Shown here: positions 1-64,000 of the stretch, one piece after another | Layout of the letters: each line of letters starts with the position of its first letter | How positions within the stretch are numbered: the stretch's first letter is position 1 | From: Ophelia neglecta | Lineage: Eukaryota | Assembly (NCBI GenBank): GCA_965285935.1 | Contig: OZ260661.1 | Location: forward strand, 133,672,001 to 133,736,000 | DNA: 64,000 nt | Direction: 5' to 3' | The notes under the pieces: model-generated | What the model was told of the DNA's origin: nothing | Databases searched by the model: none | Seen by the model: the letters and a program-made list of their open reading frames with translations, nothing else | Position numbers and translations under genes: made by a program

Positions 1-1479
1 TTGATTAATTGGAAAATTTGCTCATTTTCAGATTTTAAGCCGAAATTCGAGGAGCGAGTTCAAATTGTATTTCTCTCAAAGTTTCGGACACTTCTGTTTA
101 ATACCATAGCTGACCGAGATGTAAACAGTTCGCTCCTTTCACGCTAGGAGCGTGGCACGCTTTGTTCTAGTATAAATCGATATCCTTTACTACTGCCTGC
201 CGTTTGCTTCTGTGGCACAGGCGAAAAGACGCCCGATCCTAACACTCGCCACTTTCTTTCCTCGCGGGATCGAGTCCCACCGAAGCCGGCATATATTTTG
301 CGCTAATTGGACATTTATATTTTGCTTTATCACATGTTTTCACAAAGTACGACTTAATAAATTAAGCTATGTTCCGTGTCAGCTTGTTTCAATTACATGA
401 CAAAGGCAAAGAATAGACCTCGCCGTTCTACGGCCTACTTGGTACTCAACATGGCCACAGGGGTCGCCTGGAACTTCACGTTCGTTGCATTACGATTATA
501 TACGAATGGGCTTCCTATGATTATATAATTAATTTTTTTCCACCGTGGTCGATTTTTGATTTATGATGAGTCTACCCATTTTCCTTGCCCTCGCCTTTTT
601 AACTCGCTCTTCGCCTTTTCATTCTTCCTCTCGCTTTTTCAACTCACTCCTCGCCAGCCGCGCGACCGATTTACACAATCGATTTCTACATAACAAACCT
701 GTAGGCCTTGATAAGGCATTCCAATATGTTTGCCCCTTGTCATTCGAGTGATTATCACCAAAACAAAACGACTGTTGAAATAAGCAACATTGAAATTAGC
801 TTTTAAGCCCATTGGACAGAACAATATAAGCCGACTTTGATTTGTTCACAGGCCAGAAGCTGGAAATATGATCACATGGTTAGGCCTACTGGCAAATAAG
901 ACGGGGAGAGCGAGAAGGGTGGGGGGGGGGGGGTAAATAACAAAAACGTGCATGCGAATTTAACGAAATCTCGGAATTTTGGGTAATATTTAAACACCCG
1001 CCAATCAATTTGGATTAAATATACTGCTCCATATCTCTATTGAATTATTACTAATATTACGTGACATATATTTGTATATAATCATCAAGTAACATTCTAA
1101 GATTAGGGCCTATTGCATGCTTTTAAGTCAATGATTTAGCCTTATGCGTATATTCCTATACGAATAATAAATAACTTAGGGTATGAAAGACGGGACTACC
1201 GCTAGATCAACCCCCCCCCCCTCCCCCTCCCCGCTCATTACACGTCCGGAACCAGATCGAACACGATTCATTGCAGTGCGCCTGCTGCGAAATCCTCTTT
1301 TATCGCATTAGTATCAAAGACGATTACGATCCAGCTCGTCACAGTGTGCGCAGGTAACCCAGCAATATGCCGGCCGAGAGTACAAATAGCGGAGCGGGGG
1401 CTAGAACCGCCACACTTTGATTAAGGCGAGAGACTCAGACGCTTGCAGCCGTCACACGAAAGCCATTACACCCGGCAAC

Positions 1480-2703
1480 ATGAAGTCACTAGTATTTATC
1501 GTGCTCGCAGCCTGCATTGCATGTAAGTAATTTACTTCATGCAAACTTCAATCTTAACTTTTTCATTTTGAAAATATTCGGGTGAAATTAACCTGGCAGC
1601 TAAACGGGTTGGCTATCTGTAGTATATTTATCTTTGTAATATTTTTTTTAACTATTTGCAAGCACTTTAAAACGATACCTTTTGCTAAACTATTGTAGTT
1701 TTCAAAATATGAGTTACTTTTGGTAGAGCCATATTGGTTTCAGGCATGATTGTCGAATCTGTTTAAAACAAACTTGCACGGTATGTTGGCCATTTTTTCC
1801 CTAACGTATTGGCTAGACGTTATGAACGCGTGAAAGATAAAAGAGCGCTTGTCATGCCGAACGTTTGCCACACATGTTACTTCATGGTGAAAAACTTTAA
1901 GGAGGTTCCGTTATGTTTATGGCACTAGCTTTGGTCTTGTTTCTCATACAGACGGCATTTATTTCGTACCTACAGCTTTAATAATTAAACCTCTATTGTT
2001 TCAAGTCGGGTTATTTCTTTCGTCGTTTACTTTCGCGCAACAAATATCCTTATTTCACGTTCAACCGTAACGTGCGCGGAATAATGCTATTTAGCGCGCG
2101 GAATAAGAGTACCTGCTGCGCGGATTGACATAATAGGTAAACCTGGACTTCACACTGCAAAGTACCAGTTTACTTACTGCGTGAAATTATATGTGTGCAA
2201 AGTTAATGCATGCGCGTAAGCCTGATGCATTCTATATTCAGTGTTCTATTTTCGGCCAGTTGTATTCAATAATCGTATGTGCCGGGACTGACCACGGGAG
2301 ACTGCAATGAGCTTTACCAGCAACAATTGTATACATATCTCATACTATATTGTGTTGCGCCTATGAGCATTTTGGAATAGGCGCATTTTAGAAATGAATT
2401 TTAATAATAATTACAGAACACTTACAAATTAACCCCAACATTATTTAAATTACATAATTGTGGAACATCTAAAAACTACTGTGCTATACCTATTTTCAAA
2501 GACATTGTATATATGTATATGTAATTCATTTATTTTTTCTTATAGTGTATGTCAGTCCGATAGAGGGCGGCACCACGACGGAATCCATGACGACCACCGG
2601 CACCCCAGCGGACGTCACGATCCCGGACAACGGCGCAAGCGCATTGAGTGTTCTCACCCCATTGACCCTGCTCCTAATGGCGGCCGCCAAGTTGCTGGCT
2701 TAA
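1480..2703 (+). CDS. Small secreted, predicted GPI-anchored Thr-rich peptide (66 aa, 2 exons)
   Basis: Exon 1 1480-1522 (ATG...GCA T|gtaagt) joins exon 2 2546-2703 (tttcttatag|TG...TAA) in phase 1. Product: MKSLVFIVLAACIALYVSPIEGGTTTESMTTTGTPADVTIPDNGASALSVLTPLTLLLMAAAKLLA. It has an N-terminal signal peptide, an N-G-A omega-like site and a hydrophobic C-terminus; AATAAA at ~3031. Confidence 0.85.
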
Positions 2704-3640
2704 AAGTTTTATGACACATTGTACCTTATTTATTAAACCCCGACACACTTACAAATGACGGGTTAGACTTGTTGGATTTGTTCCGGAATGGACAGCGCGG
2801 TGGAAACGTTCAACTATAATCATTTAGTGAACAATTTGTAACTGCACTCCATTAGCTGAATAAGTGGTGTTGTATTACGAACAATATGTGAACAGTTTGT
2901 CAAATTCCGTCCATTCACACCGTGAATAAGTTGTTTAGTGAATATAATCACTGTGAACTTCATGGCCTGTGTTAACAAAGGATAAAACGACTAAGTCACC
3001 ATTGTGTGTTTGTTCTGTGATATCTTCTTGAATAAAGTCTTTTTACATTAAAATACCCGTGATAATAGTTTTTTTCTGTTTAGGAGTTCTGCACATAAAA
3101 TAGTACAATTATATACATTTATTTTTAAATCTCTATCGCCGGCACTGCTTTGCCTACAGGTACGTACACTTATTCTTTATTTTGCAGGAAGTTAAAATAT
3201 AATACTATCAAACACCAGATTCTTAATATCCATTAATCGGCAGCTATCTTTATAGCAAACTAGTTTGAAGCAAATCCTTGGAAAATAAAAATCCTTGGAC
3301 AATATGCCTGCCATTGATTGAGTTTATAGTCGACTCGTATGTCGATGGCACTTCATTTATAAGCCCGTCTAGTACGGAGGATTTCGTCCAAATAGTGCAT
3401 TTAATCACAGGCATTTAAACTCCAGATATGTTGACCCAAATGTCCTAACTCTTTTCAGACATGGAGGCTATGGCAACGGCACATTCTATTTTTTCAATAT
3501 TGAAATTGGGCAACAATTGTTAACTTTGTTCTGGAATGAAAATGAAGGATGTTTAGTGTAATTGCTTAGGTACATACCATATTAAAAGCATGCAGCACTT
3601 CAGAAATGGTCGCAAGAACAACAAAAGCGTTACTATACTA

Positions 3641-4307
3641 ACCAAGAATTAACAAAATGGAAATATTCCCTCTTTCTGACACAAGCAAATAAAGCGTCAC
3701 GTATATTTTGACTCAAATATCCTAAGACTGCTTAGACATGTAGGCAGTTTGAAAACATCCTGTTTCCATGGTAACAACGAATAAACAAACCATCATTTCC
3801 CTCATTTTGAGTTGAATCTTGGTGTCGACATTTTTAAATTTATAACAAATATTGTGCATGTGTTCTCCGGCACAATCGTCAATTTGTTTTAAGATATATT
3901 GGAGCAATGTTGCCATTGAAACGAGATATTTTTATTTTCCAAGGACTGATGTAATATATTCTGGAACAGACAAAGGTGGCAACTGTATCTTAAACATATG
4001 CTGGGGCAGAATTTGGAAATTTTTAGGCATTGAGGCAAGCTGAAATATAAAACTTTACCAAGTATTTAGAAATATTAATATCCTAGGCCAACTTGGCTGT
4101 TACTTCAACTGGATAATATAACCTAAATCGAAGTGTAAAATGTGGCCCCATTATACTTTAGTTACCATAGCAATGGGTGACAATGTCAAGTAAAAAAATG
4201 CTTCTTTTAAGATGAATTTATAGAATAGTTGTGCCTACTTCCCAAAGTTTCAGCCACCATGGGTCCTGTCAGAAAGAGGGAAAATATTCATTTTGTTGAC
4301 TCTTGGT
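3641..4307. mobile_element. MITE-like element with ~40-bp terminal inverted repeats
   Basis: accaagaattaacaaaatggaaatattccctctttctgaca (3641-3682) is the near reverse complement of tgtcagaaagagggaaaatattcattttgttgactcttggt (4267-4307). No coding capacity inside. Confidence 0.75.
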
Positions 4308-4987
4308 CACCATGATAAGGGCTTTATATTCGCTTGTGTCGATGTCTGATTTCTTTCTGCTTATACCATAGCCTGTACGTAAGCAGTAGCACGAAGCTGT
4401 TTTTTTTTTCCGAAACAAGGGGAACAAATTCCATCCATTTAATTGTTTCCATGCCATTCTTGCAGGTATATTACATATTTATTGATGGAGGCGGGCGATA
4501 TTCAGTGTAGGATCTGACTGCATTATTGTTACATTGAATCACTGAGTGAATATATTCAAACTTACTGTACTAATAATAGATATTGGCATATTCTGCTTGG
4601 AGAATTCCAACTCAATTATAACGTATGTTCGTGGACTTATGCCAACCTCCGAAAGTACCGTTTACACGGAGCCATTAGTCAAATGATGCCGTTCAGTGGT
4701 TTGCAACTGGTCGGGCTACAGATGTATTTCAGACGAATGTCTTTCTTATACTGAGTTCAGATTTATCAAATTACATCAAAACATTTTAACCCGTGCAATA
4801 ATTGAAAATTTACTACTTGCAAAAAACTGATACAAGATGTTAACCAGACCATGACTATAGAATGTTAACGTCTATATAGACAGCAGTTAAGGTAAAACGA
4901 TGAATTTTACCTGATGAAAGGTATCACATTTGACAGCTTCTCTCTTCCTTCTATGCCATGAGAATCTTATAATGTGTGAAGTCTACC

Positions 4988-7900
4988 ATGGCGGAAAGTT
5001 TACACACCCTTTCTGCATCCTTATTACTGTATTTTTCATGGATTTTATTTGTACCAACATCAGGTAATTTGTTTTAAAAGCATACGATATGCATACACGG
5101 TCAGAGCTTTTATATACCTATCTTATCAGCTATTAGGTGTAAACGCCTACACTGTATAATTTATATCATACACAATTATGTACGTTAGGTGATTGAAAAT
5201 AGTATTGCAGGTGCAGTTTGTGATCCAGAATGGCAACAATACCATGCAAGTTGCTATTTTAAGTCCACTAGGGAAACATCATGGGTTGAAGCCAGATATT
5301 TGTGTATGAACATGGACTCCAATCTCGTATCTATCACAGACCAAGAAGAAAATGACTTTATCAGGCGTACATTGTAAGTGACATTTCATACTACAGTTTT
5401 ACATGTACGAACTTTTTGTATAAGTAGACTTTTAAACAACTGTAGAGAAAACCGTACTATCGTGGATATCAATATGAAGGCTTCACACATACAAAACTTA
5501 GATCTTATACAATAATTTGCATCGAAATATATTGTTTATACCTTGACCAGACTTTTAAGGCTGAAATTGTAACATACAAGTAGTAGTACTAGTAGTAGTA
5601 TCACATGCATGGCTAGAACAATAAGGTGAGTACGTATATATATACAGGGAACCTGCGTTTGTGGTGATCTGTGTATAAGATCACCTGCCCACCAAGGTCA
5701 CTAAATGTTAGGCCAATCCCCATTTATGCCTGTGTTAACCGCCTATTAAGGCAAACTACATAATGTGGTTATTCCAATCCCTTACGTGACCTGACTAGAC
5801 AGGTTTCAATGTATTACTTCACAGTATATAGACTGTGACGCCAACTGACAGGCAGGTGAAAACGCTGTCGAGCAATTGTAAATCATCGAAGGAATGTCCA
5901 TCAACGCTGCTATGATCATGCAAATGAGCAAACGCCGATCTCGCAAGTAGCTTTTGGTTTTATGAACGGAAAATGATTCCTTATCATGGGAGAACTTTTA
6001 GTATCCTTGCAATGTATTCACATCGTTTGTATCCAGGGAGCTTTTTATGCTAAATTAGGGCATTGACTGCCTGTTTTGAATTTGGTGTTATATCAAGAAC
6101 AAAAACGGGAACTTTGTTCTAGCGATTTCTTCTAGAACCGTGTTATAAGTATAAATATAACAATTATTTAAATATCATATCTTCTTATAAAATTAGCCTA
6201 AGCCTGCCGATATCCCCACTTTTATCGTCCCGCCATGACATTCAGATAATAATGATGTGTTAAATGGCATGGCTGCAATGCATGTTTTCTTTATTCCATT
6301 TTACCCCAGTTTATTCAAAAATTGCGATTACTGCCCATTTAAAGACGTTGTCGATCATCTATGTTGTTAGCAGGTTATAGTAACTGAGATTTTAGCTACA
6401 TTAGATTTTGCTTGGTATATGAATAAGAAAGAAACGCCTGTCGGGATTACATTTTAGTGTTGGTATATTTTATAAATTTTAATTCCCCAACCAGTAGTCG
6501 GTATGCACGGCTTCCTGCAAAGAAGTGTTTATTAATGGTTTACACCAACCTATTTGCATCGGGTTATCATGTTACGGGTGGGTTAAGGGTTTGACAAGTG
6601 TGTCAGGGTTCGGTTCAGCAAGGGAACGAGTATTATATTGCCATTGTAAATTGCTACATTTTTTAAAGCGTTAACACAGAAATAGTAGTTTACAACTGTT
6701 AGTCCACTGCCGATAATATACATACCGTCATTGTCCTAAAATATTCACATGTATAACACTCCTTTAGTCGTTTTTATGTAAGACATATGTTGATTTCAGT
6801 GTTGAAATATGCACCGTTAGCACAGAATGTAAAGAACAAACACAAGATGCATGGATTGGATTGTCGAAAATGACAGACCTGTCCGGAAATGTGACACAAC
6901 GACGAATGGACTGGAAATGGGTGGATGGATCCAAATACCAATGGTCTAACTGGGATGGCAGAGCCCCAGTCCCGGATGTGAGGCGTGAACCAGCGGCATT
7001 CTCAGGGAAAGCCCGAATGCAGTACGATGGGAAATGGGCTGACAAGACCCCGAATAACATCAGGTTCATCTGTGAGAAAGAAGGTAACATCATAATTAGT
7101 TATTCTGTGTTATTGTGGTGATTTAACAATGTAACAATAATCGTATCTATTTTTTGATGATCCGAATCAGTTTTGAATAAAGGAGCAACCCAATTCCAGT
7201 TTACCAAACAAGATTTGTTTTATCGTGGAAGTTCTGATGAGACAGCAAAAGTGATGATATTGTGGTAAAAGTGATACATAACCGATGATCTATTTAAAAA
7301 AAATATTTCAGAAATCTGTTCATCTGCACGACGTGTTTTATTTATGGTCTGAAGGCTAAAAAACACGACCGAGACGATAGTACCTTGCATTATACTCTAA
7401 ATTCATGACCTTGGGTATGAAGTGGGCCACTGGTTCATTAAAAGCGCTAGAAGGCTTGCTACCTCACGTTTAAGCGGCAAAGACCAATTCAGATTACCTA
7501 AAAATGGGGATTAAGGGATCTCTTAATATTTGAAGGCAATGAAACTTTTCACTGGAGAAATCTTGTGTAATTCTCCCCGGCCTTGATCTTTTAACAGATC
7601 GAGGAGAATGGTTTTAATTTCGTATGACATTGTAAGCTGTCACAAAATAAACAATTAAAGGTGATGGGATATATCAAAGAAGGTGGTCTTAAGATTGCAA
7701 TATTACACTGCATGATATACGTCCAGACGATAAAGCTTTGGCTTGATGCCAATGCCAGAAGTTCCAATATAAAAATGTCGACCGAATATTTCCATGTCCA
7801 GTGGAAAGATTTACATGAAAATTAGTATACAATCATTTATACGGAGATTGTAAAAAAAGTAGATACTATTTTTATTATTAGTTCACATATTCGCAATTAT

Positions 7901-9251
7901 TGGAAAAAAGAAACTCATTTATAAAACTCGTGTTAAATAAAGAGGACCTTCGCTTTCTGTTCTGCTTGGTATCATAAAGGCTGAAAATTTTTTTTTTGAG
8001 CAACTTAGGTGCTATAATCATATCCAAATCATTTTTTTTTGAAAAAGTTGAAGATTCTATGGTAAAAACTATGCCAATAAGTTTATAGGACAAGGGCCTA
8101 CTCGAAAACCTGTCGAGAGATAAATTTGAACATAGTTGGGTGACATATGGCACGCTTTTAGCGGACAAGAATGGTAATCAGTATGCGACCAATCCGCTGT
8201 TTGTTCTTTCGGTCTCTTTTGCATTTTCAACTTGTGTATTGTATTGTATGTATATATTTGTGTTTAAATAAATAGTTGAAGATGAAAAAATGTATGATGG
8301 ACAATAGATTCATTTGTTAGGTTATAAAATTTACTTGTTGTTTTAAATTATAATAGTAGTAAGATGCAAACGGTTTGCGTCATATTTCGAATTTTAGAGA
8401 CATTGCAGTTATTTCCTTTACTTCGCCAGTGATACAAAACATTTCTATGAACCAGCAATACGAACAACAGTCCGGTATTTAGGCATATAAGAATACATAT
8501 GACTTCCATCACTGCAAACATTATAGGGGAAGTCATAATTAATAAAATAGTTATAATACGTGTTCAATATTTTCAGCTGGGACAAATGTGATGTATCCTC
8601 TGACCCTGACATTTCCGTTTAGTGATGTTACCACACAAAATAATTTGGACCCAGGGCAGTCATCAGTGACTAAAATAGTAACAGAGGATGGCGTAAATTG
8701 TGAGTTTATGTCCAAATAATGCTTTAAAACAGATATTACTTATTTGTCCATGCGTAATTTAATTGAATTAATTAGTTAATAAATGCCATTTTTAATAATG
8801 TCCTATTTTCAGTTTTGATTGTAGTAAGCGTGGCGTTGATTATCATAGGAGTAGTGTTGGCTGTCATGATTGGATTAGGGGTCTGGACGTTAAGGTGAGA
8901 TGCATAAATAGATAGTAAGCAAATCAAACTACATCTCGAATATAAAGCACACATTGTAAATATATTATATTTTTGTGCCTCTCCATCAGAAGAATGAAAA
9001 CACAGAAGGCAGCAGAAAGAAAAGCAGACGAACAAAACTTCTATAACACTGCAGTAGAAAGGAACCAATCAGGTGAAAGTCAAGCCCCTAACAACTACCA
9101 CAATGTAGGAAAGAAGGAACTCTCGTCACACGCGAATACTGACGAAATGAAAAACTACCACGAGAAAGGCATATACGAGGAGCTCCAGGTGAAAGACACT
9201 GGTATGAAATCGGATAGTGATTATGAACGATTAAGCACGTTCGGTATTTAA
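4988..9251 (+). CDS. CTLR1: type I transmembrane C-type lectin-like receptor (329 aa, 6 exons)
   Basis: Exons 4988-5063 (signal), 5211-5373 (CDPEW..SCY..SW.EA..C...LVSI..EENDFI), 6800-7083 (WIGL..W.DGS..W..EP..WAD..FICEK), 8577-8699 (stalk), 8813-8894 (TM FLIVVSVALIIIGVVLAVMIGLGVW), 8990-9251 (tail). All introns are GT-AG, phases are compatible, and the 990 nt are open. Confidence 0.9.
5643..5813. mobile_element. Degenerate Tc1/mariner-pogo-type MITE in CTLR1 intron 2 (paralogous copy 35641-35812)
   Basis: Termini tacagggaacctg...caggtttcaatgta resemble the TACAGTGAAACCTG MITE family at 55.5 and 61.9-62.7 kb. Confidence 0.55.
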
Positions 9252-11991
9252 ACGTATCCCGGCAATAATGTCTTGTATGCATCATTGAATTTGTAGGTTG
9301 ATTTGTAGGGTGGGAGTGGGGTAGAAGTATTATCTCATCAGATAAACAAATATTGAAATGCAAAATATTTCCAGATGGCCTGATGCTAATAAATTAAACC
9401 CCATTGTCCCAAAACATCAATATGTTATTCTTGTTTGCACTAGCAACATGATTAAAGACTTTTTATATTTGAGAAGCTTTCAATAAAAAGCCAACTTGTA
9501 ACTTTGGTATATCTAATAAACCAAAGTTCTGCTCAGCACTAAATTTGGATTATAAATGGCTATGGGTTCGGGTTTTTTTTTTAAAGTCAGACAATACTTT
9601 AATTGGTCAACTTTAAAATTACTATAATATTCTTGTATATATAATGTTTATACTTACTATATGGATTGGGTAATTCTTTGATTCATACTTGCAACAATTG
9701 AAGAACCTGCATTACCCCCCCCCCTCCAGATTGACTATTCATTCCCTTTTGTTTGTAAAACTTAATGTTATTATACCCTTGGAACAAATATGAAAGTACA
9801 CTTAACATATTATCATGTATAAATATATTCACAAACAATTTATTCGGAGATTACGAGAAAAATAATTGACCCTGACATTATTCTCGAAATATACTGACCT
9901 ACTGTGTTCTTGTTTAACCCATTTCGGTGTCTGCTATTTATTATATAGAAGGTGATGGAAGTTGTAATTTAACATAGCACACCAAGTTTCATAAAAGTGA
10001 AAAAAAAAGTAGAATGCTTTCAACTTGAACTCTATGATAAAAATCCTATCAGCATACCAGGCGTTCATATCTATTCATACCAGCCGGAATGTTTGGATAG
10101 GTGTATAAGACTTAAAATGCTAATATTGTGACCTACATTTCCCTCCGAATGTTTTTAAACGTTACAAGTACAAAGACATAGTGACAATAATTGTTTTAAA
10201 GGCCATAGTATAAATGTGGTACCGACCCCCAAAATCTACTATTCTTTTCTCTTCGTTACTTAAACTGTTGTTGCTTCATCTATTTCACGCGAAGATTAGA
10301 AGTCAAATTCATTTTGGGGATATCTTGACCCCACATATAGCCCCCCCCCCCTCAAATATTCCGATATTACATGTGTTGTGCATATTGGGGTTGAAAAGGT
10401 GAACAGTGAAATGTGAATAGTTTATGTCAATGAAAAAAGATACTGAAAAAACAACTCCGGTTATATGTACAATGCTTTAATTGGCTAAAAATGACGAACA
10501 CAAACTGCATTATTCGTCTGTTTCTGCAGTCTGCATATCCTTTCTATAGTGATGTCCCGTTGAGGAAGACGCTTCATAATGATTTTTCAACAAATATGAG
10601 CACGTATGTGTTTTCTGTCTCCGATGGCGTTGTTCATTGCCATGTTTCTAACCATATTTGTTTTTACTTAAAACGTGTTATTTTATATTCGTTTTTTGAC
10701 TGTAATGACAATATTTTATTTTTGTAAATTGATATCAACTGGGCAATAACAAATATTCTATTCATTTCAAACAACAGTCCGAAGTCCGAAGATATTTAAT
10801 GATCTCAGGAATATTCAATTGATAACTCTTTCTTTATATTACAATAATATAATCACTTAAAAAACCTGCGTATCTATTTCTATTCACAATATATGCTTTA
10901 ATCTAATAATTTGTGTACCCTGCTGCATTATCAAAATTTCATAATAATCAACACATTACGAATTCGCAATTTATTCAATGTACAAAAATGTTATTTCTAC
11001 CACTGTGTATTAACCGTTTTTGAGTTAAGTTTGTAAATTGAAACATAACAAACACACGTTTGTGTTGAGATGGTGATTTTTTTATACATATTGCATGCAA
11101 ATTTACAAAGGTGTGTGTGTGTGTGTGGGGGGGGGGGGGGAACCCACTACAACTGGTATATGATTACATTGGATGAACATGAGGCAAAGTAGAATATTAA
11201 GTGAACAGGTAGGTGAAGGGGGATGGAGGTGGGATTTACAAAAGTCACCTGCACTGTGCCATGTTATGTACTTGACAGATTGCTTCACAGTAGTTTCAGA
11301 TAGGTTTCCGCTTGGATGACTCTAATTGGCCCAGGCACATTGCTGAGAGCTGCTCTAACTCTCGTACCCTTGCAGCACAGCCCATACTGCTGTATGAAAT
11401 TGTATCTCATAGTACATTTTATACAATAGGCCTGACATAAGCAAATTCACACACTTTGGTGTTCTGGTCTGCAAAGACTAACAATACAAGCCTTTGTGGC
11501 TATGACGTGCCATTAACTACGAGAGTCAGAAATACATTTATTATACCAATAAATTTCTTATTTGCACACTCGGCATTTAATCCCCCCCCCCCCTCCCCAA
11601 ACAGCAACCCACACACACCCATACACTCACACACCCACATATACCTATGAATTTGTGGGGGGGGGGGGGGGAAATCTTGCATTAATCAAATGTAATGTAG
11701 CAGTTGTAATACATAGAGATTAGCCTAAGGTGTTCACGTTTATAAGTTTACACATTATTGCCTGACTTAATATTAGCTGGCTTGCCTTTGCATGTAAAAA
11801 AATGTAAAAAAATAGACCATTCTACATTTGAAATCAACAAACACACGATGTTTACCAGAGCAGGAATATAAAATGGCAATATCTATATACTTAGTGGTGA
11901 AGGTAGTGTTGACTTTCACCGGTAGACGAGATTTGACAAGGCGTGTCTATTCCTTGTAAGTCCTGGGAATCTTATAATCGTGAAGTCGATC

Positions 11992-14900
11992 ATGGCGGAA
12001 GGTTCACATACATTTTATGTATTCATATTACTGTATTTGTCATGGAGTATATTTGTGCCAATATCAGGTAATATATCCTCCCAATTATGACATATTCATA
12101 CTTTGTCCGAGCTACCATTTTAACATGTAATATATATATATATTGGTTAAAAAGTTTACATTGTATATCAATTTAAATTGCAATATTGTAAGACTAGTGA
12201 ATGAAAATTATATCACAGGAGCAGTTTGTGATCCAGAATGGTATCCACACAATATGAATTGTTATTATAAGTCCATCAACTTTACATCATGGATGGAAGC
12301 AAACGATATATGCAACACAATGGACTCTCATCTTGTTTCTATAACAGACCCTGAAGAAAATCAATTCATCCGAGACACATTGTGAGTAGTAGTCCACATG
12401 GCATTTTTCTAGATATTACCTTCAATTTGAAAATATATTGCTTATCAGCTACCGATCATCAATATAATGTAAAAGTACGATACCATTGTTTGAATCAATG
12501 AGAGTGTCAAATTAGCTCGCATAATTAGATAACTGAGGCCGAGGAGGATTGCAGCTACAGTCTTGGAATTTCTTGTAAGGTATGAAAACATTTGTTTGAA
12601 TTGAATATTCTTTTTATCACCAAGTTGATGTCCCAAAATAATAAAATTATTTTTACAGTCAAATAAAAAATATAAAGTAGCATGTCGTAAGTAAACATAA
12701 ATGTAATATATGTCAATAAACAAAGTCATAAAAAACAGAAGCACATACGAGGAAAAATCTAGTGTTATTAAATTTAGTGATATATTGTTGATTAACAATT
12801 GTAAGTTTGTTAATATTTAAGGAACTGAGAACTTGTATGTATACACATCCGGTTTATAACTCCCCCTCACCCCCACTCCACTACTAGTAATAAACTCCCA
12901 AATATTGCAGAGAAAGTTTTGTGTTGGAAATTTTTTTTTAGGGGGGGGGGGGGTGTATATTTGCACAGTTATTGAGTGTCGTAAATGAGCAATATACCAA
13001 GTTATATAAGTAATACATACTGCCGAGCAAAGGTAGAGGGCAGTAATTCCCGTTGCCTCGCGATAGCAAACTTTGGAGGAAAACGTTGTCTCAGTGTGAA
13101 AACGCTGACCCGTTTAAAGAGCGTGCTCAAGCGCTATTTTAATTAACCCATGCCACGCAACGTACTTATATAATACCACATTTAAAATTACCAATGAATT
13201 AGTTCAGTTTGAATGTGACATTTTAATCGATGCTGCCCGTTGCATTGGCATCGGTTTAGATATTGCCATGCGCCATTGCACTTAACACCTGATACTGCCT
13301 CTTGCCTTTGTTCTTATCATATGATATTGCTTTTAGCCTTATTTTCTAATATATAATACTGCCTTTTGCCTTTGTACTAAACTTTCTATAACACACGGCA
13401 GTGTCATGTGTACTGAAACTAGGTTAAAAATAAAAATTTGATGTTTTTTTTACTTTTCAGATTATTGGAATCTGGTATAGAAAATTAAATATGTCAAGGC
13501 TGGATATGATTCAATTCACGAATAAGGGGCGGTTTTGCTGTAGCTCAGCGCTGTTTGCCACTGAATGACTGATTTGCCCTTTCTTGACCTGTCCTATATC
13601 TTACCATTTTTCACTTATGTCGTTCAATTGATTTAACGTGTATCGAGTGTGTCCAAACTCTATCCACCTGTCTGTAGTTTTTTGTTGAAAGCATTTATCG
13701 AATTTTATTAATACAGCATCGAGTGTGATATAGCGCAAGGGTGCCACGAACAAAATCATCAGTATTGGATCGGTCTGCAGAAAAATTCTGGTGGATCAGG
13801 AAATCTTACAACTAGGCGTAGCGATTGGAAATGGCAGGATGGTTCTCAATATGGATGGTGGAATTGGAAAACAAATGGAACAATGGCTGAGCAAGAGCCA
13901 AAAGGCCGCAGTGGAAAGGCGCGAATAACATACAATGGTTATTGGGCTGATGATGATAAACTTGATAACGGACGGATCAGGTTTATTTGTGAAATGCCAG
14001 GTACGTTTTAGAGTTCACATGAATGCATCGGTTTAAGTAGTCTCAGCCTGTCGGTCAACAAACAGCTTTTATTCTCTGTTCAATTACTCTTTTAACGGTT
14101 GCTCGATTCAATGTGTGTGATTATTTGTTTCTTTCTTTTCTACTGGAATTTACCCCCCCCCCCCTTATACCGCTTTCCTTCCGAACACTTGGAACCACTA
14201 GGAGGTTATCCTTGGCCCCTATTTTGTTCGTATAATCGCGTTCTGTTTCGAGAGATTACTTTATTGGTGACATAATACCACTCACATTATAATGGGTCAA
14301 TGCAAATATTGATGGGTTATTCGATATGACCTTTGATGAAAACAAATTAGTGCATGACATTGCACATCGTCACCTATACTCTCTCTATACCAAGATTCTG
14401 TGAAAAACGTATGCCTATCAGGTTTAGAAAAATACCCGTGTTATACAAGGGGACGCATAGCTACTCGAACCAGCCTTATCGCAATAAACAGATGGTGGTT
14501 TTAAGCTTTTATATCCCTGTTGACCCATTCAATCGGACAACATTTATTATTTCATTAAATGGATAACGCCATGAACTAATATATATTAATAACTACTCTT
14601 CAATGTTTGTTTAAGGTTTTAAATGAATGTACTCCTGTCTAATAGATCGACATTTTCCACCAGATAAGTCCACTGAAACGACCGCAAATACCCAGAGCAC
14701 AACCCTGGGTACACATGACATACCTGTGACTAACAGTGGTTTGGACGAAATAACTTATTCAGGGACAAACATGAAAGATGATGCAGGTTAAATGTCTTAC
14801 ATTCATTATCATTCCACTGCCATTTAATGTTATCCCCTGTTGCTTTATTTGAATTAAATAATACCAAAACTAATCACCGGCGACATGTTGTTCAAATGTA

Positions 14901-15776
14901 TACAAATGGCTCATCGTATGTTGTTAATTCAAATTGATAATAAACAGAAGCCAACTTTAGTCGAATAGCAGACGTCAATTGCTTAATTTGTATGTCGCCA
15001 CTTCAATTGCGTTCTAATTATGCTCAATCATTCTATTAAAAGTTTTTTATTACCGTATCTGAGAAAATTGTATAATAACCATATTTATTCCAGATAACAC
15101 ATTATACATTGGCGTCGCTGTTGGATTAGTCGTTATAGTCGCTGCACTATTAACAGTAGCAATTATGGTAGTAAGGAGAATGAGGTATATTCCTGTAGAG
15201 TTAATATAATGTGTAGCTACAATTACGTCAGAACAATTTCTTCAAGCAAAAACAAAATAATTTACTAGGGATAATGCCATTGTCATATTGGAGGAAAATT
15301 AACGGCTTCCTTTATTCTGGTTAATAGCTTTGCTTTTATACGTACATATTTTGGTAAATTTTGTATTGAAAGAAAATTGCTAAATATAGTGTTACTATTT
15401 TAGGAAAAGGACTGAAGGTCAGAAAGTCCACCTATACTATAATACAAGCGGGGGCATCATCGTTCAATCAAACCGTCAAGAACCAAATGACTTTAACTGT
15501 GAAAGCGTAGAGTCCAATTATCAAAATATCATGGACGTTTCCACGATAAAAGAACCCCAATCCACTACAGGCAATCACACATACGGTAATATGCCTACGT
15601 ATGATGAGGTTTGTATAAATAAGAGAGATCAGTTGCCAGAGGATAATCACTCGCTAGGCGATATGTGTGCCGTGCCCCACAAGCAGAAAAAAACTCGTTT
15701 TCCTGGGATAGAAGTGGCACGGCTGGATCAGGATGATGGAACGACAGTGATAGACAACAGTGTCTATGGGCGGTAG
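11992..15776 (+). CDS. CTLR2: type I transmembrane C-type lectin-like receptor (~375 aa, 6 exons)
   Basis: Exons 11992-12067, 12219-12381, 13717-14000 (not in ORF track; IECDIAQGC..YWIGL..WKWQDGS..EPKG..WAD..FICEMP), 14646 (or 14664)-14786 stalk, 15094-15184 TM (LYIGVAVGLVVIVAALLTVAIMVV), 15404-15776 tail. The first three exons have the same lengths (76/163/284 nt) as in CTLR1. Confidence 0.88.
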
Positions 15777-18249
15777 ACAACATATACAAAGCATAGAAGT
15801 ATAAATATATGCGTCCTAGAATTATTAATATTAGTATTTTAATGTGTGATTAGATATTTTCATCTGTTGTAATAAGCCTGATGGAGTTGAATTTTTTTTT
15901 AAACATCTCACCCCATAAAACAATATTATTTCAGTTTGCTTATAAGATTAGATGGCAAGTGGCTTTCATGTATTCTGTTGAGTTTCACATTCTTGCTGTT
16001 TTGGTTTTCATTAATTAACAACTGCCTGTATCCGACACGTTGTAAACATTTCGTAGCTGAAAAAATCGATATCTAGTACGAAAACAAATAAAATATTACA
16101 CCGTTGGATATGCATTTTAATCTTCGATACCATATCTGTTATTTGATGTTCTGTCTGAAATACCTTTACTGTGCACATTTTCAAAACACAACTGTACATA
16201 AAAGAGTTTTCTAGTATCTTTTCTTTGTTATCAATATGGGGACCAGATGCTATTGAAATTGAATGGTGTCATGTAATATTGTTTATGGAAACGACATATG
16301 CATATACTACTTGACAACCTCAGTATAAAGAGATTATCCCAATGGCCCACAGCTCAATTCGGATAGGGACCTGGTTTCAAAAAGGGAATAGAAGCTATTT
16401 TGTCTTATTTGGTTTTTTTTTCGTTTTCATTTCTTGATATTCGGAGTAAGACTTTTCGGCGAGTGGTGACTTAACATGCGAGTGGCCAGTTATAAAAGCG
16501 AGTTATGAAATATATGATCGGTGTTCTGAACGCAAGTTGAATTGACGATGATAGTTATCTTCAATTTACGAATAATATTTAGCATCATCGCTCTATAATT
16601 CACATGTTATTCATGACGTAATTACATGTTTCTCAAGAAGACCATGCCAAATGACTGGCATCACTTATACAGTAAGCATGTGGCCAACAACGTCAAAAAA
16701 AACTGATTGCATAATGAAGTTACAAAGTGCTTAGATTAGTTAGGTAAAACATTTAACACATTTAACTTATTAAGAATTAATAATAGTCATGGGCAGAGTT
16801 TTCCCGAAGACGGGCGGCGCAATTGAAATAAAAGTTATAGGATAAAAAGATGAAATATGTGCAAATATCTCTCTATTGTTAGTTTCTTGAAATTTGAAAT
16901 GCAATTAAACCTCGCCTAGACAATAATATATTATTGCCTCTAAACTCTCTTGCTGACTTGGCTCCTCTGCCTTGCCAGTATGGCTGCCAGTGATGAATGA
17001 CAGTGTTACATTTAGGGATCATCCCTTCCAAATATAGGTAAAACAGTGAGCGTTCAGGTAAGTTATACATAGTCGTTGACAATGCATTTCAAAAGGAAAT
17101 AAATAAGGTAATTCAGAGAATACCATAATGGTCTTCACATATCAGCGCTTAACTCAATTGCAGGTACAGTAAGTGTGTGTGTGTTATGGTGTGTGTGTGT
17201 GTGTGGGGGGGGGGGGTCCGGGAGGGGTACGGGTTCGGGAAAACAGGGATTGGGGCACGTGGTAACACAGGGGAGCATTGTGGGAGGGGCCCAACAGGCG
17301 AGTGGGGGGTGGTGTGATAGGCTAGGGGAAAAAACCAGAGGATATGACATGTTAGATTACTTAGGGGGAGCATGGAGGACAAGAGAAACGGGGGGGGGGG
17401 GGGGGTACTGGTGGGAAATTGGCTCCGAGATGTTAAAATCCACTGGCCACGGGCGGTGGAAGAGGAAGTGTCGTAGCAGTGCCAGTGATATCTATGGTAG
17501 GTTTTTCTATGTCCTTGGATTCTATGATTCTATTATATGTATTATGCCTTAAAGGTAGCCTTGGTAGGGTACAGATTCTCTGTCCCTGAATGGTAACCCT
17601 AATGTGTGCAAAAGCGTGGTTTTCATAGAGGCCGTTTTTGAGAAAGAAATACGATTAAATTGCTGATTGTGTATGAGGCTATGATGACTGCAGAGCAATG
17701 AATTTTCTATTTAAAAAAACAGTAAATTCTTGTATGTATGTTTGTGTCAGGAAGGCCATTCTTTCCCGTTTCTTTGTGTACTTTCACATTGACAACAATA
17801 ACAGGAATGCGGGGAGAGGTCAGGAGGGGGTAATCTGCATTAATGTTCATGTGATATTCTTTTGGAGATAAAGCTCTGTTGCTTGGCGAAAAGAATAGGC
17901 AGCCCTAACTTGCAATATTTGCATCAAACTTAAGATCAGTCTATTCAGCCACCCCCCCCCCCCCCCCCCGGAGTGAGAGGCACCTTTTTTTAATTAGCAC
18001 CTCGCTACTCGCCGAAAGGTCTCACTCCGAATTTGCAATCGATTTCTTTGTTAACCCATTGCACATAAGAAGAGGACTTGCAAAGAATTTCTCGAGGAAG
18101 AGCAATACCGGGGGTGGGGGGGGGGGTGGCATTGCGAACACCTGACTTAAAGCCAACCGATTAACCCCAGTGTAGACAGTGCGGCCATGCTGAGGGGAAT
18201 GACCCCATTCTTGCTATGCTCGGAGACCGGAATTTGGTGATGCCTTTTA

Positions 18250-20700
18250 GAATTTATGGTCGACACGGCGGCTCGGCAAATCCTCGATACGGTTGACACA
18301 TATATTGGAGATGGGAATATTGATGAGGCTATCGATGCCTTAAGCAAACTGCTTCAACGAGCTAGCCACAACATGATTTGTAAAGGTAATTGTCCAGCTT
18401 CACACCCTCTGAATGTAATAAGCCATCAATGTAACAAAATCTAAGGCTACAGTAAACAAATCTTTGAATACCTATAGAAAAACTAGGCTTGAAACCGACC
18501 TTGACTCATTTTTGTGTGGTAAAAGAGAGTTTAAAAAACTAAAGCTAATAGTAGGTTTTACCAGGAATAGAATTATAGTGAAGTCCGGGAGGCGGTAAGG
18601 TGTAATAACAGTCTTTGGAACTTTTTGGGCAATTTAAGTCTAAGAAGTATAGAAACGACATAGAAATAGAAGACTGGTGTACGTACTTCGACAAGTTGTT
18701 AAACATTGAGCACGATTTAAATAATGTAACCCAGGTGGAATTGTTTGATAGTCATGATACATTTTGTGCATCCTGTCTAGGAAATGAACCACTACAGTTA
18801 AATGTTGCAATTACGCAAGACGAGGCTTTAGATGTCATAGTTAATATGCCCAAAAATAAATCACCAGGAGTAGATGGCATACCATACGAAATGTATAAGA
18901 ATAGTTTTCCGGTGTTAGGTCCTACACTTACTTGTTTGTTCCACACAAGCATTGATACTGTCCAATATCCACAATCTTGGTCAGACGCAATAATAACACG
19001 GTGATGGGAACGATGTTAACAACTATCGGGGGATTTCTTTATTGTATTTGCTAAAAATATTTACTAAAATTCTAAATAACAGGCTATTCTCATGGCCAGA
19101 ATGTCACAAACTTCTCTTGATGAGGGACAGGCCGGATACAGGAAAAGTAGATCGACTGTAGATAATATGTTCACTTTATATGTCACAGCTCATAAATATA
19201 TTTCTTAGCGAGGGGGTCGTTTTTATTGCGCTTTTATAGATTTTTCTAAAGCGTTTGATTCAATTCCACATGTACAGTTATGGCTTAGGCTCATCAAGGA
19301 GGGCATACATGGTAAGATTTTTGTAGTACTGCGGTCCATGTTTTCTAAGTTGCGTTCATGTGTCAAAGCCAATGGACAGCTGTCATATTTCTTCACTTGT
19401 ATAACGGGAACCAGGCAGGGTTGTATGCTTAACCCGTTTCTTTTCATTTTGTACATAAATGAACTTGCTACTATGTGTAAAGAGAACTGCAATGGCATAT
19501 TCATCGATAATTACTTTCCATCTTTATGTTTGCTTATGAATGCCGCCGAACTGTCGCTCTTAAATGACACTGTTGGTCCCCTACAGAGAAAACTGGATAT
19601 CTCACAAAACAATATGGTTTGAAAGTAAATTGGTGTTTAGAAGAGGCTGACCTCTCCGTAAAAATGAAATATGGTTCTATGAAGGCAAACGCATTGAAAC
19701 TTGCACGTATTACAAGTACCTTGGTATACTTTATTCGTCTTCCTTGTCATGGACCCCATGTTAAAAACAACTTGCATCACAGGCTGACAAAGCATGTGGC
19801 GTCATCAAATTTATAAAAAAAAAACTAAATGTGGCAGTCTTACTTTTAGCGTGTATTTCCAATTATTTAATGCCTGGTCCTACCGATTCTTTTGTATGGC
19901 TCAGAAATTTGGGGATTCCAGTGCCAAGATTTTATTGAAAGGGTTCATTATAAACTTTGTAAATGTGTAATTGGTGTAGCCAGTCAGACCGCGAATATGG
20001 CAGCGATTGGGGAGTTCGGTCGAACCAGGTTGTATGTTCATTATATTTTGAGATGCATAAAGTTTTGGTTACAAATTGCTCAGTGTACAGAAGAAAGGTA
20101 TGTAAAATCGTGTTATTTTATATTATTTAAACTGGACCAGGCAGGACGCATTACTTGGGCGACAAAAATCCAACATGTATTGTGCAGCTTGGGGTATGGT
20201 CAAGTATGGTTTCATCAGAATGTTGGCAATGTCATTTATTCCTCTCAAAATTTAATCAACGGTAATGTGATGTGGAGCGACAAAACTGGAGCATGGAAAT
20301 TCATAACACGCAAAAACTTAGGTCCTACAAGGATTTTAAACATTTCCTGGAGCCTGAAATCTTTTTAACATGTATACAACTGCCAAATCATCTTCGGGCC
20401 ATGTCAAGGTTTAGATGTTCAAATCACTGTTTAGCTATCGAACGCTAGCGCGGTCTTCTGGAAACGGATATGAGATATTGTACATTTTTTCTTGATAGAG
20501 GCGACTATTACATTGAGGATGAGTACCATTTTCTGTTGATTTGTCTTACGTATCATTGCATACAAACTAGTTATCTACCTCCAAGGTATTGCGATTCGCC
20601 AACATACGTTTATAAGAAGTACCCAGTCAGAAGTGCTTAAAAGCACTGCTGCTTATATTATCATGCTTTTAAAGAATTGAGGTCGTGTATACAAATAAAA
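18250..20700 (+). mobile_element. Degenerate non-LTR retrotransposon (LINE) ORF2 relic
   Basis: Frameshifted pieces read KSPGVDGIPYEMYK, NYRGISLL, FIDFSKAFDSI, GTRQGCMLNPFLFILYINEL, LYGSEIWG, FRCSNHCLAIE and EDEYHFLLIC, i.e. an RT domain plus C-terminal Cys/His region with several stops. Boundaries approximate. Confidence 0.9.
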
Positions 20701-21459
20701 TTCATGAAAATGTTAAAATGTTTCGATATCTACTTTATGCAGTGGTAAAGATGCTCCTTTTCTTTTCTTCATGGCTACGGCCTTGTAGTAATATGAAAAT
20801 TACTAACTCTTTCTTTATATTACAATTATATTATCACTTAAAAAACCTGCGTATCTATTTATATTCACAATATATGCTTTAATCTAATAATCTGTGTACC
20901 CTGCTCGTTATTAACCGTTATAAAAATTCACATTAAACAACACATTACTGGTTGTCAGTGTATTCAATGCACAACAATGTTATATTTGCACACTGGGCAT
21001 TTACCTAGGTACCCCCCCCCCCCTCCCCATACACCAAACAGCAAACACCTCCCCCCCCCCCACACACACACACCAATACACCCACACACCCACAGACACC
21101 CATGAATATGTGGGGTTAGAAATCTTGCATTAATCAAATGTAATGTAGCTGCTGTAATAAATTGAGATTAATCTGAGGTGTTCACGTTTATTAGTTTACA
21201 CATAACTGCCTGCCTTAAACTACCTGCCCTAAACTTGCCTTTACATTAATAACGCGGAAGTCAGTCGACGGCAAAAAATTGACCATTCACCATTTGAAAG
21301 CCACCAACACACGATGTTTACCAGAGAATGAATATATAATGGCAATATCTATATACTTAGTGGTGCAAGTAGAGTGTTGATTGTTACCGGTAGACGCGAT
21401 TTGACAAGGCGGGTCTATTCCTTGTAGGTCCTGGGAATCTTATAATCGTATATTCGATC

Positions 21460-24400
21460 ATGGCGGAACGTTCACATACATTTTATGTATTCATATTACT
21501 GTATTTGTCATGGAGTATATTTGTGCCGATATCAGGTAATATATCCTCCCAATTATGATATATTAATACTTCGTCCGAGCTACAAATATTACATGTGATA
21601 TATATCTTTGTGAAAAAGTTTACATTGTATATCAATTTACATTGCAATATTGTACGTTTAGTGAATGAAAATTATATCACAGGAGCAGTTTGTGATCCAG
21701 AATGGTATCCACACAAAATGAATTGTTATCATAAGTCCAGCAACTTTACATCATGGTGGAAAGCCAACGATATATGTAACATAATGGACTCCCATCTTGT
21801 TTCTATAACAGACCCAGAAGAAAATCAATTCATCCGAGACACATTGTGAGTAGTAGTCCACATGGCATTTTTCTATGGAAATATATTGCTTATCAGGTAC
21901 CGATTTTCAATATCATGTAAAAATGCGATACCTTGTGTGAAATCAATGAGTGTCAAATTAGCTCGCATAATTAAATAACTGGGGTGGTAGGTGGATTGCA
22001 GTTACAGACTTGGAATTTCTTGAAATGTATGAAAACATTTGTTTGAATTGAATATTCTTTATTACCAAGTTGATGTCCAAAAATAAAAATAAAATTATTT
22101 TTACGGTCAAATAAGAAAGATAAAGTAACATGTCGTAAGTAAACATAAATGTGTTTAATACATGTCAATAAACAAAGTCATAAAGGACAGAAGCAAATAC
22201 GAGGAAAAATCTAGTATTATCAATTCTAGCGATATATTGTTAAATACCTATTGTAAGTTTGTTTATAATAAGGAACTGAGAACTTGTATGTATACACATG
22301 CGGTTTATGACTCCCCCTCACCCCCACTCCACTTCTAGTAATAAACTCCCAAGTATTGCAGAGAAAGTTTTGTGTTGGAAATTTTTGTTGGGGGGATGTA
22401 TATATGCACAGTTATCGTGTGTCGTAAATGAGCAATATACCAAATATTAAAACCCCTCCCCGCCCCCTAAAAGTTCCTTATTTTAATGGGCCGGATTGCA
22501 TTACACTACAGTGTTTGAACCTACGCATTTGCACTTTGCGATTATGCTTTGATTCTGAATTAAAGACATCCTGGGAAAAGGGGGCGAATATATTGGCCTA
22601 CGGTCTGAACGGTCGGTTTTTCAGAGGCGGAATTAACATTCAGGGAGTCCATTTTAGTATCACACAAGAAATAAAAGAAGGTTCAACAGAAAGACTTCAG
22701 ATGGGCCCTTGTAAGAATGGCCCCACGAGAGGGAAGTCAAACAGTTCCAGTCTGGAGAGGTTTAAAACAAAGCTTCGGGAATGCACTGATCCAACCAAGA
22801 GTGTCATTGGATACTGCCCAGTTATTAATGCCTCACCTACAGATTTGTCCACAGTTTACACCTTGCTGAAACCGTCGGTGGAAATGGCACAAAAAGCTTG
22901 GTCAAACAAAAACCATTATAGTTTTTGACCAGGCAATCTATGCATAGGAATTAGTTATTTTGAGAAATCCTCAACAATTTTGTTCAGTCGTTTTGAGGGT
23001 TGCGGTTTCCATATAGGTCTCACGTTCCTGGCAGTTATTAGCAAACGGTTTGGCACTGCAGGATTATCAGACCTTAGGAGACAATCAGAACTTGGAAGTT
23101 TGGGATCAACCAATGGTGTTATAGTTTTTTTTATTGACCTCCGCTTTCCGGAGAGCTTAAGGTGGTACATATAACATAACGTGTTTAACATTATTAGGCA
23201 ATGAACAATATGGTAGGTGTGAGGTTACATATTCAAACGTACAGGAATATAAAATAGGATATTAATTTAGTACAACCTCGAATCAAGGAGCTGTCACATG
23301 AGTATAGTGGTCTCTTTAACCCTGCTAGTAGGCCTAGGCCTATACATTATATTTTTATAGACGAGCCATACCACCTACGGGAATACATAGAGAAGAGGGT
23401 ACCGAGAATTAGCTCTGTCCCCTTAGAACCAGAAATGACCATGGCAAGGAAAGCTAGAGTCAACATGTCGTAAGGTGCGCAGGGATCTATCGCATGGTCT
23501 CTTAGGTACTGTATGAGCGTGTCTCTGCTAGATCCTGTCTCCTGGCACACCCACAAGAGATGGGAGAGAGTGTCACCAGCTTCACCACATGTCGGACAGA
23601 CATCCCCAGTATTTGTCTGCACATGTCTCACTGTATGCTCGTAGAGGCCTGACGTCTTAGTGGTAAGGGCCATCACTATTTGTGCTCCTTTTATCTGCCT
23701 CATTGTTTTGGCGATTTTCCACATGCCTATTAGTTCATAGTCCGGACAGGAGTCTCTGAAAATATCCAGATTTTGATATGACAGGCATTCCAGTTTCCAA
23801 AGCATAGTCTGACATGTGCGAACGGTATTGCGGGTATGATTCTTCCACATCCCCTTGGACGGTGTTGTTCTTGTGTGCAGCCATGATCTAAGAGTGTCCT
23901 CCAAGCCGTACTTCACATAGGTATCTACCATGACACCTGATGTGCTCTCAATTGCTTCAATGCCGACAATGTCCCACTCGGTTAGTGCGCGAATGACCAA
24001 TGACCGGTAGATTGAGCTAGCAGGGAGAGCCAGCAGATCTCTCATTAATCTCAAGCGTCTGAGGTCAATGTAGTTTTCCACCGACCACCATCCCAGGGGA
24101 GCCAGGGCAGCAGGGTTCGCTGTGTGTCTCGGAAGACCTTGTATGCGTTTAGCTAATTGTCTGTGTTCAGTTTCAAGGCACATGATATGTTTTCTAGAGA
24201 GATGAATCACCTCTAGGCCGTACAGCATTCCAGGGACAACAATAGCCCAGTAAAGTCTGGAGAGAAGGGGTGTATTGTACCGACTCACTGCCTTGCCAAC
24301 GCCTAGCAGAGAATTCATTGATTTCTTTCCTCTATCTACGCGCTCTCTGAGGGCTGCTTGTTTCAGGCTTCCTGGTGGGCATAGAGGTACGCCGAGGTGT

Positions 24401-27400
24401 GATGTAGCTTGCTTCTGTGGGATGCTTTCACTACCCAGCATATATTGTACTGGTCTCGTTTCTTCTTTGCCGAACACCAATAATTCACACTTAGAAGCGT
24501 TAAAAGTCAGTTTCCATCTAGTGCCATACGAATAGGCCATCTTGCACAGTTCCTGCAAGGTCTTCGCATGTAGGGCTACTATTGTGATGTCATCCGCGTA
24601 GCCCGGGCAGGCGGAGTTTAGGCCGTAGGCAATAGAGCCTAGACCGCTATTCTCTATCAGTTTGAAGAGGCCGTCGTACATGTATGTGAATAGCAGCATG
24701 GAAAGGAGCCCTCCTTGGTGTAGACCTTGGCCGTGTGAATACCACTCTGATGTGCCTCCGGCCACACGAACCGCGCTCTCAAAACGGCGGTACCACGATA
24801 GGAGGATGCTCCATAGTTTCCCTCTAAATCCCAGGTTATAATTTCGGTAGAACAAACCAGAGAACCACACCGTGTCGAAGGCTTTACGAGCATCCAGCAT
24901 AGAGATATACACGGTCTGGCCCCGGGAACGGTGATATTCTATGGCCCCCCGTAAGTGCATTGTTGTATTGAGACTGGAGCAGCCCGCCTGACATGCCGCC
25001 TGCATGGGGCTCACAAGGTGCTTTCCGTCCGCCCATTTAACCATCCTTTGCATGAGCACACCCTCATACAACTTGCAAATGATGGTCAATAGAGTTATTT
25101 TACGGTAACTGTCTTTGAGCGTCGGGTTCTTTCCACCACGTTTATAAAGCGGAATGTCGATTCCCCTTCTAAAGATTACAGGCACATACTCAAGCCTAGT
25201 AATGGCTGTGAATATGAAGGTGAGGATTTCCGCCAGCTCTTTACCGCCGTGTTTGAAGTGTTCGGGAGCAATGTTATCCCACCCGCCAGCCTTACCAGTC
25301 CTTAGCCGTGTGATACAGTGGGCGACCTCATCTTCCGAGATTGGAGGTCCCAGGATGTTATCATCTTGCTGGGGAGAAAGTTGGTCATAAAGCTCGACCC
25401 TAGATTCAATTAGAGAATGAAATGACTGATCAAAGTCCTTGTTTTCCTTGGGTTGACTGAGGTCGAAGAAGTAGTCTCTCCATTCCCTGCGGATATCATC
25501 GGGGTTGGTTACTATCTGGCCACTTTCAGATTGAAGGATAGTGTTTTTGTTTTCATGCCCACTTTGGCGGCGATTATTCACAAGGCGCCAGAAAAAATTT
25601 CGGTCTACGTCGTTAGTGCGAAGGATATCCTCCTGTTCTTTTTCCTCGCTCTCGTGATCGGCGCAGCGTCTCTCTCTTCTATATAGTCGTTTGCTCTCCT
25701 CGAAGAACGCCAATACGAGCCCACAAAATGCCGATAGAAGGTATGCAGCGACTTAAATGGCACTCGATGTTTGGCTCTCTGCTCGGGAGCAACAGTATGA
25801 AATGAATACCAAGGTTGTAAATAATCTACCAGCTGATAGCTCATACATCTCTGTTCCAAAAGATGTGCAACAGGACCTACAGGTGGTACAACAAAAAGGA
25901 AATTAAATGTTTGCCAGCTTCGTTCAGCCCTGATTAGTAAATGAATGGGTCAGTTTCTTTGACAAGATTCCTGAATTGAACTCAAGAGTTTCAACGATGT
26001 CATAAAAATATAACATGTCAAGCACAACAATCAGGTTTTTATCCTCAATGTTGATCCTAGTCTATCTGCTCGGTTAGTCATTATGGCTCAAAACCGAAAA
26101 TGAACTTGAAGCCTATCATACGGACTTTGACCACTTCCGTGGTCGCTTGCAACTGTCGACGGGGGCAATCCAAAACAAACAAGGCGACATTTGAAAACTT
26201 AGATTTAATAAGTTGAATATGTTCGAACCACCGAAGTTCGGATTAATAATTACACCAAGGAATCTTTTCAATCGTTCTCCACTGATACAAACATCACAAG
26301 AAGAAACAGTACGTCGATAATCAATGCAAATACAATATATTGAGGTGTTTTAACATAGAGTTGTATTGAGTTGAGTTGTTTGGGTTTTTACGTGGCTTTC
26401 AACACTTATCGGTCATATCGCCACGGTGCCTACTTGTGACAGTGGGCTCAATGCCCTCTTTAGAGTACTGCCTCACTGGAGTACCTGCCGTAGACACTAG
26501 CCAGGGAACCCCACCCAGTCACATTATACTGTGTAGCCCAGTCCTGATACTACCCCCGAAATACCGGGCGCCTAGCAGGGGAGCTATCAGTACCTATTTT
26601 TGGGTCTAGGGTTTGGAGCGATCGAGATTTGAACCCCGATCTCCCACTTGCGAGGCGGACGCTCTTACCACTCGGCCACGCATTGGTGTCATTCAAGAAG
26701 ATTACCATGTTCTACATTCAGAGTTTCAATCAACGCATCCAAATTTTTATCAATAACAAAAACCTTTGTATTATCGGTAACAAGTACAGGAAATAAGAAC
26801 GATTATAAATTAATCATATCGTTAATATATAAAAGAAATAGTTAAGGCCCCAGAAGCGACCCAGGTAGTACACCGCAGGAAATAGGTCTGCTCTCGGAGG
26901 TAGTTTTGAGATAAGACTCATATTAGGATCAAATGATCGAATAATAACTGAGCCATGCCTGAGCAACTCCCCTTATTCTATATTTATTAACAGTGTTGAA
27001 TGGTTTCGAAAAATCTCAAAAATACCACAAGGACCATGTCTACATCCATTTGAAATTTTGTCAAGAAGAATGAAATTTTTACTGCAATTAATAAATTGGT
27101 GATTATTTAAGATCTAACAAACGGCGTGACTTCACACTGTCTCTACTACCTTATTCACTGCCGATTACCCTTAACTGTACACATTGTAAGACTGGCTATA
27201 AATTACAATGCGATGGGAAATAACGCCCTGTTAGAAGGACTTTTAGCAGAGGATAATTGTATAGACTTAAAGTCACGGGGTAAATAGAAAGTGGCGCCGG
27301 TCCATACATCTTAAAGTGGGTGACTAGGGTATATCTGAATACGTGTTTCCTTACTTATAGTATACAGGAGAAACACAATCGAGAAATCAAATAGCAATAT

Positions 27401-30400
27401 GTTGACCGTAGAAAGATAAGGCATCATTAATTTTACAATTACTTTTCAGATTTATGTTGGAGGATTTGTTATATATTATAATTTACATACGTATTTAGCT
27501 ATTAATTATCTCTAATTTTGATGAAAAACTGCCTTCGGATTTAATGATACCTAATTAATAGACCAAATTTATATTTATATTACCGGCTGGCGACCCAGAA
27601 TGGTATAAATTCAAAGCGACTTATCATACTCCCGGGATCTGATGATCATGTATGTATGTACGTATGTATGTAATTCATTTATTTTCTTGAAACAAGCCAT
27701 GACGCCAACAATAGCTAAGAGCCGTTTGGTGTTGGACGCCCTTTGCCACTACAGCCAATATAGTTTTTGATTATGTTATTACATCTATATCTATAGAAAA
27801 GTATTTTCGCACATAGCAAATGTATATAAACCAAACTGGAAATAATTTCCACAAAAAGTACTAAATTATAATCACAAAACAGAAGCTAATAATAAAATAA
27901 GTCGAACATATCAGCAAAATAAGCAAATCTATCTAGTCACAGGCAGTGCTTATTGCCTAATATGTAACCTTAAGTATATATAAAGAATATGATTACAGCA
28001 TGTATTTTCATACAGCAGACATGCATATAGGCCAATTGAAATGATAATTGTCATATTATAATACATTCATGCTTGAATCACAAACCAAAGCAAACACAAA
28101 GAAACAAACGATGGGATGATGCTAGGCAATTCCGTATCAGGGAATTCTTTCTCGCTTCTATCCGACTATTTAATACGCGAATGTTTTCTATTTCAGTATC
28201 GAGTTATGCACTGATGACAGAGCATGTCAGGAACAAACAAAGGATTTATTGATTGGGTTAATTAAAACAACAGACCTTACAGGAAATTCGTCACAACGAC
28301 GAAGTGGCTGGATGTGGGAAGATGATTCCAAATACGATTGGTTTAACTGGTATGGAGATGACTCGGTCGAGGACATGGACCGTGAACCCAAAGGTTTCAC
28401 ATGCAGAGCTGTAATGATGTACGATGGAACATGGGCTGACAAGAACCCCAAAGATTTCAAATTCATTTGTGAGAAAAAAGGTAATCTCGTAACGCCTTAT
28501 ACTTTCTTAACTTGACGCTTCTATGTTGATCGGGAGTTGCCTTGACTCAATTACACTATCCATGTGTTACCGGGAAGACAAAGTATCGTATAAGGCATCC
28601 ATACTTAGATTTGTTGGTTTCCAAACTCGTGAGGTTTTTTATTTGAGTTTCGCCGCATACGCTTATGTTGGCATGTCAACCTTTTTTCTTGTTTTAAGCA
28701 ATAGTACCCGTTATCCGAGTTGTCCAGTGGCACGCAATTTTTTTTTACAATTTGTTATAGGAATCTACATCAAATATTTTTTTATATTTCAAACCTGGAT
28801 GAAAACTATTAAGAAATACAGTTTAATCAAACAAGATGTATCTGTTCCTGTCTGCCGCTATGTCCATTGCCCTAGCAACTTCTACCGTTTCTAGTTAGTC
28901 TTAGCCGATTTAACCCATAAGTCAAAACAACTGGTTTATTTTTCATACTTTCCCAAGCTAGTCTTCTATGAAACAAGACAAATTATGGAGTCAACAGCCT
29001 TTTGGGAGAAGTATTGATTATTATTGTTGAAAGTAGTACAAAAACGATTTTAGCCCTTGAACAATACTTAGTTGATCGATTTTTATGGCGTTGGTTCAAA
29101 AACTTTTTCCGCTTAAACAACCAGGTCGGTCGGTCGGATAAAGGAAAAATAAACAGCAGTGAAAGTGCTGGTTGGGTAGGTTGGTTGGGTAGAACTTATC
29201 CACTTGCTTAACAATTAATTTTCTGTATCTTGCTAACTATGTCCCTGCATAGATGCAAATCTGTACAGTTACGTTATATATAAAACTCCGTAACTGAGAG
29301 ATTAAGGAAATGGAGCGAGACGGGATAGCGGACAGGAGACGGATAATCAATGATTTTAGCAACAATTGGAAGAAAGTAAAAGGTTTTGGGCCGACTAAGG
29401 GAAAGAAAATCATAAATTTCTTTACTGCCGTGAGAAGGTTTTGAGAAAAGGCCAAATTTATTTTTGGTTCATCCTTTGTTTAAAAAGTCGTCGGGTGAGG
29501 AAACCGTGTTTAAGAAACAAAAAATCCTATGGAGTCGTATTGTTCTTTGTTACCTGTCATCTTCCCTTCCTTTATTTGTTGTTTGGAGAGCATTGCATTA
29601 ACATTCAACGTGCACACATGTCCTTAATTCTTTCTCTTTTATTGACTTCTTGGAGCAGCCAAATATGATCTGACAGAAGCTCCTATTTCAACGAAATCGC
29701 CCTTCGACGAAGTGACAGCAACCGGACATAGGCCATCGATCACAACCTTTGGCGTATCGGACACCAACCAGGGTCCTTATAATTTTACATACACAAAGGG
29801 ACAAAATGTTTTTTTGAGTTCATGAGTCATTACCCCAATCTAGCATGTTTCTAGCGTTATTGTTGAAAGAGTATTTAAAAAGTGATCTTGTGGAAATCCA
29901 GCCAATCTAAAATCACTGTTGATGCTTGTCTTCAAGCAATTCGCCTCAAATAATAATTTGTTTACACTAAACGTATATCGGTCTAATGCATCAGCTATTA
30001 CACCTTCTTATAACTCTTTTTTCCAGACCCCTCTCTTTACATTGGCATCGCCGTGGGATTGGTATTGCTTATTGGTTTAATATTAATTACTGTAGCCACT
30101 TTGTTTAGGAGGAAAATTAGGAGGAGGTATTTTGTTTTGGATTAAATAATATCTAGTCTCAATGGTTTGTCCTATTGTCACTTTAATGACAGATGTGCGT
30201 TTGTTTTTATTTATCATGAAATTGGAATCCACCACACCCTCATAAAGAACGTAGTTCGAATTTTGCTTAAGCCCTTCTGATATTTTAGGAAAAAGGACGA
30301 GAATCAGGAACGCAACATTTATTATAATACGAGAGAAGGAATGACAGAACAAATTGGGAAGCATGAGAGAAATGTACCGAATCCCTGTAATGATTTGGAC

Positions 30401-30520
30401 ACGGTAGAATCGAATTATGAGGAACTCATTGGTGTTTCTTCAAATGGTGATGAAGCATATCCTACACAGAACAATAATCACGTATATTGTATTGTGCGTG
30501 CCCAAAATGAGCGACAATAG
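21460..30520 (+). CDS. CTLR3: chimeric C-type lectin-like receptor with truncated tail (possibly a pseudogene)
   Basis: Exons 21460-21535 and 21683-21845 (CTLR2-like); 28197-28480, ~29656 onward (stalk, splice sites unclear), 30027-30126 TM and 30289-30520 (CTLR5-like). A 14-nt deletion relative to CTLR5 gives TAG at 30518-30520; the ancestral end VENSVYGD* is still visible to 30643. WIGL is changed to LIGL. Confidence 0.7.
22450..26240 (+). mobile_element. Degenerate DNA-transposon transposase-like relic (tentatively Academ-like), interrupted by a LINE
   Basis: Fragments IGYCPVINASPTDLSTVYTLL, VFDQAIYA*, GFH..FLAVISKRFG.AGL.DL, STNGV (to ~23124) resume after the LINE as IRAHKMPIEGMQRLKW (~25712). 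Family assignment is from memory of these motifs, not from a search. Confidence 0.55.
23125..25710 (-). mobile_element. 5'-truncated LINE with uninterrupted RT ORF (23347-25713, 788 codons)
   Basis: RT motifs KAGGWDNI, YRKITLL, LDARKAFDTV, GLHQGGLLS, YADD; C-terminal CPTC-x8-H-x4-C knuckle; no endonuclease domain; 3' UTR ends in AATAAAAAAAA at ~23125-23135 on the minus strand. Confidence 0.95.
26352..26688 (-). mobile_element. tRNA-derived SINE, copy 1
   Basis: Minus-strand head has an A box (TGGCCGAGTGG) and B box (GGTTCAAATC); the body matches the copies at 46.3 and 59.1 kb; simple-repeat tail. It is absent at the paralogous position in CTLR5 intron 2 (~39940). Confidence 0.85.
26700..27100 (-). 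mobile_element. Old LINE RT fragment in CTLR3 intron 2
   Basis: Paralogous to 39950-40330; decayed F.KPF.TV and GV..GS.LG.LLFL motifs on the minus strand. Confidence 0.6.
27650..28110 (-). mobile_element. Probable 3' end of a non-LTR element inserted in CTLR3 intron 2
   Basis: Interrupts gatgatcatg|ggatgatgctaggc, which is contiguous in CTLR5 (~40870). The minus-strand end has AATAAA followed by a (CATA)n tail. Confidence 0.6.
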
Positions 30521-31699
30521 TCAAACTGTGAGTGAATTTTACGCGGTGCCCCACAAGCGTAATGGCCGATGTGAACCCGAACAGGATCGGATGAACAGGA
30601 CACCGACAGAATGCTAGTGGAGAACAGTGTGTATGGAGATTAACCTAAACATTTTTTCCGAACTGAAATATGATATTGTCATCTTGTAATAAAATACTCC
30701 ATTATTTTTAAAACTATTTTCAAAGCAAATCGCTGTATGATTTTGATAATAAATCGCTTGTTCTAATTCAACCCACTCGTGAAAAACCTTTGTCCACGCC
30801 GAATATAGTCTAGCTATATTTATAGATGGAACTGTAATTCTAATAACTGTGTTCCTATGTTCCTATGGCCCAAAATGATGCATCTTAATAACAGACGAGA
30901 AAAAGCTGCACTGCTAAGCAGCTGTTTTTAGCGATGCCATTTTTATATCGTTATATGTTCAGCCAATTTTACAAATTTCGCAATCATCGCAAAATTAACC
31001 TGTATGCAATCTCCCTAAGATGGCGCACGAACTGCCGAAAAGGGGCATTCACAACTTCGACACAATGTGCAAATTTTCAGTACAGAAATGTCAGATCGAG
31101 AAGGCCAAGTATATTGGGGCTTTTGCTATCGTGGGTTTGTGTGACACTCAGAAGTGTGTAGATATGTAGAGCCGTAGACCTATAAGTAAATACGTAACAC
31201 CAAAAGAATTTGAAATCAAGGGATGGTCTTTTTTCCAGGCACATCGATACAGGAGGGTTTGTGTCATTATTTCTTTGAAAGACACATCGAGCTCACCAAA
31301 GTGGCTTTTGACACCGCAGAAAGTATTAAACTACGTTCAAGCGTGAAAGGGTAGGCTAGTCTTGGGGCGGAACAGACGTGTTCTGGTCGCGAGTGGCCAT
31401 TCTTGGTATTTTAGGTTGCCAAAACACAAATAAAACATATCTACAAATGACTACGACCGGGAGAAACTTCGGGAACTGTCATATGGTATTTGGATTGCTA
31501 AAGGTGGACACGTTTATTACTTTTTGGCGTTTTTTTTCTCGTAGAATCTGCTCAGAACAACATTATATCACCCACTGTTACTTCTAGGACGAACAAATCC
31601 CTATTCACTGCAATACACAAGTGTGAAAGCCACCAAAGCAGTTCATTTGGGCATAATACCCTTGTCACCCTACTTGGTGGGGGAGTATAAAGACTGTTG

Positions 31700-33720
31700 G
31701 ATGTCGCACACACAAACTACTGGTCGGTCAGCAGCCCAAACAATACCAGTAAAACAAAACATAGAATGCTAGAGTATTTCAGAGAAATGGCACTTGAGAT
31801 TAAACTAGAGTTACTATGTGGAAAGACAGTGGAACAAGCCAAGATAATTGACGATCACAACGCATCCAAACCCATAGAGAATGGCAACAACATCGAGAGA
31901 ACTCATATCCTTAACTGAGCTAGTAGCTGAATCCTTGCGCGAAGACATGGATGGGGTAATCGCTTCGGTGGGTGACTTTAGACTCCCAGTACAGCTACAT
32001 CACAAGGCTATCCGTCAATTGGAGGAGCGCGACTTACATAAAGAAATAGAGGCGAGAATTACTCACGCAATACTGTATTGCATGAGAGAGGGGCGTGATA
32101 GGGTAGATGAACTAAAAAACGTGAAAAGCTATGTTCAATACACACTTGGTTTCGGGCGGGATGTGCTAAGAAGTATGAAATTTGTTGATATATACAGTCT
32201 CGGCAAGTTCAACCCAGCTAGAAGCAGAGGGATGCGTATTGACTTTCCCAGCGAAGATGGAGTGAAAGCATGCATTAATGCTGCTAATGCCCGGTGAACG
32301 AGCTGGCTTGTGGCCAAAGACGCTGCAGGGGGCCAGAGCTGTACTTTTATCAGTGGTGAACGCTCCCAAGCGCTTGGGAAAAATACCAGAGTTGGCTTCC
32401 CCGCCAGACTTTAAGTATGCGAAGATAATGGACCTGATATTAGGAAAGAGAGCGACTATGAGCCTGGACTTCGTCGTTACTCTAAACTGCTCATAGCCCA
32501 TGACATGTCCGAGTAAAGGTTCCAAGACATCTTTGAAGAATACCCTGCACTATGGGATGAAATAATTAAAGAGGAGCAAGAAACAACGGCGAAAACGGAA
32601 GCTCGCAAGGACAATGACATGAAACGTGCTGCCTCAGTGGGTCAATCGTCTCAGCCCATCCGGGCACAACGCGAACAAGATCAAAGGAAGGTGGAACATG
32701 TCAGCGACTATCCAGGAATCCCTTCTAGCCTCGAGCCCATCAATCTCACGTACCGTCAGCAAGGCGAAGGAGCAACAGTCGCAGTACCTGTGATGTCGGC
32801 GGAGCTGAAGGAATAGAGGTCCTGAACCAATCAATGCTAGACCCGGATGCCACGCAATATCCCACAGAATGTAATCAATCTTTGTCTGATCACAGCAATA
32901 CACCAGGCTCGTCGCGTCTTGGAGTCGCCAATTAGCTCCATAACTAACAAAACGGCTTATAATCTATGTGAAAGATAGCATCTCTAAACATGTTAGTTTT
33001 TATAAGTACCACAAGGATGTGTATGCATGGCTCAAGTATGAGGAAAAAAGGAGCAGCACAAAGTGGTTTGTTTGTGTGTTTTATCGTTCTCCGACTGGAT
33101 CAACTCACTCTGATAACTGTGATGGATTGAATGGCGTGTTAAATGACATTGGCATGCTTAGGGGTATTCATGGACATGAAACCGACGCCTACCTCACTGG
33201 TGATTTCAATGCCAGGGTTGGGACATATCCTGACCATCTTACAAGTTCCGGGCACTCGTCAGAGGGAATGCCAAATAGCATATGGATGAACACTGGCCTC
33301 GGTCCACAGCTGACAAGCAAACAAACAATGAGGGTTGCCTTCTGTATAGCTGCCGATCTCCTCATGGTTAACGATAGGATCGGCTCGCCGGATAATTCTG
33401 GGTCTCACACATACGATAAGGGGAATAGTCGTACTTGTATAGACTATGAACTAGTGTCTAAGCATAGTGTAGCTCAAACAGCTGGCTTTAATGTTACCAA
33501 AGCCACGCTTCTATCAGACACTCGTGCAATATCGGCATCTTTAGTTTCTAAAGGACTTCAGTACAAACGAGGTAAAACTGGTTGAACAGTGAACGGGGGA
33601 AAAGGGATCATCCAGAAAAGGTTGACCAGATGCAAGATATCATTAATACTAATGCTGAGATATTATGGTCAATAGTTAGTAATCTATCTGCCACTCCTGA
33701 GTCAAAAGCTAAATACTGTT
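31700..33720 (+). mobile_element. 5' part of a degenerate LINE (ORF1-like region plus APE endonuclease)
   Basis: 32968-33585 has APE motifs VFYRSP, LTGDFNAR, CIDYELVS and LSDT (SDH-like). 31881-32297 resembles LINE ORF1 (SLGKFNPARSRGMRIDF). No RT follows. Confidence 0.75.
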
Positions 33721-34378
33721 ATAGACTTAGGTGTCCCATTGTATTGGTTAGGTAAAATATGTTTACAAACATGGCGCTGCTGACCTTAAACCAAATCAGT
33801 TACCACCTTGGATGTGTTACCGACTGCAAGCAAATGAGAATAGACTGAGGATGGCTGAGTCAACATATCTCCGAAGTTTAATTTGCCCATGACCAAATGG
33901 GGTTGGGAGAGAGGGGGGGGGGGGTTAAATACGAGATCGACTTCACATTGCTTGGTACGCAAATAATTATTGAGTTACTTCATAATAAATCGTAATACAC
34001 TTTATAAAGACACATGCAATATGAGAACGACACATGCCTTGATTTTATAGTAAGGGCAGCGAGTGCGAAAGTGGTGGTGGATGGGTGGTGGTGGTGGGGG
34101 CGGGGGGTAGATATATTTACTACACCCCCACCCTTGAGGTTTCGAAATCAGTTTTCACCAGTCCGATAGATTTACAGAGGCAAAATATTCCCTGACATTT
34201 GATTGAGGCCTAATGTTGAAAGAAGACAGTCAACCTTCCACTAGTCACGGTCTTTCAAATACATTCAGGCTGACCTGGTTAAGTACCCAGCAAAACACAA
34301 ATGATAATACTCCAACTATAAAATCATGGAGAGGAAGAACGGGCTCTCCACGTGCAGCCAAAATGGTGTGTGGATAAT

Positions 34379-34560
34379 CTAGAACAATGCCACATCACCC
34401 AAGATAAGAATGTTCTCATAAGTGAGGGGAACACTGTCGAGAAAGTAAAAAAAAAGAAAAGCATTTACAATAAATACGTTTATTATTGATGGAGGCGGGC
34501 GATATACGGTGTAGGTTCTGACTGCATTATTGCTACATTGATTGAATATATTCAAACAAA
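34379..34560 (-). mobile_element. Short LINE endonuclease relic upstream of CTLR4 (shorter copy at ~4470-4560)
   Basis: Translation VYRPPPS...FLDSV...ENILILGD matches APE-domain motifs. Confidence 0.55.
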
Positions 34561-34986
34561 CTATACGTTGGGAGTCAATAATAGATATTGGCATATTCTG
34601 CTTGGAGAATTCCAACTCAATTATAACGTATGTTCGCTCATTTATGCCAACCTCCGAAATAACCATATACACGGAGCCAGCAGTCAAAATGGGATGGCGT
34701 CCAGTGGCTTGCAGCTGGTCGGACCACAAATGCATTTCAGGCGAATGTCTTTCCTATACTAGTTTAGATATATCAAATAACATGTTAACCTGTGCAATAG
34801 TTGAAAAGTCACTCCTTACAAAAAAATAATACAAGATGTTAACCAGACTATGACTATAGCATGTTACCATCTATATTGATAGCAGTTCAGGTAAAGCGCT
34901 GACTATTACCTGGTAAAAGGTATCCCATTTGACAGTGGTTCTTTTCCTTCTTTGCCATGAGAATCTTATAATTTGTGAAGTCTATC

Positions 34987-37107
34987 ATGGCGGAAAGTTC
35001 ACACACCCTTTCTGCATCCATATTACTGTATTTTTCATGGATTTTATTCGTACCACCATCAGGTATTTGTCTTAACATCATACGATATGCATACACCGTC
35101 AGAGCTTTCATATACCTATCTTATCAGCTATTAGGTGTATACGCCTACACTGTATAATTTATATCATACACAATTATGTACGTTAGGTAATTGACAATAG
35201 TATTGCAGGTGCAGTTTGTGATCCAGCATGGCAACAATACCATGCAAGTTGCTATTTTAAGTCCACTAGGGAAACATCATGGGTTGATGCCAGAGATTTG
35301 TGTATGAACATGGACTCCCATCTCGTATCTATCACAGACCAAGAAGAAAATGACTTTATCAGGCGTACGTTGTGAGTGACATTTCATACTACAGTTTTAC
35401 ATGTACGAACTTTTTGTATAAGTAGACTTTTAAACAACTGTAGAGAAAACCGTACTATCGTGGAAATCAAGATGAAGGCTTGACACATACAAAACTTCGA
35501 TCTTATACAATAATTTGCATCGAAATATATTGTTTATACCTTGACCAGACTTTTAAGGCTGAAATTGTAACATACAAGTAGTAGTACTAGTAGTAGTATC
35601 ACATGCATGGCTAGAACAATAAGATGAGTACGTATATATATACAGGGAACCTGCGTTTGTGGTGATCTGTGTAATAAGGTCACCTGCCCACCAAAGTCAC
35701 TAAATATTAGCCCAATCCTCATTTATGCCTGTGTTAACCGCCCATTAAGGCAAACTACATAATGTGGTTATTCCAAACTATTGCGTGACCTGACTAGACA
35801 GGTTTCAATGTATTACTTCACAGTATATAGACTGTGACGCCAACTGACAGGCAGGTGAAAACGCTGTCGAGCAATTGTAAATCATCGAAGGAATGTCCAT
35901 CAATGCTGCTATGAATATGCAAATGAGCAAACGCCGATCTCGCAAGTAGCTTTTGGTTTTATGAACGGAAAATGATTCCTTATCATGGGAGAACTTTTAG
36001 TATCCTTGCAATGTATTCACATCGTTTGTATCAAGGGAGCTTTTTATGCTAAATTAGGGCATTTACTGCCTGTTTTGAATTTGGTGTTATATCAAGAACA
36101 AAAATGGGAACTTTGTTCTAGCGATTTCTTCTAGAACCGTGTTATAAGTATAAATATAACAATTATTTAAATATCATATCTTCTTATAAAATTGGCATAA
36201 GCCTGCCGATATCCCCAATTTTATCGTCCCGCCATGACATTCAGATAATAATGAGGTGTTAAATGTCATGGCTGCAATGCATGTTTACTTTATTCCATTT
36301 TACCCCAGTTTATTCAAAAAACGCGATTACTGTCTATTTAAAGACGTTGCAGATCATCTATGTTGTTAGCAGGTTATAGTAACTGAGATTTTAGCTACAT
36401 TAGATTTTGCTTGGTATATGAATAAGACAGAAACGCCTGTCTGGATTACATTATTTGTGTTGGTATGTTAAATAAATTTAAATATTAATCTTTTTAAATC
36501 CCAAACCCGTAGTGCATTATGCACGGCTTCCTGCACAGAACACACATATTTATCAATGGTTTACACCAACCCGTCTATTTGCATCGGGTTTTCATGTTAC
36601 GGGTGTGTTAAGGGCTTGACAAGTATATTAGGGTTCGGTTCCGCAAGGGAACGAGTACTATATTGCCATTGTAAATTGCTACATTTTTTAAGCGTCAACA
36701 CAGAAATAGTAATTTACAACTGTATGTCCACTGCCGATAATATACATACTGTCATTGTCCTATAATATACACATTTATAACACTCCTTTGGTCTTTTTTA
36801 TGTATGACATATGTTGATTCCAGTGTCGAAATATGCACCGTTAGCACAGAATGTAAAGAACAAACACAAGATGCATGGATTGGATTGTCGAAAATGACAG
36901 ACATGTCCGGAAATGTGACACAACGACGAATGGACTGGATATGGGTGGATGGATCCAAATACCAATGGTCTAACTGAGATGGTAGTGCCCCAGTCCCGGA
37001 TGTCAGGCGTGAACCAACGGCATTCACAGAGAAAGCCCGAACACAGTACGATGGGAAATGGGCTGCCATGACCCCAAATAACATCAGGTTTATCTGTGAG
37101 AAAGTAG
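34987..37107 (+). pseudogene. CTLR4: truncated pseudogene copy of CTLR1
   Basis: Exons 34987-35062, 35209-35371 and 36824-37107 and their introns are nearly identical to CTLR1. TGG>TGA nonsense change at 36975-36977. Homology ends at ~37620 and no stalk, TM or tail exons follow. Confidence 0.88.
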
Positions 37108-38725
37108 GTAACCTCATAATTAGCTATTCAGTGTTACCATAGTGCTTTAATGCTGACCTGAGTGGCAAGTTAACAACAATCGTATCTATTGGCTAATGGA
37201 AAGACCCAATTCTGGTTTAGCAAACAAGATTTGTTTAATCGTGAAAAATCTTATGAAGAAGCAAAATTGATGAAATTGTGGTAATAATTATACACAACAA
37301 CACAGAAAGGGCCGATGATTTTTAAATATAGTGGCAAGATCAAATTCCTTGCAGAAAGCTTTTAATCTGCACGAAGAGCTTTATGTATGATCTAAACTTA
37401 GGGTAAAAAGGAACATGACCGAGGCTTATAAAACCATACTTCGCCAATGATACAAATTCGCCTATGATACAAAGTCTGTGTTGTTATGTACAGTATTTTC
37501 AACTTGTGTATTATTGCATGTATATATTTGTGTTCAAATAAATGGTTGAGTTGAAAAACTTGTATGGTGGACAATAAATTCATTGGTTAGGATATAACAT
37601 TTACTTGTAGTTTTAAATAGTAAAAGAGAAGGCATCAGAAAGATTCCTGCCCCGAATCTATAGGTAAGTTATTGGTATCTCGTATAACGTGTCACATATC
37701 TGCAATTGTGTAACAGCTTTGTCTATATAACTACATTGAAAAAGCGTAGGCATTGGTCCTCCATTATTGATGCTGGTAAGCTGTCCATGATTTATTCTAT
37801 GTATCTTATAAATCGTGAAGCGTCTGCTCAAAACATTGCCATTCGTTTCTCACAGGCGAGCTGAATGAATATGTCTATACGTTAAAATTCATGTTGTACC
37901 TTGAGCCTCAAACGGCATCCCAGACGCATACCCGCCTTACAAGTCTTATATTTGTAAACTTCTGTGGAAAGTTAATACTGTGTCCATTAGCTCGTGTAAT
38001 TTCGTCAATATATTATTATATACTGTTATTTGCGCCAATTTTAATTGATTGTAACCTACATTCACCACCAGGTGAGTGAGTTGACGGATCACGTAGGACG
38101 AACGACAACAGATGTCGCCTTTTTATGAGAAATGGGACTTTTTTCCTGCCTTTTTTAATCTCTTTCCCAGCGTGTAGTCCTAGCCGCCAGTCCAACCGTG
38201 ACGACACATACACTAACACAAGAGTGATTTATTTCCCTTTTTCCGTCTAGGGCGCAATACATCATGAACAATAATTATTCGAATTTATTGTCGATGTTGT
38301 CTAAGGTATGTTGTGTAATGTGTTCCAAGAAGGTTGCAGGTTGGACAATCTTGTAACGTAATTTGTTCACTCCAATACAAACTTGTCAAGGGCCCCATGT
38401 ATGATTTGGCGGTCTGCTGAGTTGAATATTAATAGGGTGTACTAATAAATTGAGATAAGCCTAAGGTGTTCACGCTTATTGGTTTACACATTATTTCATT
38501 CCTTAAACGCCACTGAATTTCAGTCAGCGGCCAAAATGCATAGTTCACTTGAAAGCAACAAGCACAAGATGTTAATCAGAGCATGAACATATTATAGCAA
38601 TATCTATACTCCAAGTGGTTCAGGTGAAACGTTGATTGTTACGCGGAAGCCGAGATAGACTGATTTAACACACTATTTCACTTCCTTGTATGCGCTGGAA
38701 TTCATATAGTCATGTGAAGTCTATC

Positions 38726-41700
38726 ATGGCGGAAGGTTCACACACATTTGATGTATTCGTATTACTGCATTTGTCATGGATCTTATTTGTGCCACAATCA
38801 GGTAATGTGTGCTCGGAATTACGAGCTTTCATAAATTATATCAGCCTTTATGTGGAGACCCTTACTTAATGTTTAAATTGACATTAAACTTTGCTACGTT
38901 TTGTAAATGAAAATTATATTGCAGTAGCAGTTTGTGATTCAGAATGGCATCAACATAATGGAAGTTGTTACTTCAAATCCAGTAGTATTAAATCATGGGC
39001 AGATGCAAAGTCGTCGTGCATGCATCTTGATTCCCATCTCGTATCTATCACAAGCCAAGACGAAAATATGTTCATCCGAACAACATTGTAAGTATAATTT
39101 CAGGTGACATATTTGTTCCGCTAACACATTTCAGCATTTATAAGTTAAAGTAATTACCAATTGTGGCGAAAGCCGTGAGAGCTGTGTTGTGAATTAAACT
39201 GCTGGTTGTACTGTATTGTATGTTTACATATCAAATAGTATGCATTGAAATAAATTGTATATATGATGACGTTTATTCAGGAGTGTTAAGGTTGGAATAT
39301 TCTTGATTTGAAATATAGCAGCGTCAAAATGACTAGTACTTTAGCTGCAGTAGTGTTTACTCTTAATGCATAAAAGCGCCATTTTTTATTCTCAGGATAA
39401 TGATACATTAAACCTCAACAGATATTACAGCATGTTCTTAGCATGCACATAAAACAAGTCTTAAATGTTGGTTTATACACAAACCCAATTATTTGCGCCG
39501 GGCTTCTACGTTTGGACATGCAGTATGGTATTCATAAGCAACGGTCAATTATTTATTTCGAGCCGACTTAATGGACTGTCGTTGAATTATGTTTCTACAT
39601 TGTCTTCCATTTATCTACTCCTGTTTTGTTTAAAAAACCTATACCTATACCTAGGTTAATGTCTACTAGAAGATCCATAAAATCAAAGAATAATGTAATT
39701 AAATGCTGCCATAAATTTCCCCTTGAATTTTTTAAACTTATTTTGGCAAACGGTATTAATTAAGAACGTAAGATCATATGAAATTCAACGTCCAAAGAAT
39801 TATTTATATATAATAAAAGAGTCCAAAGAATAATTATACCGAGGAATCTTTCCAATTGTTCTCAACTGATATACACATCAAAGGATATATTCCGTCGATA
39901 TTCAATGTAAACTACAATATATATTACGTTTTTTAACATAGAATCATTGAAGAAGATTAACCTTTTCTACATTAAGAGTTTCAATCAACGAATCCAAATT
40001 ATTATCATCTATAAAAACGTTTGTATCATCGGTAAACAGTACAGGAAATAAGGCCGATTATAAATTAATCATATCGTGTATATATAACAGAAATAGTAAA
40101 GGCCCCAAAATCGACCCAGGTAGTACACCGCAGAAAATAGGTCTGCTCTCGGAGGTAGTTTTGAGATATGACTCATATTAGGATCTAATGGTCGAATAAT
40201 TACTAAGCCATGCATGGGCATTCCCCTTATTCTGTAATTATTAACGGTGTCAAATGGTTTCGAGAAATCTCCAAAATACCATATTCCCATCCAGAAGAGC
40301 ATTTGAAGTTTTGTCAAGAAGTATGATATGAAATTTTTACTGCAATTAATAAATTGGTGATTATTTAAGATCCAACAAACCGCGTGCCTTCACACTGTCT
40401 CTACTACCTTATTCACTGCCGATTTCCCTTAACTATACACATTGTAAGACTGGCTATAAATTACAATGCGATGAGAAATAACGTCCTGTTAGAAGAACGA
40501 TTAGCCGAGGATGAATGGATAGACTTAATGCCCGGGTAAATAGAAAGTGGCACCGGTCCATACATTTTTAAGAAAGCGACTAGGGTATACCTGAATACGT
40601 TTTTCCTTACTTATAGTATTTAGGAGAAACACAATAGAGAGAGCAAATAGCAAAACGTTGACCGCAGGGAGATTTTTCACATTATCGTTGGATGATTTGG
40701 TGAAATGTTATAATATCATACGTTTTAGCTTTCAACATTCTTTAATTTTAAGAGAAACTGCTTGCGGTATTAACATTAACTACTAAATCAACCAAATTTA
40801 TATTTATATTATCGGCTAGCCACCTAGGATGGTATAAATACAAATCGACTTATCATACTCCCGTGAAATGATGATCATGGGATGATGCTAGGCAATTCCG
40901 TATCAGGGAATTCTTTCTCGCCTCCATCTGACTATTTTACACGCGACTTTTTTTTATTTCAGTATCAAGTTATGCACTGATAGCGGACAATGTATGGAAC
41001 AATTACAGGATTTATGGATTGGGTTAACTAAAACAAGAGGCCTTGAAGGAAATTTGTCACAACGACGAAGTGACTGGATGTGGGAAGATGGATCCAAATA
41101 CGATTGGTTTAACTGGTATGGCAATAACTCAGTCGATGACATGGACCGTGAACCCAAGGGGTTCACAGGCAAAGCTGTAATGATGTACGATGGGACGTGG
41201 GCTGACAAGAACCCCAGTAAAATCAAATTCATTTGTGAGAAAAAAGGTAATATCATAACGCCTTATGCTTTCTTATCTTGACGCTTCGATGTTAACTCAA
41301 TTACACTCTCCATATGTTTCCGGGAAGACAAAGTATCGTATAAGGCGTCCATACTTTGAATTTTTGGTTTCCAAACTAGTGAGGTCTTTATTTGAGTTTC
41401 GCCGCATACGCTTAAGTTGGTCTGTCAACCTTTCTTCTGGCTTTGGCAATAGTCCACGTTATCTGTGTTGTCCAGTGGCACGTACAGTTTTGCGCAATTT
41501 GAATATAGAAATCTAGATCAAATCAATTTTTGTATTTCCAACCTGGATAAAATCTAAGAAGAAATGTAGGTTTGTATATTGGAGGAGGCTCCTACCGGTC
41601 CGGCAACTCGTGACTGCAGCTATATTATTGAGTGGTGACTGAAAAACCTGTCTTCACATACAAGAATCTGTCTCCTACTAAGAGAAAGAACATCATAAAT

Positions 41701-42968
41701 TTCTTTACTGTCTTAAAAAGATTTTGAAAAAAGGTCAATTTATTTTTGGTTCAGCCTTTCCGCCGCATATCGACAGGTTTGTTAAAAAAAGTCGTCGGAT
41801 GAGGAAACCCTGTTTAAAATACAAAATATTCCTATGGAGTGTTATTGTTCTATGTTAACTGTCATCTTTCCTACCTTTATGTGTTGTTTCGTAGTGCATT
41901 GCATTGCATAGACATGCAGCGTGTACACATGTCTAAATTTCTTTCTCTTTTATTCTTGTAGCACACAAATTTGATTTGACGGAAGCTTCTATTTCAACAA
42001 AATCGCCCTTCGACGAAGTGACAGCTACCAGACATAGGCCATCGATCACAACCTTAGGCGTGTCGGACAACAACCATGGTCTTCATAATTCTACTTTCAC
42101 AGGGGCACAAAATATGTTTTAATTTTATAAGTCATTAGCCCTTACTAACATGTTTCTTGTGTTATTCATAAACGAGTATTTAACAAGAGATCTTGTGGAA
42201 CTCAAAGCTTACCTAAAATCACTGTTAATGCTTGTCTTCAATTCGCCACAAATAATAATCTGTTAACACCATACGTATATAGGTCTAATGTGTCAGTTAT
42301 TTCAACTTTATATAGCTCTTTTTTCCAGGCCCCTCTCTTTACATTGGCATCGCCGTGGGATTGGTATCACTTATTGCTTTAATAATAATAACTGTAGCAG
42401 CTTTGTTTTGGAGGAAAATTAGGAGGAGGTATTTTGTTTTGGATTTAACATATCTAGTCTCATTGTTTGTAACTTATTGTCCTACTGTTACTTTAATGAA
42501 AAATGTGCGTTCGATGTTTTTTGTCATAAAATCCACCGAATCCTCAGAAATAACGTAGTTGGAATTTTGTTTAAACACATCTGATGTTTCAGGGAAAAAA
42601 ACGAGGATCAGGAACGCAACATTTATTATAATACGAGAGAAGGAATGGCAGTAGACATTGGGAAGCATGAGACAAATGAACCGAATGCCTGTAATGATTT
42701 GGACACAATAGAAACGAATTGTCAGGATGTCATTGGTGTTTTTGCAAATGGCGAAGAAACACATCCTAGCAATACACAGAGCAATAATCACGCTAATAGT
42801 ATTGTGAGTAAGGACCCGGGACCCAAAATGAGCGACAATAGTCTAACTGTGCGTGACATTTACGCGGTGCCCCACAGGTATAATGACCGATATGAAACCG
42901 AACAAATTGTACCGGATGAACTGGACAACGACACAACGCTGGTGGAGAACAGTGTGTATGGAGATTAA
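38726..42968 (+). CDS. CTLR5: type I transmembrane C-type lectin-like receptor
   Basis: Exons 38726-38801, 38925-39087, 40963-41246, stalk from 41962 (donor unclear), 42329-42428 TM (LYIGIAVGLVSLIALIIITVAALFW), 42593-42968 tail. Open and in frame (332 aa) if the stalk exon is skipped. Confidence 0.82.
39950..40330 (-). mobile_element. Old LINE RT fragment in CTLR5 intron 2
   Basis: ORF 40069-40317 contains DFSKPFDTVN; neighbouring frames give GS.LGPLLFL.YI.D-like text. Confidence 0.65.
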
Positions 42969-45900
42969 CATAAACAGAAGATATTCAAATTTACAAATAC
43001 TTTCCTCATAGCCAATTTGCTTCCCAAATCATACTCAATCATTTGTAGCTTGCTATCCGATTTCCAAAACAAAAGCGTCTTACCTTAACAATGACGGTCT
43101 TCGAAAGCAAATGATGAATGGTGTGAAGCCACGGTCTCGTTTGAATGTATAACATGAAGAATATACAGTGAAACAATTGAAGATTGATGCAAGGGGCTGT
43201 ACGAAATATGGTTATATATATATATATATATATAATTGTAGTACTTAACTGCGATTAGTTATTTTAAAAACAACATGTGAACAGTTAGTTTGTGCAATGG
43301 CTAGCTTAGTCGTGTGCACAATGATCTGATATCTTAATGTGAATTCACGCAAAGTTTTGTTAATTGAATAAATGCAAGTTTGGTAGAAAAACACGAATGA
43401 ACATATTTTGAAATTAAGATATCGCCGCGAGTATACAGCTAAGCTGTGCTATACATTAGCTCATACACCTTCACATATCCGACATAAGATCAAACATTAT
43501 CTGTGCTGATCATATCAAGTAGGAAAATAACTCCGCAAGGTAAAACATTGCATGCACACCAACCGGGCGGCAAACCACCCAAACCTTAATGGGTACACCA
43601 ACAGCCATATATATGATAGCTTTTCAGGTGTCGTTTTTAGGGAGAAAAAAATATCGGCCGATAAGAATAATTTATACATATTATGATGTATACAAGTCTC
43701 ATGTTTGCCTCCGGAAACAAATGTCGTGACCGCCGGGCCGAACTCCTATATTTCCACGGCTTCCTCTGTTAGTCTAATAGCTTATATCAATAAGGCATAA
43801 AACTTCGCGATATATTGTACGACAGTGCCATTACATATAAAGCTGTGAAGCCGGGCTGCCCAGTGATTGCATGACGCGTGGTCGACCAGGATATTCGGAA
43901 AATTACGCATTATATGGCGCATACTACTAGTTTGAGGTATTCTGAGCTAGGAATCTCCAACTTATCATTGAACCCAGTAATGATGCTGGAAGATCCTTGT
44001 TATCTTGGAAGCCCCTAGTGATGCTCGAGTCTCCTGATCCTGGATGCTCCTACTGATCCAAGATGCTTATCCATATGCTTGAAGCCTCTATTTTTTCTGA
44101 AAGCTTCACCTGATCATGGTAGCACTTACTGATACCGAAAGCACTGTATATAATGCGTCGCCTAGTTTGTTGGAACGGTAAGTGACACTGTAGGGCAATT
44201 GTCAGAGGAAAGCACAATTTTTGGAAACGGTTATAGGAGATCTTTCTCGCGTGATGTTGTAGAACTGTGATATACAAGTGACAGAGGAAATTGAGCTTTT
44301 TAAACCTGATCACTGGTGCTTAAATAGTACTTGATGCACATTACTGATCGAGTAGACATTACTACTCGACTGTTGGGGAGGTTGTGGTGGCAAATATACT
44401 TAGAAAAGCCTGATACATTGCTTTGTGTACTGTTTAGTTGGCCGAACTTGGGTTATAAAGTTTGTAGGCACAATAACACAAAAAAGATTACGGCTACGGG
44501 GTATTAATTTATGCAGATGAATATTACATATTTTTATGTACAGTTTGCCGTTGGTGTAAATTGGATTACATTTGGTTTTCATAGGAAACAGCCTAGAATA
44601 TATGCTTTCCTAGGACAGAATTATGGTGGCAAAGTTAGTGAACCTCATTATACAACAATTGTCGGGGCTGATATTCAAGAAACGTAACAGCTTTAACTGA
44701 TAAACCTTAAAAATATCATAGTGAATTTAAATACTACAGCCAAACAATCAACATGACAGGCCAAATAGGTGCTCTTGCTTTTCTCGACTTTTGAGGCAGT
44801 TTCTAGTGTTCTAAGAAAATATATTGTCGTGGATGTCGGACTTCAAATGTTTGCGCTAAACTTCGTGCAAACATTTTGCTTGACCTTTTTCGCCTTTTTA
44901 GTGACATTTACTGGGTCTTTAAAAGTGTGACAAAAGAAGTGTTTACAGTCGCATGTTAAAATAAACATAGTCGAGCACACACTTGCTTTCTCCTTGCTAG
45001 GTGTGAAATATGTGGCTACAATTTATTTGATCTAAAGTAATCTTTAGAATAACTTTTAATGGTTCTTTACCAGATACTGTTTTTAGAGAATAGTTGCTAA
45101 TAAAAACAACATTAGGCCTCGCGTGTACCTTTCTTCCATACACGTAAAAAGCTTAATTAGGAATTATTAGCAATAAAAAGAAAAAAAAGGAAAAATGAGG
45201 AATAATAGGCCGTTGACATTCCCAAAATATTAGTTACATGGGCCTTCACGCTAAAAGCCGAGCCGATAGCGCCAAATAAGTCGATATAGTATACTTAGAA
45301 AAAATAATTAAAGAATTAATTGGTCTTTCCCGTGAACTTGTTGTTCGCGTTGAACACGAAGGCTATATTAGTCTCCTTTAAATTTATTGAAGTTGCAAAT
45401 AATAACCAAACATTTTATATTTATTTACACTTGGAACATTTCTATTGCAAGTAAAGTAGTAGAGTTAAGCAGCAAAATGCACAGTTTAAGTTTTTATAAA
45501 GACAAGCCATTATTTTAGGAAAATTGAATTTATAGTAAGGGCCTTCCTGGAGGTGGAAAACCCAGAAAATTCCGGGACATCATCGGTTTTCGGCGTGCTA
45601 TTCCTCTTCAGTTTTATTTTCGTTCAAGATCAAGAGAAACTGCAATGAATTCGATAAAAATTAAGTAATTTGTTTTAGACCAATATTCCTTGTATTAAGA
45701 ATCCACATCTCTAGTGTAGTGATATTTATTAGTTCAAAACAACATCTGTATTGTTTTACTGATTAGTTCAGCGCGATAGTGTTGCTGAACATTTGTGTCT
45801 GATAGCAATCTTGTGTTAAATTTACCATTTGGAAATGCATACAAACTGATTTTGAAAATAAGGGGTTGGATTACCCAACACACATTTAACATGCAGCAGT

Positions 45901-46278
45901 GAATACAGAAGAATTGGAGGTTTTGTCATTCCTTGTTTAATCCTTGTTTATTTTCTAGCGGTTTCACCACGTGCGCTTTTCAAGACATTACATTTTTGAA
46001 TTGTCCAAGACAATGCTTACTTGTATAAACTAGTAATTTTTAAATATTGCAAGAGGTTTTCTTGCCAGTGATTATAACATTATGTGGGTCCTTTTGTAAT
46101 ATTGCCTACTGTGAAACCTCATAAAACAATTTACCTTTTTGTAATATTTCGTGATATTTCGTAATGAATCGTTAAGAAACACAGACTAAGCGGTTCTAAT
46201 ATTTGGGGGTCATGTTAGCGTTTGTGTTAAGAGAAGAGACTGAACTCAAGCTTGTAAAGATCAGTAATAAAATTGGAC

Positions 46279-46478
46279 ACGGTGTCTACTTGTGACAGTG
46301 GGCTCAATGCCCTAATTAGCTGTCATAGACACCAGACAGGGAACCCCACCCAGTCAAATTATTCTGACCCCGGTTGATCAGCCCCGATGCTACCCCCGAA
46401 ATTAGCATGGCAGGGGAGCTATCAGTACCTATTTTTACGTCTTGGGTTTGACGCGATCGAGATTTGAACCCCGAACCT
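46279..46478 (-). mobile_element. tRNA-derived SINE, partial copy 2
   Basis: Shares tacttgtgacagtgggctcaatgcc, gggaaccccacccagtca and gagctatcagtacctattttt..gagatttgaacccc with the 26.4 and 59.1 kb copies. Confidence 0.8.
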
Positions 46479-47917
46479 GTATACGTATGTGTGCATACAC
46501 GCCTAATACCCTACACTAGTCAACGATTTCATCACAAGACCCATTAGGACAGATATTTATGGTGTTAGGCAACTTTTAAATCGTGTAAAACTATTATAGC
46601 GCACGGTGACACTATTGTAGGAAGGGCTGCGGACACCAGGGATCGTACGCCAAATATTTCCTTCCGCATCCCTACCGTCATCCTTACAATATCATTAAAC
46701 AAATTCGGGACCGAAGGAGTAAAGAAAAGCGAGCTTCATTCCAGTGAATTGAAATGCCACATCATGATATTCTGCTCATAAAGAGAATTTTGCAGTCATA
46801 CGACTGTCATACGGGGGGAGGGTGGCAGGGGGTACCAGTATGTGAGGTGAGTATGGAAAATAAAGGCACAAAGAACACAGTACGGAAAAAAAGACAATTC
46901 ACGGATTAGGGAAAATAAAAACAGAGAACGCATTACGGTAATTAAAAAAAATGACAATTTGCGATACAGAAATAAAAATCCCCAAATATCGCGTATGTGC
47001 GTCCATTTTATAAACTAGTTTTTCAAGCTTGATCATGTTTTTAAAAATCTATTCTTGGTCCCTCGTTTGAAGTTCCGCTTTGGATTAACCGCAACCAGCA
47101 TCTATTTGCGTCTTTAGCAGAGTTTCAGCACCATTACTTCCTTTGGGTGCAGTGCACTCACCAATGGGTTCTGGGGTATTACCCCTATCTCAGGCTAGGC
47201 TTTTGAAGGCGTACTGTCAACCTAATACAAAATCGCAGGCAGAGATAGGCGACATGAGTATTTAAAACGTAGATTTGGGTAGGGGTAAGGGAGGATTCAT
47301 TAATTATGGCCGGGGGGGGGGGGGGTGGAAGGGTGGTGAACGGATGTGGGGAGGGGGGGTCGACGATGTTTTTTACCTTTTCTTATGGGGGCAGGGCGAA
47401 GAAAAAAAATAAGGCTATTGTCAAGGGGGGGTGGGTCAAATCTTAGCAACCATTTCATTTTATCACATTGTTCATCGCTGACGGAAAGTACCCGAATGCA
47501 CAAATCAGATATGTAAACTACATCCTGTCAAGTCGGGAAATGTGTCTGCATAGTAACGGTGATATATCATCCACCAAAAGCTACTTTTATATAAAACAAA
47601 TACAGTTCTTATGGCTGGAGACTAATTATGGTTAAAAAACACTGCCTTTTGAATAATAGGGATTATAAAGTTGTTTTGGGACACCCTCACACCTGACAGC
47701 AGCAAAAGCAGGAGTTAAACATTCATATTGATTGATTAATTGATTTTAGGAACCCATCTGCACAGATAAAGGCTATTGAGGCAAACAGCAAATGAACAGA
47801 GGAATCTTTTGTCTAATCAAACTATTTTATTTCCAAATATGACTGTCATTAATGACAAATAACAAATATCACCACTAAAGTATGTAACATTTAAGTTACT
47901 CTGCGCTGATCCAATCA

Positions 47918-48680
47918 AAACAAGGGCCCGCTGAGGGCAGAAGTCCCCCGCCCCAGGATCATGTAGGAAGAGGTCAATGTCTACAGGTCACAGAAAGGGC
48001 AGAGGTCATTTTTGAGGGCGCCATTGATTTCCTTGACCTCAATTTGGTGATAGTAGACATACTACATTAAAAGATCGGATTATCATTACCAAAGTTGAAT
48101 TTACCTAAACGGTCAAGGTCAACAGGTCGCAGGAAGGTCATAGGTCATTTCTGATGATCCCATTGAATACCTTGACCTCAACTGGGTGGTAATAGGCATA
48201 TTACATTAAAATATTGGATAATTATTAACAAAATTGAAGATTCACTCAAAAGATCTAGGTCAACAGGTCACAGAAAGGTCGTAGGTCATTTTTATGATAC
48301 CATTGAATTCCTTGTCCTCAAATTGGTAGTAGTCGACATATTAAATTAAAAGATTGTAGTATTAAAAATATATTACATTAAAAGATTGGATTATCAATAA
48401 CAAAGTTGAACATATACACTAACTATGTGCTATGGACAAACACTTTATGTGTTTTTGTGTGGCTATCATGAATAATATCTGCTCCGGAAACGAAAAACAG
48501 CTCCAGAGGTCAATGTTCAGGGGTCAAAGGTCAAAGGTAAAAAATACAGCATGTGCTGCATAACGGTACCAAGGTGATATTACTCATGTAAGATGGTTAT
48601 CCTGGACTACAGTCATAACTCTGGACGCTCTGAACGAACGGACGGACACGTCCCCAACCCACTAAAAAGGACTAAAAAGT
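47918..48680. repeat. Non-autonomous element with three ~140-bp internal tandem units rich in AGGTCA (HINE/pearl-like)
   Basis: Units start near 47970, 48110 and 48257 (acaggtc.cag.aaggtc.taggtcatt...ccattga.t.ccttgacctcaa...tacattaaaa.att); ggacggac microsatellite near the 3' end; partial related sequence at ~50180-50280. Confidence 0.7.
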
Positions 48681-51600
48681 GAACCTATTTAGTAAGAGGT
48701 CTGGGAAGAATGGCAAGGTCTTGTCAACATGAGGCTGGAACCTAAATACGACTACTCATCGTAACATTTCCAGATCAACAACATCTACTCATTCTACTGG
48801 TACACAGCTCATGCACTGTAAATCCCTTTTTGCTGGTATGATTGAGACTGACATTAAAGGGACTTTTTTTAATGACAAACTATTGTTGGTGGTTCTAAAA
48901 TGCAAAGTAAAAGAGCAGGAATTAAGTTTCAGTGACTTAAATTAATAACCACAAATGATAATAGCCAAAAAAGATAAGGGTCTTACAATATTCTGATACG
49001 CATGCAAAGTATAACACCATGCTACATTTAAAAGTATGAAAGCTGAAATGCTTATTGGCAACGGTAATGGCAGCACCAAGGAGAGAATAGAGAAAAAGTG
49101 GGAACCTGTCAAAACTAAAATAGAGAGAGTATAATATATGTATAAAAAAGGGATCTAGGCCCACACAAGTACTAGTAGTCAGTCAACTCTGAAGAAAATA
49201 TTCGCTTTGTATTTATTTATTCTCTATATACACACATGTCACATGTCATTTTTGAAAGCAATAAGGCCAATATAGTGACTGTATAGGGTCGCATTGGCTG
49301 CAATAGAGCGTTGTATTCATGTATTTACTTGAATAAATATTAATAAAAAAAAATAAATAAATAAATAAATTAAAAAATAGTTTACTTCTTTATTAACTAA
49401 TGTAGATAAAGAATTTACACGTATTGGATGTTATTTCTTTTATAAAGTAATTGATACAGGCATGTAAATAGTTTAAGTGACAATTCAATTCACAGCTATA
49501 CTTGCACTTTTACTGATCAAAGCAAATCATTCAATCAACATTTTGTAAGAACTAGTCTAACTCCACCAGCCTAAATGTATAATCCGCGAGCTACCCATCA
49601 TTTTGATACGGCGGTACATCAGTATCTAAAAATACCGCGCGGAGGGGATGTGTGGCACAAGACTATGTAAGAACCATAGTATTTCAACTTTTTTTTGACA
49701 ATTTTCAGCCCCTATAAACCAAGGACTATTAACTATTGCTTGAATACCAGACCAGGGCTCATAATAACAGAAATGAAATACTAATAACTGCCTGTCCATT
49801 AGATAGGGTGACTTCAATTAGTTCAGTATCAGAATAGGCCCACACTATGTCACCAATCATTTACTTTAACAACAGACCTGCTTGACCAAAGGAAACCTGC
49901 TTTAGTGGTACGTGATGATTGGGGACAATCTCCATAGTTCCCTAGGTATCAATTTAGCATGGAAAGCTGTTTGGAAACTCTTGACAATAGTGCAAAAATA
50001 TAGGACACTTATGCTTACACTATCCTGGCTCTCTCTAATTCTCAGGTTTTGCTGTACACACTGTGGTCCCTGCAATGTAGGGCCACCCCAATATCCAAGG
50101 AAACTGGCCCTACATCGCAGGTTGCCCTCCATAAGAGGGTCTTAAACATACTAAAAAAGGTCAAAAGGCACAACTACGTGATACGGACAAACACCATATG
50201 TGTTTTGTGTGGCTACTATAAATAACTTTGGAGATCGCCAGAAACGAACACTCCTCCAGAGCTCAAGGGGTCAAGGATATAATAATATCAAGATATAACA
50301 AGCATCTGGAATGAATTAATACCTTGGGTTTATTTAAAAACGAAAACGTTCGCAAACATCACAAACGTTTCGCGAAATTCCGTAACTGAACGGTTCGTTT
50401 GCCGAAAACGTTCGCAACCAATCGCAAACGTATGGTGGTGCGCCAAGAAAACCAAAATGGCGGACGGGTGAGCACATGTTCTGTTATCTTGTGGGCGGGG
50501 CCTAGTAGCAAACGTTCGCGATTCGTTCAATAAAGAGATGTGTATCGGGAACTGTGATAGGCCAACGTTTGCGTTTATTGAACGCAAGGCTGGCCAGGCG
50601 AACAAAATGGACAACATGGTCAACATGTTTTTGACCACTCTTTGGAACTAGCCGGACATGATTATCCTTAAAATTAAACACAAAATAATGACTAAACTAT
50701 GTCTACAATTACATCTGGCTTAATTCGATCTGATACAATTCTAATTTTTGTACGCATAAGTTTTAGCATACATGTCAAAATATTTAGCACCATATTATAA
50801 TATTTACAAAAGGTAGCAACATGATCAATACCACTCTCGGTAAACAATGGGATTCACTAAGGTGACTTAATTAAACACAACAAAATGACTGGGAAATTTC
50901 TACAAATAACATTTTCTACATATTACTCAGATTTACTTCTACTGGTAATTACTTATTTGGTATGCACACTGCATATTGTGTGTACTTTAAAAACTTGGCA
51001 GTTAAAATTAATTTTTTGGTTTAAATATGTTTAAACCAAAACATTAATGGCAACCAAATCTGGACCTATATTCGCTATTTGTCTGTTGCAAGGTTGGTGC
51101 GACTACGGAGTTGTTTTTTCTTTTGGGGGGGGGGGGGGGGGGGGCAATTTTTGTTCAATGGAGGGGGAACGAAATATCTTTTCTGTATTATTTTCGAAAC
51201 TCAGCCTCCCCCCCCCCCCAACGCCATAAATAACGAACACACCCTAAGGGTTTATTAAGGAAAGCTTAATCTAGGGTGCCAACAAAAACCTACCCCTAAC
51301 CTTGTCATAACCCATCCCTAACTTATTCTTCTCGTGTCTGAATTAACCCCACCTCTAATTTCCCTTGTGTCTGGTACCATACGGGTTTTAAAATATGCCT
51401 GTTGTTTGGAGGCTCGGAGATGGGAGATGCGGACTACTGATAAATTGCATGGGATACCTACACTCGCAATGGCTGGCATAATTTGTTCTTTAGGTAGGCT
51501 TTTTCATGCTAAAATATTGGTTCTGTCATAACGACTGAGCCATCTAATGATACATTTACCCCTCAAAATCACTCTGAAAATGTCACAACGTTCCCCATTC

Positions 51601-53724
51601 TCCCCTGCTGCACATCATAATGTAGAGTCATGCGCAGTCCAACTCGGCGATCAAACGTACGGCGCTTGTGTGGAGGCCATATGATGGACTAATCACGATA
51701 GGCCTAGATCTAAAAATAGGTCAGGGCTTTCCCCACCAGGGGCAGCTGCTCAACGCGTCATATTTCCTGGAAAGAGCCCTTTCATAAGGTATCGCTTTCG
51801 GCGTTAGTAAATCAAACATTGGCTTGAACCATTAACATAAGTACTAGGTGAGTTCATATAATTGTGTTATTTGCGACATCTTGCATATTGTAAGGACATT
51901 TTCATTTATCATCGCCCGTTATCTACCAAATGGCTGCCTGCGTCAAAATAAACACATGCTTGTTGTCCTATTGATACGCATGTATGTGACATGTACAGTA
52001 TGTATCAGGCTTCTGACTAAACGCGGTGGTAATGATTATTTATGAATGGCATGAAACAAGACATCCTCTGCAAGGAAAAAGTTGGGGACAGTTAATATTA
52101 GTCTATAATATATATATATAGAAGTGAAGCAATGACTACATTCTATGATAAAACATGCTAAGTCATGCTTCAAAATCAATTATTTGTTTTAAAATTATTG
52201 AAATCGGTCAAAGAAAACCCATTGGGTGAGATTTCCTAATTATCGCCCACTGTCAATTTCGGGTACATATTCGAATGGTTATTTACCGAAAAATAGTCGA
52301 GGGGTTAAAGTATTTCCATCGGCGGCACCGTGCCTGAGTACTTCTTAGGGGGTGGTCATTTACTAAGGAGTGGGGGGGGGGGGGAGTGGCACAAATCCTT
52401 GGAGGGGGGGGGGGTCAAAGAATTGAAACACCATCTGATGGGGGGGGGGGCACAAAAATGTGACACCCTACTATGGGGGGGGGGGGGAGTCATAAAACCT
52501 AATCACCCATGAAAATAATAATTTTAATTTTTTCTTCGTAATCCTTCCATGCAACACCCATACATTTTTTAATACCACATTTGAGGGTGCTCAAAAAAGA
52601 TGTCTTGAGATGGCCTACCCCATGTTAGTACTCACAAAACTACACACATGGGTAGATCATGGTCCAACCTTGAAAGTACTCCCTACTATAGCAGTCAGGA
52701 TTGACATACATGAATTACCCAGTTAGTTTTAAGAGGAAGTATGTTCATTCATTTTAGTTCTGCAGGGAAGTATTATATTGGGCATTGTTCAGCCCATTCG
52801 AGAATGATAGATTAAAACCTATGATGCACACAACAACCAATCACCTTGTGGTATGTTACAAGTTAGCTAGCATGACACAGAGGATGACAAAGAGCCAAAG
52901 GGTACATAAAATTTGGTTTGGGAGCATATACACTACATCCACTACCCACACATATCAAAATATTAGGCAACTGACATATTTATTGTGTGAGAAAGAAAAA
53001 CTGATGATTGAAATAGTCATTGGGTGAAAAATGACAATTGTTTGACACCGAGTTAGAAAAGGGCATGTACGGTTGTTTTCAAGTTATAAGTTACCTGATG
53101 TAGGCCTAATACTCTAATACTCTATACATCTTTCATGCTTCATGCTCTGAAAATATAAACATTGACCATTGTAGTTACCAATGACATTTGATGAATTTTA
53201 GGTTCAAACATATTCTGCTTCATAATAATACATATACATGTATATTATGCTGTTCTCTCCTGTTTCTACATTTAATGGGTAACCACCATAATCTCATCTG
53301 TTCTAAGAATCAATCTATATGCTTGGGTGAACATTTGCCTACATTCAATTGTACCTTCAAACAGAAGGATAGTTTAATTTGTGGTCTTGCAGTTGATGAG
53401 CAAGTAAAAAACATTTCAACTGAATAAATGAAATGCTTTATTCTCTCACCTATGCTACTTGTCAGTTCAATATTTTAATTTGGTCATATTCCAAACCTCA
53501 ATGGGTAATGCGAAGTTAATATTATCAGTAATCTGGACCAATGAATTGTCTAATGAGGTTCTAGTGTATACATATATAGAAGCACTTGGATAAGTTTATT
53601 ATATTTTTTTCCATTTACTATGGGAGTCATTTTCTCTAGGAGCTTGAACATCAACATAGAAAAATACAGACACATAATGACATTTAAAATAGACAATATA
53701 TTCAGTGTAAAAAAATAACTATGA

Positions 53725-54130
53725 TCATAGGTGCCGATCCTTCCCAGTTCCAGGTGCCGAGTCATCTTTGGGCAGGTGCCGAGTTGTCCATTTCGGACTG
53801 TTCGGCACCTGATCAATAAATATTTAAGTGAAATATCGTTGGCGCCGCGCCCCTGGCAACAGTATCAAGCATAACCTACAAGTTTTGCCACTTCAATAAA
53901 AATTGTAGGTACCAAGTCTCAAGTTTAAAAATTTATTAAATGAAAAATAGTCGTTCCTGAGTCGTCCCAGTCCCAGGTGCCGAAATGTCCTAGTGCCAGG
54001 TGCCGAGTTGTCCTGATACCAGGTGCCGAGTCGTCCTGGGCCAGGTGCCGAGTTGTCCTGGGCCAGGTGCCGTGTTGGCAGAATGGTATAGGTGCCGAGT
54101 CGTCCAGGTGCCGAGTCGTCTTGATACCGG
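53725..54130. repeat. Minisatellite-like array of ~21-bp units (ccaggtgccgagt(t/c)gtcc)
   Basis: About seven adjacent units at 53972-54125 and three at 53729-53790. Probably internal repeats of a non-autonomous DNA transposon. Confidence 0.8.
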
Positions 54131-54443
54131 CCAGATGCGCAGTAGCCGTAGCTTGGCATACCAGTACATGTACTTACGATCAATTTAGCTAGAGCTAGCT
54201 AGGGACCAATTATTTTTTGCGCCCTTTATTATCGCGACCTTTATATTTGGCGAACATTAATGTTTGCGATTTTGTAACCCTCGCGAAAGTCGCGAAATAA
54301 AAAGCGCCCAAACAATAAGGGATTTACAGTAAATACATTTATTCTTGTATTATTTCGTTTCAGTTTCGGGAGTTTGGTGTAATTTTGTCAACAAAGCATC
54401 ACCTCAAACCGATCTGCATCTCTATCCTACCATATCAACCAAT

Positions 54444-57400
54444 ATGTTGGATGTCTTATTTCATACTACTTTGTTCCTTTTATGGATAGTATGCATCAGT
54501 GGACAAACAGGTATCTCTCTTATACTGATAAATCCCCGACATGTATCTTATGAAGGCGGTTCATCCATGTGTCAATAAAATCATAATTTTGAAAGTTGAG
54601 GGTTTCAAAAACCTTTTTTGCCTATTAATTGACTAACTGATCCTAACATGAAATATACTCAACTTAAACTGCAATATTAGGCCTTCTAATACTCATATAT
54701 AGTCAGTCAGCTATTTTTATTTTGGGTTGATTTAGCAGCTTTATTTTCATACATTATTGTTATCGTAATTTCGCTGGGGTTTTATCATATTAAGGTTATT
54801 TCATGCAAACGGCTCATTTTTGTACAGCACAGTGGAGGTGCCATTTAAAAAGCAAATCTGTTAACAATGATTTCAAGCAGCATTCTTTCCCAGAAACATT
54901 GATTATAGTAGACTAGACCCGAGTATGTTTGCCAGCATTAGTTTAAAATAAGAATCTTATGTTAAAAAGATAAAAAGAAATTAATGTATTTTGACTTTGC
55001 TGTAGGATGGCTTGAGACCCCTGAAAATGGTGTTGTCCACGTGTGCACAGGAGACACAGCTTCCTTGAGATGGAGGTACGACGAGACTCTTGGCACATTT
55101 AAAGGTGAGCATTTACACACTTCAATATAGGGTTGCATTTCGGTATTGTATCAATATTGATGTATTGGTATTGGTATCAGCCTGAACTAACTATTTCAAA
55201 CCTTCAGCATGACACATTTTTAAGCAAAAGGGTTGTAATTAGAATCTAGGGTATAGAAAGTTGTAGATTTACAAAATTTGCAAAAGGGTTTTCATCTGTA
55301 CATTTTGTTTTAGGTCAAGTGTTGCATTTTGGAATGGTTTGAACAAGAATATGGTGGCAGGGGGGGGGGGGGGGGGGTGGATGAATAGACTGCGCCCTAG
55401 CAGGGATCTCCCTAGGTGAAAAACCCATGAGCAAAAAGTCTCACATTCCCAAAGTAATGGGATATTTCCCAAAATATTCAAAATATGCAACTACAGTGAA
55501 ACCTGTGAATTAAGACAACCCAAGGGACTGGAAAATGGTGGTCTGATTTCGGAGGTGTCTGTTTAGAAAGGTTATTTAACATTGAACATAAACAGAATGG
55601 TCCTCACATCAGTGGTCTGAATTGACAGGTGGTCTCATTATAGAGGTGGTCTCTAAGGCAGCTTTCACTGTATTCATATAGTGGTTCATAAATTTGAGAT
55701 ATTCTCCCCTTGAGAATTATTGAAGATTTTTAGTTACTGAATCCAATATGAGAATATTCCCATATATATTTGCCTAGGGTGATCCCTGCCCCAAGATGGT
55801 GAAGTTGAATAACAAAAGGACTTGAGATTAGGAGTTAAATGTGAAACTGACTGCAATATACATGTACCAACAGATTGAGGCCATAACGGTAGACCTGCTG
55901 GATAGGGTGAGCTACATAAAACTGGTCACATGGGTGGGATGGGACCTCTATGTACTTGTCAGACGGGATGCTCTGTTCCAAACGTCAATTTAAGGGCTCC
56001 CGCACCCTAAAATAGCTAATTTTTTATAGCCGAAGCGCCCTACAAAAATCTATTTTTGGAATTCGGGGCTTGCCCCGAAGACCTTCTACAGCAGTCAGAA
56101 ATCTGATCTTTGGCGATTTTCGATGACGTATTACTAGCTTCGAACTGCTCCAACTTTTCTGTGTAGCTTGATGCCGTGTGCCTTAAAAATTAATCTGCTG
56201 TGCTTTCAGTCTGTCTACACTTGGGTATTATGTCACATCGGTATCAAATTATTGAAGCTTGCGACCTATTTTAGGTTTATGTAAGAAACACTTTTACCGG
56301 TGAAGGAGATTAGCAGGTTTTTTTAGGCGGCTTCCATAGACGGCGAAATTTACCATGGGTTACGGGACAAGTTACAATACCTCCTATACTGCGTAGATAT
56401 GTCAAAGAAAAAAATGAATCAATTATCTATTGGAGACTACATAGTGAATAAAGTAGATTTATTGTTATTTCTAAGAGCACTTAGTGACACACTTATGTAT
56501 ATGATCTTAAAATTCTTCACTGAATAATACATTGCTAAGTGGGGTAGTCGGTAAGGCGTCGGACGTCGGACTGACTTTTTTTAGGCCTCGTGTGTTCCAA
56601 CCCGCGTCAGGCCGTCAACTCTTTTGCTGCATTTTCAAAATAATTTTTGCGGTTTCTTCCCAGCTTCTTCACAGCTTTGCTCATTTACAAATATATTTCT
56701 TGGGTTATTTTGGCAGCATTAAATTCATTATCCAGGGAGGCAAAGGAGGTGGCCTTTCTCAATTTCAGGGGACCCCTTCAGAATAATGTTTGCTATGTTA
56801 ACTGGTGAGAAGAAACTGATATTTCTGATAAACCGTTTAACAAATCCATTTTATGTAGGCCTAGGCCTATAATTCCACAGAAGGCCTATTTCGTGAAGCC
56901 TACATGCAGATATATGCACTGCTAAATTATCGAGCATGCGCTTCGTCAGCAAGGGCGTAAATAGGGGTGGGGGGGTTTCAGGAGGTTCGTCCGAACCCCC
57001 CTTTGTTGGCTGACTTAACTTGAGTTGTCAAAAAGATTGTTCTATAGTTCGAACCGCAAAATGTACGAACCACCACCAGAAAAACCTGTGTTCTTTCCAT
57101 TTTCATGTCGTGCTGGGAACGCCCCTGGTCAATCACCGGTAACCTCAGACCGATCGGTAAAATCAGACCGCTTAACTCAGACCGCCACACCGGTACAATT
57201 ATAGCTTACTGCATATACTTAGTTGCTGCTATGTGTACTCTACCCAGACAAACCCTCTGCCTGGCCCCGTAATTCCATTGTTGAGGCCTTTTGGCCCTTG
57301 TTTTTAAATTTTGCCCTAACTAGGGTAATTATTTACAAATTGTGCCCCATGTAGGATTATTTTATACCAGGTTTTGTCATGATTTAAAATAGGCTTTCAG

Positions 57401-57991
57401 GGAAAGAAATAAAAACAAAATTTCATCATCAGAAGGCCCTGTTGAAAACTCAGCAGGCCCTGAAAATTTGGCATAAAAGAGTCCAGCCAAAATATGTACT
57501 TGCCCGCTGGGCCTGGGGGTAGAATTCTAATAGGCCCGCCCCTAAAATGATAGGCCCCAGGCCTACCAGCCCATGCTTATTTATTTCCCTGGGCTTTTAA
57601 AACCTGTAAGCCGAGCATCCTAGTCTAAATTGTAGCTTGTTTCCCCCTCAAAACCCCCTAAAATGCAATTAAAAACTTTTCTGGGTTCATTCCCTTTTTT
57701 TTCAGTTTAATTATTAGGAAAATTTCAGATAAATATATTAAGCCGGTGTGTAATATTTGTGATTTTCTCACCCAGGGATGAATGTTGTTCGCAGCGAGCA
57801 GGCGATCGTGCTGGTGTCTAAGTTCGGCACTGAACCGCCTCAACCAAAGGATGATCGGGTTACATTCTTACCAAACGCCGGAGCCAACATCTCCAATGTC
57901 GTCCTGGGTGATGCTGGGAGATACGTGAGCACTGTTGTCTTCACAGATGATAGTTCTATCTACAATGATGCAACACTGGAAGTCTATGAAG
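54444..57991 (+). CDS. 5' exons of a secreted or membrane protein with an atypical Ig V-like domain (partial gene)
   Basis: Exons 54444-54510 (signal MLDVLFHTTLFLLWIVCISGQT), 55006-55104 (WLETPENGVVHVCTGDTASLRWRYDETLGTFK) and 57776-57991 (GMNVVRSEQAIVLVSKFG..DDRVTFLPNAGANISNVVLGDAGRYVSTVVF..DATLEVYE), all phase 1 with GT-AG. Ig hallmarks: G-x-T-A-x-L, R-V, I-x-N-V-x-x-x-D-x-G-x-Y, L-x-V. No downstream exons identified. Confidence 0.78.
55401..55788. mobile_element. hAT-like MITE containing a nested pogo-type MITE (55492-55672)
   Basis: Outer TIR cagggatctccctagg / cctagggtgatccctg; inner TIR tacagtgaaacctg / cagctttcactgta. Confidence 0.7.
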
Positions 57992-59085
57992 GTAATATTT
58001 TACTTACCATAATGGTAAAAATGTTGGCACTGCGTTAAATTCATGCTTATCCAAAAACTGACACTTGGTGACTTTTGAATTTCATGGCTAGATATATAGC
58101 TTGTATATATACGTGTGAATACAACATTCATGAGATGATTTCCTGACCGATATTATTTTTTTGCAAAAATGCACAAGTATAATCCTGTGGGAATATTTTT
58201 ACCATTACATTATATGTTAATATAGTGAAAAGGCTAAAGACATTGGCTTTAACAGTAGTGGATAGTCCCAACAAATTCTAGTGTCCAGGTGAAAATATGT
58301 AGGTCTTTTTGGGGAAATTTTGCAACTATTAAAAAAAACAAATCTAGTCACCCAGCCCTGCAATTAGCATCAAAATCCACAGAAAGGCACACACAAATGC
58401 ATTCAAATCTTATCCTAATTTTATAACCCCTACACATAGTAACCTTTGAACCCTGGGCCTTCCCTTACCACAAACCTTGCCATAATCCCTTGTGAGATTG
58501 AGTTTTCGTCAACTGACACTGTGTTAATTGATTGTTTGTCTTGGCTTTTGCAGTAAAGTGGTATGTATATGCAAAATTGTTTTATTTTCGCCCATCGGCC
58601 GGCGGAATCTATATGACATTTATGGACCTTCTGCTACCCCAAAAAACTCAATGGAGGGGGGGGGGGGGGCGCTTATTAGAGCAGGGGCGCTTATTGGAAT
58701 GAATACGGTATAGACTAGCGCACATATTGGGGCTGATCTACTTTTTTAAATGTTTTGGACAACTGCCCACACTTAATTTTTGGTGCAACAACTGACGGGC
58801 ACTATTGGACGCTTATAAGTCTGTAAAACTCTGGAAAATTTTATGATTTGCAGTTACTTTCCATTGCGTGTATACTGTGTGTTATGAGTCATCAGGTCCA
58901 AAGTACACCCCGCTACTGTTAGAAGCATTCTCAGTGTTGCTGCACCCTTCACTGTCCTCCCCTATCTCACTTTAGAGCAAGCCCTGCCTCGGATCTACTT
59001 AGTAGTAGTAGTAGACCCTCCTTTCCATTGCTTTACCTCTGGCCACTAGCCAACAAGGGCCACCCAGTTAGAAAGGGGTCTTCTT

Positions 59086-59390
59086 TTGGTTGTTTGTTTG
59101 TTTGGGGTTTTAAGTGGCTTTCAATACTTATATGGTCACATCGCCACATTGCCTTCTTGTGACAGTGGGCTCAATGCCATCTTTATAGTGCAACGACAGG
59201 GAACCCAACCCAGTCACATTATACTGACACCGGGTTGACCAGTCCTGATACTACCCCTGAAATACCGGGCGCCTGGCAGGAGAGCTATCAGTACCTATTT
59301 TTACGACTTGGGTTTGATGTGATCGAGATTTGAACCCCGATCTACCACTTGCGAGGCAGAGATGCTAACCACTCGGCCATGCTTTGGTGG
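59086..59390 (-). mobile_element. tRNA-derived SINE, copy 3
   Basis: A and B boxes on the minus strand, same body as the 26.4 kb copy, (AAAC)n tail. Confidence 0.85.
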
Positions 59391-59525
59391 TGGGTCCTCT
59401 TTTAGGTGCTCTGAGTTGGGTTCCGTTTAAATGATAGATCACATCAATCATTTAAATATTATTTATTATTATCATTGAATATATTTACTCTCCAGTTAGT
59501 GGTGTAAATAAATAAATATATTAAT

Positions 59526-60220
59526 CAGGGATGTGATTTTTCCGGTTTTAGCCGGAATTCCGGTTTTCGAGGGAGAAAAAGACGACCCTCGTGATTCGCA
59601 CAGATCCATTAAATTTTTTTTTGGGGGGGGGGGGGCTTTGGCCAATGACCATTGCTAAGGTTGGCTCGAACGATGCATGGAAGTCGTCCATGGTTTTGCA
59701 CTGTACTATGGAAGTACATCATTCGTACCTCCTTTCATGAGTAACAGTGAACTGCACACAAACGTGTATTTGATTGGTCGTCCGCTGCTTTGACTACATT
59801 CAGTATCCAATAGGATTGTCCGAAACAAAACAGTCTGAACAGCGGGAAGGCATGTGCACATGTGTGTTGCTCTTCCTATTTTTAGCACGTGGCCTGGATC
59901 GGTCTCAAATCGCACCCAGCTCAATCGTATTTAGGTAAGTCATGACATTATATAACCAAGCAACTATATCAGAAGCAACGTTAATCTTTAATAAGTTTTG
60001 ATATAGACGGTTAACAGTTGAGTTATCACCTGAACTATCGCGACCAACATTAAAAACTTGTATTATCGCCCACTGGTTTGATTTGAGCAAACGATCTTTA
60101 AAAAGACGCCCCTAGGACCCCCACTGGGGCTTGGCCCCTGGACCCCAATGGAGTCTAGGAGGCCCCCACGCCCCCGGCTAAATTTTCAGGTTTTTTCTTG
60201 AAAAACCAATCACATCCCTG
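59526..60220. mobile_element. hAT-like non-autonomous element
   Basis: Perfect 13-bp TIR CAGGGATGTGATT / AATCACATCCCTG with attaat on both flanks. Confidence 0.7.
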
Positions 60221-61880
60221 ATTAATATATAGGTGCACTTTATGGGGGGGATGGGGCACTTCTGTTTGCAGGCACCGCACCCAGGCTGGTGGATTAGAGT
60301 GCCCCCCCCCCCCCCCCCCCGCTGCCCAGAACCCCTGTTACCCTTATATTTATATAAAAAAAAACATGAGGCCTGTTTCAACATTCAACCCATCCTATGC
60401 ATATCCAATTTTTATTTGCCTAAACTATATTGTTCAATTTTTTTTATTTTCCTTTTCCTGTGTCTCTTTTTAACGTCCTTCGTAAAGCAGAGGTAAATAA
60501 ACATGTAGGGATGTCATTTAATGTGGGCAACACCACCAAGATTGGTTCTAACATGGCAAACAGATGCCTGGCTCTGGTATCAGCCACCACTTGATGCTTA
60601 GGGGTGATACTATGGGAGGGAGGGGGGGGGGGCATTTTACTTTGAAACAAACAATTTTTTTTCTTCAAGAAGGTAACTCATACAATTTTTTTTGGCAGAT
60701 AAATAAAGCAAACAATTTATTTTTCCTGGATTTTCAGACAAACAATTTTTTTTCAACTCTAATCTTCAGATACAAACAAAGCATGATTAGCTGCATAGGT
60801 GGCTGGAGCAATTGGTTTTGAAATTTTCTTCAGACTTTTTTTTTCTAACTTTCCCCCAAAAAACTTTTTTTTTCCTCCAATCATCAAAGCAAACAATTTT
60901 TTTCCTGGAAATTGGAAACAAAAATTGTTTTTTCAAATTCTTGACAAGCCCCCCCCCCCCTTACAGAATCAAATGAAATGCCCCTTACATGTATATCAGC
61001 ATGATCTGGGTGTACCTTCTCAGTCAACTTCCAGCTAGGGCAATGAACATGAATTTTAACCACACTTTCAATTGGCCGTCTGCCATCACCCATGACCCTT
61101 TGAGGGGGGGGGGGTCCTTCTTATAGAGGGCAGCAGTGTGCCACTGAGGTTTCTGAAATCAGTGTATAAATACCAGATTTTACAAAAAAATTGTTATCCA
61201 TTCAGATATCTTAAAGCAACATATTCCTAAGACACTGAGCTTTAAAAATGGCCATACATATTCTCACACACAGTTAGGCAATTTTTTATCTCATCATAAG
61301 CAATAAATGGTCATCACATTATGCTTCATACAATTCCATAAAGATTGTGATGAGAATGAAGGTCCTTAAGCAAGGCAATAACCTTGGTTTTGTGATTACC
61401 AGCCATTATACTAGCTCATACAAATACCAGATCAACAGATAAAGTGCCAACTACAACTCGTTGCCGGCCACGTGCGCGTGGAACCGCACCTCAAAGTCAG
61501 GCTAGGTGCGGCTGAAAGTGCCAACAGGTGCGGCTGCAAGTGAAGCAGGTGCGGCCGGCGCTGCAGTTAGATCGCCAACAACTGCTAGGCCGGTGCGAGT
61601 GGAAGCTCCAGTTTATTCGACGGCTGCGGCTTTATACTGCCCACCTGTGTCTTTCACAACGAAATTCGACAGGGAAACTAGCTATAATTTAATTTGTACC
61701 AAATGTACCAACCCATCCTAATACTAGATGCTTAAAAAGGACACCGGTCCCAGGGGCATGACCGTGCACTGGTCTCACGGGCTGACTGATATCTTCTAGT
61801 CCAATCCAAGCTTCCCCTAATGATCTATTACATTGGGTGGCATCCTACAATATACACTGGGGTCCCATGCACTTCACATG

Positions 61881-62703
61881 TACAGTGAAACCTGTGAATT
61901 AAGACAACCAAAGGGACTGGAATATGTTGGTCTAATTTTGGAGGCGGTCGGTTTAGACAGGTTTTTTTTACATTGAAAGTATACTGCACAATCCTCATAT
62001 TGGTGGTCTGAATTGGAAGGTGGTCTGTATATTAAGGTGGTCTTTAAGGCAGGTTTCAATGTACAAGGAGGGGCTGTTCAGTTTAGTGCTCTGGTGTCCC
62101 TCATAAATGTAGGCCAGGTGGGGCTTATTGTTTTACCTGAGCAGGAACTTGGTTACACAAAGCAAATTGGCAGGTCATGACACCTACCGACCAAGTTATT
62201 AAACAACAACACTACTACAATAGGCGGGAGATTCACCTGTCTACATAAGACTGCAGTCAAGCACATTGATTTAATTCTTAATAATTTCCCAATCTGTTTA
62301 AGTTTTAGACTGGCCTCAAATACAAGACCTACATGTACAGTGAAACCTGTAAATTAAGACCACCCAAAGGCCTAAAAAAAGGTCTGATTACAGGGATAGG
62401 TCTGTGTAGATTTGTTTAATTTGACTATGAAAAGGGACAGTTTGGTATTCATATTAATGGTCTGAATTGAAAGGTTGTTTGATTATACAGGTGGTCTTTA
62501 AGACAGGTTATACTGCATTTATACAGTGAAACCTGTGAATTAAGACCACCAAAGCGACTTGGAAATGCTGGTCTGATTTCAGGGGTGGTCTGTTTATACA
62601 GGTTATTTAACATTGAAAGTATACAGCATGGTCCACACATTAGTGGTCTGAATTGACAGGTAGTCTGATTATAGAGGTGGTATTTAAGGCAGGTTATACA
62701 GTA
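61881..62703. mobile_element. Three ~180-bp pogo/Tigger-type MITEs (61881-62063, 62336-62517, 62522-62703)
   Basis: Each begins TACAGTGAAACCTGT(G/A)AATTAAGAC and ends in a degenerate inverse (caggtttcaatgta / caggttatacagta); internal ggtggtct repeats. Confidence 0.8.
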
Positions 62704-63235
62704 TTTATACTATTAAATAACTTAAAAATACACTGTACACTGTGGAAAGCATATATTTCTCACTTGCATCTGTTTTCTGGTTCCAAGGCAGCATTTATGT
62801 GCCATTCAGGCGAGATATGATCACCAATATCGGCGGCCATGTTTTTGTATGGCAAATATACCAGTAACTGCATTCAGCAGGTGGCACCACCAGCAGTTGT
62901 TTCTGTGCCTACAAGTAGTACTTCGGTTATAATAATATATTTAGCAGGCAAATATGCTGTATCCATTCAATAAAAACACCAGTTCATGTTTATTCTTACA
63001 TTTATTAAGATATCATATTAAATATGTGTATACAGATATATACATGAAACATTCTTGTAGCCTAGAATTTACTTCTGGGCTAGTTGGATTAGCAGATACT
63101 GGTAAGTTACGTTTCAAATGGCACGGTCCAAACATAGCACTGTCAAAACGTCTATAAATAGATGGACTCAAGTGTACCTGGGAACTGACAAGCCCATGCT
63201 GTCTATATGTCAATGTTATTGTTATTACATATGTC

Positions 63236-63941
63236 CTAGAATCCGTTGAAGGAGCTGTCTGAGTCTGAGTCATTTAATAACAACTCCACATCCCGATCGT
63301 CAGCACATGCTAAATCGTCGTAATACGACTCGTGTGCGTTGGGTTGGGCTTCGGCAGGCTCAGCGGCCTCCAGGGGGGTGTCCTCCCATAGGATGTCGTC
63401 CTCGGTTCCATCATTGCATTCGAAATGCAACATTTTTTAAAGCCGTTTACGATGATCTAGGGATCCAGCTCTTGCCAAGGGTCCACGATCCATTGACAAA
63501 TAGTGTTCATCTCCACTTTCTGTTGACGACCAGTGGCAGGGAAAGTGTGTTGTCCGCCAATCATCCACTCGTTCCACTTCTTGGTGAGTAGAACCTTGAA
63601 TGGGCGGTTCACAGAGACGTCGAGGGGCTGAAGATGCGAAGTCATACCGCCTGGTATAATGACAAGGTCAGTGCGTAGCTCCTTGAGTTGGGCTTTGACA
63701 GCACCTTGTGTGCTCTGAAACTGTCCAGCACCAACATACGACGACGGAGGAAGCCACGGCTGGCCCATACGGAGCGCAGCCAGTCCGCTGTAAGTTTCTC
63801 GTCCATCCACCCCTTTGCTTGGACGCGGACGATGACTCCAGGTGAAAAATCCAGCTTGGGCATTGTTTTCCACTTAAATATAACGTAGGGGGGCAACTTC
63901 GTTCCGTCAGCGAGGCAAGCCAACATGACCGTACCTCTCAA
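63236..63941 (-). mobile_element. Frameshifted pogo-family (DDE_1) transposase relic
   Basis: TVMLACLADGTKLPPYVIFK..KGWMD..LVLDSFRAH, then after a frameshift IIPGGMTSHLQPLDVSVNRPFK, then an acidic tail DGTEDDILWE. Confidence 0.9.
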
Positions 63942-64000
63942 TACTGTGCTTCAGTTATCATGGTAATTGAACCAAATTACACTGATTGATGAATACATGT

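What the first reader, a model, noticed from the sequence alone, without database searches (positions are those of the whole stretch)
1480..2703. Hidden CD24/CD52-like micro-protein next to the lectin receptor array
Seen: a two-exon 66-aa ORF absent from the ORF track. After removing the predicted signal peptide and GPI signal only ~21 residues remain (GTTTESMTTTGTPADVTIPDN), 9 of them Thr/Ser. Known: CD24 and CD52 are two-exon, tiny, heavily glycosylated GPI peptides that act as self ligands for inhibitory lectin receptors (Siglec-10). Inference: an architectural analogue, not a demonstrated homologue, and possibly a linked self-marker ligand for the adjacent CTLRs.
Basis: partly seen in the sequence, partly recalled or inferred. 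Interest (0 to 1): 0.8.

Follow-up and report, generated by a model that had tools for sequence, protein, structure and literature searches.

The report
Tandem orphan GPI-type Thr-rich micro-protein gene
The two-exon 66-codon gene is real in the sequence and is kept intact in six copies, so it probably encodes a tiny sugar-coated, lipid-anchored surface peptide, but nothing shows that it is related to CD24/CD52 or that it is a ligand of the neighbouring lectin-like receptors.

Summary
Exon 1 (1480-1522), a GTAAGT...TTATAG intron and exon 2 (2546-2703) give a 66-codon ORF: a hydrophobic N-terminus, a 21-residue Thr-rich acidic core and a GPI-type tail.

It is more than a chance ORF.
- The genome holds exactly six copies, as two collinear blocks of three tandem genes. 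All six keep the ATG, both splice sites, the split codon and the stop.
- Between the most diverged copies the exons differ by 3% and the intron by 24% (Fisher 5e-15).
- Changes fall 11:5:1 on codon positions 3:1:2, with 9 synonymous and 8 non-synonymous.
- Conservation runs from a TATA-like box to a canonical AATAAA about 330 nt past the stop.
- Exon 2 has GC3 0.76, against 0.28-0.46 in neighbouring genes.

No relative was found in Pfam, in two very large protein collections, or elsewhere in this genome. No RNA run exists, so splicing and expression are unshown.

The neighbours are type-I C-type-lectin-like receptors, but they lack the canonical Ca2+/sugar-binding residues. The only second case of linkage is an internal duplicate of the whole block.

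Verdict: a probable lineage-specific GPI-anchored mucin-type micro-protein. It resembles CD24/CD52 in architecture but is not a member of either family. The ligand idea is untested. The scan had not noted this before.

The parts
1300..1479 (+). Conserved upstream block: putative core promoter and 5' UTR. It holds a TATA-like TACAAATAG at 1381-1389.
   Evidence: It is 88-100% identical among the three diverged tandem copies, while sequence further upstream falls to 20-75%. The 160 nt spanning it and exon 1 are 95-98% identical in all six copies and occur nowhere else in the genome. The promoter role is inferred.
1480..1522 (+). Exon 1 coding part: the ATG, 14 codons of a signal-peptide n- and h-region, and the first base of a split codon (phase 1).
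   Evidence: It is present and intact in all six copies. Mean Kyte-Doolittle hydropathy of residues 4-14 is 3.25.
1523..2545 (+). Intron of 1023 nt in this copy (841-1168 nt in the others). The donor is GTAAGTA; the acceptor is a pyrimidine tract followed by TTATAG.
   Evidence: Donor and acceptor are conserved in all six copies. The intron is only 76% identical between copy A1 and copies A2/A3, against 97% for the exons. GC is 0.35.
2546..2703 (+). Exon 2 coding part: the end of the signal peptide, the 21-residue Thr-rich acidic core, the Asp-Asn-Gly-Ala-Ser small-residue omega region, a 20-residue hydrophobic tail, and TAA.
   Evidence: It is 94-100% identical at protein level in the six copies. 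GC is 0.62 and GC3 0.76.
2704..3055 (+). Putative 3' UTR, with ATTAAA at 2729-2734 and a canonical AATAAA at 3032-3037.
   Evidence: It is 86-97% conserved among the diverged copies. Conservation falls right after the AATAAA. The poly(A) site is inferred.
4988..9248 (+). Neighbour CTLR1, a type-I C-type-lectin-like receptor. Its own signal-peptide exon is 4988-5063 (phase 1). The CTLD exons are 5211-5374 and 6768-7118, the TM exon 8776-8895, and the cytoplasmic exon 8946-9248 with YEEL-x12-YERL.
   Evidence: Pfam Lectin_C matches on both CTLD exons, open frames, splice sites read by eye, and alignment to solved CTLDs. This is context and not part of the micro gene.

Best explanation
This is a real, lineage-restricted, two-exon protein-coding gene. 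It is the third of three tandem copies; the other two lie 5.7 and 10.7 kb upstream of it, just outside the window. The triplet is repeated in a collinear block 444 kb away. The 66-residue precursor would enter the ER through an N-terminal signal peptide, cleaved most likely after residue 22. It would then lose its hydrophobic C-terminal tail in exchange for a GPI anchor at about Asn43/Gly44. That leaves about 21 acidic, Thr-rich residues on the outer cell surface as a scaffold for mucin-type O-glycans: a small glycocalyx peptide. Shown here: the ORF and its signals, six intact copies, constraint on the exons, and a coding-type substitution pattern. Inferred: transcription, splicing, signal-peptide cleavage, GPI anchoring, glycosylation and any binding partner.
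For: All six copies keep the ATG, donor, acceptor, split codon, frame and stop. Exon against intron differences are 6/201 and 231/945 for A1-A3 (Fisher 5e-15), with similar values for the other diverged pairs. The 17 substitution events in the CDS fall 11:5:1 on codon positions 3:1:2 (chi-square p = 0.011). Nine are synonymous and 8 non-synonymous, where 27% synonymous is expected (binomial p = 0.02). Most replacements are conservative (F/I/L, A/T, S/A, G/A). The conserved blocks coincide with gene signals: a TATA-like box upstream and AATAAA at 3032, where conservation ends. Exon 2 is a GC island (GC3 0.76) in 35% GC surroundings, while the neighbouring genes have GC3 0.28-0.46. The N-terminus has one Lys followed by a strongly hydrophobic stretch of 11-12 residues, then Ser-Pro-Ile-Glu-Gly, which fits the -3/-1 rule. 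The C-terminus has small residues (Asn-Gly-Ala-Ser), a spacer and a hydrophobic tail that runs to the last residue, 23 residues after Asn43. These fit the established rules for signal peptides and GPI signals. The core has 9 Ser/Thr in 21 residues, with Pro nearby.
Against: There is no RNA evidence. The only public runs holding the stretch are DNA-like: their contigs cover the intron and show no 1522/2546 joint. No homologue was found in any other organism, so there is no cross-species test of constraint. Synonymous divergence (0.06-0.11) is well below intron divergence (0.24), and the UTR blocks are as conserved as the CDS. Part of the exon conservation could therefore be RNA-level constraint or gene conversion and not protein-level selection. 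The counts behind pN/pS are small. A Lys sits four residues from the C-terminus, so a transmembrane anchor is an alternative to GPI. SignalP, NetGPI and NetOGlyc could not be run. If block B is an uncollapsed haplotype, there are three genes and not six.
Confidence: 0.55

Rival explanations
1. It is a real gene, but the C-terminal hydrophobic stretch is a transmembrane anchor. The product would be a type-I single-pass micro-membrane protein with a four-residue cytosolic tail (Lys-Leu-Leu-Ala), not a GPI-anchored peptide.
For: A Lys follows about 16 hydrophobic residues near the C-terminus, which fits a positive-inside stop-transfer. Mean hydropathy of the last 20 residues is 1.89. All the evidence that the gene is real applies equally.
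Against: The hydrophobic stretch is short and only moderately hydrophobic, and Thr and Pro interrupt it. It is preceded at the right distance by a cluster of small residues (Asn-Gly-Ala-Ser) after Pro-Asp, as in GPI signals. Known GPI signals tolerate a charged residue near the end (own knowledge).
Confidence: 0.2
2. It does not code for a protein. The conserved blocks would be exons of a non-coding RNA, regulatory DNA, or young duplicates homogenised by gene conversion, and the 66-codon ORF would be incidental.
For: There is no RNA and no cross-species homologue. The UTR-like blocks are as conserved as the ORF, and synonymous sites diverge less than the intron. With only 17 substitution events, an open frame in six young copies is weak evidence by itself. 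GC-rich exon 2 is also open in a second frame (84-aa ORF).
Against: Changes are concentrated on third codon positions of the proposed frame (11:5:1, p = 0.011). In the other open frame they would fall on first positions. There is an excess of synonymous changes (p = 0.02). The ORF starts and ends inside the two conserved blocks, with the correct splice phase. A signal peptide, a Thr-rich core and a GPI-type tail together in one 66-codon frame is an unlikely accident. GC3 is 0.76.
Confidence: 0.13
3. One reading: the glycopeptide is a genetically linked self-marker ligand of the adjacent lectin-like receptors, working like CD24/CD52 with Siglec-10 or the Clr ligands with NKR-P1.
For: The gene triplet lies directly upstream of the receptor array on the same strand, in both blocks. 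The close paralogues of this receptor subfamily occur only in these two arrays. CTLR1 carries tyrosine motifs in its tail. CD24 is known to bind a C-type lectin, P-selectin (PMC7379889).
Against: The two blocks are one duplicated unit, so there is a single observation of linkage. The receptors lack the canonical Ca2+/sugar ligands and the C2/C3 disulfide. The core peptide is nearly invariant while the receptors diverge, so there is no co-variation. There are no expression or binding data. Adjacent genes are usually functionally unrelated.
Confidence: 0.05
4. It is a true but very diverged homologue of vertebrate CD24 or CD52.
For: The two-exon layout and domain order are the same. The CD24 cluster is the second-nearest named cluster in the language-model search (score 0.79).
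Against: No Pfam match, CD24 included, at E up to 10. The score of 0.79 lies in the range that shuffled sequences reach a third of the time. There is no N-glycan sequon. Both families are known only from vertebrates (own knowledge; the Atlas CD24 cluster is almost entirely Chordata). In such short, low-complexity proteins convergence is the default explanation.
Confidence: 0.02

Closest known systems
CD24 (heat-stable antigen; Pfam PF14984)
   Same: It is a two-exon gene encoding a short precursor: a signal peptide, a mature peptide of about 30 residues rich in Ser/Thr that carries mucin-type O-glycans, and a C-terminal GPI signal. It acts as a glycan scaffold read by lectins (Siglec-10, P-selectin; PMC7379889, PMC6065011).
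   Different: There is no detectable sequence similarity. Here there is no N-glycan sequon. The gene is present as tandem copies in an invertebrate-like genome. Glycosylation, anchoring and lectin binding are unshown.
CD52 (CAMPATH-1 antigen)
   Same: It has a very small GPI-anchored mature peptide (12 residues in human) that serves mainly as a scaffold for a glycan and the anchor. Its gene organisation resembles that of CD24 (PMC6065011).
   Different: CD52 function depends on a sialylated N-glycan. The peptide here has no Asn-X-Ser/Thr sequon and could carry only O-glycans. There is no sequence similarity.
GPI-anchored Thr-rich mucins of trypanosomatids (for example the T. cruzi TcMUC family; own knowledge)
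   Same: They have a signal peptide, a Thr-rich O-glycosylated core and a GPI signal, and are encoded by multi-copy tandem gene families.
   Different: They come from an unrelated lineage. Their cores are much longer and repetitive, and their families are very large and variable. Here there are only six near-identical copies.
NKR-P1 / Clr (CLEC2) linked receptor-ligand pairs of the mammalian NK gene complex (own knowledge)
   Same: This is the precedent for lectin-like receptors whose ligands are encoded next to them.
   Different: Those ligands are themselves C-type-lectin-like proteins, and binding has been shown by experiment. Here only adjacency is seen.

Membership tests
CD24 family (Pfam PF14984) | Sequence match to the family profile | tested here: not met
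   hmmscan of the exon 2 peptides of three copies against Pfam-A found no CD24 match at E up to 0.1 or 10. The Atlas feature score to the CD24 cluster is 0.79, within noise.
CD24 family (Pfam PF14984) | Two-exon gene with the signal peptide in exon 1 and the mature peptide plus GPI signal in exon 2 | tested here: met
   Exon 1 is 1480-1522 and exon 2 is 2546-2703, with the same structure in all six copies. This layout is not specific to the family.
CD52 family | Mature peptide carrying the functional N-linked glycan (an Asn-X-Ser/Thr sequon) | tested here: not met
   The only Asn of the exon 2 peptide is followed by Gly-Ala, so there is no sequon. The requirement for the N-glycan is from PMC6065011.
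GPI-anchored proteins (generic class) | N-terminal ER signal peptide | tested here: inconclusive
   The rule-based reading fits: a Lys, then a hydrophobic stretch of 11-12 residues (mean KD 3.25), then Ser-Pro-Ile-Glu-Gly with allowed -3/-1 residues. No trained predictor was available.
GPI-anchored proteins (generic class) | C-terminal signal: small omega, omega+1 and omega+2 residues, a polar spacer, and a hydrophobic tail ending the protein | tested here: inconclusive
   Asn-Gly-Ala(-Ser) is followed by a spacer and a tail that runs to the last residue, 23 residues after Asn43. This fits the rules, but a Lys lies at -4 and NetGPI/PredGPI were not available.
GPI-anchored proteins (generic class) | Lipid anchor shown by experiment (PI-PLC release) | not testable with these tools
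   Needs bench work.
Mucin-type O-glycoproteins | Ser/Thr-rich, Pro-containing, unstructured extracellular segment | tested here: met
   The 21-residue core has 9 Ser/Thr and 2 Pro. Actual glycosylation cannot be tested here.
Canonical Ca2+-dependent C-type lectins (applies to the neighbouring receptors) | EPN or QPD motif, WND motif, and the C2-C3 disulfide | tested here: not met
   All five receptors have WAD (WAA in one) and EP[A/K/T], and lack the C2/C3 cysteines, apart from a lone Cys at the C2 position in CTLR3. This is seen in the alignment to CL-P1/SRCL (2ox8, 2ox9). The CTLD fold itself is supported by Pfam Lectin_C matches.

The most novel reading that the evidence does not exclude
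An invertebrate 'linked self-marker' cassette. In this reading a tandemly amplified GPI-anchored O-glycopeptide is the cis-encoded ligand of the adjacent, fast-evolving, tyrosine-motif-bearing C-type-lectin-like receptors. That would be a missing-self or self-recognition system assembled independently of the vertebrate CD24-Siglec and NKR-P1-Clr systems.
Probability: 0.04. Interest if true: 0.8.

Novelty: new member of a known kind. Interest (0 to 1): 0.3.

Why it matters
If it is expressed, this is a clean example of a gene that standard ORF and homology pipelines miss: 66 codons in two short exons, with no relatives. It belongs to a class, tiny GPI-anchored glycopeptides, whose few known members (CD24, CD52) have large roles in immune regulation. 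It would add an independently evolved member from an invertebrate-like genome. It would also give a simple, testable candidate partner for an orphan receptor array. On present evidence it is an ordinary lineage-specific small surface-protein gene, and the receptor link is only adjacency.

Tried and rejected
- **RNA evidence.** Laid on 1000-3600, their contigs cover the intron and flanks and show no 1522/2546 joint, so they are genomic DNA and say nothing about expression.
- **Homologues.** A word-indexed search of 5.8 billion proteins with exon 2 found nothing. A profile search of 1.84 billion representatives, using the six exon 2 peptides, gave five hits. All are proteins of more than 1000 residues matched over many repeats. 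The two inspected by BLASTP are LRR-like and other tandem repeats. I rejected all five as compositional or repeat artefacts.
- **Pfam.** There was no meaningful match. The only match was a sub-threshold one to a tryptophan-operon membrane family, on the hydrophobic tail of one copy. I rejected it.
- **Further paralogues.** Protein and DNA searches of the whole genome found only the six copies and no intronless retrocopy.
- **Shared signal-peptide exon.** I asked whether exon 1 really belongs to the downstream receptor. CTLR1 has its own signal-peptide exon at 4988-5063. Copies A1 and A2 have no lectin exon before the next micro gene. I rejected this as the main reading, although the splice phases (both 1) would allow such a splice.
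- **The 84-aa ORF in the other frame of exon 2.** Rejected on substitution pattern and on the lack of an ATG or a compatible splice phase.
- **Synteny in other species and naming the organism.** The NHL ORF and the CTLD exon found no relatives in the protein collection. Neither question could be pursued.
- **Joined protein.** All searches used exon 2, or the exons separately, by reference.

Full report
**What is in the sequence.**
The window is part of a 762-Mb eukaryotic, invertebrate-like assembly (G000 contig C1, 133,672,001-133,736,000).
- An ATG at 1480 opens 14 codons: Met-Lys-Ser followed by 11 hydrophobic residues.
- One further base is followed by GTAAGT.
- At 2545 a pyrimidine tract ends in TTATAG.
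- The split codon T|TG (Leu) is followed by 51 codons and TAA (2701-2703).
- Unspliced, the frame stops two codons into the intron.
- It has no Asn-X-Ser/Thr sequon.

In a mechanical ORF list exon 2 is only a 52-aa GTG ORF, and a different frame gives an 84-aa ORF over the same DNA. That explains why an ORF track hid the gene.

**Is it more than chance?**
A six-frame search of the whole genome with the exon 2 peptide found exactly six places, at 94-100% identity. A DNA search with the 160 nt around exon 1 found the same six and nothing else. The copies form two blocks of three tandem genes on the + strand:
- A1 at 133,662,822, A2 at 133,667,797 and A3, which is this finding, at 133,673,480.
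- B1, B2 and B3 at 133,218,164, 133,223,166 and 133,230,666.

All six keep the ATG, the donor GTAAGTA, the acceptor TTCTTATAG, the split codon, the frame and the TAA. Intron length varies from 841 to 1168 nt.

Between the diverged lineages the exons are far better kept than the intron:

| Pair | Exon differences | Intron differences | Fisher p |
|---|---|---|---|
| A1-A3 | 6/201 | 231/945 | 5e-15 |
| A1-A2 | 8/201 | 183/755 | 9e-13 |
| B1-B3 | 7/201 | 226/935 | 9e-14 |

A 60-nt conservation profile of A1/A2/A3 shows two peaks. One covers 1300-1540, which is a TATA-like TACAAATAG at 1381, the putative 5' UTR and exon 1. The other covers 2560-3040, which is exon 2 plus about 340 nt. That peak ends at a canonical AATAAA at 3032-3037. 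The conserved blocks therefore have the shape of a small two-exon mRNA of roughly 600 nt.

**Coding or not?**
- The 17 minimum substitution events in the coding part fall 11:5:1 on codon positions 3:1:2 (chi-square p = 0.011).
- Nine are synonymous and eight are not, where 27% synonymous sites are expected (binomial p = 0.02). Pairwise pN/pS is about 0.3.
- Most replacements are conservative: Phe/Ile/Leu in the signal peptide, Ser/Ala in the core, Thr/Ala in the tail. One copy (B2) has Ser-Ala changed to Arg-Thr just after the proposed omega site.
- In the rival 84-aa frame the same changes would fall mainly on first positions. That frame has no ATG and no compatible splice phase, so I reject it.
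- Exon 2 is a GC island (GC 0.62, GC3 0.76). The intron has GC 0.35, and the exons of the neighbouring receptor genes have GC3 0.28-0.46.

There are caveats. The counts are small. Synonymous divergence (0.06-0.11) is lower than intron divergence (0.24), and the UTR blocks are as conserved as the CDS. RNA-level constraint or gene conversion may therefore add to the signal.

**Expression.**
This could not be tested. Their contigs lie across the intron and flanks, and no joint 1522-2546 appears. They are genomic DNA. No intronless retrocopy exists in the genome.

**Relatives.**
- Exon 2 found nothing among 5.8 billion clustered proteins.
- A profile of the six exon 2 peptides against 1.84 billion representatives gave five hits.
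- All five are proteins of 1076-2916 residues matched over 3-10 repeat units. The two I aligned are an LRR-like protein and a tandem-repeat protein. They are artefacts of repetition and composition.
- Pfam gave no meaningful match at E up to 10. The CD24 family was not among the matches.
- A language-model feature search put the CD24 cluster fourth overall and second among named clusters. Its score of 0.79 is one that shuffled proteins often reach, so it echoes the architecture and shows no kinship.

All searches were exon by exon and by reference.

**Predicted product (inferred from established rules, not from trained predictors).**
- The N-terminus has the n/h/c layout of a signal peptide. 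The best -3/-1 site is after Ile-Glu-Gly (residue 22), and a second possibility is after Cys-Ile-Ala (residue 14).
- The C-terminus has Pro-Asp-Asn-Gly-Ala-Ser, a cluster of small residues suited to an omega site at Asn43 or Gly44.
- After that come a short spacer and a moderately hydrophobic stretch that runs to the last residue. The mean hydropathy of the last 20 residues is 1.89.
- This fits a GPI-attachment signal. The Lys four residues from the end keeps a transmembrane anchor in play.
- The mature part would be about 21 residues (29 with the earlier cleavage site). It would be acidic and Thr-rich, with Pro near several Thr, which suits mucin-type O-glycosylation.

**Surroundings.**
Downstream on the same strand lie five genes for type-I membrane proteins with a C-type-lectin-like domain.
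- CTLR1 has its own signal-peptide exon (4988-5063, phase 1), CTLD exons at 5211-5374 and 6768-7118, a TM exon at 8776-8895, and a cytoplasmic exon at 8946-9248 with YEEL-x12-YERL.
- CTLR2 to CTLR5 follow, up to about 43 kb.

So 'next to a lectin receptor array' is correct. But alignment to solved CTLDs (CL-P1/SRCL) shows a non-canonical site in all five:
- WAD (WAA in one) stands in place of WND.
- EP[A/K/T] stands in place of EPN.
- The C2/C3 cysteine pair is missing.
- Two carry an in-frame stop in the second CTLD exon.

These are lectin-like domains without the canonical Ca2+/sugar site. That weakens a 'lectin reads the O-glycans' mechanism, though it does not exclude other binding modes.

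Upstream of A1 are an integrase fragment and an NHL-repeat ORF on the minus strand.

**Linkage.**
Close paralogues of this receptor subfamily occur only at 133.235-133.325 Mb (beside block B) and 133.678-133.713 Mb (beside block A). More distant CTLD genes elsewhere have no micro gene. However, A and B are collinear over at least 38 kb at 86-98% identity, including the upstream NHL gene. Either one segment was duplicated, or the assembly kept both haplotypes. Either way the linkage has been observed once, not twice.

CTLR1 differs between A and B with pN/pS of about 0.9 (1.4 in the cytoplasmic exon). The micro-protein core varies at a single Ser/Ala site across all copies. There is no sign of co-variation. 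Orthologous loci could not be examined, because neither the CTLD exon nor the NHL ORF found any relative in the protein collection.

**Comparison with what is known.**
CD52 is a GPI-anchored peptide of 12 residues whose sialylated N-glycan engages Siglec-10. CD24 has a similar gene organisation and also engages Siglec-10 (PMC6065011). CD24 carries N- and mucin-type O-glycans and also binds P-selectin (PMC7379889).

The gene here shares the layout: two exons, a signal peptide, a tiny Ser/Thr-rich core and a GPI-type tail. It fails the sequence test for CD24 and lacks the N-glycan sequon that CD52 needs. It works like that class at most and is not a member of either family. Siglec-10 is an Ig-type lectin, so the analogy to C-type receptors is loose. 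The closer precedent for linked lectin-like receptors and ligands is NKR-P1/Clr, where the ligands are themselves CTLD proteins (own knowledge).

**Verdict.**
- The gene is probably real (about 0.85).
- It probably encodes a GPI-anchored O-glycopeptide (about 0.55 for the whole chain of inference).
- It has no known relatives.
- The ligand hypothesis stays a speculation at about 0.05.
- It is a new member of a known kind and of modest interest until RNA, anchoring or binding data exist.

Noticed in passing
window 4988-43000 (+): There is an array of five type-I C-type-lectin-like receptor genes. All have WAD/WAA for WND and EP[A/K/T] for EPN, and lack the C2/C3 cysteines. CTLR2 (second CTLD exon, 13748-14029) and CTLR4 (36858-37142) carry an in-frame stop and may be pseudogenes. 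The CTLR1 tail has YEEL-x12-YERL, an ITAM-like pair with long spacing.
   Followed up: partly
G000:C1:133,202,001-133,242,000 (L013, L008, L011, L009) against 133,646,001-133,684,000: A collinear duplicate of the whole block (NHL ORF, three micro genes, receptor genes) lies 444 kb upstream. It is 86-98% identical, with uneven divergence along its length. Array B has 7 CTLD second-exon matches and array A has 5. Whether it is a true segmental duplication or an uncollapsed haplotype is undecided.
   Followed up: partly
window 5189-9248 against its block B counterpart: CTLR1 differs between the two blocks with pN/pS of about 0.9 overall and 1.4 in the cytoplasmic exon (18 non-synonymous and 3 synonymous differences). 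This means relaxed or diversifying evolution, in contrast to the micro gene.
   Followed up: partly
window 2460-2714 (+): An 84-aa GTG ORF in another frame lies over exon 2 and is open in all six copies because the exon is GC-rich. It is probably what an ORF track displays there, and it is not supported by the substitution pattern.
   Followed up: yes
window 700-820: A 120-nt block about 700 nt upstream of the ATG is 87-88% conserved among the three diverged tandem units, while its surroundings are 20-60% conserved. It could be an enhancer or a shared repeat fragment. It is unexplained.
   Followed up: no
window 23347-25713 (-), 63457-63873 (-); L007 19-846 (+): Mobile-element ORFs are present: a 788-aa reverse transcriptase (RVT_1) inside the span of CTLR3, a DDE_1 transposase fragment at the end of the window, and an integrase (rve) fragment inserted in block A upstream of the micro genes and absent from block B.
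   Followed up: partly
L012 714-2105 (-): A 463-aa single-exon NHL-repeat ORF lies upstream of the micro gene cluster. It has no relative at E 1e-20 among 5.8 billion proteins. The CTLD exon likewise found none at 1e-5. The lineage seems poorly sampled in public protein sets.
   Followed up: partly

Follow-up and report, generated by a model that had tools for sequence, protein, structure and literature searches.

The + strand of the window (the whole 64-kb stretch of DNA analysed here) carries five copies of one gene between 4988 and 42968, found by six-frame motif scans and self-comparison. We think it slightly better than even that these copies, CTLR1 to CTLR5, are a lineage-specific tandem set of type I CTLD signalling receptors that lack canonical lectin chemistry, carry an extra local disulfide, have two tail outputs and evolve by gene birth, death and exchange. 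With its introns and mobile-element frames, the window looks like animal genomic DNA; most 2-kb blocks are at 33-45% GC. The gene structures are predicted six-exon GT-AG models built from the sequence, in which AG/GT junctions set off a leader, the first and second halves of the CTLD, a Ser/Thr-rich stalk, a membrane helix and a tail (Table 1). Three models are open (CTLR1, 329 aa; CTLR2, 369 aa; CTLR5, 371 aa), and the stalk donor sites are uncertain in those of CTLR3 and CTLR5. Among the five copies counted in the earlier note, CTLR4 is a pseudogene with an in-frame TGA in exon 3 (36975-36977) and with no stalk, membrane or tail exon found. Elsewhere in the window, a short interspersed repeat recurs at 26376-26688, 46278-46474 and 59098-59389 (copies 75-81% identical), one copy interrupting the CTLR5-like part of CTLR3 intron 2, and a repeat of ~190 bases has four copies, two of them adjacent, that are 71-86% identical (55492-55683, 61876-62710). 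Rfam gave 0 matches in the 64-kb window.

Table 1. Predicted CTLR exons, landmarks of the CTLR1 domain and other elements of the window.
Feature	Position	Strand	Remark
CTLR1 exon 1, hydrophobic leader	4988..5063	+	putative signal peptide, from sequence
CTLR1 exon 2, N-terminal CTLD half with C0, C0', C1	5211..5373	+	Pfam Lectin_C E 7.4e-06
CTLR1 exon 3, C-terminal CTLD half	6800..7083	+	284-nt AG..GT exon; Pfam Lectin_C E 3.6e-05
CTLR1 exon 3 landmarks	Cys 6810 and 6828 (Cx5C), WIGL 6852, NVT 6888, EPA 6987	+
CTLR1 exon 3 landmarks, 3' part	Lys at C2 position 7008, WAD 7035, C4 7071	+
Paralogues of CTLR1 exon 3 (6800-7083)	13717-14000, 28197-28480, 36824-37107, 40963-41246	+
CTLR1 exon 4, Ser/Thr/Pro-rich stalk without Cys	8577..8699	+
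CTLR1 exon 5, transmembrane helix without charged residue	8813..8894	+
CTLR1 exon 6, cytoplasmic tail, two YxxL 12 residues apart	8990..9251	+
CTLR2 gene	11992..15776	+	open 369-aa model
CTLR2 exons	11992-12067, 12219-12381, 13717-14000, 14664-14786, 15094-15184, 15404-15776	+
Second reverse-transcriptase element, fragmented	18609-20365	+	RVT_1 at 19209-19619; between CTLR2 and CTLR3
CTLR3 mosaic gene	21460..30643	+	322 aa, tail shortened by 11-nt gap near 30500
CTLR3 CTLR2-like exons	21460-21535, 21683-21845	+
Reverse-transcriptase frame, 801 codons, probably LINE-like	23350..25752	-	RVT_1 E 1.5e-23; in CTLR3 intron 2, within the switch stretch
CTLR3 CTLR5-like exons	28197-28480, 29659-29772, 30027-30126, 30289-30643	+
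Two frames, 139 and 213 codons, without Pfam match	31878-33582	+	between CTLR3 and CTLR4; by eye like a decayed retroelement start
CTLR4 pseudogene	34987..37107	+	exons 34987-35062, 35209-35371, 36824-37107
CTLR5 gene	38726..42968	+	open 371-aa model
CTLR5 exons	38726-38801, 38925-39087, 40963-41246, 41962-42078, 42329-42428, 42593-42968	+
DDE_1 transposase-like frame	63460-63873	-

Judged by sequence, the CTLR proteins belong to the long form of the CTLD superfamily. Pfam Lectin_C matches both domain halves of CTLR1 (27.1 bits for exon 2 and 24.9 bits for exon 3, with a cut-off of 22.6), CTLR2 exon 3 falls below that cut-off at 17.4 bits, and no match was obtained for exon 3 of CTLR3 or CTLR5 searched alone. 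The core motif WIGL is present in four of the five copies and reads LIGL in CTLR3. An Atlas search with exon 3 returned generic Lectin_C clusters, and an exon 3 profile run against solved chains found only SRCL/collectin placenta 1 at E<=0.01. For a model of the CTLR1 exon-3 half-domain (pLDDT 59), every match listed by Foldseek was a CTLD, the best at E 5.9e-03 and none at E<=0.001; the model of one relative, P0009 (pLDDT 68), has a CTLD-like order of strands and helices and compares with CTLDs at E 3.5e-06, a TM of 0.3-0.4 and an rmsd of 6-12 Å. Because both structure models are too poor to place disulfides, the pairing given here rests on the counting of cysteines.

Each spliced CTLD has six cysteines (29, 40, 57, 83/84, 89/90 and 171). 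Aligned to named EPN/WND domains, Cys 29 and 40 occupy the N-terminal C0-C0' positions and Cys 57 and 171 the outer C1-C4 positions in all five copies, and both pairs would be bonded (numbering follows PMC9630629, also our source for the hemITAM definition). The inner C2 and C3 cysteines are missing from every copy when these are aligned to reference domains and relatives, as the earlier note had observed. The Lys of GKA fills the C2 column, and what the note gave as GKA throughout is EKA in CTLR4. A seventh, unpaired Cys of CTLR3 (149 in the domain, 28402 in the window), which the note had placed nearby, stands one residue ahead of that column. The remaining motifs are as the note described them: EP is found in all five copies with A, K or T as the changed third residue at the EPN position, WAD replaces WND in four copies and WAA in the fifth, CTLR4, and the loop after WIGL keeps a sequon in all five. 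A misalignment of EP was considered and rejected: relatives that retain C2-C3, which also set the C2 column, place EP in the same column, so that it marks the true EPN position.

Site 2 for Ca2+ in CTLDs has five side-chain ligands, namely the Asn and Glu of EPN, the Glu before C2, and the Asn and Asp of WND. Two of the five are left in the CTLR domains, the Glu of EP and the Asp of WAD, and one of five in CTLR4; Ser or Thr replaces the Glu two positions before the C2 column. None of the marks of a Ca2+-dependent CRD (EPN/QPD, Glu before C2, WND) was found intact, and by these motifs the CTLR domains are not canonical Ca2+-dependent CRDs. Since C2-C3 is gone and the Asn of EPN, the Glu two before C2 and the Asn of WND are all replaced, site 2 is probably inactive, and with just two of five ligands remaining, canonical Ca2+-dependent sugar binding is unlikely. 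The ligands are probably protein or otherwise non-canonical.

It is a real possibility, if clearly short of even, that the CTLRs still serve as pattern-recognition receptors for glycans or microbes, through a site that is remodelled or needs no Ca2+, as in many bivalve and shrimp lectins. EP and W-x-D are retained in all open copies despite exon identities of 42-76%, and there are precedents: SPL-1/2 lack the canonical site yet bind GlcNAc/GalNAc, and LPS and bacteria are ligands of CgCLec-HTM (PMC12842671), while Ca2+-independent binding of sulfated carbohydrates is reported for LLT1 and Clr-b (PMC4041007). Odd-motif bivalve lectins, including CgLec-4E, are moreover listed as Ca2+-dependent, the motif being no predictor of a need for Ca2+ (PMC12842671), which counts against the reading that we favour. 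Set against the glycan alternative is the loss of three of the five site-2 ligands; the conserved EP and W may be structural.

How unusual are these domains? The earlier note had taken both the disulfide loss and the motif changes to be rare, and had said that its reading would fall if the pattern proved common in described invertebrate lectins; for these two features it did. In a nematode survey, 24.35% of CTLDs have the C1-C4 bridge alone (PMC5297725, Table 3), and in mouse Clr-b, which has outer and N-terminal bridges only, the fold is still the classic one and NKR-P1B is bound (PMC6218473). Two reviews report this loss across CLEC2 (PMC4041007; PMC3819593), and one domain of DEC-205 shows no Cys at the C2 column. 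The inner pair is conserved yet not obligatory across the superfamily and, because CTLDs often drop it, the cysteine pattern alone carries little weight. As to the sugar site, oyster CgLec-4E has EPA/WHD and many WxD forms occur among bivalve lectins (PMC12842671, Table 4), WAD having 0 occurrences in that paper, and a shrimp lectin has an EPK motif (PMC5379193). The oddities of the CTLRs in disulfide loss and sugar-site motifs are thus mostly ordinary for the family, and the note was accurate in observation and over-rated rarity. Less ordinary are the extra Cys pair in a lengthened alpha2-beta2 linker, the two unrelated tyrosine tails and the mosaic CTLR3. A limited literature search, covering few subscription papers, turned up no account of a Cys pair in the alpha2-beta2 linker, which does not imply its absence from print.

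The tails fall into two classes. Those of CTLR2 and CTLR5 align with a score of 132 (best of 500 shuffles, 57), and the CTLR1 tail scores 30 and 33 with them, at the shuffle mean; on these alignments CTLR2, CTLR3 and CTLR5 form one family and CTLR1 is non-homologous to it. The stalk and helix exons of CTLR1 are, like its tail, unrelated to those of CTLR2/3/5. No Cys was found in the four stalks and no charged residue in the four membrane helices. Nine motif tests were made on the tails, and their shuffle p values are uncorrected. The tandem YxxL of CTLR1 stands out under a looser x6-12 pattern (p=0.003). The CTLR2 tail has three YxN (p=0.009), and a terminal NxxY is shared by CTLR2 and CTLR5 (p ~0.02), the latter also bearing YxN and YxxP. 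The ITIM pattern [ILVS]xYxx[ILV] has one match each in CTLR1, 2 and 3 and none in CTLR5, which is chance level (p 0.07-0.19). YxN binds Grb2. NxxY is a general PTB-binding motif (PMC4985636). A canonical ITAM in CTLR1 was rejected, as its spacer of 12 lies outside Yxx[IL]x6-9Yxx[IL], x6-9 being the consensus spacer used for Hydractinia Alr (10.1101/2022.03.04.482883). Pfam gave nothing credible in three tails, and Atlas no usable match with the CTLR5 tail. The cluster fits the definition of paired activating/inhibitory receptors (PMC3533184) only partly: it is small, its CTLDs are 51-90% identical and there are two tail classes, and no activating form (a strict ITAM, or a short tail with a charged helix) was found in it.

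CTLR3 is a mosaic, CTLR2-like in its 5' part and CTLR5-like in its 3' part, and intron DNA is the main basis for saying so. The stretch 20983-22443 is 84.6% identical to CTLR2, with no CTLR2 match past 22443, and four blocks within 26245-30651 are 81-84% identical to CTLR5; the switch lies in 22444-26244, within intron 2, which splits the CTLD. The exon 2 peptide is 89% identical to CTLR2 and 57% to CTLR5, and that of exon 3 is 42% and 76% identical, respectively. Exons 1-2 reject a grouping of CTLR3 with CTLR5 (AU p=0.0003); exon 3 prefers it (bootstrap 95), with CTLR2+3 not rejected (p=0.094). The two halves differ from their partners by dS 0.15 and 0.14, and this near-equal divergence fits one exchange event. 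In the tail, CTLR3 shows 6-, 11- and 4-nt gaps relative to CTLR5 (30463-30584), and the 11-nt gap puts the rest of the tail out of frame, so that YxxP and the terminal NxxY are lost; it may be fixed, an allelic variant or an error of assembly. CTLR4 is a partial duplicate of CTLR1 (34483-37626; 90% nucleotide identity over 2843 columns). Values of dN/dS for the CTLD are 0.19-0.56 in eight of ten pairs, the other two being saturated, and the ratio for exon 3 of CTLR3 and CTLR5 is 1.02 over 94 codons (significance not assessed). The hybrid gene, together with the extra Cys pair and the two unrelated tails, suggests a fast-evolving, birth-and-death recognition cluster; hybrids, pseudogenes and tail swapping have been described for NK receptor clusters (PMC1193534).

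By analogy with such clusters, a role in immune or self/non-self recognition is most likely. The CTLR2 and CTLR5 tails, with adaptor-type YxN and NxxY and no significant ITIM, would also suit non-immune surface receptors for adhesion, gamete or larval recognition, or uptake, their tyrosine motifs serving trafficking or growth-type signalling; we regard this as unlikely, since tandem duplication, hybrids, pseudogenes and tail swapping make up the pattern described for immune clusters (PMC1193534). Distinctly unlikely, too, is the fuller proposal that the locus is an invertebrate counterpart to the NK gene complex: a new CTLD subfamily whose members are type I receptors, recognise proteins and bear opposing tails, with recombination in the domain-splitting intron exchanging half-domains to yield new specificities, as in CTLR3, and the extra disulfide stabilising the seam between exons 2 and 3.

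The extra Cys pair deserves separate consideration. The Cx5C that the earlier note reported ahead of WIGL is present in all five copies (ahead of LIGL in CTLR3), and lies where 7-10 residues are inserted, relative to named EPN/WND domains, between helix alpha2 and WIGL; an insert of ~10 residues after WIGL bears the sequon, and 5-9 additional residues precede EP. Both new cysteines are invariant in the four open copies, which is weak evidence alone because invariance is shared by 32 of 94 first-row positions. The five copies were rejected as independent evidence, the pattern being one inherited event. In a mannose-receptor-like background of 13 regex-cut domains from five named proteins, none has two Cys among the 20 residues that precede WIGL, and all 13 have at least two between WIGL and the last Cys. 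As the other members of the six-Cys set are assigned to C0-C0' and C1-C4, Cys84 and Cys90 would pair by elimination. Such a bridge joins residues six apart and so cannot replace the C2-C3 cross-link; a structural replacement was therefore rejected in favour of a local loop.

An exhaustive profile search found 40 proteins at E<=0.001, five of them at E<=1e-10. We scored 28 relatives (28 matches of <=200 aa plus P0022, minus one without the W column; the other 11 were left out), in which neither inner Cys is present in 14, C2 only in 4 and both in 10. Where the inner pair is broken, 7 of 11 rows have a Cys pair ahead of WIGL, against 1 of 7 where it is intact. This comparison uses non-independent rows, drops ten of the 28 relatives as too short ahead of WIGL and includes fragments whose N-termini may be intron-derived; the link between the two features is not significant (Fisher p=0.066). 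The spacing of these pairs runs from x3 to x8 and is never x5, so that of the cysteine pattern for which the note proposed a profile search, C2-C3 loss and pre-WIGL pairs recur in relatives and the exact x5 spacing appears local to the CTLR cluster. The loop sequon is present in just 6 of 26 relatives. A Cys pair inside the beta2-beta2' insert is found in 7 of 10 rows with an intact inner pair vs 3 of 16 others; P0015, P0019, P0029, P0032, P0033 and P0037 keep C2-C3 and have this pair at the CTLR sequon site. P0001, the top match by summed score only, is a 1028-aa protein with seven CTLD stretches that lack C3 and have other extra cysteines. An exon-3 tree with 32 rows leaves 21 of its 29 inner branches without resolution and is too weak a basis for counting C2-C3 losses.

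The varied inner and extra Cys pairs among relatives point to the CTLR cluster being one branch of a wider subfamily in which loops are elaborated and disulfides mobile. The relatives P0002-P0038 share with the CTLRs the beta2-beta2' insert and the short EP-C2 loop, many of them ending just past the last Cys motif, and the full-length P0022 is likewise a type I single-CTLD protein, although it retains C2-C3 and has no extra Cys pair. The note's claim of a distinct subfamily holds up in this wider form, the CTLRs and relatives being divergent, with a long beta2-beta2' insert ending RRxxWxW, an extra Cys pair and a short EP-to-C2 loop. Searches for named close relatives gave weak negatives: none was found by word-indexed homologue searches, a 4-copy profile had 0 matches among 1203 longer candidates, and a 33-row profile had three among 8000 scored candidates, none of them a named close relative. 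A 25-row profile had 23 matches, most of them multi-domain mannose receptors whose scores add up over their domains.

Could the new cysteines instead bond between chains and dimerise the receptors? This idea, which is compatible with the other readings, gains from the cysteines following helix alpha2, through which KACL, CD69 and Clr-g dimerise (PMC3819593), and from stalks that lack Cys. We consider it improbable, however, as the cysteines come in pairs spaced x3 to x8 in relatives, as expected of a loop staple, and the half-domain model puts both, with low confidence, in short strands (2-4 and 10-12).

That the CTLRs are ordinary Ca2+-dependent mannose or galactose lectins, as the Pfam Lectin_C match and the best solved sequence matches (sugar-binding CTLDs, e.g. 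SRCL) might suggest, is highly improbable with EPN/QPD, the Glu before C2, WND and C2-C3 all altered. We give equally little credence to the odd features being the decay of a dying cluster, for which the CTLR4 pseudogene, the frameshifted tail and unpaired Cys of CTLR3 and its exon 3 dN/dS could be cited, given three complete open models, domain dN/dS <0.6 and equal losses in 14 of 28 distant relatives.

On the reading that we favour, lineage-specific signalling receptors without canonical lectin chemistry, each domain would remain folded as a CTLD and contain three disulfides, C0-C0', C1-C4 and the new Cys84-Cys90, the last stapling the residues inserted between alpha2 and beta2. The variable long loop is predicted to make up, together with the glycosylated beta2-beta2' insert, a surface that binds protein or acts without Ca2+. 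Receptors would cluster on binding their ligand, the tail tyrosines would be phosphorylated and SH2/PTB proteins recruited, and the two tails would give different outputs from related ectodomains, the set being diversified by duplication, pseudogenisation and exchange across intron 2. Precedents are Clr-b, a protein binder of normal fold whose canonical disulfides are those of the CTLRs (PMC6218473), and oyster CgCLec-HTM, which has a C-terminal membrane helix and signals via a hemITAM and Syk (PMC12842671).

Among known systems, Clr-b, Clr-g and LLT1 of the NK gene complex resemble the CTLRs in losing the inner disulfide, keeping the outer and N-terminal ones, having a non-canonical sugar site and being encoded by clustered genes. 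However, they are type II and the CTLRs type I, and only the CTLR side has the extra alpha2-beta2 Cys pair and long inserts. The exon 3 profile gave no sequence evidence of special kinship to CLEC2/Clr among solved chains at E<=0.01, and the likeness is likely convergence. The CTLRs are not NK-complex group V proteins, as their order is leader-CTLD-stalk-helix-tail rather than that of a type II protein (PMC3819593) and their stalks lack Cys. Oyster CgCLec-HTM and CgCLec-TM1 are, like the CTLRs, invertebrate single-CTLD membrane receptors with tyrosine tails (PMC12842671; PMC13027682); CgCLec-HTM shares the C-terminal membrane helix and is set apart, by its description, by QPS/WHD and a hemITAM (PMC12842671). 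Nematode C1-C4-only CTLDs are alike in disulfide loss as described (PMC5297725), and nothing indicates that they also have the CTLR inserts, architecture or extra Cys pair. Within 38 kb the CTLR locus combines duplication, a pseudogene, tail replacement and a hybrid domain, a compact example of receptor diversification. Its evolutionary analogues are Hydractinia Alr and the vertebrate paired-receptor clusters, which likewise comprise tandem single-pass receptors with tails more divergent than ectodomains and show exon shuffling, hybrids and pseudogenes. Alr and KIR use Ig domains, whereas the CTLRs use CTLDs and have neither a strict ITAM nor a short-tail charged-helix form. If the CTLR tails do signal in opposite directions and the ligands are proteins, the Ig-fold recognition clusters of invertebrates would gain a lectin-fold counterpart.

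What the first reader, a model, noticed from the sequence alone, without database searches (positions are those of the whole stretch)
15404..42968. Complementary gain and loss of tyrosine motifs at homologous tail positions in CTLR2, 3 and 5
Seen by aligning tails. Site A: SNYQNI (R2), SNYEEL (R3, ITIM-type), TNCQDV (R5). Site B: HTYGNM (R2), HVYCIV (R3), HANSIV (R5). Site C: DMCAVPH (R2), EFYAVPH (R3, now out of frame), DIYAVPH (R5). R2 also has TYDEV. The changes are simple Tyr-to-Cys/Asn codon swaps, so each paralogue keeps a different subset of SH2 docking sites. Inference: signalling output is being rewired between duplicates.
Basis: partly seen in the sequence, partly recalled or inferred. 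Interest (0 to 1): 0.75.

Follow-up and report, generated by a model that had tools for sequence, protein, structure and literature searches.

The report
Tyrosine motif losses in receptor tails
Three neighbouring lectin-type receptor genes of an invertebrate differ in which tail tyrosines they keep, but these are ordinary losses from a tyrosine-rich ancestral tail at the background rate, not a special rewiring.

Summary
The strings are real: 10 of 10 motifs stand where stated, in the last exons of three five-exon, type I, single-C-type-lectin-domain receptor genes (R2, R3, R5).

"Complementary gain and loss" does not hold. The genome has two more copies of each tail type about 400 kb upstream, and an outgroup array of at least 12 receptors of the same build about 11 Mb away. 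All seven outgroup tail tyrosines are kept, 84 of 84. So sites B and C were tyrosines first, and the window shows losses:
- Site B is lost in all three R5-type copies.
- Site C is lost in all three R2-type copies.
- An 11-base deletion shared by all three R3-type copies cuts off site C.
- The site A cysteine is private to the window's R5. No read contig carries it.

Tyrosine columns change less than other columns (0.70 against 1.02 steps per column, P(≥)=0.90). Tail dN/dS is about 1.

The three tail types do carry different, stably inherited sets of tyrosines. Function is untested: no RNA run was listed and no relatives were found in protein databases.

The scan has noted other tyrosine-tail receptor families in this genome.

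The parts
11992..12069 (+). R2 exon 1: start codon and signal peptide (26 codons)
   Evidence: Conserved block upstream of all five lectin genes, read, coordinates checked by reference
12224..12382 (+). R2 first C-type lectin domain exon (minimum extent; acceptor not fixed)
   Evidence: Pfam Lectin_C 25.8 bits, profile 4-34; tblastn
13742..14008 (+). R2 second C-type lectin domain exon (approximate end)
   Evidence: Pfam Lectin_C 16.4 bits, below the cut-off on its own, profile 37-107
15094..15184 (+). R2 transmembrane exon, no charged residue in the helix, basic residues after it
   Evidence: Hydrophobicity scan, DNA with AG/GT borders, translation
15404..15776 (+). R2 tail exon (last exon, stop included). 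Tyr codons: site A 15519-15521 (TAT), site B 15582-15584 (TAC), extra motif 15600-15602 (TAT). Cys codon at site C 15666-15668 (TGT)
21460..21537 (+). R3 exon 1: signal peptide
21688..21846 (+). R3 first lectin-domain exon, 90% identical to that of R2
   Evidence: tblastn
23347..25713 (-). 788-codon reverse-transcriptase ORF (retroelement) inside the R3 intron between the two lectin exons
   Evidence: Pfam RVT_1 84.1 bits
28231..28512 (+). R3 second lectin-domain exon (open frame; 77% identical to that of R5)
   Evidence: tblastn. No Pfam hit on its own
30027..30126 (+). R3 transmembrane exon
30289..30520 (+). R3 tail exon as now translated: 78 codons, then stop at 30518-30520. Tyr codons: site A 30416-30418, site B 30485-30487. 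An 11-base deletion relative to R5 lies just after 30499
   Evidence: the deletion and the stop are shared by 3 of 3 R3-type copies
30521..30643 (+). R3 dead remainder of the old tail: site C codon 30540-30542 (TAC) out of frame; a second 4-base deletion restores the old frame near the old stop
36975..36977 (+). In-frame stop in the second lectin exon of R4; R4 has no transmembrane or tail exon (pseudogene or remnant)
38726..38803 (+). R5 exon 1: signal peptide
38933..39088 (+). R5 first lectin-domain exon (minimum extent)
   Evidence: Pfam Lectin_C 24.8 bits, profile 3-34
40994..41278 (+). R5 second lectin-domain exon (open frame; the donor lies about 30 bases before its end)
   Evidence: Pfam Lectin_C 21.1 bits, profile 40-107
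42329..42428 (+). R5 transmembrane exon; donor GT at 42429-42430
42593..42968 (+). R5 tail exon (stop included). Cys codon at site A 42720-42722 (TGT), Asn codon at site B 42795-42797 (AAT), Tyr codon at site C 42861-42863 (TAC)
   Evidence: Reads: 42721 reads A in every contig laid there; 42744-42874 confirmed by one contig without differences

Best explanation
R2, R3 and R5 are tandem paralogues of a lineage-restricted family of type I membrane receptors. Each has a signal peptide, one C-type lectin domain split over two exons, a transmembrane helix, and a tail of about 130 residues encoded by one last exon.

The ancestral tail carried about seven tyrosines: a membrane-proximal pair, site A, site B, the motif that only R2 still has, site C with a Y-x-x-P core, and a C-terminal N-x-x-Y. 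The pattern in the window comes from lineage-specific loss, not from gain and loss.
- A nine-codon deletion in the R3/R5 ancestor merged two tyrosine motifs into one.
- Tyr to Asn at site B in the R5 type.
- Tyr to Cys at site C in the R2 type.
- An 11-base frameshift deletion cuts the R3-type tail after site B.
- A single A-to-G change at site A is private to the window's R5.

These losses arose at or below the background rate of a tail that evolves almost neutrally among recent copies. This is birth-and-death evolution of a multigene receptor array. The array also holds a pseudogene (R4), a second frameshifted tail (R5c) and retroelement insertions.

Shown: the anatomy, the polarity of sites B and C, the rates. 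Inferred: the tyrosines matter, as phosphotyrosine docking sites or as sorting signals, because they are the conserved anchors across the wider family. The three tail types therefore probably differ somewhat in output.
For: ANATOMY.
- Lectin_C hits on both exon halves.
- Signal-peptide exons.
- Transmembrane exons with matching splice phases and a basic stretch on the tail side.

FAMILY.
- Nine tails of three types sit in two places on one contig.
- An outgroup array of 12 intact tails has the same lectin, lectin, transmembrane, tail order.
- The C-terminal module gives 45 matches at E<=0.01, 23 of them at E<=1e-9.

POLARITY.
- Outgroup tyrosines are kept 84 of 84 (7 sites x 12 copies).
- Site A is Tyr in 8 of 9 ingroup copies.
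- The site B Asn is in 3 of 3 R5-type copies.
- The site C Cys is in 3 of 3 R2-type copies.
- The frameshift is in 3 of 3 R3-type copies.

RATES.
- Tyr columns take 0.70 steps per column against 1.02 for the others, P(>=)=0.90.
- Recent changes at Tyr-bearing columns are 2 of 51 against 2.79 expected.
- Tyr is the best-kept residue type, 18 of 26.
- dN/dS is 0.65-2.62 within types and 0.81-1.08 between R3 and R5 types.
- The tail exon differs at 15 of 360 bases between R5 and R5b. The 1756-base local alignment around it has 76 mismatches.

DECAY IN THE ARRAY. R4 has a stop. R5c has a 5-base deletion. An RT ORF lies in the R3 intron.
Against: - Small numbers. Ten Tyr columns give little power, and P(<=observed) is only 0.185, so 'Tyr is slower' is not shown either.
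- Against the outgroup, Tyr columns are not significantly better kept than others: 4 of 9, 4 of 7, 4 of 8 and 3 of 6, with p 0.18-0.72. The outgroup's site A and its counterpart of R2's extra motif align only with a one-residue shift, so their polarity rests on parsimony inside the ingroup.
- dN/dS near 1 can also come from a mix of positive and purifying selection.
- The type-specific tyrosine sets are each kept in three copies, which would also fit maintained functional types.
- No orthologue from another species was available (0 hits).
- No RNA run was listed.
Confidence: 0.7

Rival explanations
1. Adaptive rewiring. After duplication, selection removed different phosphotyrosine docking sites from each paralogue, so that one kind of ligand-binding domain feeds different SH2 or PTB pathways.
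For: - Each tail type has its own tyrosine set, kept in 3 of 3 copies.
- Site A fits the inhibitory-motif consensus in 6 of 6 R2- and R3-type copies (the consensus is recalled).
- The genome has 67 SH2 matches over Pfam's cut-off.
- Tyrosines are invariant in the outgroup array.
Against: - No excess of change at Tyr columns.
- dN/dS is about 1, and the exon diverges about as much as its flanks.
- R2 and R3 keep the same two of the three sites.
- The site A loss is private to one copy and is not seen in read contigs.
- No gain at the three sites.
- No charged residue in any transmembrane helix.
Confidence: 0.2
2. The tyrosines are sorting or endocytosis signals of cargo-taking lectin receptors (Y-x-x-hydrophobic and N-x-x-Y types), not SH2 docking sites. 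Losing them changes trafficking rather than signalling. This can hold together with the best explanation.
For: - The most widely conserved parts of the tail family are the Y-x-x-P core of site C and a C-terminal hydrophobic-acidic-N-x-x-Y end.
- That end resembles the N-P-x-Y class of coated-pit signals known from endocytic receptors. This resemblance is recalled, not tested.
- R2 has 3 and R3 has 2 Y-x-x-hydrophobic motifs.
Against: - The Y-x-x-hydrophobic counts are not above shuffles: P 0.10 and 0.19. The window's R5 has none.
- Nothing here tells sorting from docking.
Confidence: 0.25
3. The array is decaying. R2, R3 and R5 are unexpressed or dying copies, and the tyrosine differences are meaningless drift in pseudogenes.
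For: - R4 is broken.
- R3-type tails and R5c carry frameshifts.
- dN/dS is about 1.
- The tail exon diverges about as much as its flanks.
- No RNA holder was listed.
Against: - All five exons of R2, R3 and R5 are open, with matching phases.
- All nine tail exons stay open up to their stops.
- The divergence is too small for open frames to prove constraint either way.
- The absence of listed RNA runs is not evidence of silence (text).
Confidence: 0.2
4. The site A cysteine of the window's R5 is an assembly or consensus error, or a rare allele, and the real gene has tyrosine there like its two sister copies.
For: At 42721 all contigs laid there in 3 of 3 runs of the one available sample read A. 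No contig with G was laid there.
Against: - The two listed pieces spanning 42721 (records 16 and 24) carry paralogue-type letters downstream, so they stem from sister copies or another allele.
- Logan contigs drop the rarer branch of a single-base bubble (text).
- A window-specific contig exists just downstream (X1 record 8).
Confidence: 0.25

Closest known systems
Paired inhibitory/activating NK-cell receptor families (KIR, Ly49)
   Same: Tandem, fast-evolving multigene arrays in which the tail's tyrosine motifs are lost by point mutation or frameshift in some duplicates, so that family members differ in signalling. Abi-Rached & Parham 2005, PMC2213150: abstract and start of the introduction read.
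   Different: - Here no transmembrane helix has a charged residue, so no switch to adaptor-coupled activating receptors is seen.
- The tails carry about seven tyrosines, not one or two ITIMs.
- Orientation is type I, unlike Ly49 (recalled as type II).
- No evidence of selection.
Botryllus fester co-receptors (FcoR)
   Same: An invertebrate multigene receptor family whose tails hold two or more tyrosine motifs (ITIM, hemITAM and lineage-specific 'core' motifs). Alleles and splice forms differ by single substitutions or premature stops that remove motifs. PMC12582321: passages read.
   Different: - FcoR ectodomains are immunoglobulin-type, not C-type lectin.
- Expression and pairing were shown there. 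Nothing is shown here.
- No sequence relation was found (0 hits for the tail profile).
Vertebrate myeloid C-type lectin receptors with ITIM or hemITAM tails (Dectin-1 cluster, CLEC-2 and the like)
   Same: A C-type lectin-like ectodomain joined to a tyrosine-motif tail, encoded in gene clusters. Seen in search listings only (PMC11624271, PMC3576117). The rest is recalled.
   Different: - Those are type II proteins with short N-terminal tails (recalled).
- The genes here have an N-terminal signal peptide and a long C-terminal tail.
Type I endocytic C-type lectin receptors (mannose-receptor family)
   Same: Type I orientation and a tyrosine-based N-x-x-Y-like tail signal. This is recalled; no call tested it.
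   Different: - Those have many lectin domains and short tails (recalled).
- Here there is one lectin domain and a 130-residue tail with many tyrosines.

Membership tests
C-type lectin domain proteins (Pfam PF00059) | Match to the Lectin_C profile over the whole domain | tested here: met
   Exons were searched apart. First exons of R5 and R2 score 24.8 and 25.8 bits (cut-off 22.6) on profile 3-34. Second exons of R5 and R2 score 21.1 and 16.4 bits, below the cut-off singly, on profile 37/40-107. R3's second exon has no hit on its own but is 77% identical to R5's. The joined model was not searched.
ITIM-bearing inhibitory receptors | Consensus (S/I/V/L)-x-Y-x-x-(I/V/L) in a cytoplasmic tail (consensus recalled; a narrower form is quoted in PMC12582321) | tested here: met
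   Site A fits in 3 of 3 R2-type and 3 of 3 R3-type tails. R5b and R5c have Thr at -2 (switch-motif-like). The window's R5 has Cys in place of Tyr. The narrower form, without Ser at -2, is not met.
ITIM-bearing inhibitory receptors | Tyrosine phosphorylation and recruitment of SH2 phosphatases | not testable with these tools
   The only related result is that SH2 domains exist in the genome: 67 matches over the cut-off.
Paired activating/inhibitory receptor families (KIR/Ly49 type) | Tandem cluster of close paralogues with similar ectodomains and different tails | tested here: met
   Five genes lie in 40 kb. R3-R5 second lectin exons are 77% identical and R2-R3 first lectin exons 90%. The tails form three types.
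Paired activating/inhibitory receptor families (KIR/Ly49 type) | Members that lost the inhibitory tail carry a charged transmembrane residue for an ITAM adaptor | tested here: not met
   No Lys, Arg, Asp or Glu within the hydrophobic helix of R2, R3 or R5. The truncated R3 tail still holds site A.
Vertebrate NK-complex / myeloid C-type lectin receptors | Type II orientation (N-terminal cytoplasmic tail, no signal peptide; recalled) | tested here: not met
   A signal-peptide exon precedes the lectin exons. The transmembrane and tail exons follow them.
Tyrosine-based sorting signals (Y-x-x-hydrophobic) | More such motifs than composition predicts | tested here: inconclusive
   R2 has 3 (shuffle mean 1.24, P 0.10), R3 has 2 (0.82, P 0.19), R5 has 0.

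The most novel reading that the evidence does not exclude
The array is an invertebrate counterpart of the vertebrate NK-complex. It would be a lineage-specific family of roughly 25-45 type I lectin receptors built on one seven-tyrosine tail. Sub-families would be kept as distinct signalling 'flavours': a full tail, a tail without the Y-x-x-P site, a tail cut after the inhibitory-type site, and a tail without site B. One recognition domain could then give graded or opposing outputs, as in self/non-self discrimination systems.
Probability: 0.15. Interest if true: 0.55.

Novelty: new member of a known kind. Interest (0 to 1): 0.3.

Why it matters
If the three tail types were shown to signal differently, this would be one more independent case of an invertebrate building a graded receptor repertoire by pruning tyrosine motifs in tandem duplicates. 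That principle is known from KIR/Ly49 and, lately, from Botryllus.

As it stands, the useful results are narrower:
- The apparent 'complementary gain and loss' is differential loss at the background rate.
- The genome holds a sizeable family of lectin receptors with a shared multi-tyrosine tail not detected elsewhere. That family, not the three-site pattern, is the thing worth following up.

Tried and rejected
- **Orthologues for ancestral reconstruction.** A HMMER profile of the nine tails against 1.84 billion representative proteins gave 0 hits at E<=0.001. Tails as distant as the outgroup array score only 24-28 bits against that profile, so they would not have been seen. The blank shows only that no close relative is there. 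I did not use the search for homologous proteins, because its length window (0.55-1.75 of a 126-residue exon) excludes full-length receptors.
- **R1's tail as a within-array outgroup.** BLASTP against R2's tail gave E = 0.36. I rejected it.
- **Significance of tyrosine conservation against the outgroup.** Not significant in any of four pairwise alignments.
- **Outgroup invariance of tyrosines.** 7 invariant and 1 variable Tyr-bearing columns, against 87 and 30 for the rest, p = 0.68. This is not a test by itself.
- **Global alignment of flanks**. It overstated non-coding divergence because of indels and insertions, so I used local alignments instead.
- **First parsimony run**. It treated each type as a polytomy and over-counted steps. 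I redid it with resolved triplets.
- **RNA evidence.** None could be had: the three listed runs are contigs of one sample, kind unknown.
- **Rows dropped.** The 12-tail outgroup leaves out L019, L025, L026, L030 and L031, which are more distant and were read separately. It also leaves out L010 and L011, which are secondary pieces of R5c and R3.
- **Supplements.** Supplementary files of the two papers were not seen. They hold the Botryllus tail alignments, which might bear on motif similarity.


Full report
**What is in the window.** The window (38% G+C, no N) holds five tandem genes on the + strand, R1 to R5.
- Each gene has a signal-peptide exon.
- Each has two exons that together match the C-type lectin profile. 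The first exons cover positions 3-34 at 24.8-25.8 bits. The second exons cover 37/40-107 at 16.4-21.1 bits.
- R1, R2, R3 and R5 also have a transmembrane exon and one last exon that encodes the whole tail.
- Splice phases fit. The transmembrane exon ends with two bases of an Arg codon and the tail exon supplies the third.
- The order is signal peptide, lectin domain, helix, basic stretch, tail. The proteins are therefore type I and the tails cytoplasmic. The orientation is inferred from that anatomy.
- R4 has an in-frame stop in its second lectin exon (36975-36977). No transmembrane or tail exon was found for it.
- R1 has an unrelated tail.
- A 788-codon reverse-transcriptase ORF sits on the minus strand in R3's long intron.
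They were searched apart.

**Check of the observation.**
- All ten strings occur once each at the stated places. R3's site C is in a different frame from R3's sites A and B.
- Sites A and C align in the same columns in DNA and in protein.
- Site B is less clean, because R3 and R5 lack nine codons that R2 has. The protein alignment pairs their site with R2's site B. The DNA alignments and the 21-tail alignment pair it with R2's extra motif. Either way one R2 tyrosine has no partner in R3/R5.
- The codon changes are single-base steps from TAT.

**More copies change the picture.** A six-frame search of the window's own genome found nine tails of these three types. Three are in the window. Six lie about 400 kb upstream on the same contig, two of each type.
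- Site A is a Tyr codon in 8 of 9. Only the window's R5 has TGT.
- The Asn at site B is in 3 of 3 R5-type tails.
- The Cys at site C is in 3 of 3 R2-type tails.
- All three R3-type tails share the same 11-base deletion. It brings a stop six codons after site B, so the tail has 78 codons.
- A further 4-base deletion happens to restore the old frame near the old stop, but four stops lie between.
- In the two other R3 copies the dead site C codon has already become CAC.
- R5c has a 5-base deletion that removes the C-terminal tyrosine.
- R2b and R2c have lost the second tyrosine of the membrane-proximal pair.

**Polarity.** A profile of the nine tails found more distant tails in the same genome.
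- Twelve intact ones form an array about 11 Mb away.
- I examined the DNA upstream of two of its tails. One has both lectin exons and a transmembrane exon in the same order as the window's genes. The other shows only the second lectin exon.
- In these twelve tails the seven tyrosines are all present, 84 of 84. They are the membrane-proximal pair, a site A-like one, site B, a counterpart of R2's extra motif, site C and the C-terminal one.
- Site B with its two preceding residues, site C with its following four residues, the membrane-proximal pair and the C-terminal motif align without ambiguity. The Asn of the R5 type and the Cys of the R2 type are therefore losses.
- The outgroup's site A and its counterpart of the extra motif need a one-residue shift. 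Their polarity rests on the 8-of-9 count and on R2.
- Still more distant tails (L019, L025, L030, L031, L026) share mainly site C's core and the C-terminal end.
- A profile of that module gives 45 matches at E<=0.01, 23 of them at E<=1e-9, mostly between 133.2 and 144.8 Mb of the same contig.
- No gain is seen at sites A, B or C.
- Possible gains lie elsewhere: one tyrosine in the R3 type and two after site C in the R5 type. I could not polarise them firmly.

| Comparison | Tyr-bearing columns | Other columns | Statistic |
|---|---|---|---|
| R2-R3, identical | 4 of 4 | 22 of 68 | p 0.01 |
| R2-R5, identical | 3 of 8 | 34 of 107 | p 0.71 |
| R3-R5, identical | 2 of 5 | 45 of 73 | p 0.38 |
| Parsimony steps, nine-tail tree | 7 in 10 (0.70) | 129 in 126 (1.02) | P(>=) 0.90; P(<=) 0.185 |
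| Recent changes within types | 2 of 51 | – | 2.79 expected |

- Counted by residue type, tyrosine is the best kept of 19 types, 18 of 26.
- Tail dN/dS is 0.65-2.62 in nine within-type pairs.
- Tail dN/dS is 0.81-1.08 between R3 and R5 types at dS about 0.2.
- R2 against R5 is saturated at silent sites.
- The outgroup array gives pooled pN/pS of 0.64 over 66 pairs.
- Tail-exon divergence is 3-6%. It is close to the mismatch rate of the long local alignments that include introns and flanks, 4-7%.
- The counts are small, so these tests have little power. They give no hint of an excess.

**Reads.** One sample with three runs, kept as contigs of unknown kind, holds the R5 stretch. No RNA run was listed. 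Laid at 97% likeness:
- One contig without any difference covers 42744-42874. It confirms R5's sites B and C.
- At 42721 every contig in all three runs reads A, the tyrosine codon.
- The two listed pieces that span it (records 16 and 24) carry the letters of the sister copies further on, so they are not the window's copy.
- Contigs pop single-base bubbles, so the assembled G is neither confirmed nor refuted.

**How it most likely works.**
- Shown: a receptor family with a lectin ectodomain and a long tail whose conserved points are its tyrosines and their close neighbours.
- Inferred: the tyrosines act as phosphorylation-dependent docking sites or as sorting signals.
- The genome has the SH2 machinery, 67 matches over the cut-off.
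- Site A fits the inhibitory-motif consensus in R2- and R3-type tails. Other sites resemble Y-x-N, Y-x-x-P and N-x-x-Y classes. These class names are recalled from the literature and no call tested them.
- Y-x-x-hydrophobic motifs are not more frequent than in shuffled tails.
- The three types differ stably in which sites they have, so some difference in output is plausible. It came about by erosion of a richer ancestral tail. No charged transmembrane residue appeared of the kind that marks activating partners in vertebrate paired receptors.

**Comparison with what is known.**
- Loss of tail tyrosine motifs by point mutation or frameshift in tandem receptor duplicates is the known history of KIR and Ly49 (PMC2213150, abstract read).
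- Motif differences between alleles and splice forms are described for Botryllus FcoR genes (PMC12582321, passages read).
- The present case is a new member of that kind in another, probably annelid, lineage. The lineage comes from an earlier scan note that I did not test.
- It has a type I single-lectin-domain build. Its tail has no Pfam family and no detectable relative in the protein library searched.

**Verdict.**
- Observation: partly confirmed. The strings and their homology are real. The pattern is not beyond background, and one of the three losses is private and unconfirmed.
- Interpretation: partly supported. Different subsets, yes. Gain, complementarity and accelerated rewiring, no.
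- Interest is modest.

Noticed in passing
window 34700-37140 (stop at 36975-36977): R4 has a signal-peptide exon and both lectin exons. It has an in-frame stop in the second lectin exon, and no transmembrane or tail exon lies before R5 starts. It is likely a pseudogene or remnant, 86% identical to R1 in that exon.
   Followed up: partly
G000:C1:144.67-144.83 Mb (L017, L018, L020-L024, L027-L029, L032, L033, L039, L040): An array of at least 12 receptor genes with tails that keep all seven tyrosines. Upstream of one tail lie both lectin exons and a transmembrane exon in the same order as the window's genes; upstream of a second, only the second lectin exon was matched. Several neighbouring copies are identical in the tail, which suggests very recent block duplication.
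   Followed up: partly
G000:C1 133.2-144.8 Mb, C5:29.48 Mb, C9:3.0-6.0 Mb: A bipartite C-terminal tail module occurs at 45 places (E<=0.01). It is a Y-x-x-P core, an acidic stretch and an N-x-x-Y end. In L026 and L031 the end unit is repeated twice in tandem. The ectodomains of most of these genes were not examined.
   Followed up: partly
G000:C1:133.24-133.33 Mb (L002-L005, L008, L009, L035-L038): A second region about 400 kb upstream holds two more copies of each tail type and of R1's tail, in the order R1, R2, R5, R3, R1, R2, R3, R1 (broken), R5. I did not test whether these are true segmental duplications or haplotypes assembled in series.
   Followed up: no
window 23347-25713 (-), 18615-20368 (+), 31881-33585 (+): A 788-codon reverse-transcriptase ORF lies in R3's intron (Pfam RVT_1). 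Further long ORFs without Pfam hits lie between R2 and R3 and between R3 and R4. These are probably retroelement remains.
   Followed up: partly
window 15585-15611 against R3/R5: R2 keeps nine codons between site B and the following Cys-Ile that R3 and R5 lack. Both flanks match well, so the R3/R5 ancestor lost one tyrosine motif by a 27-base deletion.
   Followed up: partly
window 21607-21846 and 28231-30640: R3's first lectin exon is 90% identical to R2's. Its second lectin exon (77%), helix and tail are R5-like.
   Followed up: partly
window 17135-17552: A low-complexity stretch gives overlapping ORFs rich in Thr-His and Gly on both strands. It is probably a dinucleotide repeat in the R2-R3 spacer.
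   Followed up: no

What the first reader, a model, noticed from the sequence alone, without database searches (positions are those of the whole stretch)
21460..30643. CTLR3 is a chimera whose lectin domain is half CTLR2-type and half CTLR5-type
Seen: ~20800-22445 (upstream region, exons 1-2, start of intron 2) matches CTLR2 ~10820-13005, while ~26245-30650 (rest of intron 2, exons 3-6) matches CTLR5 ~39830-42975. The switch lies under a transposon block (22450-26240). The intron splitting the CTLD is phase 2 in all paralogues, so the hybrid stays in frame. Inference: half-domain shuffling through intron 2 can create new specificity, promoter and tail combinations.
Basis: partly seen in the sequence, partly recalled or inferred. 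Interest (0 to 1): 0.8.

Follow-up and report, generated by a model that had tools for sequence, protein, structure and literature searches.

The report
Old hybrid lectin receptor gene lineage
CTLR3 really is a hybrid C-type lectin receptor gene, with its front part from one paralogue type and its back part from another. The join is old and lies in unique intron DNA rather than under the transposon. It is shared by three gene copies in a tandem cluster that recombines repeatedly, so this is a well-mapped example of a known process rather than a new one.

Summary
The two-part similarity is real. The CTLR3 5' region (20798-22443) matches CTLR2 at 82-85% nt. Its 3' region (26245-30651) matches CTLR5 at 81-84%. 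Segment trees disagree significantly (AU p=0.0014 and p=3.8e-6). Every copy has a phase-2 intron splitting the lectin domain, about 1/3 to 2/3 rather than half and half.

CTLR3 was not made from CTLR2 and CTLR5 themselves. A sister cluster 400 kb upstream holds two more genes with the same hybrid architecture and the same junction. One lacks the LINE, so the hybrid predates the duplication of the five-gene block.

Only about 23125-25706 of the "transposon block" is a transposon, a later LINE insertion. Its flanks occur nowhere else in the genome and belong to the CTLR2-type intron. The true junction lies within 26049-26188. There, unique intron sequence abuts an internally truncated dispersed repeat that CTLR5-type genes carry in longer form. 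That makes the hybrid the derived form and points to non-homologous recombination.

There are further exchanges (tails, intron 3). Exon 3 is far more diverged than its introns.

No RNA data exist, so expression and function are untested. CTLR3 alone has lost the conserved Trp of the WIGL motif. This is a new member of a known kind, of moderate interest.

The parts
20798..21459 (+). Upstream region of CTLR3 shared with X-type genes (CTLR2 10817-11015 and 11559-)
   Evidence: blastn
21460..21535 (+). CTLR3 exon 1 (signal peptide), X-type. It is 96% aa identical to CTLR2 and 72% to CTLR5
21683..21845 (+). CTLR3 exon 2, the N-terminal third of the CTLD (Pfam Lectin_C positions 4-34 of 107), X-type. 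It ends in phase 2
21846..22443 (+). Intron 2, the part still alignable with CTLR2 (12380-13000, 86%)
22444..23124 (+). U1: single-locus intron sequence, not a repeat. It is present in the three hybrid genes and in the X-type pseudogene B6. X-type B2 keeps its first ~50 nt
23125..25706 (-). LINE fragment (788-aa ORF at 23347-25713 with RVT_1). A later insertion shared only with paralogue B7, with empty sites in B3 and B6
25707..26187 (+). U2: single-locus intron sequence. Its first 338 nt are also in the X-type pseudogene B6
26049..26188 (.). Interval that holds the X-type/Z-type recombination junction. Similarity to Z-type genes starts sharply at about 26188. The junction is identical in all three hybrid copies
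26188..26359 (+). Internally truncated copy of dispersed repeat R (continues at 26689-27000). Z-type genes B4 and B9 carry about 300 bp more of R on the 5' side
26360..26688 (+). Very abundant SINE-like element. It is present in all three hybrid genes and absent from Z-type genes, so it was inserted after the hybrid formed
26689..28196 (+). Intron 2, Z-type part (76-93% to CTLR5, B4 and B9; 90-97% to B3)
28197..28480 (+). CTLR3 exon 3, the C-terminal two-thirds of the CTLD including the binding loop, Z-type. It has LIGL instead of WIGL and an extra Cys. It is 87% identical to B7 although the flanking introns are 93-98% identical
28600..28760 (.). Second change of nearest relative, in intron 3. 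Upstream the nearest relative other than B7 is the hybrid B3. Downstream it is the Z-type gene B4 (92-97%)
29656..29817 (+). CTLR3 exon 4 (stalk). An alternative acceptor lies at 29659
30027..30126 (+). CTLR3 exon 5 (transmembrane segment)
30289..30520 (+). CTLR3 exon 6 (cytoplasmic tail, short 'alpha' form with SNYEEL). The stop codon is at 30518-30520
10817..15740 (+). CTLR2, the X-type representative. Codon-aligned hits: exon 1 from 11992, exon 2 at 12221-12379, exon 3 from 13717, TM exon 15093-15185, tail from 15402. A dispersed repeat T2 at 13017-13380 follows the end of similarity to CTLR3
38443..42976 (+). CTLR5, the Z-type representative. Codon-aligned hits: exon 1 from 38726, exon 2 at 38927-39085, exon 3 at 40964-41245, exons 4-6 from 41961, 42331 and 42591. 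Similarity to CTLR3 starts at 39829

Best explanation
CTLR3 is one of three surviving copies of an old hybrid ('Y-type') lineage of type-I C-type lectin receptor genes.

One recombination event inside intron 2 produced the hybrid. It joined about 2.8 kb of a CTLR2-type (X) gene to the 3' part of a CTLR5-type (Z) gene. The X part runs from about 660 bp upstream of the ATG through exons 1-2 and about 1.8 kb of intron 2, including the unique stretches U1 and U2. The Z part starts in the middle of a dispersed repeat R that sat in the Z intron.

All paralogues have a phase-2 intron at this point, so the product stays in frame. Its N-terminal third of the CTLD is X-type. The ligand-binding two-thirds, stalk, TM and tail are Z-type.

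The junction joins unique intron DNA to the inside of a repeat. Neither end of the X-derived segment lies in sequence shared by X and Z. The event was therefore most likely illegitimate (non-homologous) recombination or a template switch, not an exchange guided by homology (inferred).

Later events, in order:
- A SINE inserted at 26360-26688.
- The five-gene block (A-X-Y-A-Z) was duplicated at least twice.
- A LINE inserted in the ancestor of CTLR3 and B7.
- CTLR2 lost U1/U2 by deletion.
- Y and Z genes exchanged their 3' parts again (tails alpha and beta, switch near 28650).

Shown: the mosaic, the junction interval, the order of insertions and the three copies. Inferred: the mechanism, the polarity and any function.
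For: (1) Mosaic similarity that includes introns.

(2) Tree tests. In the 5' segment X+Y form a clade at 100/100 and Y+Z is rejected (AU p=0.0014). For exons 3+5+6, X lies outside Y+Z+A (97/98) and X+Y is rejected (p=3.8e-6).

(3) Genome-wide exon searches find exactly six X-type exon 2 copies and six Z-type exon 3 copies. Three genes carry both: CTLR3, B3 and B7. Their sequence across 26049-26245 is the same.

(4) B3 and B6 show the empty LINE site. B7 is collinear with CTLR3 at 96.9% over 6.9 kb, including the LINE.

(5) U1 and U2 have only 4 genomic copies. B6 is X-type by position and by its 3' exons, and it is continuous across 22443. B2 keeps 15+22 exact nt of the start of U1. In CTLR2 a dispersed repeat follows the end of similarity within 17 bp.

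(6) Copies of repeat R elsewhere in the genome are collinear through the junction point. B4 and B9 carry R from about position 200, whereas Y genes carry it only from about position 501.

(7) Logan contigs bridge 22443/22444, the LINE/U2 edge and 26188 without mismatch.

(8) All splice sites are GT-AG and the ORF is open.
Against: - There are no RNA data, so it is unknown whether any hybrid copy is spliced as predicted or expressed.
- The only DNA runs are k-mer contigs from what is probably the assembly's own sample. They are not independent, and none spans the whole intron.
- B6 could itself be a later Y/X recombinant. In that case U1/U2 need not be X-derived, and only the short B2 remnant would support that origin.
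- The X-type sequence that once followed U2 is not preserved, so homology or microhomology at the junction cannot be examined.
- Exon 3 alone does not significantly reject X+Y (AU p=0.076).
- The gene order X-Y-(A)-Z with a 5'X/3'Z hybrid is not what a single unequal exchange between one X and one Z leaves behind. Extra steps must be assumed.
- No relatives outside this genome were found, so the event cannot be dated by comparison with other species.
Confidence: 0.75

Rival explanations
1. A duplicate Z gene had its 5' part overwritten by X, or a duplicate X gene had its 3' part overwritten by Z. The process would be homology-driven gene conversion or unequal crossing-over (NAHR) in the tandem array.
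For: The cluster clearly undergoes homology-driven exchange. Tails alpha and beta are swapped between Y and Z genes. A tract of about 4 kb is 99-100% identical between CTLR3 and B7. X and Y copies are intermixed in the 5' tree, and Y and Z copies in the exon 3 tree. This model would also explain why the hybrid sits between X and Z.
Against: The right end of the X-derived segment abuts the inside of repeat R, and no R copy is present in any X intron. The left end (about -660) lies beyond the region where X and Z align, which begins at about -300. No relic X exon 3 or Z exons 1-2 lie near any Y gene.
Confidence: 0.13
2. Reversed polarity: the Y architecture is ancestral, and the X and Z types each arose from it by acquiring a foreign half.
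For: Y is the only type that shares each half with another type, so a pattern of shared halves alone cannot give the direction.
Against: This needs two events and two donors that are not seen anywhere in the genome. Z genes carry the longer copy of repeat R and Y the truncated one, and a longer copy cannot derive from a truncated one.
Confidence: 0.05
3. One reading: a recent chimera formed directly between CTLR2 and CTLR5 of this window, with the breakpoint hidden in or caused by the transposon block.
For: Within the window alone, CTLR2 and CTLR5 are the best matches of the two parts.
Against: Closer relatives of both parts exist in the sister cluster: B7 at 97-99%, B3 at 88-97% and B4 at 92-97%. 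The same junction is present in three copies. The LINE is absent from B3. Identity to CTLR2 and CTLR5 is only 81-86%.
Confidence: 0.03
4. Assembly artefact: the two halves of CTLR3 were misjoined inside the repeat.
For: The CTLR3-B7 tract of 99-100% identity and the multi-copy LINE are places where assemblers can err. No listed contig spans the whole stretch laid (21700-27699).
Against: The hybrid architecture recurs three times. One copy is B3, where the X part, U1/U2 and the Z part are contiguous within 3 kb without the LINE. Contigs built from reads bridge each unique boundary with 0-1 mismatches. The whole five-gene block is collinear with B5-B9.
Confidence: 0.03
5. No recombination took place. 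One gene lineage diverged unevenly, fast in one half of X and fast in the other half of Z.
For: Exon 3 does evolve unusually fast.
Against: Intron similarity starts and stops abruptly, and introns are not under such selection. The truncated repeat marks a physical breakpoint.
Confidence: 0.01

Closest known systems
Hybrid genes in tandem immune-receptor clusters, e.g. KIR hybrid genes (Traherne et al. 2010, PMC2816608; title and abstract seen)
   Same: Tandem paralogous receptor genes. A new gene combines the 5' part of one paralogue with the 3' part of another, the breakpoint lies in non-coding DNA, and the result is a new pairing of ligand-binding and signalling parts. Whole blocks also vary in copy number.
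   Different: KIR hybrids arise by homologous misalignment of very similar genes and swap whole Ig domains. Here the junction joins unique intron DNA to the inside of a repeat, with no homology seen. The exchange cuts through a single lectin domain. The hybrid is fixed as an old lineage with three copies in this one assembly, not seen as a haplotype variant.
Lepore / anti-Lepore type fusion genes (globins, glycophorins, opsins). Named from general knowledge, not tested here
   Same: 5' part of the upstream paralogue type fused in frame to the 3' part of the downstream type.
   Different: A Lepore fusion deletes both parents and what lies between them. Here both parental types still flank the hybrid, so a single unequal exchange cannot be the whole story.
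Exon shuffling by illegitimate recombination in introns of matching phase (classical model, general knowledge)
   Same: The junction is in an intron, the phases match (phase 2 in all copies), and the junction appears non-homologous.
   Different: Classical shuffling moves whole domains between unrelated genes, typically through phase 1-1 introns. Here parts of one domain are exchanged between paralogues through a phase-2 intron inside the domain.
Chimeric C-type lectin RNAs in the prawn Macrobrachium nipponense (PMC12541431)
   Same: Invertebrate C-type lectins whose diversity is increased by combining parts of two genes.
   Different: The prawn chimeras are made at RNA level (trans-splicing, transcriptional slippage). 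Here the chimera is written into the genome and inherited.

Membership tests
C-type lectin-like domain (Pfam PF00059 Lectin_C) | Profile match above the curated cut-off | tested here: met
   CTLR3 exon 2 scores 25.2 bits against a cut-off of 22.6, at profile positions 4-34. CTLR3 exon 3 alone gives no hit. Its paralogue CTLR1 exon 3 (54% identical) scores 24.9 bits at positions 33-107, and CTLR2 exon 3 scores 17.2 bits. The joined domain was not submitted.
C-type lectin-like domain (Pfam PF00059 Lectin_C) | Conserved WIGL motif | tested here: not met
   CTLR3 has LIGL. The other 11 cluster copies of exon 3 have WIGL, as do three more distant paralogues used as outgroups. This is a CTLR3-specific change and a possible sign of relaxed constraint.
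Ca2+-dependent sugar-binding CTLD | EPN or QPD tripeptide and WND motif (consensus from general knowledge) | tested here: not met
   By inspection, CTLR3 reads EPK and WAD at the corresponding places. Ligand class is therefore open.
Hybrid gene by recombination between paralogues | Two contiguous segments with different nearest paralogue types, supported statistically | tested here: met
   AU tests give p=0.0014 (5' segment) and p=3.8e-6 (3' exons). Intron-level similarity supports the same split.
Hybrid gene by recombination between paralogues | Reading frame kept across the junction | tested here: met
   Phase 2 in all 14 copies. The in-silico ORF is 337-338 codons with GT-AG at all five introns.
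Hybrid gene by recombination between paralogues | Hybrid transcript exists | not testable with these tools
   No RNA run holds the stretch. The junction 21845|28197 spans 6.35 kb, more than the 6,000 letters allowed for laying reads.
NAHR / gene conversion product | Shared homology between the two parents at the ends of the exchanged tract | tested here: not met
   The right end is unique U2 against the inside of repeat R, and there is no R copy in X introns. The left end at about -660 lies outside the region where X and Z align. The ancestral X sequence beyond U2 is not preserved, so this is not final.
Lepore-type deletion fusion | Parental genes and the interval between them are lost | tested here: not met
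   X-type and Z-type genes flank the hybrid in all three blocks.
Type-I membrane receptor with ITIM-like tail | Signal peptide, one TM segment, and a tyrosine motif (S/I/V/L)xYxx(I/V/L) in the tail | tested here: inconclusive
   Seen by inspection only: a hydrophobic N-terminus, a TM-like stretch IGIAVGLVLLIGLILITVATL followed by RRKIRRR, and SNYEEL in the tail. No predictor was run, and the consensus is from general knowledge.

The most novel reading that the evidence does not exclude
The cluster may work as a germline cassette system. Three modules are re-paired repeatedly through introns 2 and 3: the promoter, signal peptide and N-terminal CTLD third; the ligand-binding two-thirds; and the stalk, TM and tail. 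Meanwhile exon 3 itself would be diversified faster than its own introns by a targeted process (hypermutation or patchy conversion from many donors). In the youngest pair, exon 3 is 12.7% diverged against 2-7% in the flanking introns, with both synonymous and non-synonymous changes raised.
Probability: 0.12. Interest if true: 0.7.

Novelty: new member of a known kind. Interest (0 to 1): 0.35.

Why it matters
This is a cleanly mapped case in which part of a lectin domain, not a whole domain, was exchanged between paralogues through an intron inside the domain. The product was then kept intact through later block duplications.

The truncated repeat at the junction gives the direction of the event, which is rarely recoverable for old hybrids.

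The case also suggests a direct experiment. Exon 3 carries all the expected binding-site loops, so the hybrid should bind like the CTLR5 type while being regulated like the CTLR2 type.

For genome annotation, it warns that similarity within one window can name the wrong parents, and that a repeat lying near a switch need not be its cause.

Tried and rejected
- RNA evidence: the one run search returned only three DNA contig sets from one sample and no RNA. The exon 2-exon 3 junction could therefore not be tested. It is also too wide (6.35 kb) for the 6,000-letter limit on laying reads.
- Relatives in other organisms: a full HMMER search with exon 3 gave only 7 weak hits, the best at E=1e-7. No cross-species dating was possible. 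The Atlas look-alike search gave only a lead (perlucin-like, Mollusca). The organism was not identified.
- Exon-only trees: exon 2 alone is too short to resolve. The distant outgroup O3 gave a long-branch problem and was dropped. Exon 3 alone did not reject X+Y (p=0.076), but adding exons 5 and 6 did.
- Pfam on CTLR3 exon 3 or CTLR5 exon 3 alone gave no hit even at E<=5.
- The 'transposon block' as one element: no terminal repeats or target-site duplication were found, and the flanks proved to be unique sequence.
- A MITE spanning the left boundary, suggested by a 15-nt inverted repeat, was rejected. The stretch has only 5 genomic matches, all in this family.
- Relic exons of the replaced halves near hybrid genes: none found.
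- Similarity of U1/U2 to Z-type or A-type introns: none.
- Positive selection on exon 3: dN/dS is 0.45-1.9, and dS is raised too, so selection alone does not explain the excess divergence.
Exons were searched one by one by reference, so there is no full-length homology search or structure model.
- Earlier scan notes gave nothing for this place.
Full report
**What was checked first.**
- CTLR2 10817-11015 and 11559-13000 match CTLR3 20798-21005 and 20983-22443 at 82-85%.
- CTLR3 26245-26359, 26689-27650, 28111-28817 and 29391-30651 match CTLR5 39829-39942, 39944-40879, 40877-41565 and 41674-42976 at 81-84%.

All E-values are effectively zero. Both CTLR2 and CTLR5 are complete genes with their own, much more distant, other halves. 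CTLR3 exon 2 is 89% identical in protein to CTLR2 but 57% to CTLR5. Exon 3 is 75% identical to CTLR5 but 39% to CTLR2.

**Gene model.** CTLR3 reads as six exons: 21460-21535, 21683-21845, 28197-28480, 29656-29817, 30027-30126 and 30289-30520. All introns are GT-AG and the frame is open for 337-338 codons.
- Pfam places exon 2 on Lectin_C profile positions 4-34 of 107. The paralogous exon 3 falls on positions 33-107.
- The intron therefore cuts the domain about one third of the way in. All expected binding loops are encoded by exon 3.
- All 14 family copies examined have the same phase-2 junction, TT|gt...ag|N.
- The joined protein was never sent to a search or folding tool. Exons were searched separately by reference, so there is no full-length search or structure model.

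**The family is larger than the window.** Searching the whole assembly with exon 2 and exon 3 found a sister cluster 400 kb upstream on the same contig. I fetched it as 100 kb, here called B.

I call the gene types as follows: A is CTLR1/4-like, X is CTLR2-like, Y is CTLR3-like and Z is CTLR5-like.
- The window reads A X Y A Z.
- The sister cluster reads A X Y Z, then A X Y A Z (genes B1 to B9).
- The X-type exon 2 occurs six times in the genome and the Z-type exon 3 six times.
- Three genes carry both: CTLR3, B3 and B7.

The window's block is collinear with B5-B9 over its whole length at about 88-97%. So the hybrid architecture is a gene type that existed before the blocks were copied. CTLR2 and CTLR5 are only local representatives of the two parental types. 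Closer relatives of each part of CTLR3 are B7 (97-99% in the 5' half), B3 (90-97% in intron 2) and B4 (92-97% from intron 3 onward).

**Incongruence test.**
- For the 5' segment (150 bp upstream through exon 2), X and Y copies form one clade with 100/100 support. Forcing Y with Z is rejected (AU p=0.0014).
- For exon 3 alone, X falls outside Y+Z+A, but forcing X with Y is not quite rejected (p=0.076).
- With exons 3, 5 and 6 together it is rejected (p=3.8e-6).
- Independently of trees, Y and Z align through 2-4 kb of introns while X does not align there at all. The reverse holds in the 5' part.

**The 'transposon block' is three things.**
- A 788-codon minus-strand ORF with a reverse-transcriptase domain marks a LINE fragment at about 23125-25706.
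- B3 and B6 show the empty site: the sequence left of 23124 runs directly into the sequence right of 25707. The LINE is therefore a later insertion, shared only with B7.
- The flanks U1 (22444-23124) and U2 (25707-26187) are not repeats. Each has four copies in the 762-Mb assembly, all inside this family: CTLR3, B7, B3 and B6. A probe across the left boundary (22230-22520) has five matches, all in the family as well.

**Where the switch really is.** The end of similarity to CTLR2 at 22443 is peculiar to CTLR2.
- B6 is the X-type gene of its block by position and by its TM and tail exons. It runs straight across that point and carries U1 and the first 338 nt of U2.
- B2, the other X gene, keeps exact 15-nt and 22-nt pieces of the start of U1 just where its own similarity ends. 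It shares an indel state there with B6.
- In CTLR2 a dispersed repeat with more than 60 genomic matches begins 17 bp after the boundary.

The simplest reading is that U1/U2 belonged to the ancestral X intron and that CTLR2 and B2 lost it by separate deletions.

On the other side, similarity to Z genes begins sharply at about 26188. That point is the inside of a dispersed repeat, R.
- Six copies of R fetched from other chromosomes are collinear with each other for 800-1000 bp straight through it.
- The Z genes B4 and B9 carry R from about 300 bp further upstream.
- All three Y genes carry it only from that point.

The junction therefore lies within 26049-26188, is the same in all three Y genes, and truncates a repeat that is longer in Z. 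A longer copy cannot descend from a truncated one, so the 3' part of Y came from a Z-type gene and Y is the derived form.

**Mechanism (inferred).** The right end of the X-derived segment joins unique intron DNA to the middle of R, and no X intron holds an R copy. The left end, about 660 bp upstream of the ATG, lies outside the roughly 300 bp upstream where X and Z still align. No relic of the replaced exons lies near any Y gene.

This fits illegitimate recombination or a replication template switch better than crossing-over or conversion guided by homology. The original X sequence beyond U2 is lost, however, so microhomology cannot be examined.

A 5'X/3'Z hybrid sitting between X and Z is the 'Lepore' polarity. 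A single unequal exchange between one X and one Z would delete both parents. Either earlier duplications or a copy-and-paste type event must be assumed.

**Order of later events.**
1. The SINE at 26360-26688 is in all Y genes and in no Z gene, so it came after the hybrid and before the block duplications.
2. The LINE came later still.
3. CTLR3 and B7 are 99.2-99.8% identical from 21846 to 25710 but only 94.6% upstream and 87-98% downstream. This looks like recent homogenisation.
4. In intron 3 (about 28650) the nearest relative of CTLR3, other than B7, changes from the hybrid B3 to the Z gene B4.
5. The cytoplasmic tail comes in a short form (CTLR3, B7, B4) and a long form (CTLR5, B3, B9) that cut across the Y/Z division.

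The cluster is reticulate, and the intron-2 event is only the oldest and clearest exchange.

**Is the assembly right?** Only three contig sets from one sample, probably the source of the assembly, hold the stretch.
- Contigs laid on 21700-27699 bridge the X-like/U1 boundary (22270-22564, no mismatch), the LINE/U2 edge (25671-25912) and the U2/R junction (26162-26399 and 26067-26425).
- The LINE has 3-5 times the depth of its flanks.
- None of the contigs listed spans the whole stretch, and the data are not independent of the assembly.
- The stronger argument is that the same architecture is assembled three times, once (B3) within 3 kb and without the LINE.

**Is it functional?** This is unknown.
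- All three Y and all three Z genes keep open frames despite about 10% divergence. In the same cluster CTLR4 has an in-frame TGA in exon 3, and B6 and B8 have lost exon 3. That suggests the frames are being maintained.
- dN/dS over the coding sequence is 0.59-0.72 between Y copies and about 1.0 between Z copies, with intervals that include 1.
- CTLR3 alone has Leu for the Trp of the WIGL motif and an extra Cys, so this copy may be impaired.
- Exon 3 is 87.3% identical between CTLR3 and B7, while the introns on either side are 97.7% and 93.1% identical (Fisher p=3e-7).
- The 36 differences split into 11 unique to CTLR3, 13 unique to B7 and 12 where both states occur in other copies. Synonymous changes are raised too. 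Selection alone does not explain this, and patchy conversion or a local mutational bias remain open.

**Comparison with what is known.** The closest parallels are hybrid genes in tandem immune-receptor clusters such as KIR (PMC2816608, seen) and the classical Lepore-type fusions. The prawn C-type lectin chimeras are made at RNA level (PMC12541431).

The present case differs in three ways: it cuts through a single lectin domain, its junction appears non-homologous, and it is an old lineage with three copies.

**Verdict.** It is an ancient type-level event with a junction in unique intron DNA beside a truncated repeat. It was not a recent CTLR2 x CTLR5 exchange under a transposon. It is a new member of a known kind, and functional claims await RNA and binding data.

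Noticed in passing
window 36975-36977 (CTLR4 exon 3); cluster B genes B6 (L053) and B8 (L056): CTLR4 has an in-frame TGA in exon 3. B6 and B8 have exons 1-2 but no detectable exon 3, so several cluster members are pseudogenes.
   Followed up: partly
window 28197-28480 versus G000:C1:133307809-133308092 (B7 exon 3): In the youngest gene pair, exon 3 is 12.7% diverged while the flanking introns are 2.3% and 6.9% diverged. Synonymous and non-synonymous changes are both raised, and one third of the differing sites show states shared with other paralogues.
   Followed up: partly
window 21846-25710 versus cluster B 71604-75469: A tract of about 4 kb, 99.2-99.8% identical, lies between CTLR3 and B7, which are 392 kb apart. 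It is flanked by clearly lower identity. This suggests recent conversion or a very recent shared history for this segment only.
   Followed up: partly
window ~28650 and 29087-29618: The nearest relative changes again in intron 3, from B3 to the Z-type gene B4. A 532-bp stretch is present in CTLR3, B3, B9 and CTLR5 but absent from B7 and B4.
   Followed up: partly
window 30289-30620 and 42591-42950: The short tail of CTLR3, B7 and B4 looks like a frameshift-truncated form of the long tail of CTLR5, B3 and B9. The lost part is still readable in another frame (…PKMSDNSQTV..YAVPH). The tails carry ITIM/ITSM-like tyrosine motifs (SNYEEL, TNYQDV; SNYQNI in the X type).
   Followed up: partly
window 26360-26688, 46278-46474, 59098-59389: A SINE-like element with word depth above 100,000 in the read-derived contigs, so it is extremely abundant in this genome.
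   Followed up: no
window 13017-13380: A dispersed repeat (T2) with internal tandem sub-repeats and more than 60 matches across the genome. It sits where CTLR2 loses similarity to CTLR3.
   Followed up: partly
window 10603-10774, 12592-12749, 22044-22201: A short element of about 160 bp is present upstream of CTLR2. Inverted copies lie in intron 2 of CTLR2 and CTLR3. A contig skipping 21985-22145 suggests a copy or allele without it.
   Followed up: no
window 814-3526: The left flank of the window's cluster is 98.3% identical to the left flank of the sister cluster (G000:C1:133230001-133232708). This is much higher than the genes themselves (about 90%).
   Followed up: no
window 47968-48364, 55492-55683, 61876-62710: Tandem and dispersed repeats downstream of the lectin cluster, not examined further.
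   Followed up: no
window 22428-22928 (+): A 166-codon ORF runs across the left boundary into U1. It has no Pfam match and is probably spurious.
   Followed up: partly

Follow-up and report, generated by a model that had tools for sequence, protein, structure and literature searches.

Does a gene of Ophelia neglecta with Trp in place of the conserved B-strand Cys encode a genuine immunoglobulin (Ig) V-type domain, and does this substitution tie it to the Hydractinia Alr allorecognition proteins? The gene lies in the window, that is, the entire stretch of 64,000 nucleotides analysed (GCA_965285935.1, contig OZ260661.1, positions 133,672,001 to 133,736,000). An earlier note, made from the letters alone, had described a V-like domain split over two exons, with Trp at the B-strand Cys position, Ser at the F-strand Cys position and no obvious C-strand Trp. 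All of this was found as described: GDTASLRW was located at 55050-55073 (+) and DAGRYVS at 57910-57930 (+), no Trp follows residue 45, and a phase-1 GT-AG intron separates the two exons of the domain.

Three exons encode a signal peptide and a split V domain

The gene starts with three coding exons on the forward strand, which specify a signal peptide followed by an Ig domain of 105 residues (Table 1). In this model, all introns are GT-AG with pyrimidine-rich acceptors, every junction is in phase 1, and the spliced exons run for 127 codons without a stop. The signal peptide was called by its hydrophobic character and by its likeness to the N-terminus of the homologue P0018, and it supports the reading of an exported N-terminal domain. 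The acceptor preceding the probable 5' UTR implies an additional exon upstream. For the middle exon, 33 options were scored, one of which skips it; the two ending at donor 55104 reached 77-78 bits and the rest at most 55. An alternative exon-2 acceptor at 54970 scored similarly but lacks a pyrimidine tract and was rejected. A dispersed-repeat copy sits in intron 2 at about 55480-55680.

Following up the earlier suggestion that the downstream transcript be recovered, we recognised no fourth exon in 57992..64000 by a candidate-exon scan and by tblastn with the downstream parts of the homologues. The same two approaches revealed no transmembrane exon in the window, and Pfam gave no match on 27 long frames within 43500-63600. 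The remainder of the gene presumably lies past the window end.

Table 1. Positions of the Ig gene, its key residues and the neighbouring lectin genes in the window
Feature	Position	Strand	Remark
C-type lectin array	4988..42968	+	Five tandem genes, each with its own signal exon; not part of the Ig gene
Probable 5' UTR of first coding exon	54364..54443	+	Pyrimidine-rich acceptor ends at 54363; no ATG inside
Coding exon 1	54444..54510	+	67 nt; ATG and hydrophobic signal peptide; phase-1 donor
Coding exon 2	55006..55104	+	99 nt; strands A, A' and B of the V domain
Trp24	55008-55010	+	Exon 2, A strand
Lone Cys36	55044-55046	+	Exon 2, A' strand
Gly16-equivalent (precursor Gly38)	55050-55052	+	Exon 2
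Trp45 at Cys23 position	55071-55073	+	Exon 2
Intron 2	55105..57775	+	2671 nt; phase 1; inside the V domain, between B and C strands
Coding exon 3	57776..57991	+	216 nt; strands C, C', D, E, F and G; phase-1 donor
Ser at Cys104 position	57928-57930	+	Exon 3
Start of intron 3	57992..64000	+	At least 6 kb; no further exon recognised by exon scan, tblastn or Pfam

The domain lacks both the disulfide and the core Trp

The mature domain contains one Cys (residue 36) and two Trp (residues 24 and 45). The Cys23-Cys104 disulfide is absent, since Trp and Ser occupy these positions, which lie 62 residues apart in a short V frame. The C-strand register varied among alignments, so that the residue at position 41 is probably Val and only the absence of Trp is certain; with no Trp beyond residue 45, the C-strand Trp is missing whatever the register. 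At the position of the E-strand anchor Leu89, which precedes the EF Asp by nine residues, the domain has Ala; four close homologues have Ile, Leu, Val and Leu. Other V-set residues are retained, namely Gly16, Arg75, Asp98 and Tyr102 (precursor Gly38, Arg83, Asp101 and Tyr105). Exon 3 carries the Arg-Asp salt-bridge pair, an FLPNAG D-E motif, one N-glycosylation sequon and a DAGRY tyrosine corner. Pfam assigned no family to the three exons alone, exon 3 included; in the Atlas features, exon 3 and the homologous domain each scored 0.94 for V-set.

Trp on the B strand is shared across the family

We ran a profile built on 12 domains and half-domains of homologues, without any window sequence, against 2921 six-frame segments. 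This placed exon 3 first (E 2e-15) and exon 2 second (E 8e-4), followed by a segment with E 0.43 at 45539-45661, which was taken as chance. All ten complete homologous domains have the B-strand Trp and the A'-strand Cys, and eight of them retain the C-strand Trp. The B-strand Trp is a trait of the whole family and no oddity of the Ophelia neglecta gene alone.

Among 1.84 billion representatives, 18 matches were obtained at E <=0.001, and six were judged true relatives, with identities of at most 52%. Inspection of 15 of the 18 gave these six family members, three V repeats with canonical Cys-Trp-Cys and six unrelated repeat proteins, whose scores accumulate over repeats. When proteins of 126-2000 residues were searched with exon 3 through a word index, none of 41 candidates matched, and the gene's own full-length product was not found. 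A profile search with 8000 scored sequences gave four matches, P0018 and three long multi-Ig proteins that were left unused.

At E <=10, exon 3 had 33 sequence matches in the PDB, all weak (best E 0.002): four to collagenase and 29 to IgSF chains, which include DCC, ROBO, CD2, CEACAM and contactin. The close-homologue profile again matched IgSF chains, with E down to 2e-11, and P0018, P0016, P0014 and P0017 themselves score as Pfam V-set. DCC and ROBO were the best PDB sequence matches, as would suit a conserved housekeeping adhesion molecule whose first domain has diverged, orthologous to DCC, ROBO, contactin or nectin. However, these two matches are weak, cover the D-F strands only and are summed over several I-set repeats, and so few, distant relatives among so many representatives form the pattern of a fast-evolving family. 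We give the orthologue reading almost no credence.

The Trp-pin V domains of this unnamed family comprise P0010, P0016, P0018 and P0020 and, further off, P0014, P0017 and P0025, a protein of the gastropod Batillaria attramentaria. The family shares with the window gene the A-strand Trp, the A' Cys, the B-strand Trp, a NAG D-E loop, DxGxY and a residue other than Cys at 104, except that P0020 has Cys there. The nearest homologue, P0010 (52% identity), also has Ser at the F-strand position. The window domain is 33-34% identical to P0018 and P0016 (34% across 103 columns for P0018), and all three have lost the C-strand Trp. Identity to the P0014 and P0017 domains is 24-27%, and these differ in retaining the C-strand Trp and in having a longer C-C' region. 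The members that keep the C-strand Trp and the F-strand Cys of P0020 point to a stepwise loss of the pin inside the family. P0016 seems to hold the entire domain in one open frame, suggesting, at the protein level, that the internal intron may not be universal.

P0018 is the closest full-length relative and a single-pass membrane protein, in which the signal and the V domain appear to be followed by a Thr-rich stalk, a small beta unit, a single membrane helix and a tail; a Cys stands directly after the G strand. No ITAM, Pfam I-set or Fn3 was found in P0018, whose model is poor in that region. The layout of P0017 and P0025 is of the secreted type (Ig, Ig and coiled coil, with a terminal fibrinogen domain in P0025), so that not every family member has a membrane anchor.

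Could the window gene be of the secreted kind? It would then encode a VIgL-type protein, the Ig-plus-lectin kind of gastropods (FREP, CREP, QREP): a second Ig domain and a coiled coil would follow the V domain, the head would be fibrinogen, C-type lectin or C1q, and the protein would act as a multimeric opsonin. The close-homologue profile does match P0017 over the B-F strands (hhalign probability 96%, E 5e-9); P0017 consists of V, Ig and coiled-coil modules, its relative P0025 ends with fibrinogen, and VIgL Ig domains are described as difficult to detect in a passage of PMC9334734. Yet the window domain stands nearer to P0018 and P0016, both in identity and in the common loss of the C-strand Trp; P0018, the sole full-length member of that closer group, is single-pass without a lectin domain; and the neighbouring lectin genes lie upstream with their own signal exons. 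A secreted VIgL-type product thus appears unlikely.

The model of a homologue agrees with a V-type fold

The AlphaFold and Foldseek check that the earlier note had proposed was run on the P0018 domain (34% identity) as a stand-in for the window domain. The model had a pLDDT of 86, the one confident value among five models (86, 56, 47, 43 and 37), and formed a beta-sandwich matching V domains, with strands A', B, C, C', D, E, F and G; C'' was a two-residue bridge only, and the A strand was unassigned. Foldseek returned MPZ, TIGIT, nectins and CD2/CD58 at a TM-score of about 0.8. In VIA-align, the domain matched TIGIT (Z 14.1, rmsd 2.6, 101 aligned), JAML (Z 13.7, rmsd 2.3, 102 aligned) and MPZ (Z 13.6, rmsd 2.4, 105 aligned). 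The entire P0018 model had a mean pLDDT of 54 and gave V-domain matches only, and residues 129-254, after the V domain, were below 50. A homodimer prediction for the P0018 domain, run without an alignment, scored 0.00 and is evidence neither for nor against. Taken together with the homologue profile, the PDB matches to IgSF chains and the Atlas score, the modelled homologue supports an Ig V-type fold for the window domain, in the broad sense that applies to Alr domain 1 and CD2, as the earlier note had claimed.

Exons 1-3 as the proposed start of a cell-surface protein

We propose that exons 1-3 are the start of a cell-surface IgSF protein for adhesion or recognition; this reading, with the steps that follow, has a probability of roughly 0.6. 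Since P0018, the nearest full-length homologue, crosses the membrane once, the product is likely to be a membrane receptor. To this extent the adhesion or recognition receptor of the earlier note stands, while the exons for a membrane segment and tail are absent from the window. The domain core would be held by packing in place of a disulfide, the bulky B-strand Trp filling the space of the absent disulfide and C-strand Trp and facing Ser (F) and Ala (E). The Arg-Asp salt bridge and the tyrosine corner would fix the domain base, where the family-invariant lone A' Cys may bond a Cys of the next module and so set the domain angle. As in P0018, exons past the window would supply a stalk, a single membrane helix and a tail. 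The V domain would then be the membrane-distal binding module, its GFCC' face engaging another cell-surface protein, like TIGIT, nectins, JAML and CD2. The protein would serve in adhesion or in cell-cell recognition, perhaps in immune cells, bearing in mind that a shared fold by itself is no demonstration of function.

The lectin genes upstream have membrane segments in copies 1 and 5 and Tyr-bearing tails in copies 1, 2, 3 and 5. The array includes damaged copies, and copy 3 has an intron of about 6 kb containing insertions. A DDE transposase fragment lies at the end of the window. The final lectin stop, at 42968, is 11.5 kb upstream of the Ig-gene ATG, close to the 11 kb noted earlier; as it closes the last lectin gene, a lectin-Ig fusion was rejected. 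We found no paralogue of the Ig gene within the 64-kb window, where it is single-copy. The suggestion that Ig gene and lectins form a wider recognition-gene complex is kept here as a hypothesis.

Some of these observations would also suit a decaying or orphan 5' fragment that has lost its downstream exons and yields no functional protein: the missing fourth exon over 6 kb, the transposase fragment, the damaged lectin copies, and Ala at the Leu89 anchor with Ser at the F position, which are poor core residues. However, the three exons are open, in phase and bounded by canonical splice sites, P0010 has the same Ser, and the intron of lectin copy 3 is similarly long. Decay is therefore improbable, and a cell-surface IgSF protein remains our preferred reading.

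Comparison with known V-domain systems

CD2/SLAM and CEACAM resemble the window domain in that their membrane-distal V domain likewise lacks the canonical disulfide. In CD2 and CEACAM V domains the C-strand Trp is retained, and an aliphatic residue stands at Cys23 where the window domain has Trp. Moreover, these are vertebrate families, with at most 20% identity in structural alignments. Of the parallel that the earlier note drew with them, the disulfide-free N-terminal V domain holds, but they are fold matches only, and the window domain lacks the C-strand Trp. CD2 is named as an exception to the canonical disulfide in a passage of PMC12051499. For the homologous domain, TIGIT, nectin, JAML and MPZ gave the best structural matches (Z 13-14, rmsd 2.3-2.6), and they have the short V frame in common with the window domain; the likeness is one of fold, the top Z values being tied over many V domains. 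TIGIT, nectin, JAML and MPZ V domains carry the canonical disulfide.

Gastropod VIgLs (FREP, CREP, QREP) have a signal peptide ahead of one or two Ig domains and carry a lectin domain at the C-terminus. A distant branch of the V family resembles them in its Ig-Ig-coiled coil-fibrinogen layout. A part of PMC7588048 defines Biomphalaria FREP Ig domains via a complete cysteine loop, which is absent from the window domain, and a section of PMC10875847 describes hyperdiverse clusters in B. sudanica that mix C-type lectin, Ig and Fn3 single-pass genes.

In Hydractinia, Alr domain 1 has Trp, Phe or Tyr at Cys23 and has lost Trp41 in 27 of 29 sequences (Huene et al. 2022, PMC9546547); Trp itself occurs in 20 of 29, as counted by eye in Dataset S11 of that paper. 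This supports the Alr parallel that the earlier note had drawn. The Alr pin is replaced by the aromatic at Cys23 and hydrophobic residues for Trp41, with the salt bridge retained (PMC9546547). Like Alr domain 1, the window domain is an N-terminal V-type domain behind a signal peptide, without the B-F disulfide, with Trp at the Cys23 position, no C-strand Trp and a retained Arg-Asp salt bridge. To Huene et al., Alr was the only known case of V- or I-set domains that lack the disulfide as well as the core Trp; they predicted that many such pinless domains escape detection (PMC9546547, Discussion).

Unlike Alr Ig domains, which each occupy a single exon with no exceptions, the window domain is spread over two. 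Its lone A' Cys, PNAG loop and DxGxY tyrosine corner are absent or rare in Alr: by eye, neither a Cys two residues before the Gly16 position nor the PNAG D-E motif occurs in any of the 29 Alr domain 1 sequences, and Tyr102 occurs in 7 of 29, versus the window domain and all 12 homologous F strands. Alr proteins join an I-set/Fn3-like ectodomain with six invariant Cys to one membrane helix and often an ITAM or ITIM; this ectodomain is not seen in P0018. Alr is also a tandem multigene complex with extreme polymorphism and allele-specific homophilic binding, whereas the 64 kb hold no tandem family of the Ig gene.

These differences bear on whether the gene is a true homologue of Alr domain 1, and hence a polymorphic self/non-self marker with allele-specific homophilic binding. 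The identical pin replacement would suit this, as would the lack of any other such domain known to PMC9546547, the adjoining Tyr-tailed lectin receptors, and the second Atlas match of the homologous domain, a cluster whose commonest phylum is Cnidaria (recorded for two members only). Against common descent speak the split exon structure, the motif counts, the lack of a paralogue in the window and the family intermediates, which point to stepwise loss in-family, making true homology very improbable. With the Alr sequences compared by eye, membership in the Alr family is not supported, and the common trait probably arose by convergence.

A broader conjecture, which we consider doubtful, is that the Trp-pin V domain is ancient, shared by cnidarians and bilaterians, and that this gene family is the non-hydroid counterpart of Alr domain 1, a polymorphic self/non-self locus with an adjacent Tyr-signalling lectin array. 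Such a locus would be likened to a natural-killer complex with an Ig-type self marker alongside, and its non-hydroid counterparts would have been overlooked because mollusc Ig searches require the cysteine loop.

In the literature surveyed, some of it in excerpt, no V family with a B-strand Trp is described outside Hydractinia; Gorbushin's primary QREP/VIgL papers fall outside that survey and could affect novelty. V domains without a disulfide are already known, as are receptor clusters that mix lectin and Ig genes. The window domain, P0018 and P0016 add cases lacking both disulfide and core Trp, in a family with motifs unlike those of Alr, and the cysteine-loop filters of mollusc Ig surveys would overlook such domains. 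With intermediates that combine the B-strand Trp with a retained C-strand Trp, and one member with the F-strand Cys, the family offers a natural series in which replacement of the Ig pin could be followed, and which bears on a single or repeated origin of the Alr solution.

Gene model of the Ig gene

The three 5' coding exons of the Ig gene lie in an AT-rich window (GC 33-48% per 2 kb) with spliceosomal introns and retroelements, which mark it as animal DNA. Splicing them yields 127 open codons, comprising a signal peptide of ~22 residues, called by eye and from a similar N-terminus in a homologue, and a 105-residue domain. The mature domain has a single Cys (36), two Trp (24 and 45) and one N-glycosylation sequon. 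Both motifs that the earlier note had claimed for it were found.

Coordinates of features in the window
Feature	Position	Strand	Remarks
Two-exon gene	1480-1522, 2546-2703	+	protein of ~66 residues
Five tandem C-type lectin genes	4988-42968	+	separate signal exon each
Lectin gene starts	4988, 11992, 21460, 34987, 38726	+	two-exon lectin domain
Second reverse-transcriptase element	~18600-20400	+	broken
LINE-type element	23350-25752	-	in lectin copy 3 intron
Lectin copy 3 tail exon	30281-30660	+	
Lectin copy 4	34483-37626	+	in-frame stop in second lectin exon, ~36975
Dispersed and short tandem repeats	47960-48422, 53729-54120, 55480-55680, 61865-62710		
Ig gene exon 1	54444-54510	+	GT donor, phase 1
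Ig gene exon 2	55006-55104	+	GT donor, pyrimidine-rich AG acceptor, phase 1
GDTASLRW motif	55050-55073	+	
Ig gene exon 3	57776-57991	+	GT donor, pyrimidine-rich AG acceptor, phase 1
DAGRYVS motif	57910-57930	+	
DDE_1 transposase fragment	63460-63950	-	window end; two frames, E 5e-16 and 4e-8

A profile of 12 homologous domains or half-domains, built without the window sequence, was scanned against the 2921 six-frame stop-free window segments of at least 15 residues. It ranked exon 3 first (E 2e-15) and exon 2 second (E 8e-4), with the third match at E 0.43. Among 33 alternatives for the middle exon, a higher score (77-78 bits versus ≤55) came only from the two using donor 55104, and of these only acceptor 55005 has a pyrimidine tract. 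Because of this ranking, the middle-exon comparison and the acceptor tract, the model is sound. The window thus carries the genuine, undamaged 5' end of an IgSF gene whose V domain is non-canonical. A splice-site scan, tblastn with the downstream parts of homologues and Pfam on long frames gave no convincing further exon across 57992-64000. A decayed fragment, favored by this interval but opposed by the open codons, is improbable.

The DDE_1 fragment lies within the presumed third intron. The dispersed and tandem repeats include a ~140-nt unit in three copies and a ~190-nt unit in four, and a repeat with ~23-nt spacing stands directly upstream of the Ig gene.

Fold of the domain

Pfam gave zero matches to exon 3 alone. 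Of 33 PDB sequence matches to this exon, 29 were IgSF (weak, best E 0.002), and its Atlas features gave V-set at 0.94. An exhaustive protein search returned 18 proteins at E ≤0.001, and six of the 15 inspected were true relatives. The homologues P0018, P0016, P0014 and P0017 carry the equivalents of exons 2 and 3 in one chain and were scored as V-set by Pfam, under the curated cut-off in P0018 and P0016. The P0018 domain is 34% identical to the window domain over 103 columns, and its model stands in for the spliced window domain as fold evidence. The best model (pLDDT 86; the remaining four 37-56) has strands A', B, C, C', a short C'' bridge, D, E, F and G. By Foldseek and VIA-align it matches adhesion-type V domains: TIGIT (VIA-align Z 14.1, rmsd 2.6, 101 aligned), JAML, MPZ, nectins, CD2/CD58, CD48 and CEACAM. 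These model-based Z values, tied within ~2 units, mark the fold, not a family. The Ig V-type fold proposed earlier is backed by sequence matches, Atlas features and the homologue model.

Replacement of the pin

Huene et al. (PMC9546547) list eight V-set signature positions. The window domain keeps four (Gly16, Arg75, Asp98, Tyr102) and has lost four: Trp stands in place of Cys23, Trp41 is missing, Leu89 has become Ala, and Cys104 has become Ser. The earlier readings of a B-strand Trp, an F-strand Ser and no C-strand Trp all hold, and the Ala is additional to them. Judged from its sequence, the domain is a non-canonical variant in which the disulfide and the core Trp are both absent. These results show that the N-terminal domain of an exported protein is of the Ig V type and lacks the pin (the Cys23-Cys104 disulfide plus Trp41).

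The B-strand Trp is present in all ten complete homologous domains (one each in P0018 and P0016, five in P0014, three in P0017), as is a Cys two residues ahead of Gly16, and the F-strand Cys is missing from every one of them. The C-strand Trp is retained in eight, all from P0014 and P0017, which are near-repeats inside two proteins and not independent; P0018 and P0016 lack it, as does the window domain. At position 104, the half-domain of P0010 has Ser and that of P0020 has Cys. The P0014/P0017 and P0018/P0016 groups are related by hhalign (96%, E 5e-9), and the altered pin is, across these alignments, a pattern of the family.

Because P0025 comes from Batillaria attramentaria, the Trp-pin family extends to gastropods; its only named link to a taxon is this protein, which shares 76% identity with P0017 across 30% of the region searched. 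A spiralian origin is plausible for the window, and a cnidarian one conceivable. P0025 has an Ig-coiled coil-fibrinogen layout with the fibrinogen domain at the end, and disulfide-free V domains appear to be present in such FREP-like proteins. In P0014, P0017 and P0025, several Trp-pin V domains alternate with a second Ig-like module.

Predicted product

Among full-length relatives, P0018 (524 residues) is the closest. Its sequence can be read as a signal and the V domain, followed by a segment bounded by Cys, a stalk rich in Thr, a small beta unit and a single membrane helix that has a juxtamembrane Cys; the tail contains a basic helix but no ITAM. We take this layout to be similar, in outline, to that of Ig-mucin receptors. 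A secreted Ig-lectin, with the layout of P0025 on its side and the membrane helix of P0018 against it, is possible but unlikely. We favor, at a probability of about 0.6, a predicted single-pass receptor whose V domain would contact another cell-surface protein. In this receptor, Trp45 would fill the core, facing small residues and replacing the disulfide and Trp41; core filling by a B-strand aromatic was proposed by Huene et al. (PMC9546547) for Alr, the Hydractinia allorecognition proteins. Cys36 would sit at the junction of A' with the end of G, bonded to the next module, and its partner would lie in a later exon; P0018 has a Cys immediately beyond the G strand. The window holds no paralogue of the Ig gene. 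A housekeeping orthologue is hardly credible.

Lectin array and neighborhood

The tail of lectin copy 1 carries an ITAM-like pair with wide spacing, YEEL and YERL at a distance of 12 residues, which includes an ITIM-type SDYERL. Copy 2 also has an ITIM-type motif, copies 2 and 5 have an NxxY motif at the end, and a terminal NSVYG is common to copies 2, 3 and 5. Copy 4 duplicates the 5' part of copy 1 at 90% identity, showed no self-BLAST match to the membrane and tail exons of copy 1, and is probably a pseudogene. The copy 3 tail exon is frameshifted or shortened, since its match to copy 5 spans more than one frame. In the LINE-type element, a reverse-transcriptase frame (RVT_1, E 1.5e-23) runs for 801 codons without interruption.

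In the ~66-residue protein a signal peptide precedes a short core rich in Thr, and the C-terminus is hydrophobic and resembles a GPI signal; we take this shape to be reminiscent of CD24/CD52.

The Ig gene starts 11.5 kb downstream of the last lectin stop. Hyperdiverse regions of Biomphalaria sudanica, as described in PMC10875847, contain clusters mixing lectin and Ig single-pass genes, so that a recognition cluster here has precedent and is plausible by analogy. The wider recognition-gene complex suggested by the earlier note is not established by one adjacent Ig gene.

Comparison with CD2, CEACAM and Alr

CD2 and CEACAM lack the canonical disulfide, as the window domain does, and retain the C-strand Trp. 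The parallel with Alr drawn in the earlier note was confirmed: in Alr domain 1, as described in PMC9546547, Cys23 is replaced by Trp, Phe or Tyr and Trp41 is mostly absent, and Trp occupies Cys23 in 20 of the 29 domain 1 sequences of its Dataset S11 (by eye). This is the same structural solution, an aromatic at Cys23 with the pin lost. Huene et al. knew of no other V- or I-set domain without both disulfide and Trp (same source), and our literature search, with most subscription papers outside its scope, found no description of the present Trp-pin V family.

Alr domains are single exons in that source, whereas the window domain is split over two. The A' Cys and the PNAG loop of the window domain are each present in 0/29 Alr domain 1 sequences, and Tyr102, which it keeps, in 7/29 (by eye). 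On this exon split and these motif differences, compared by eye only, we do not assign the window domain to Alr; an Alr-homologous allodeterminant, for all the shared aromatic, is very improbable. The relatives with an intermediate pin suggest instead that the pin was lost stepwise within the window domain's own family, and hence that its likeness to Alr may be convergent.
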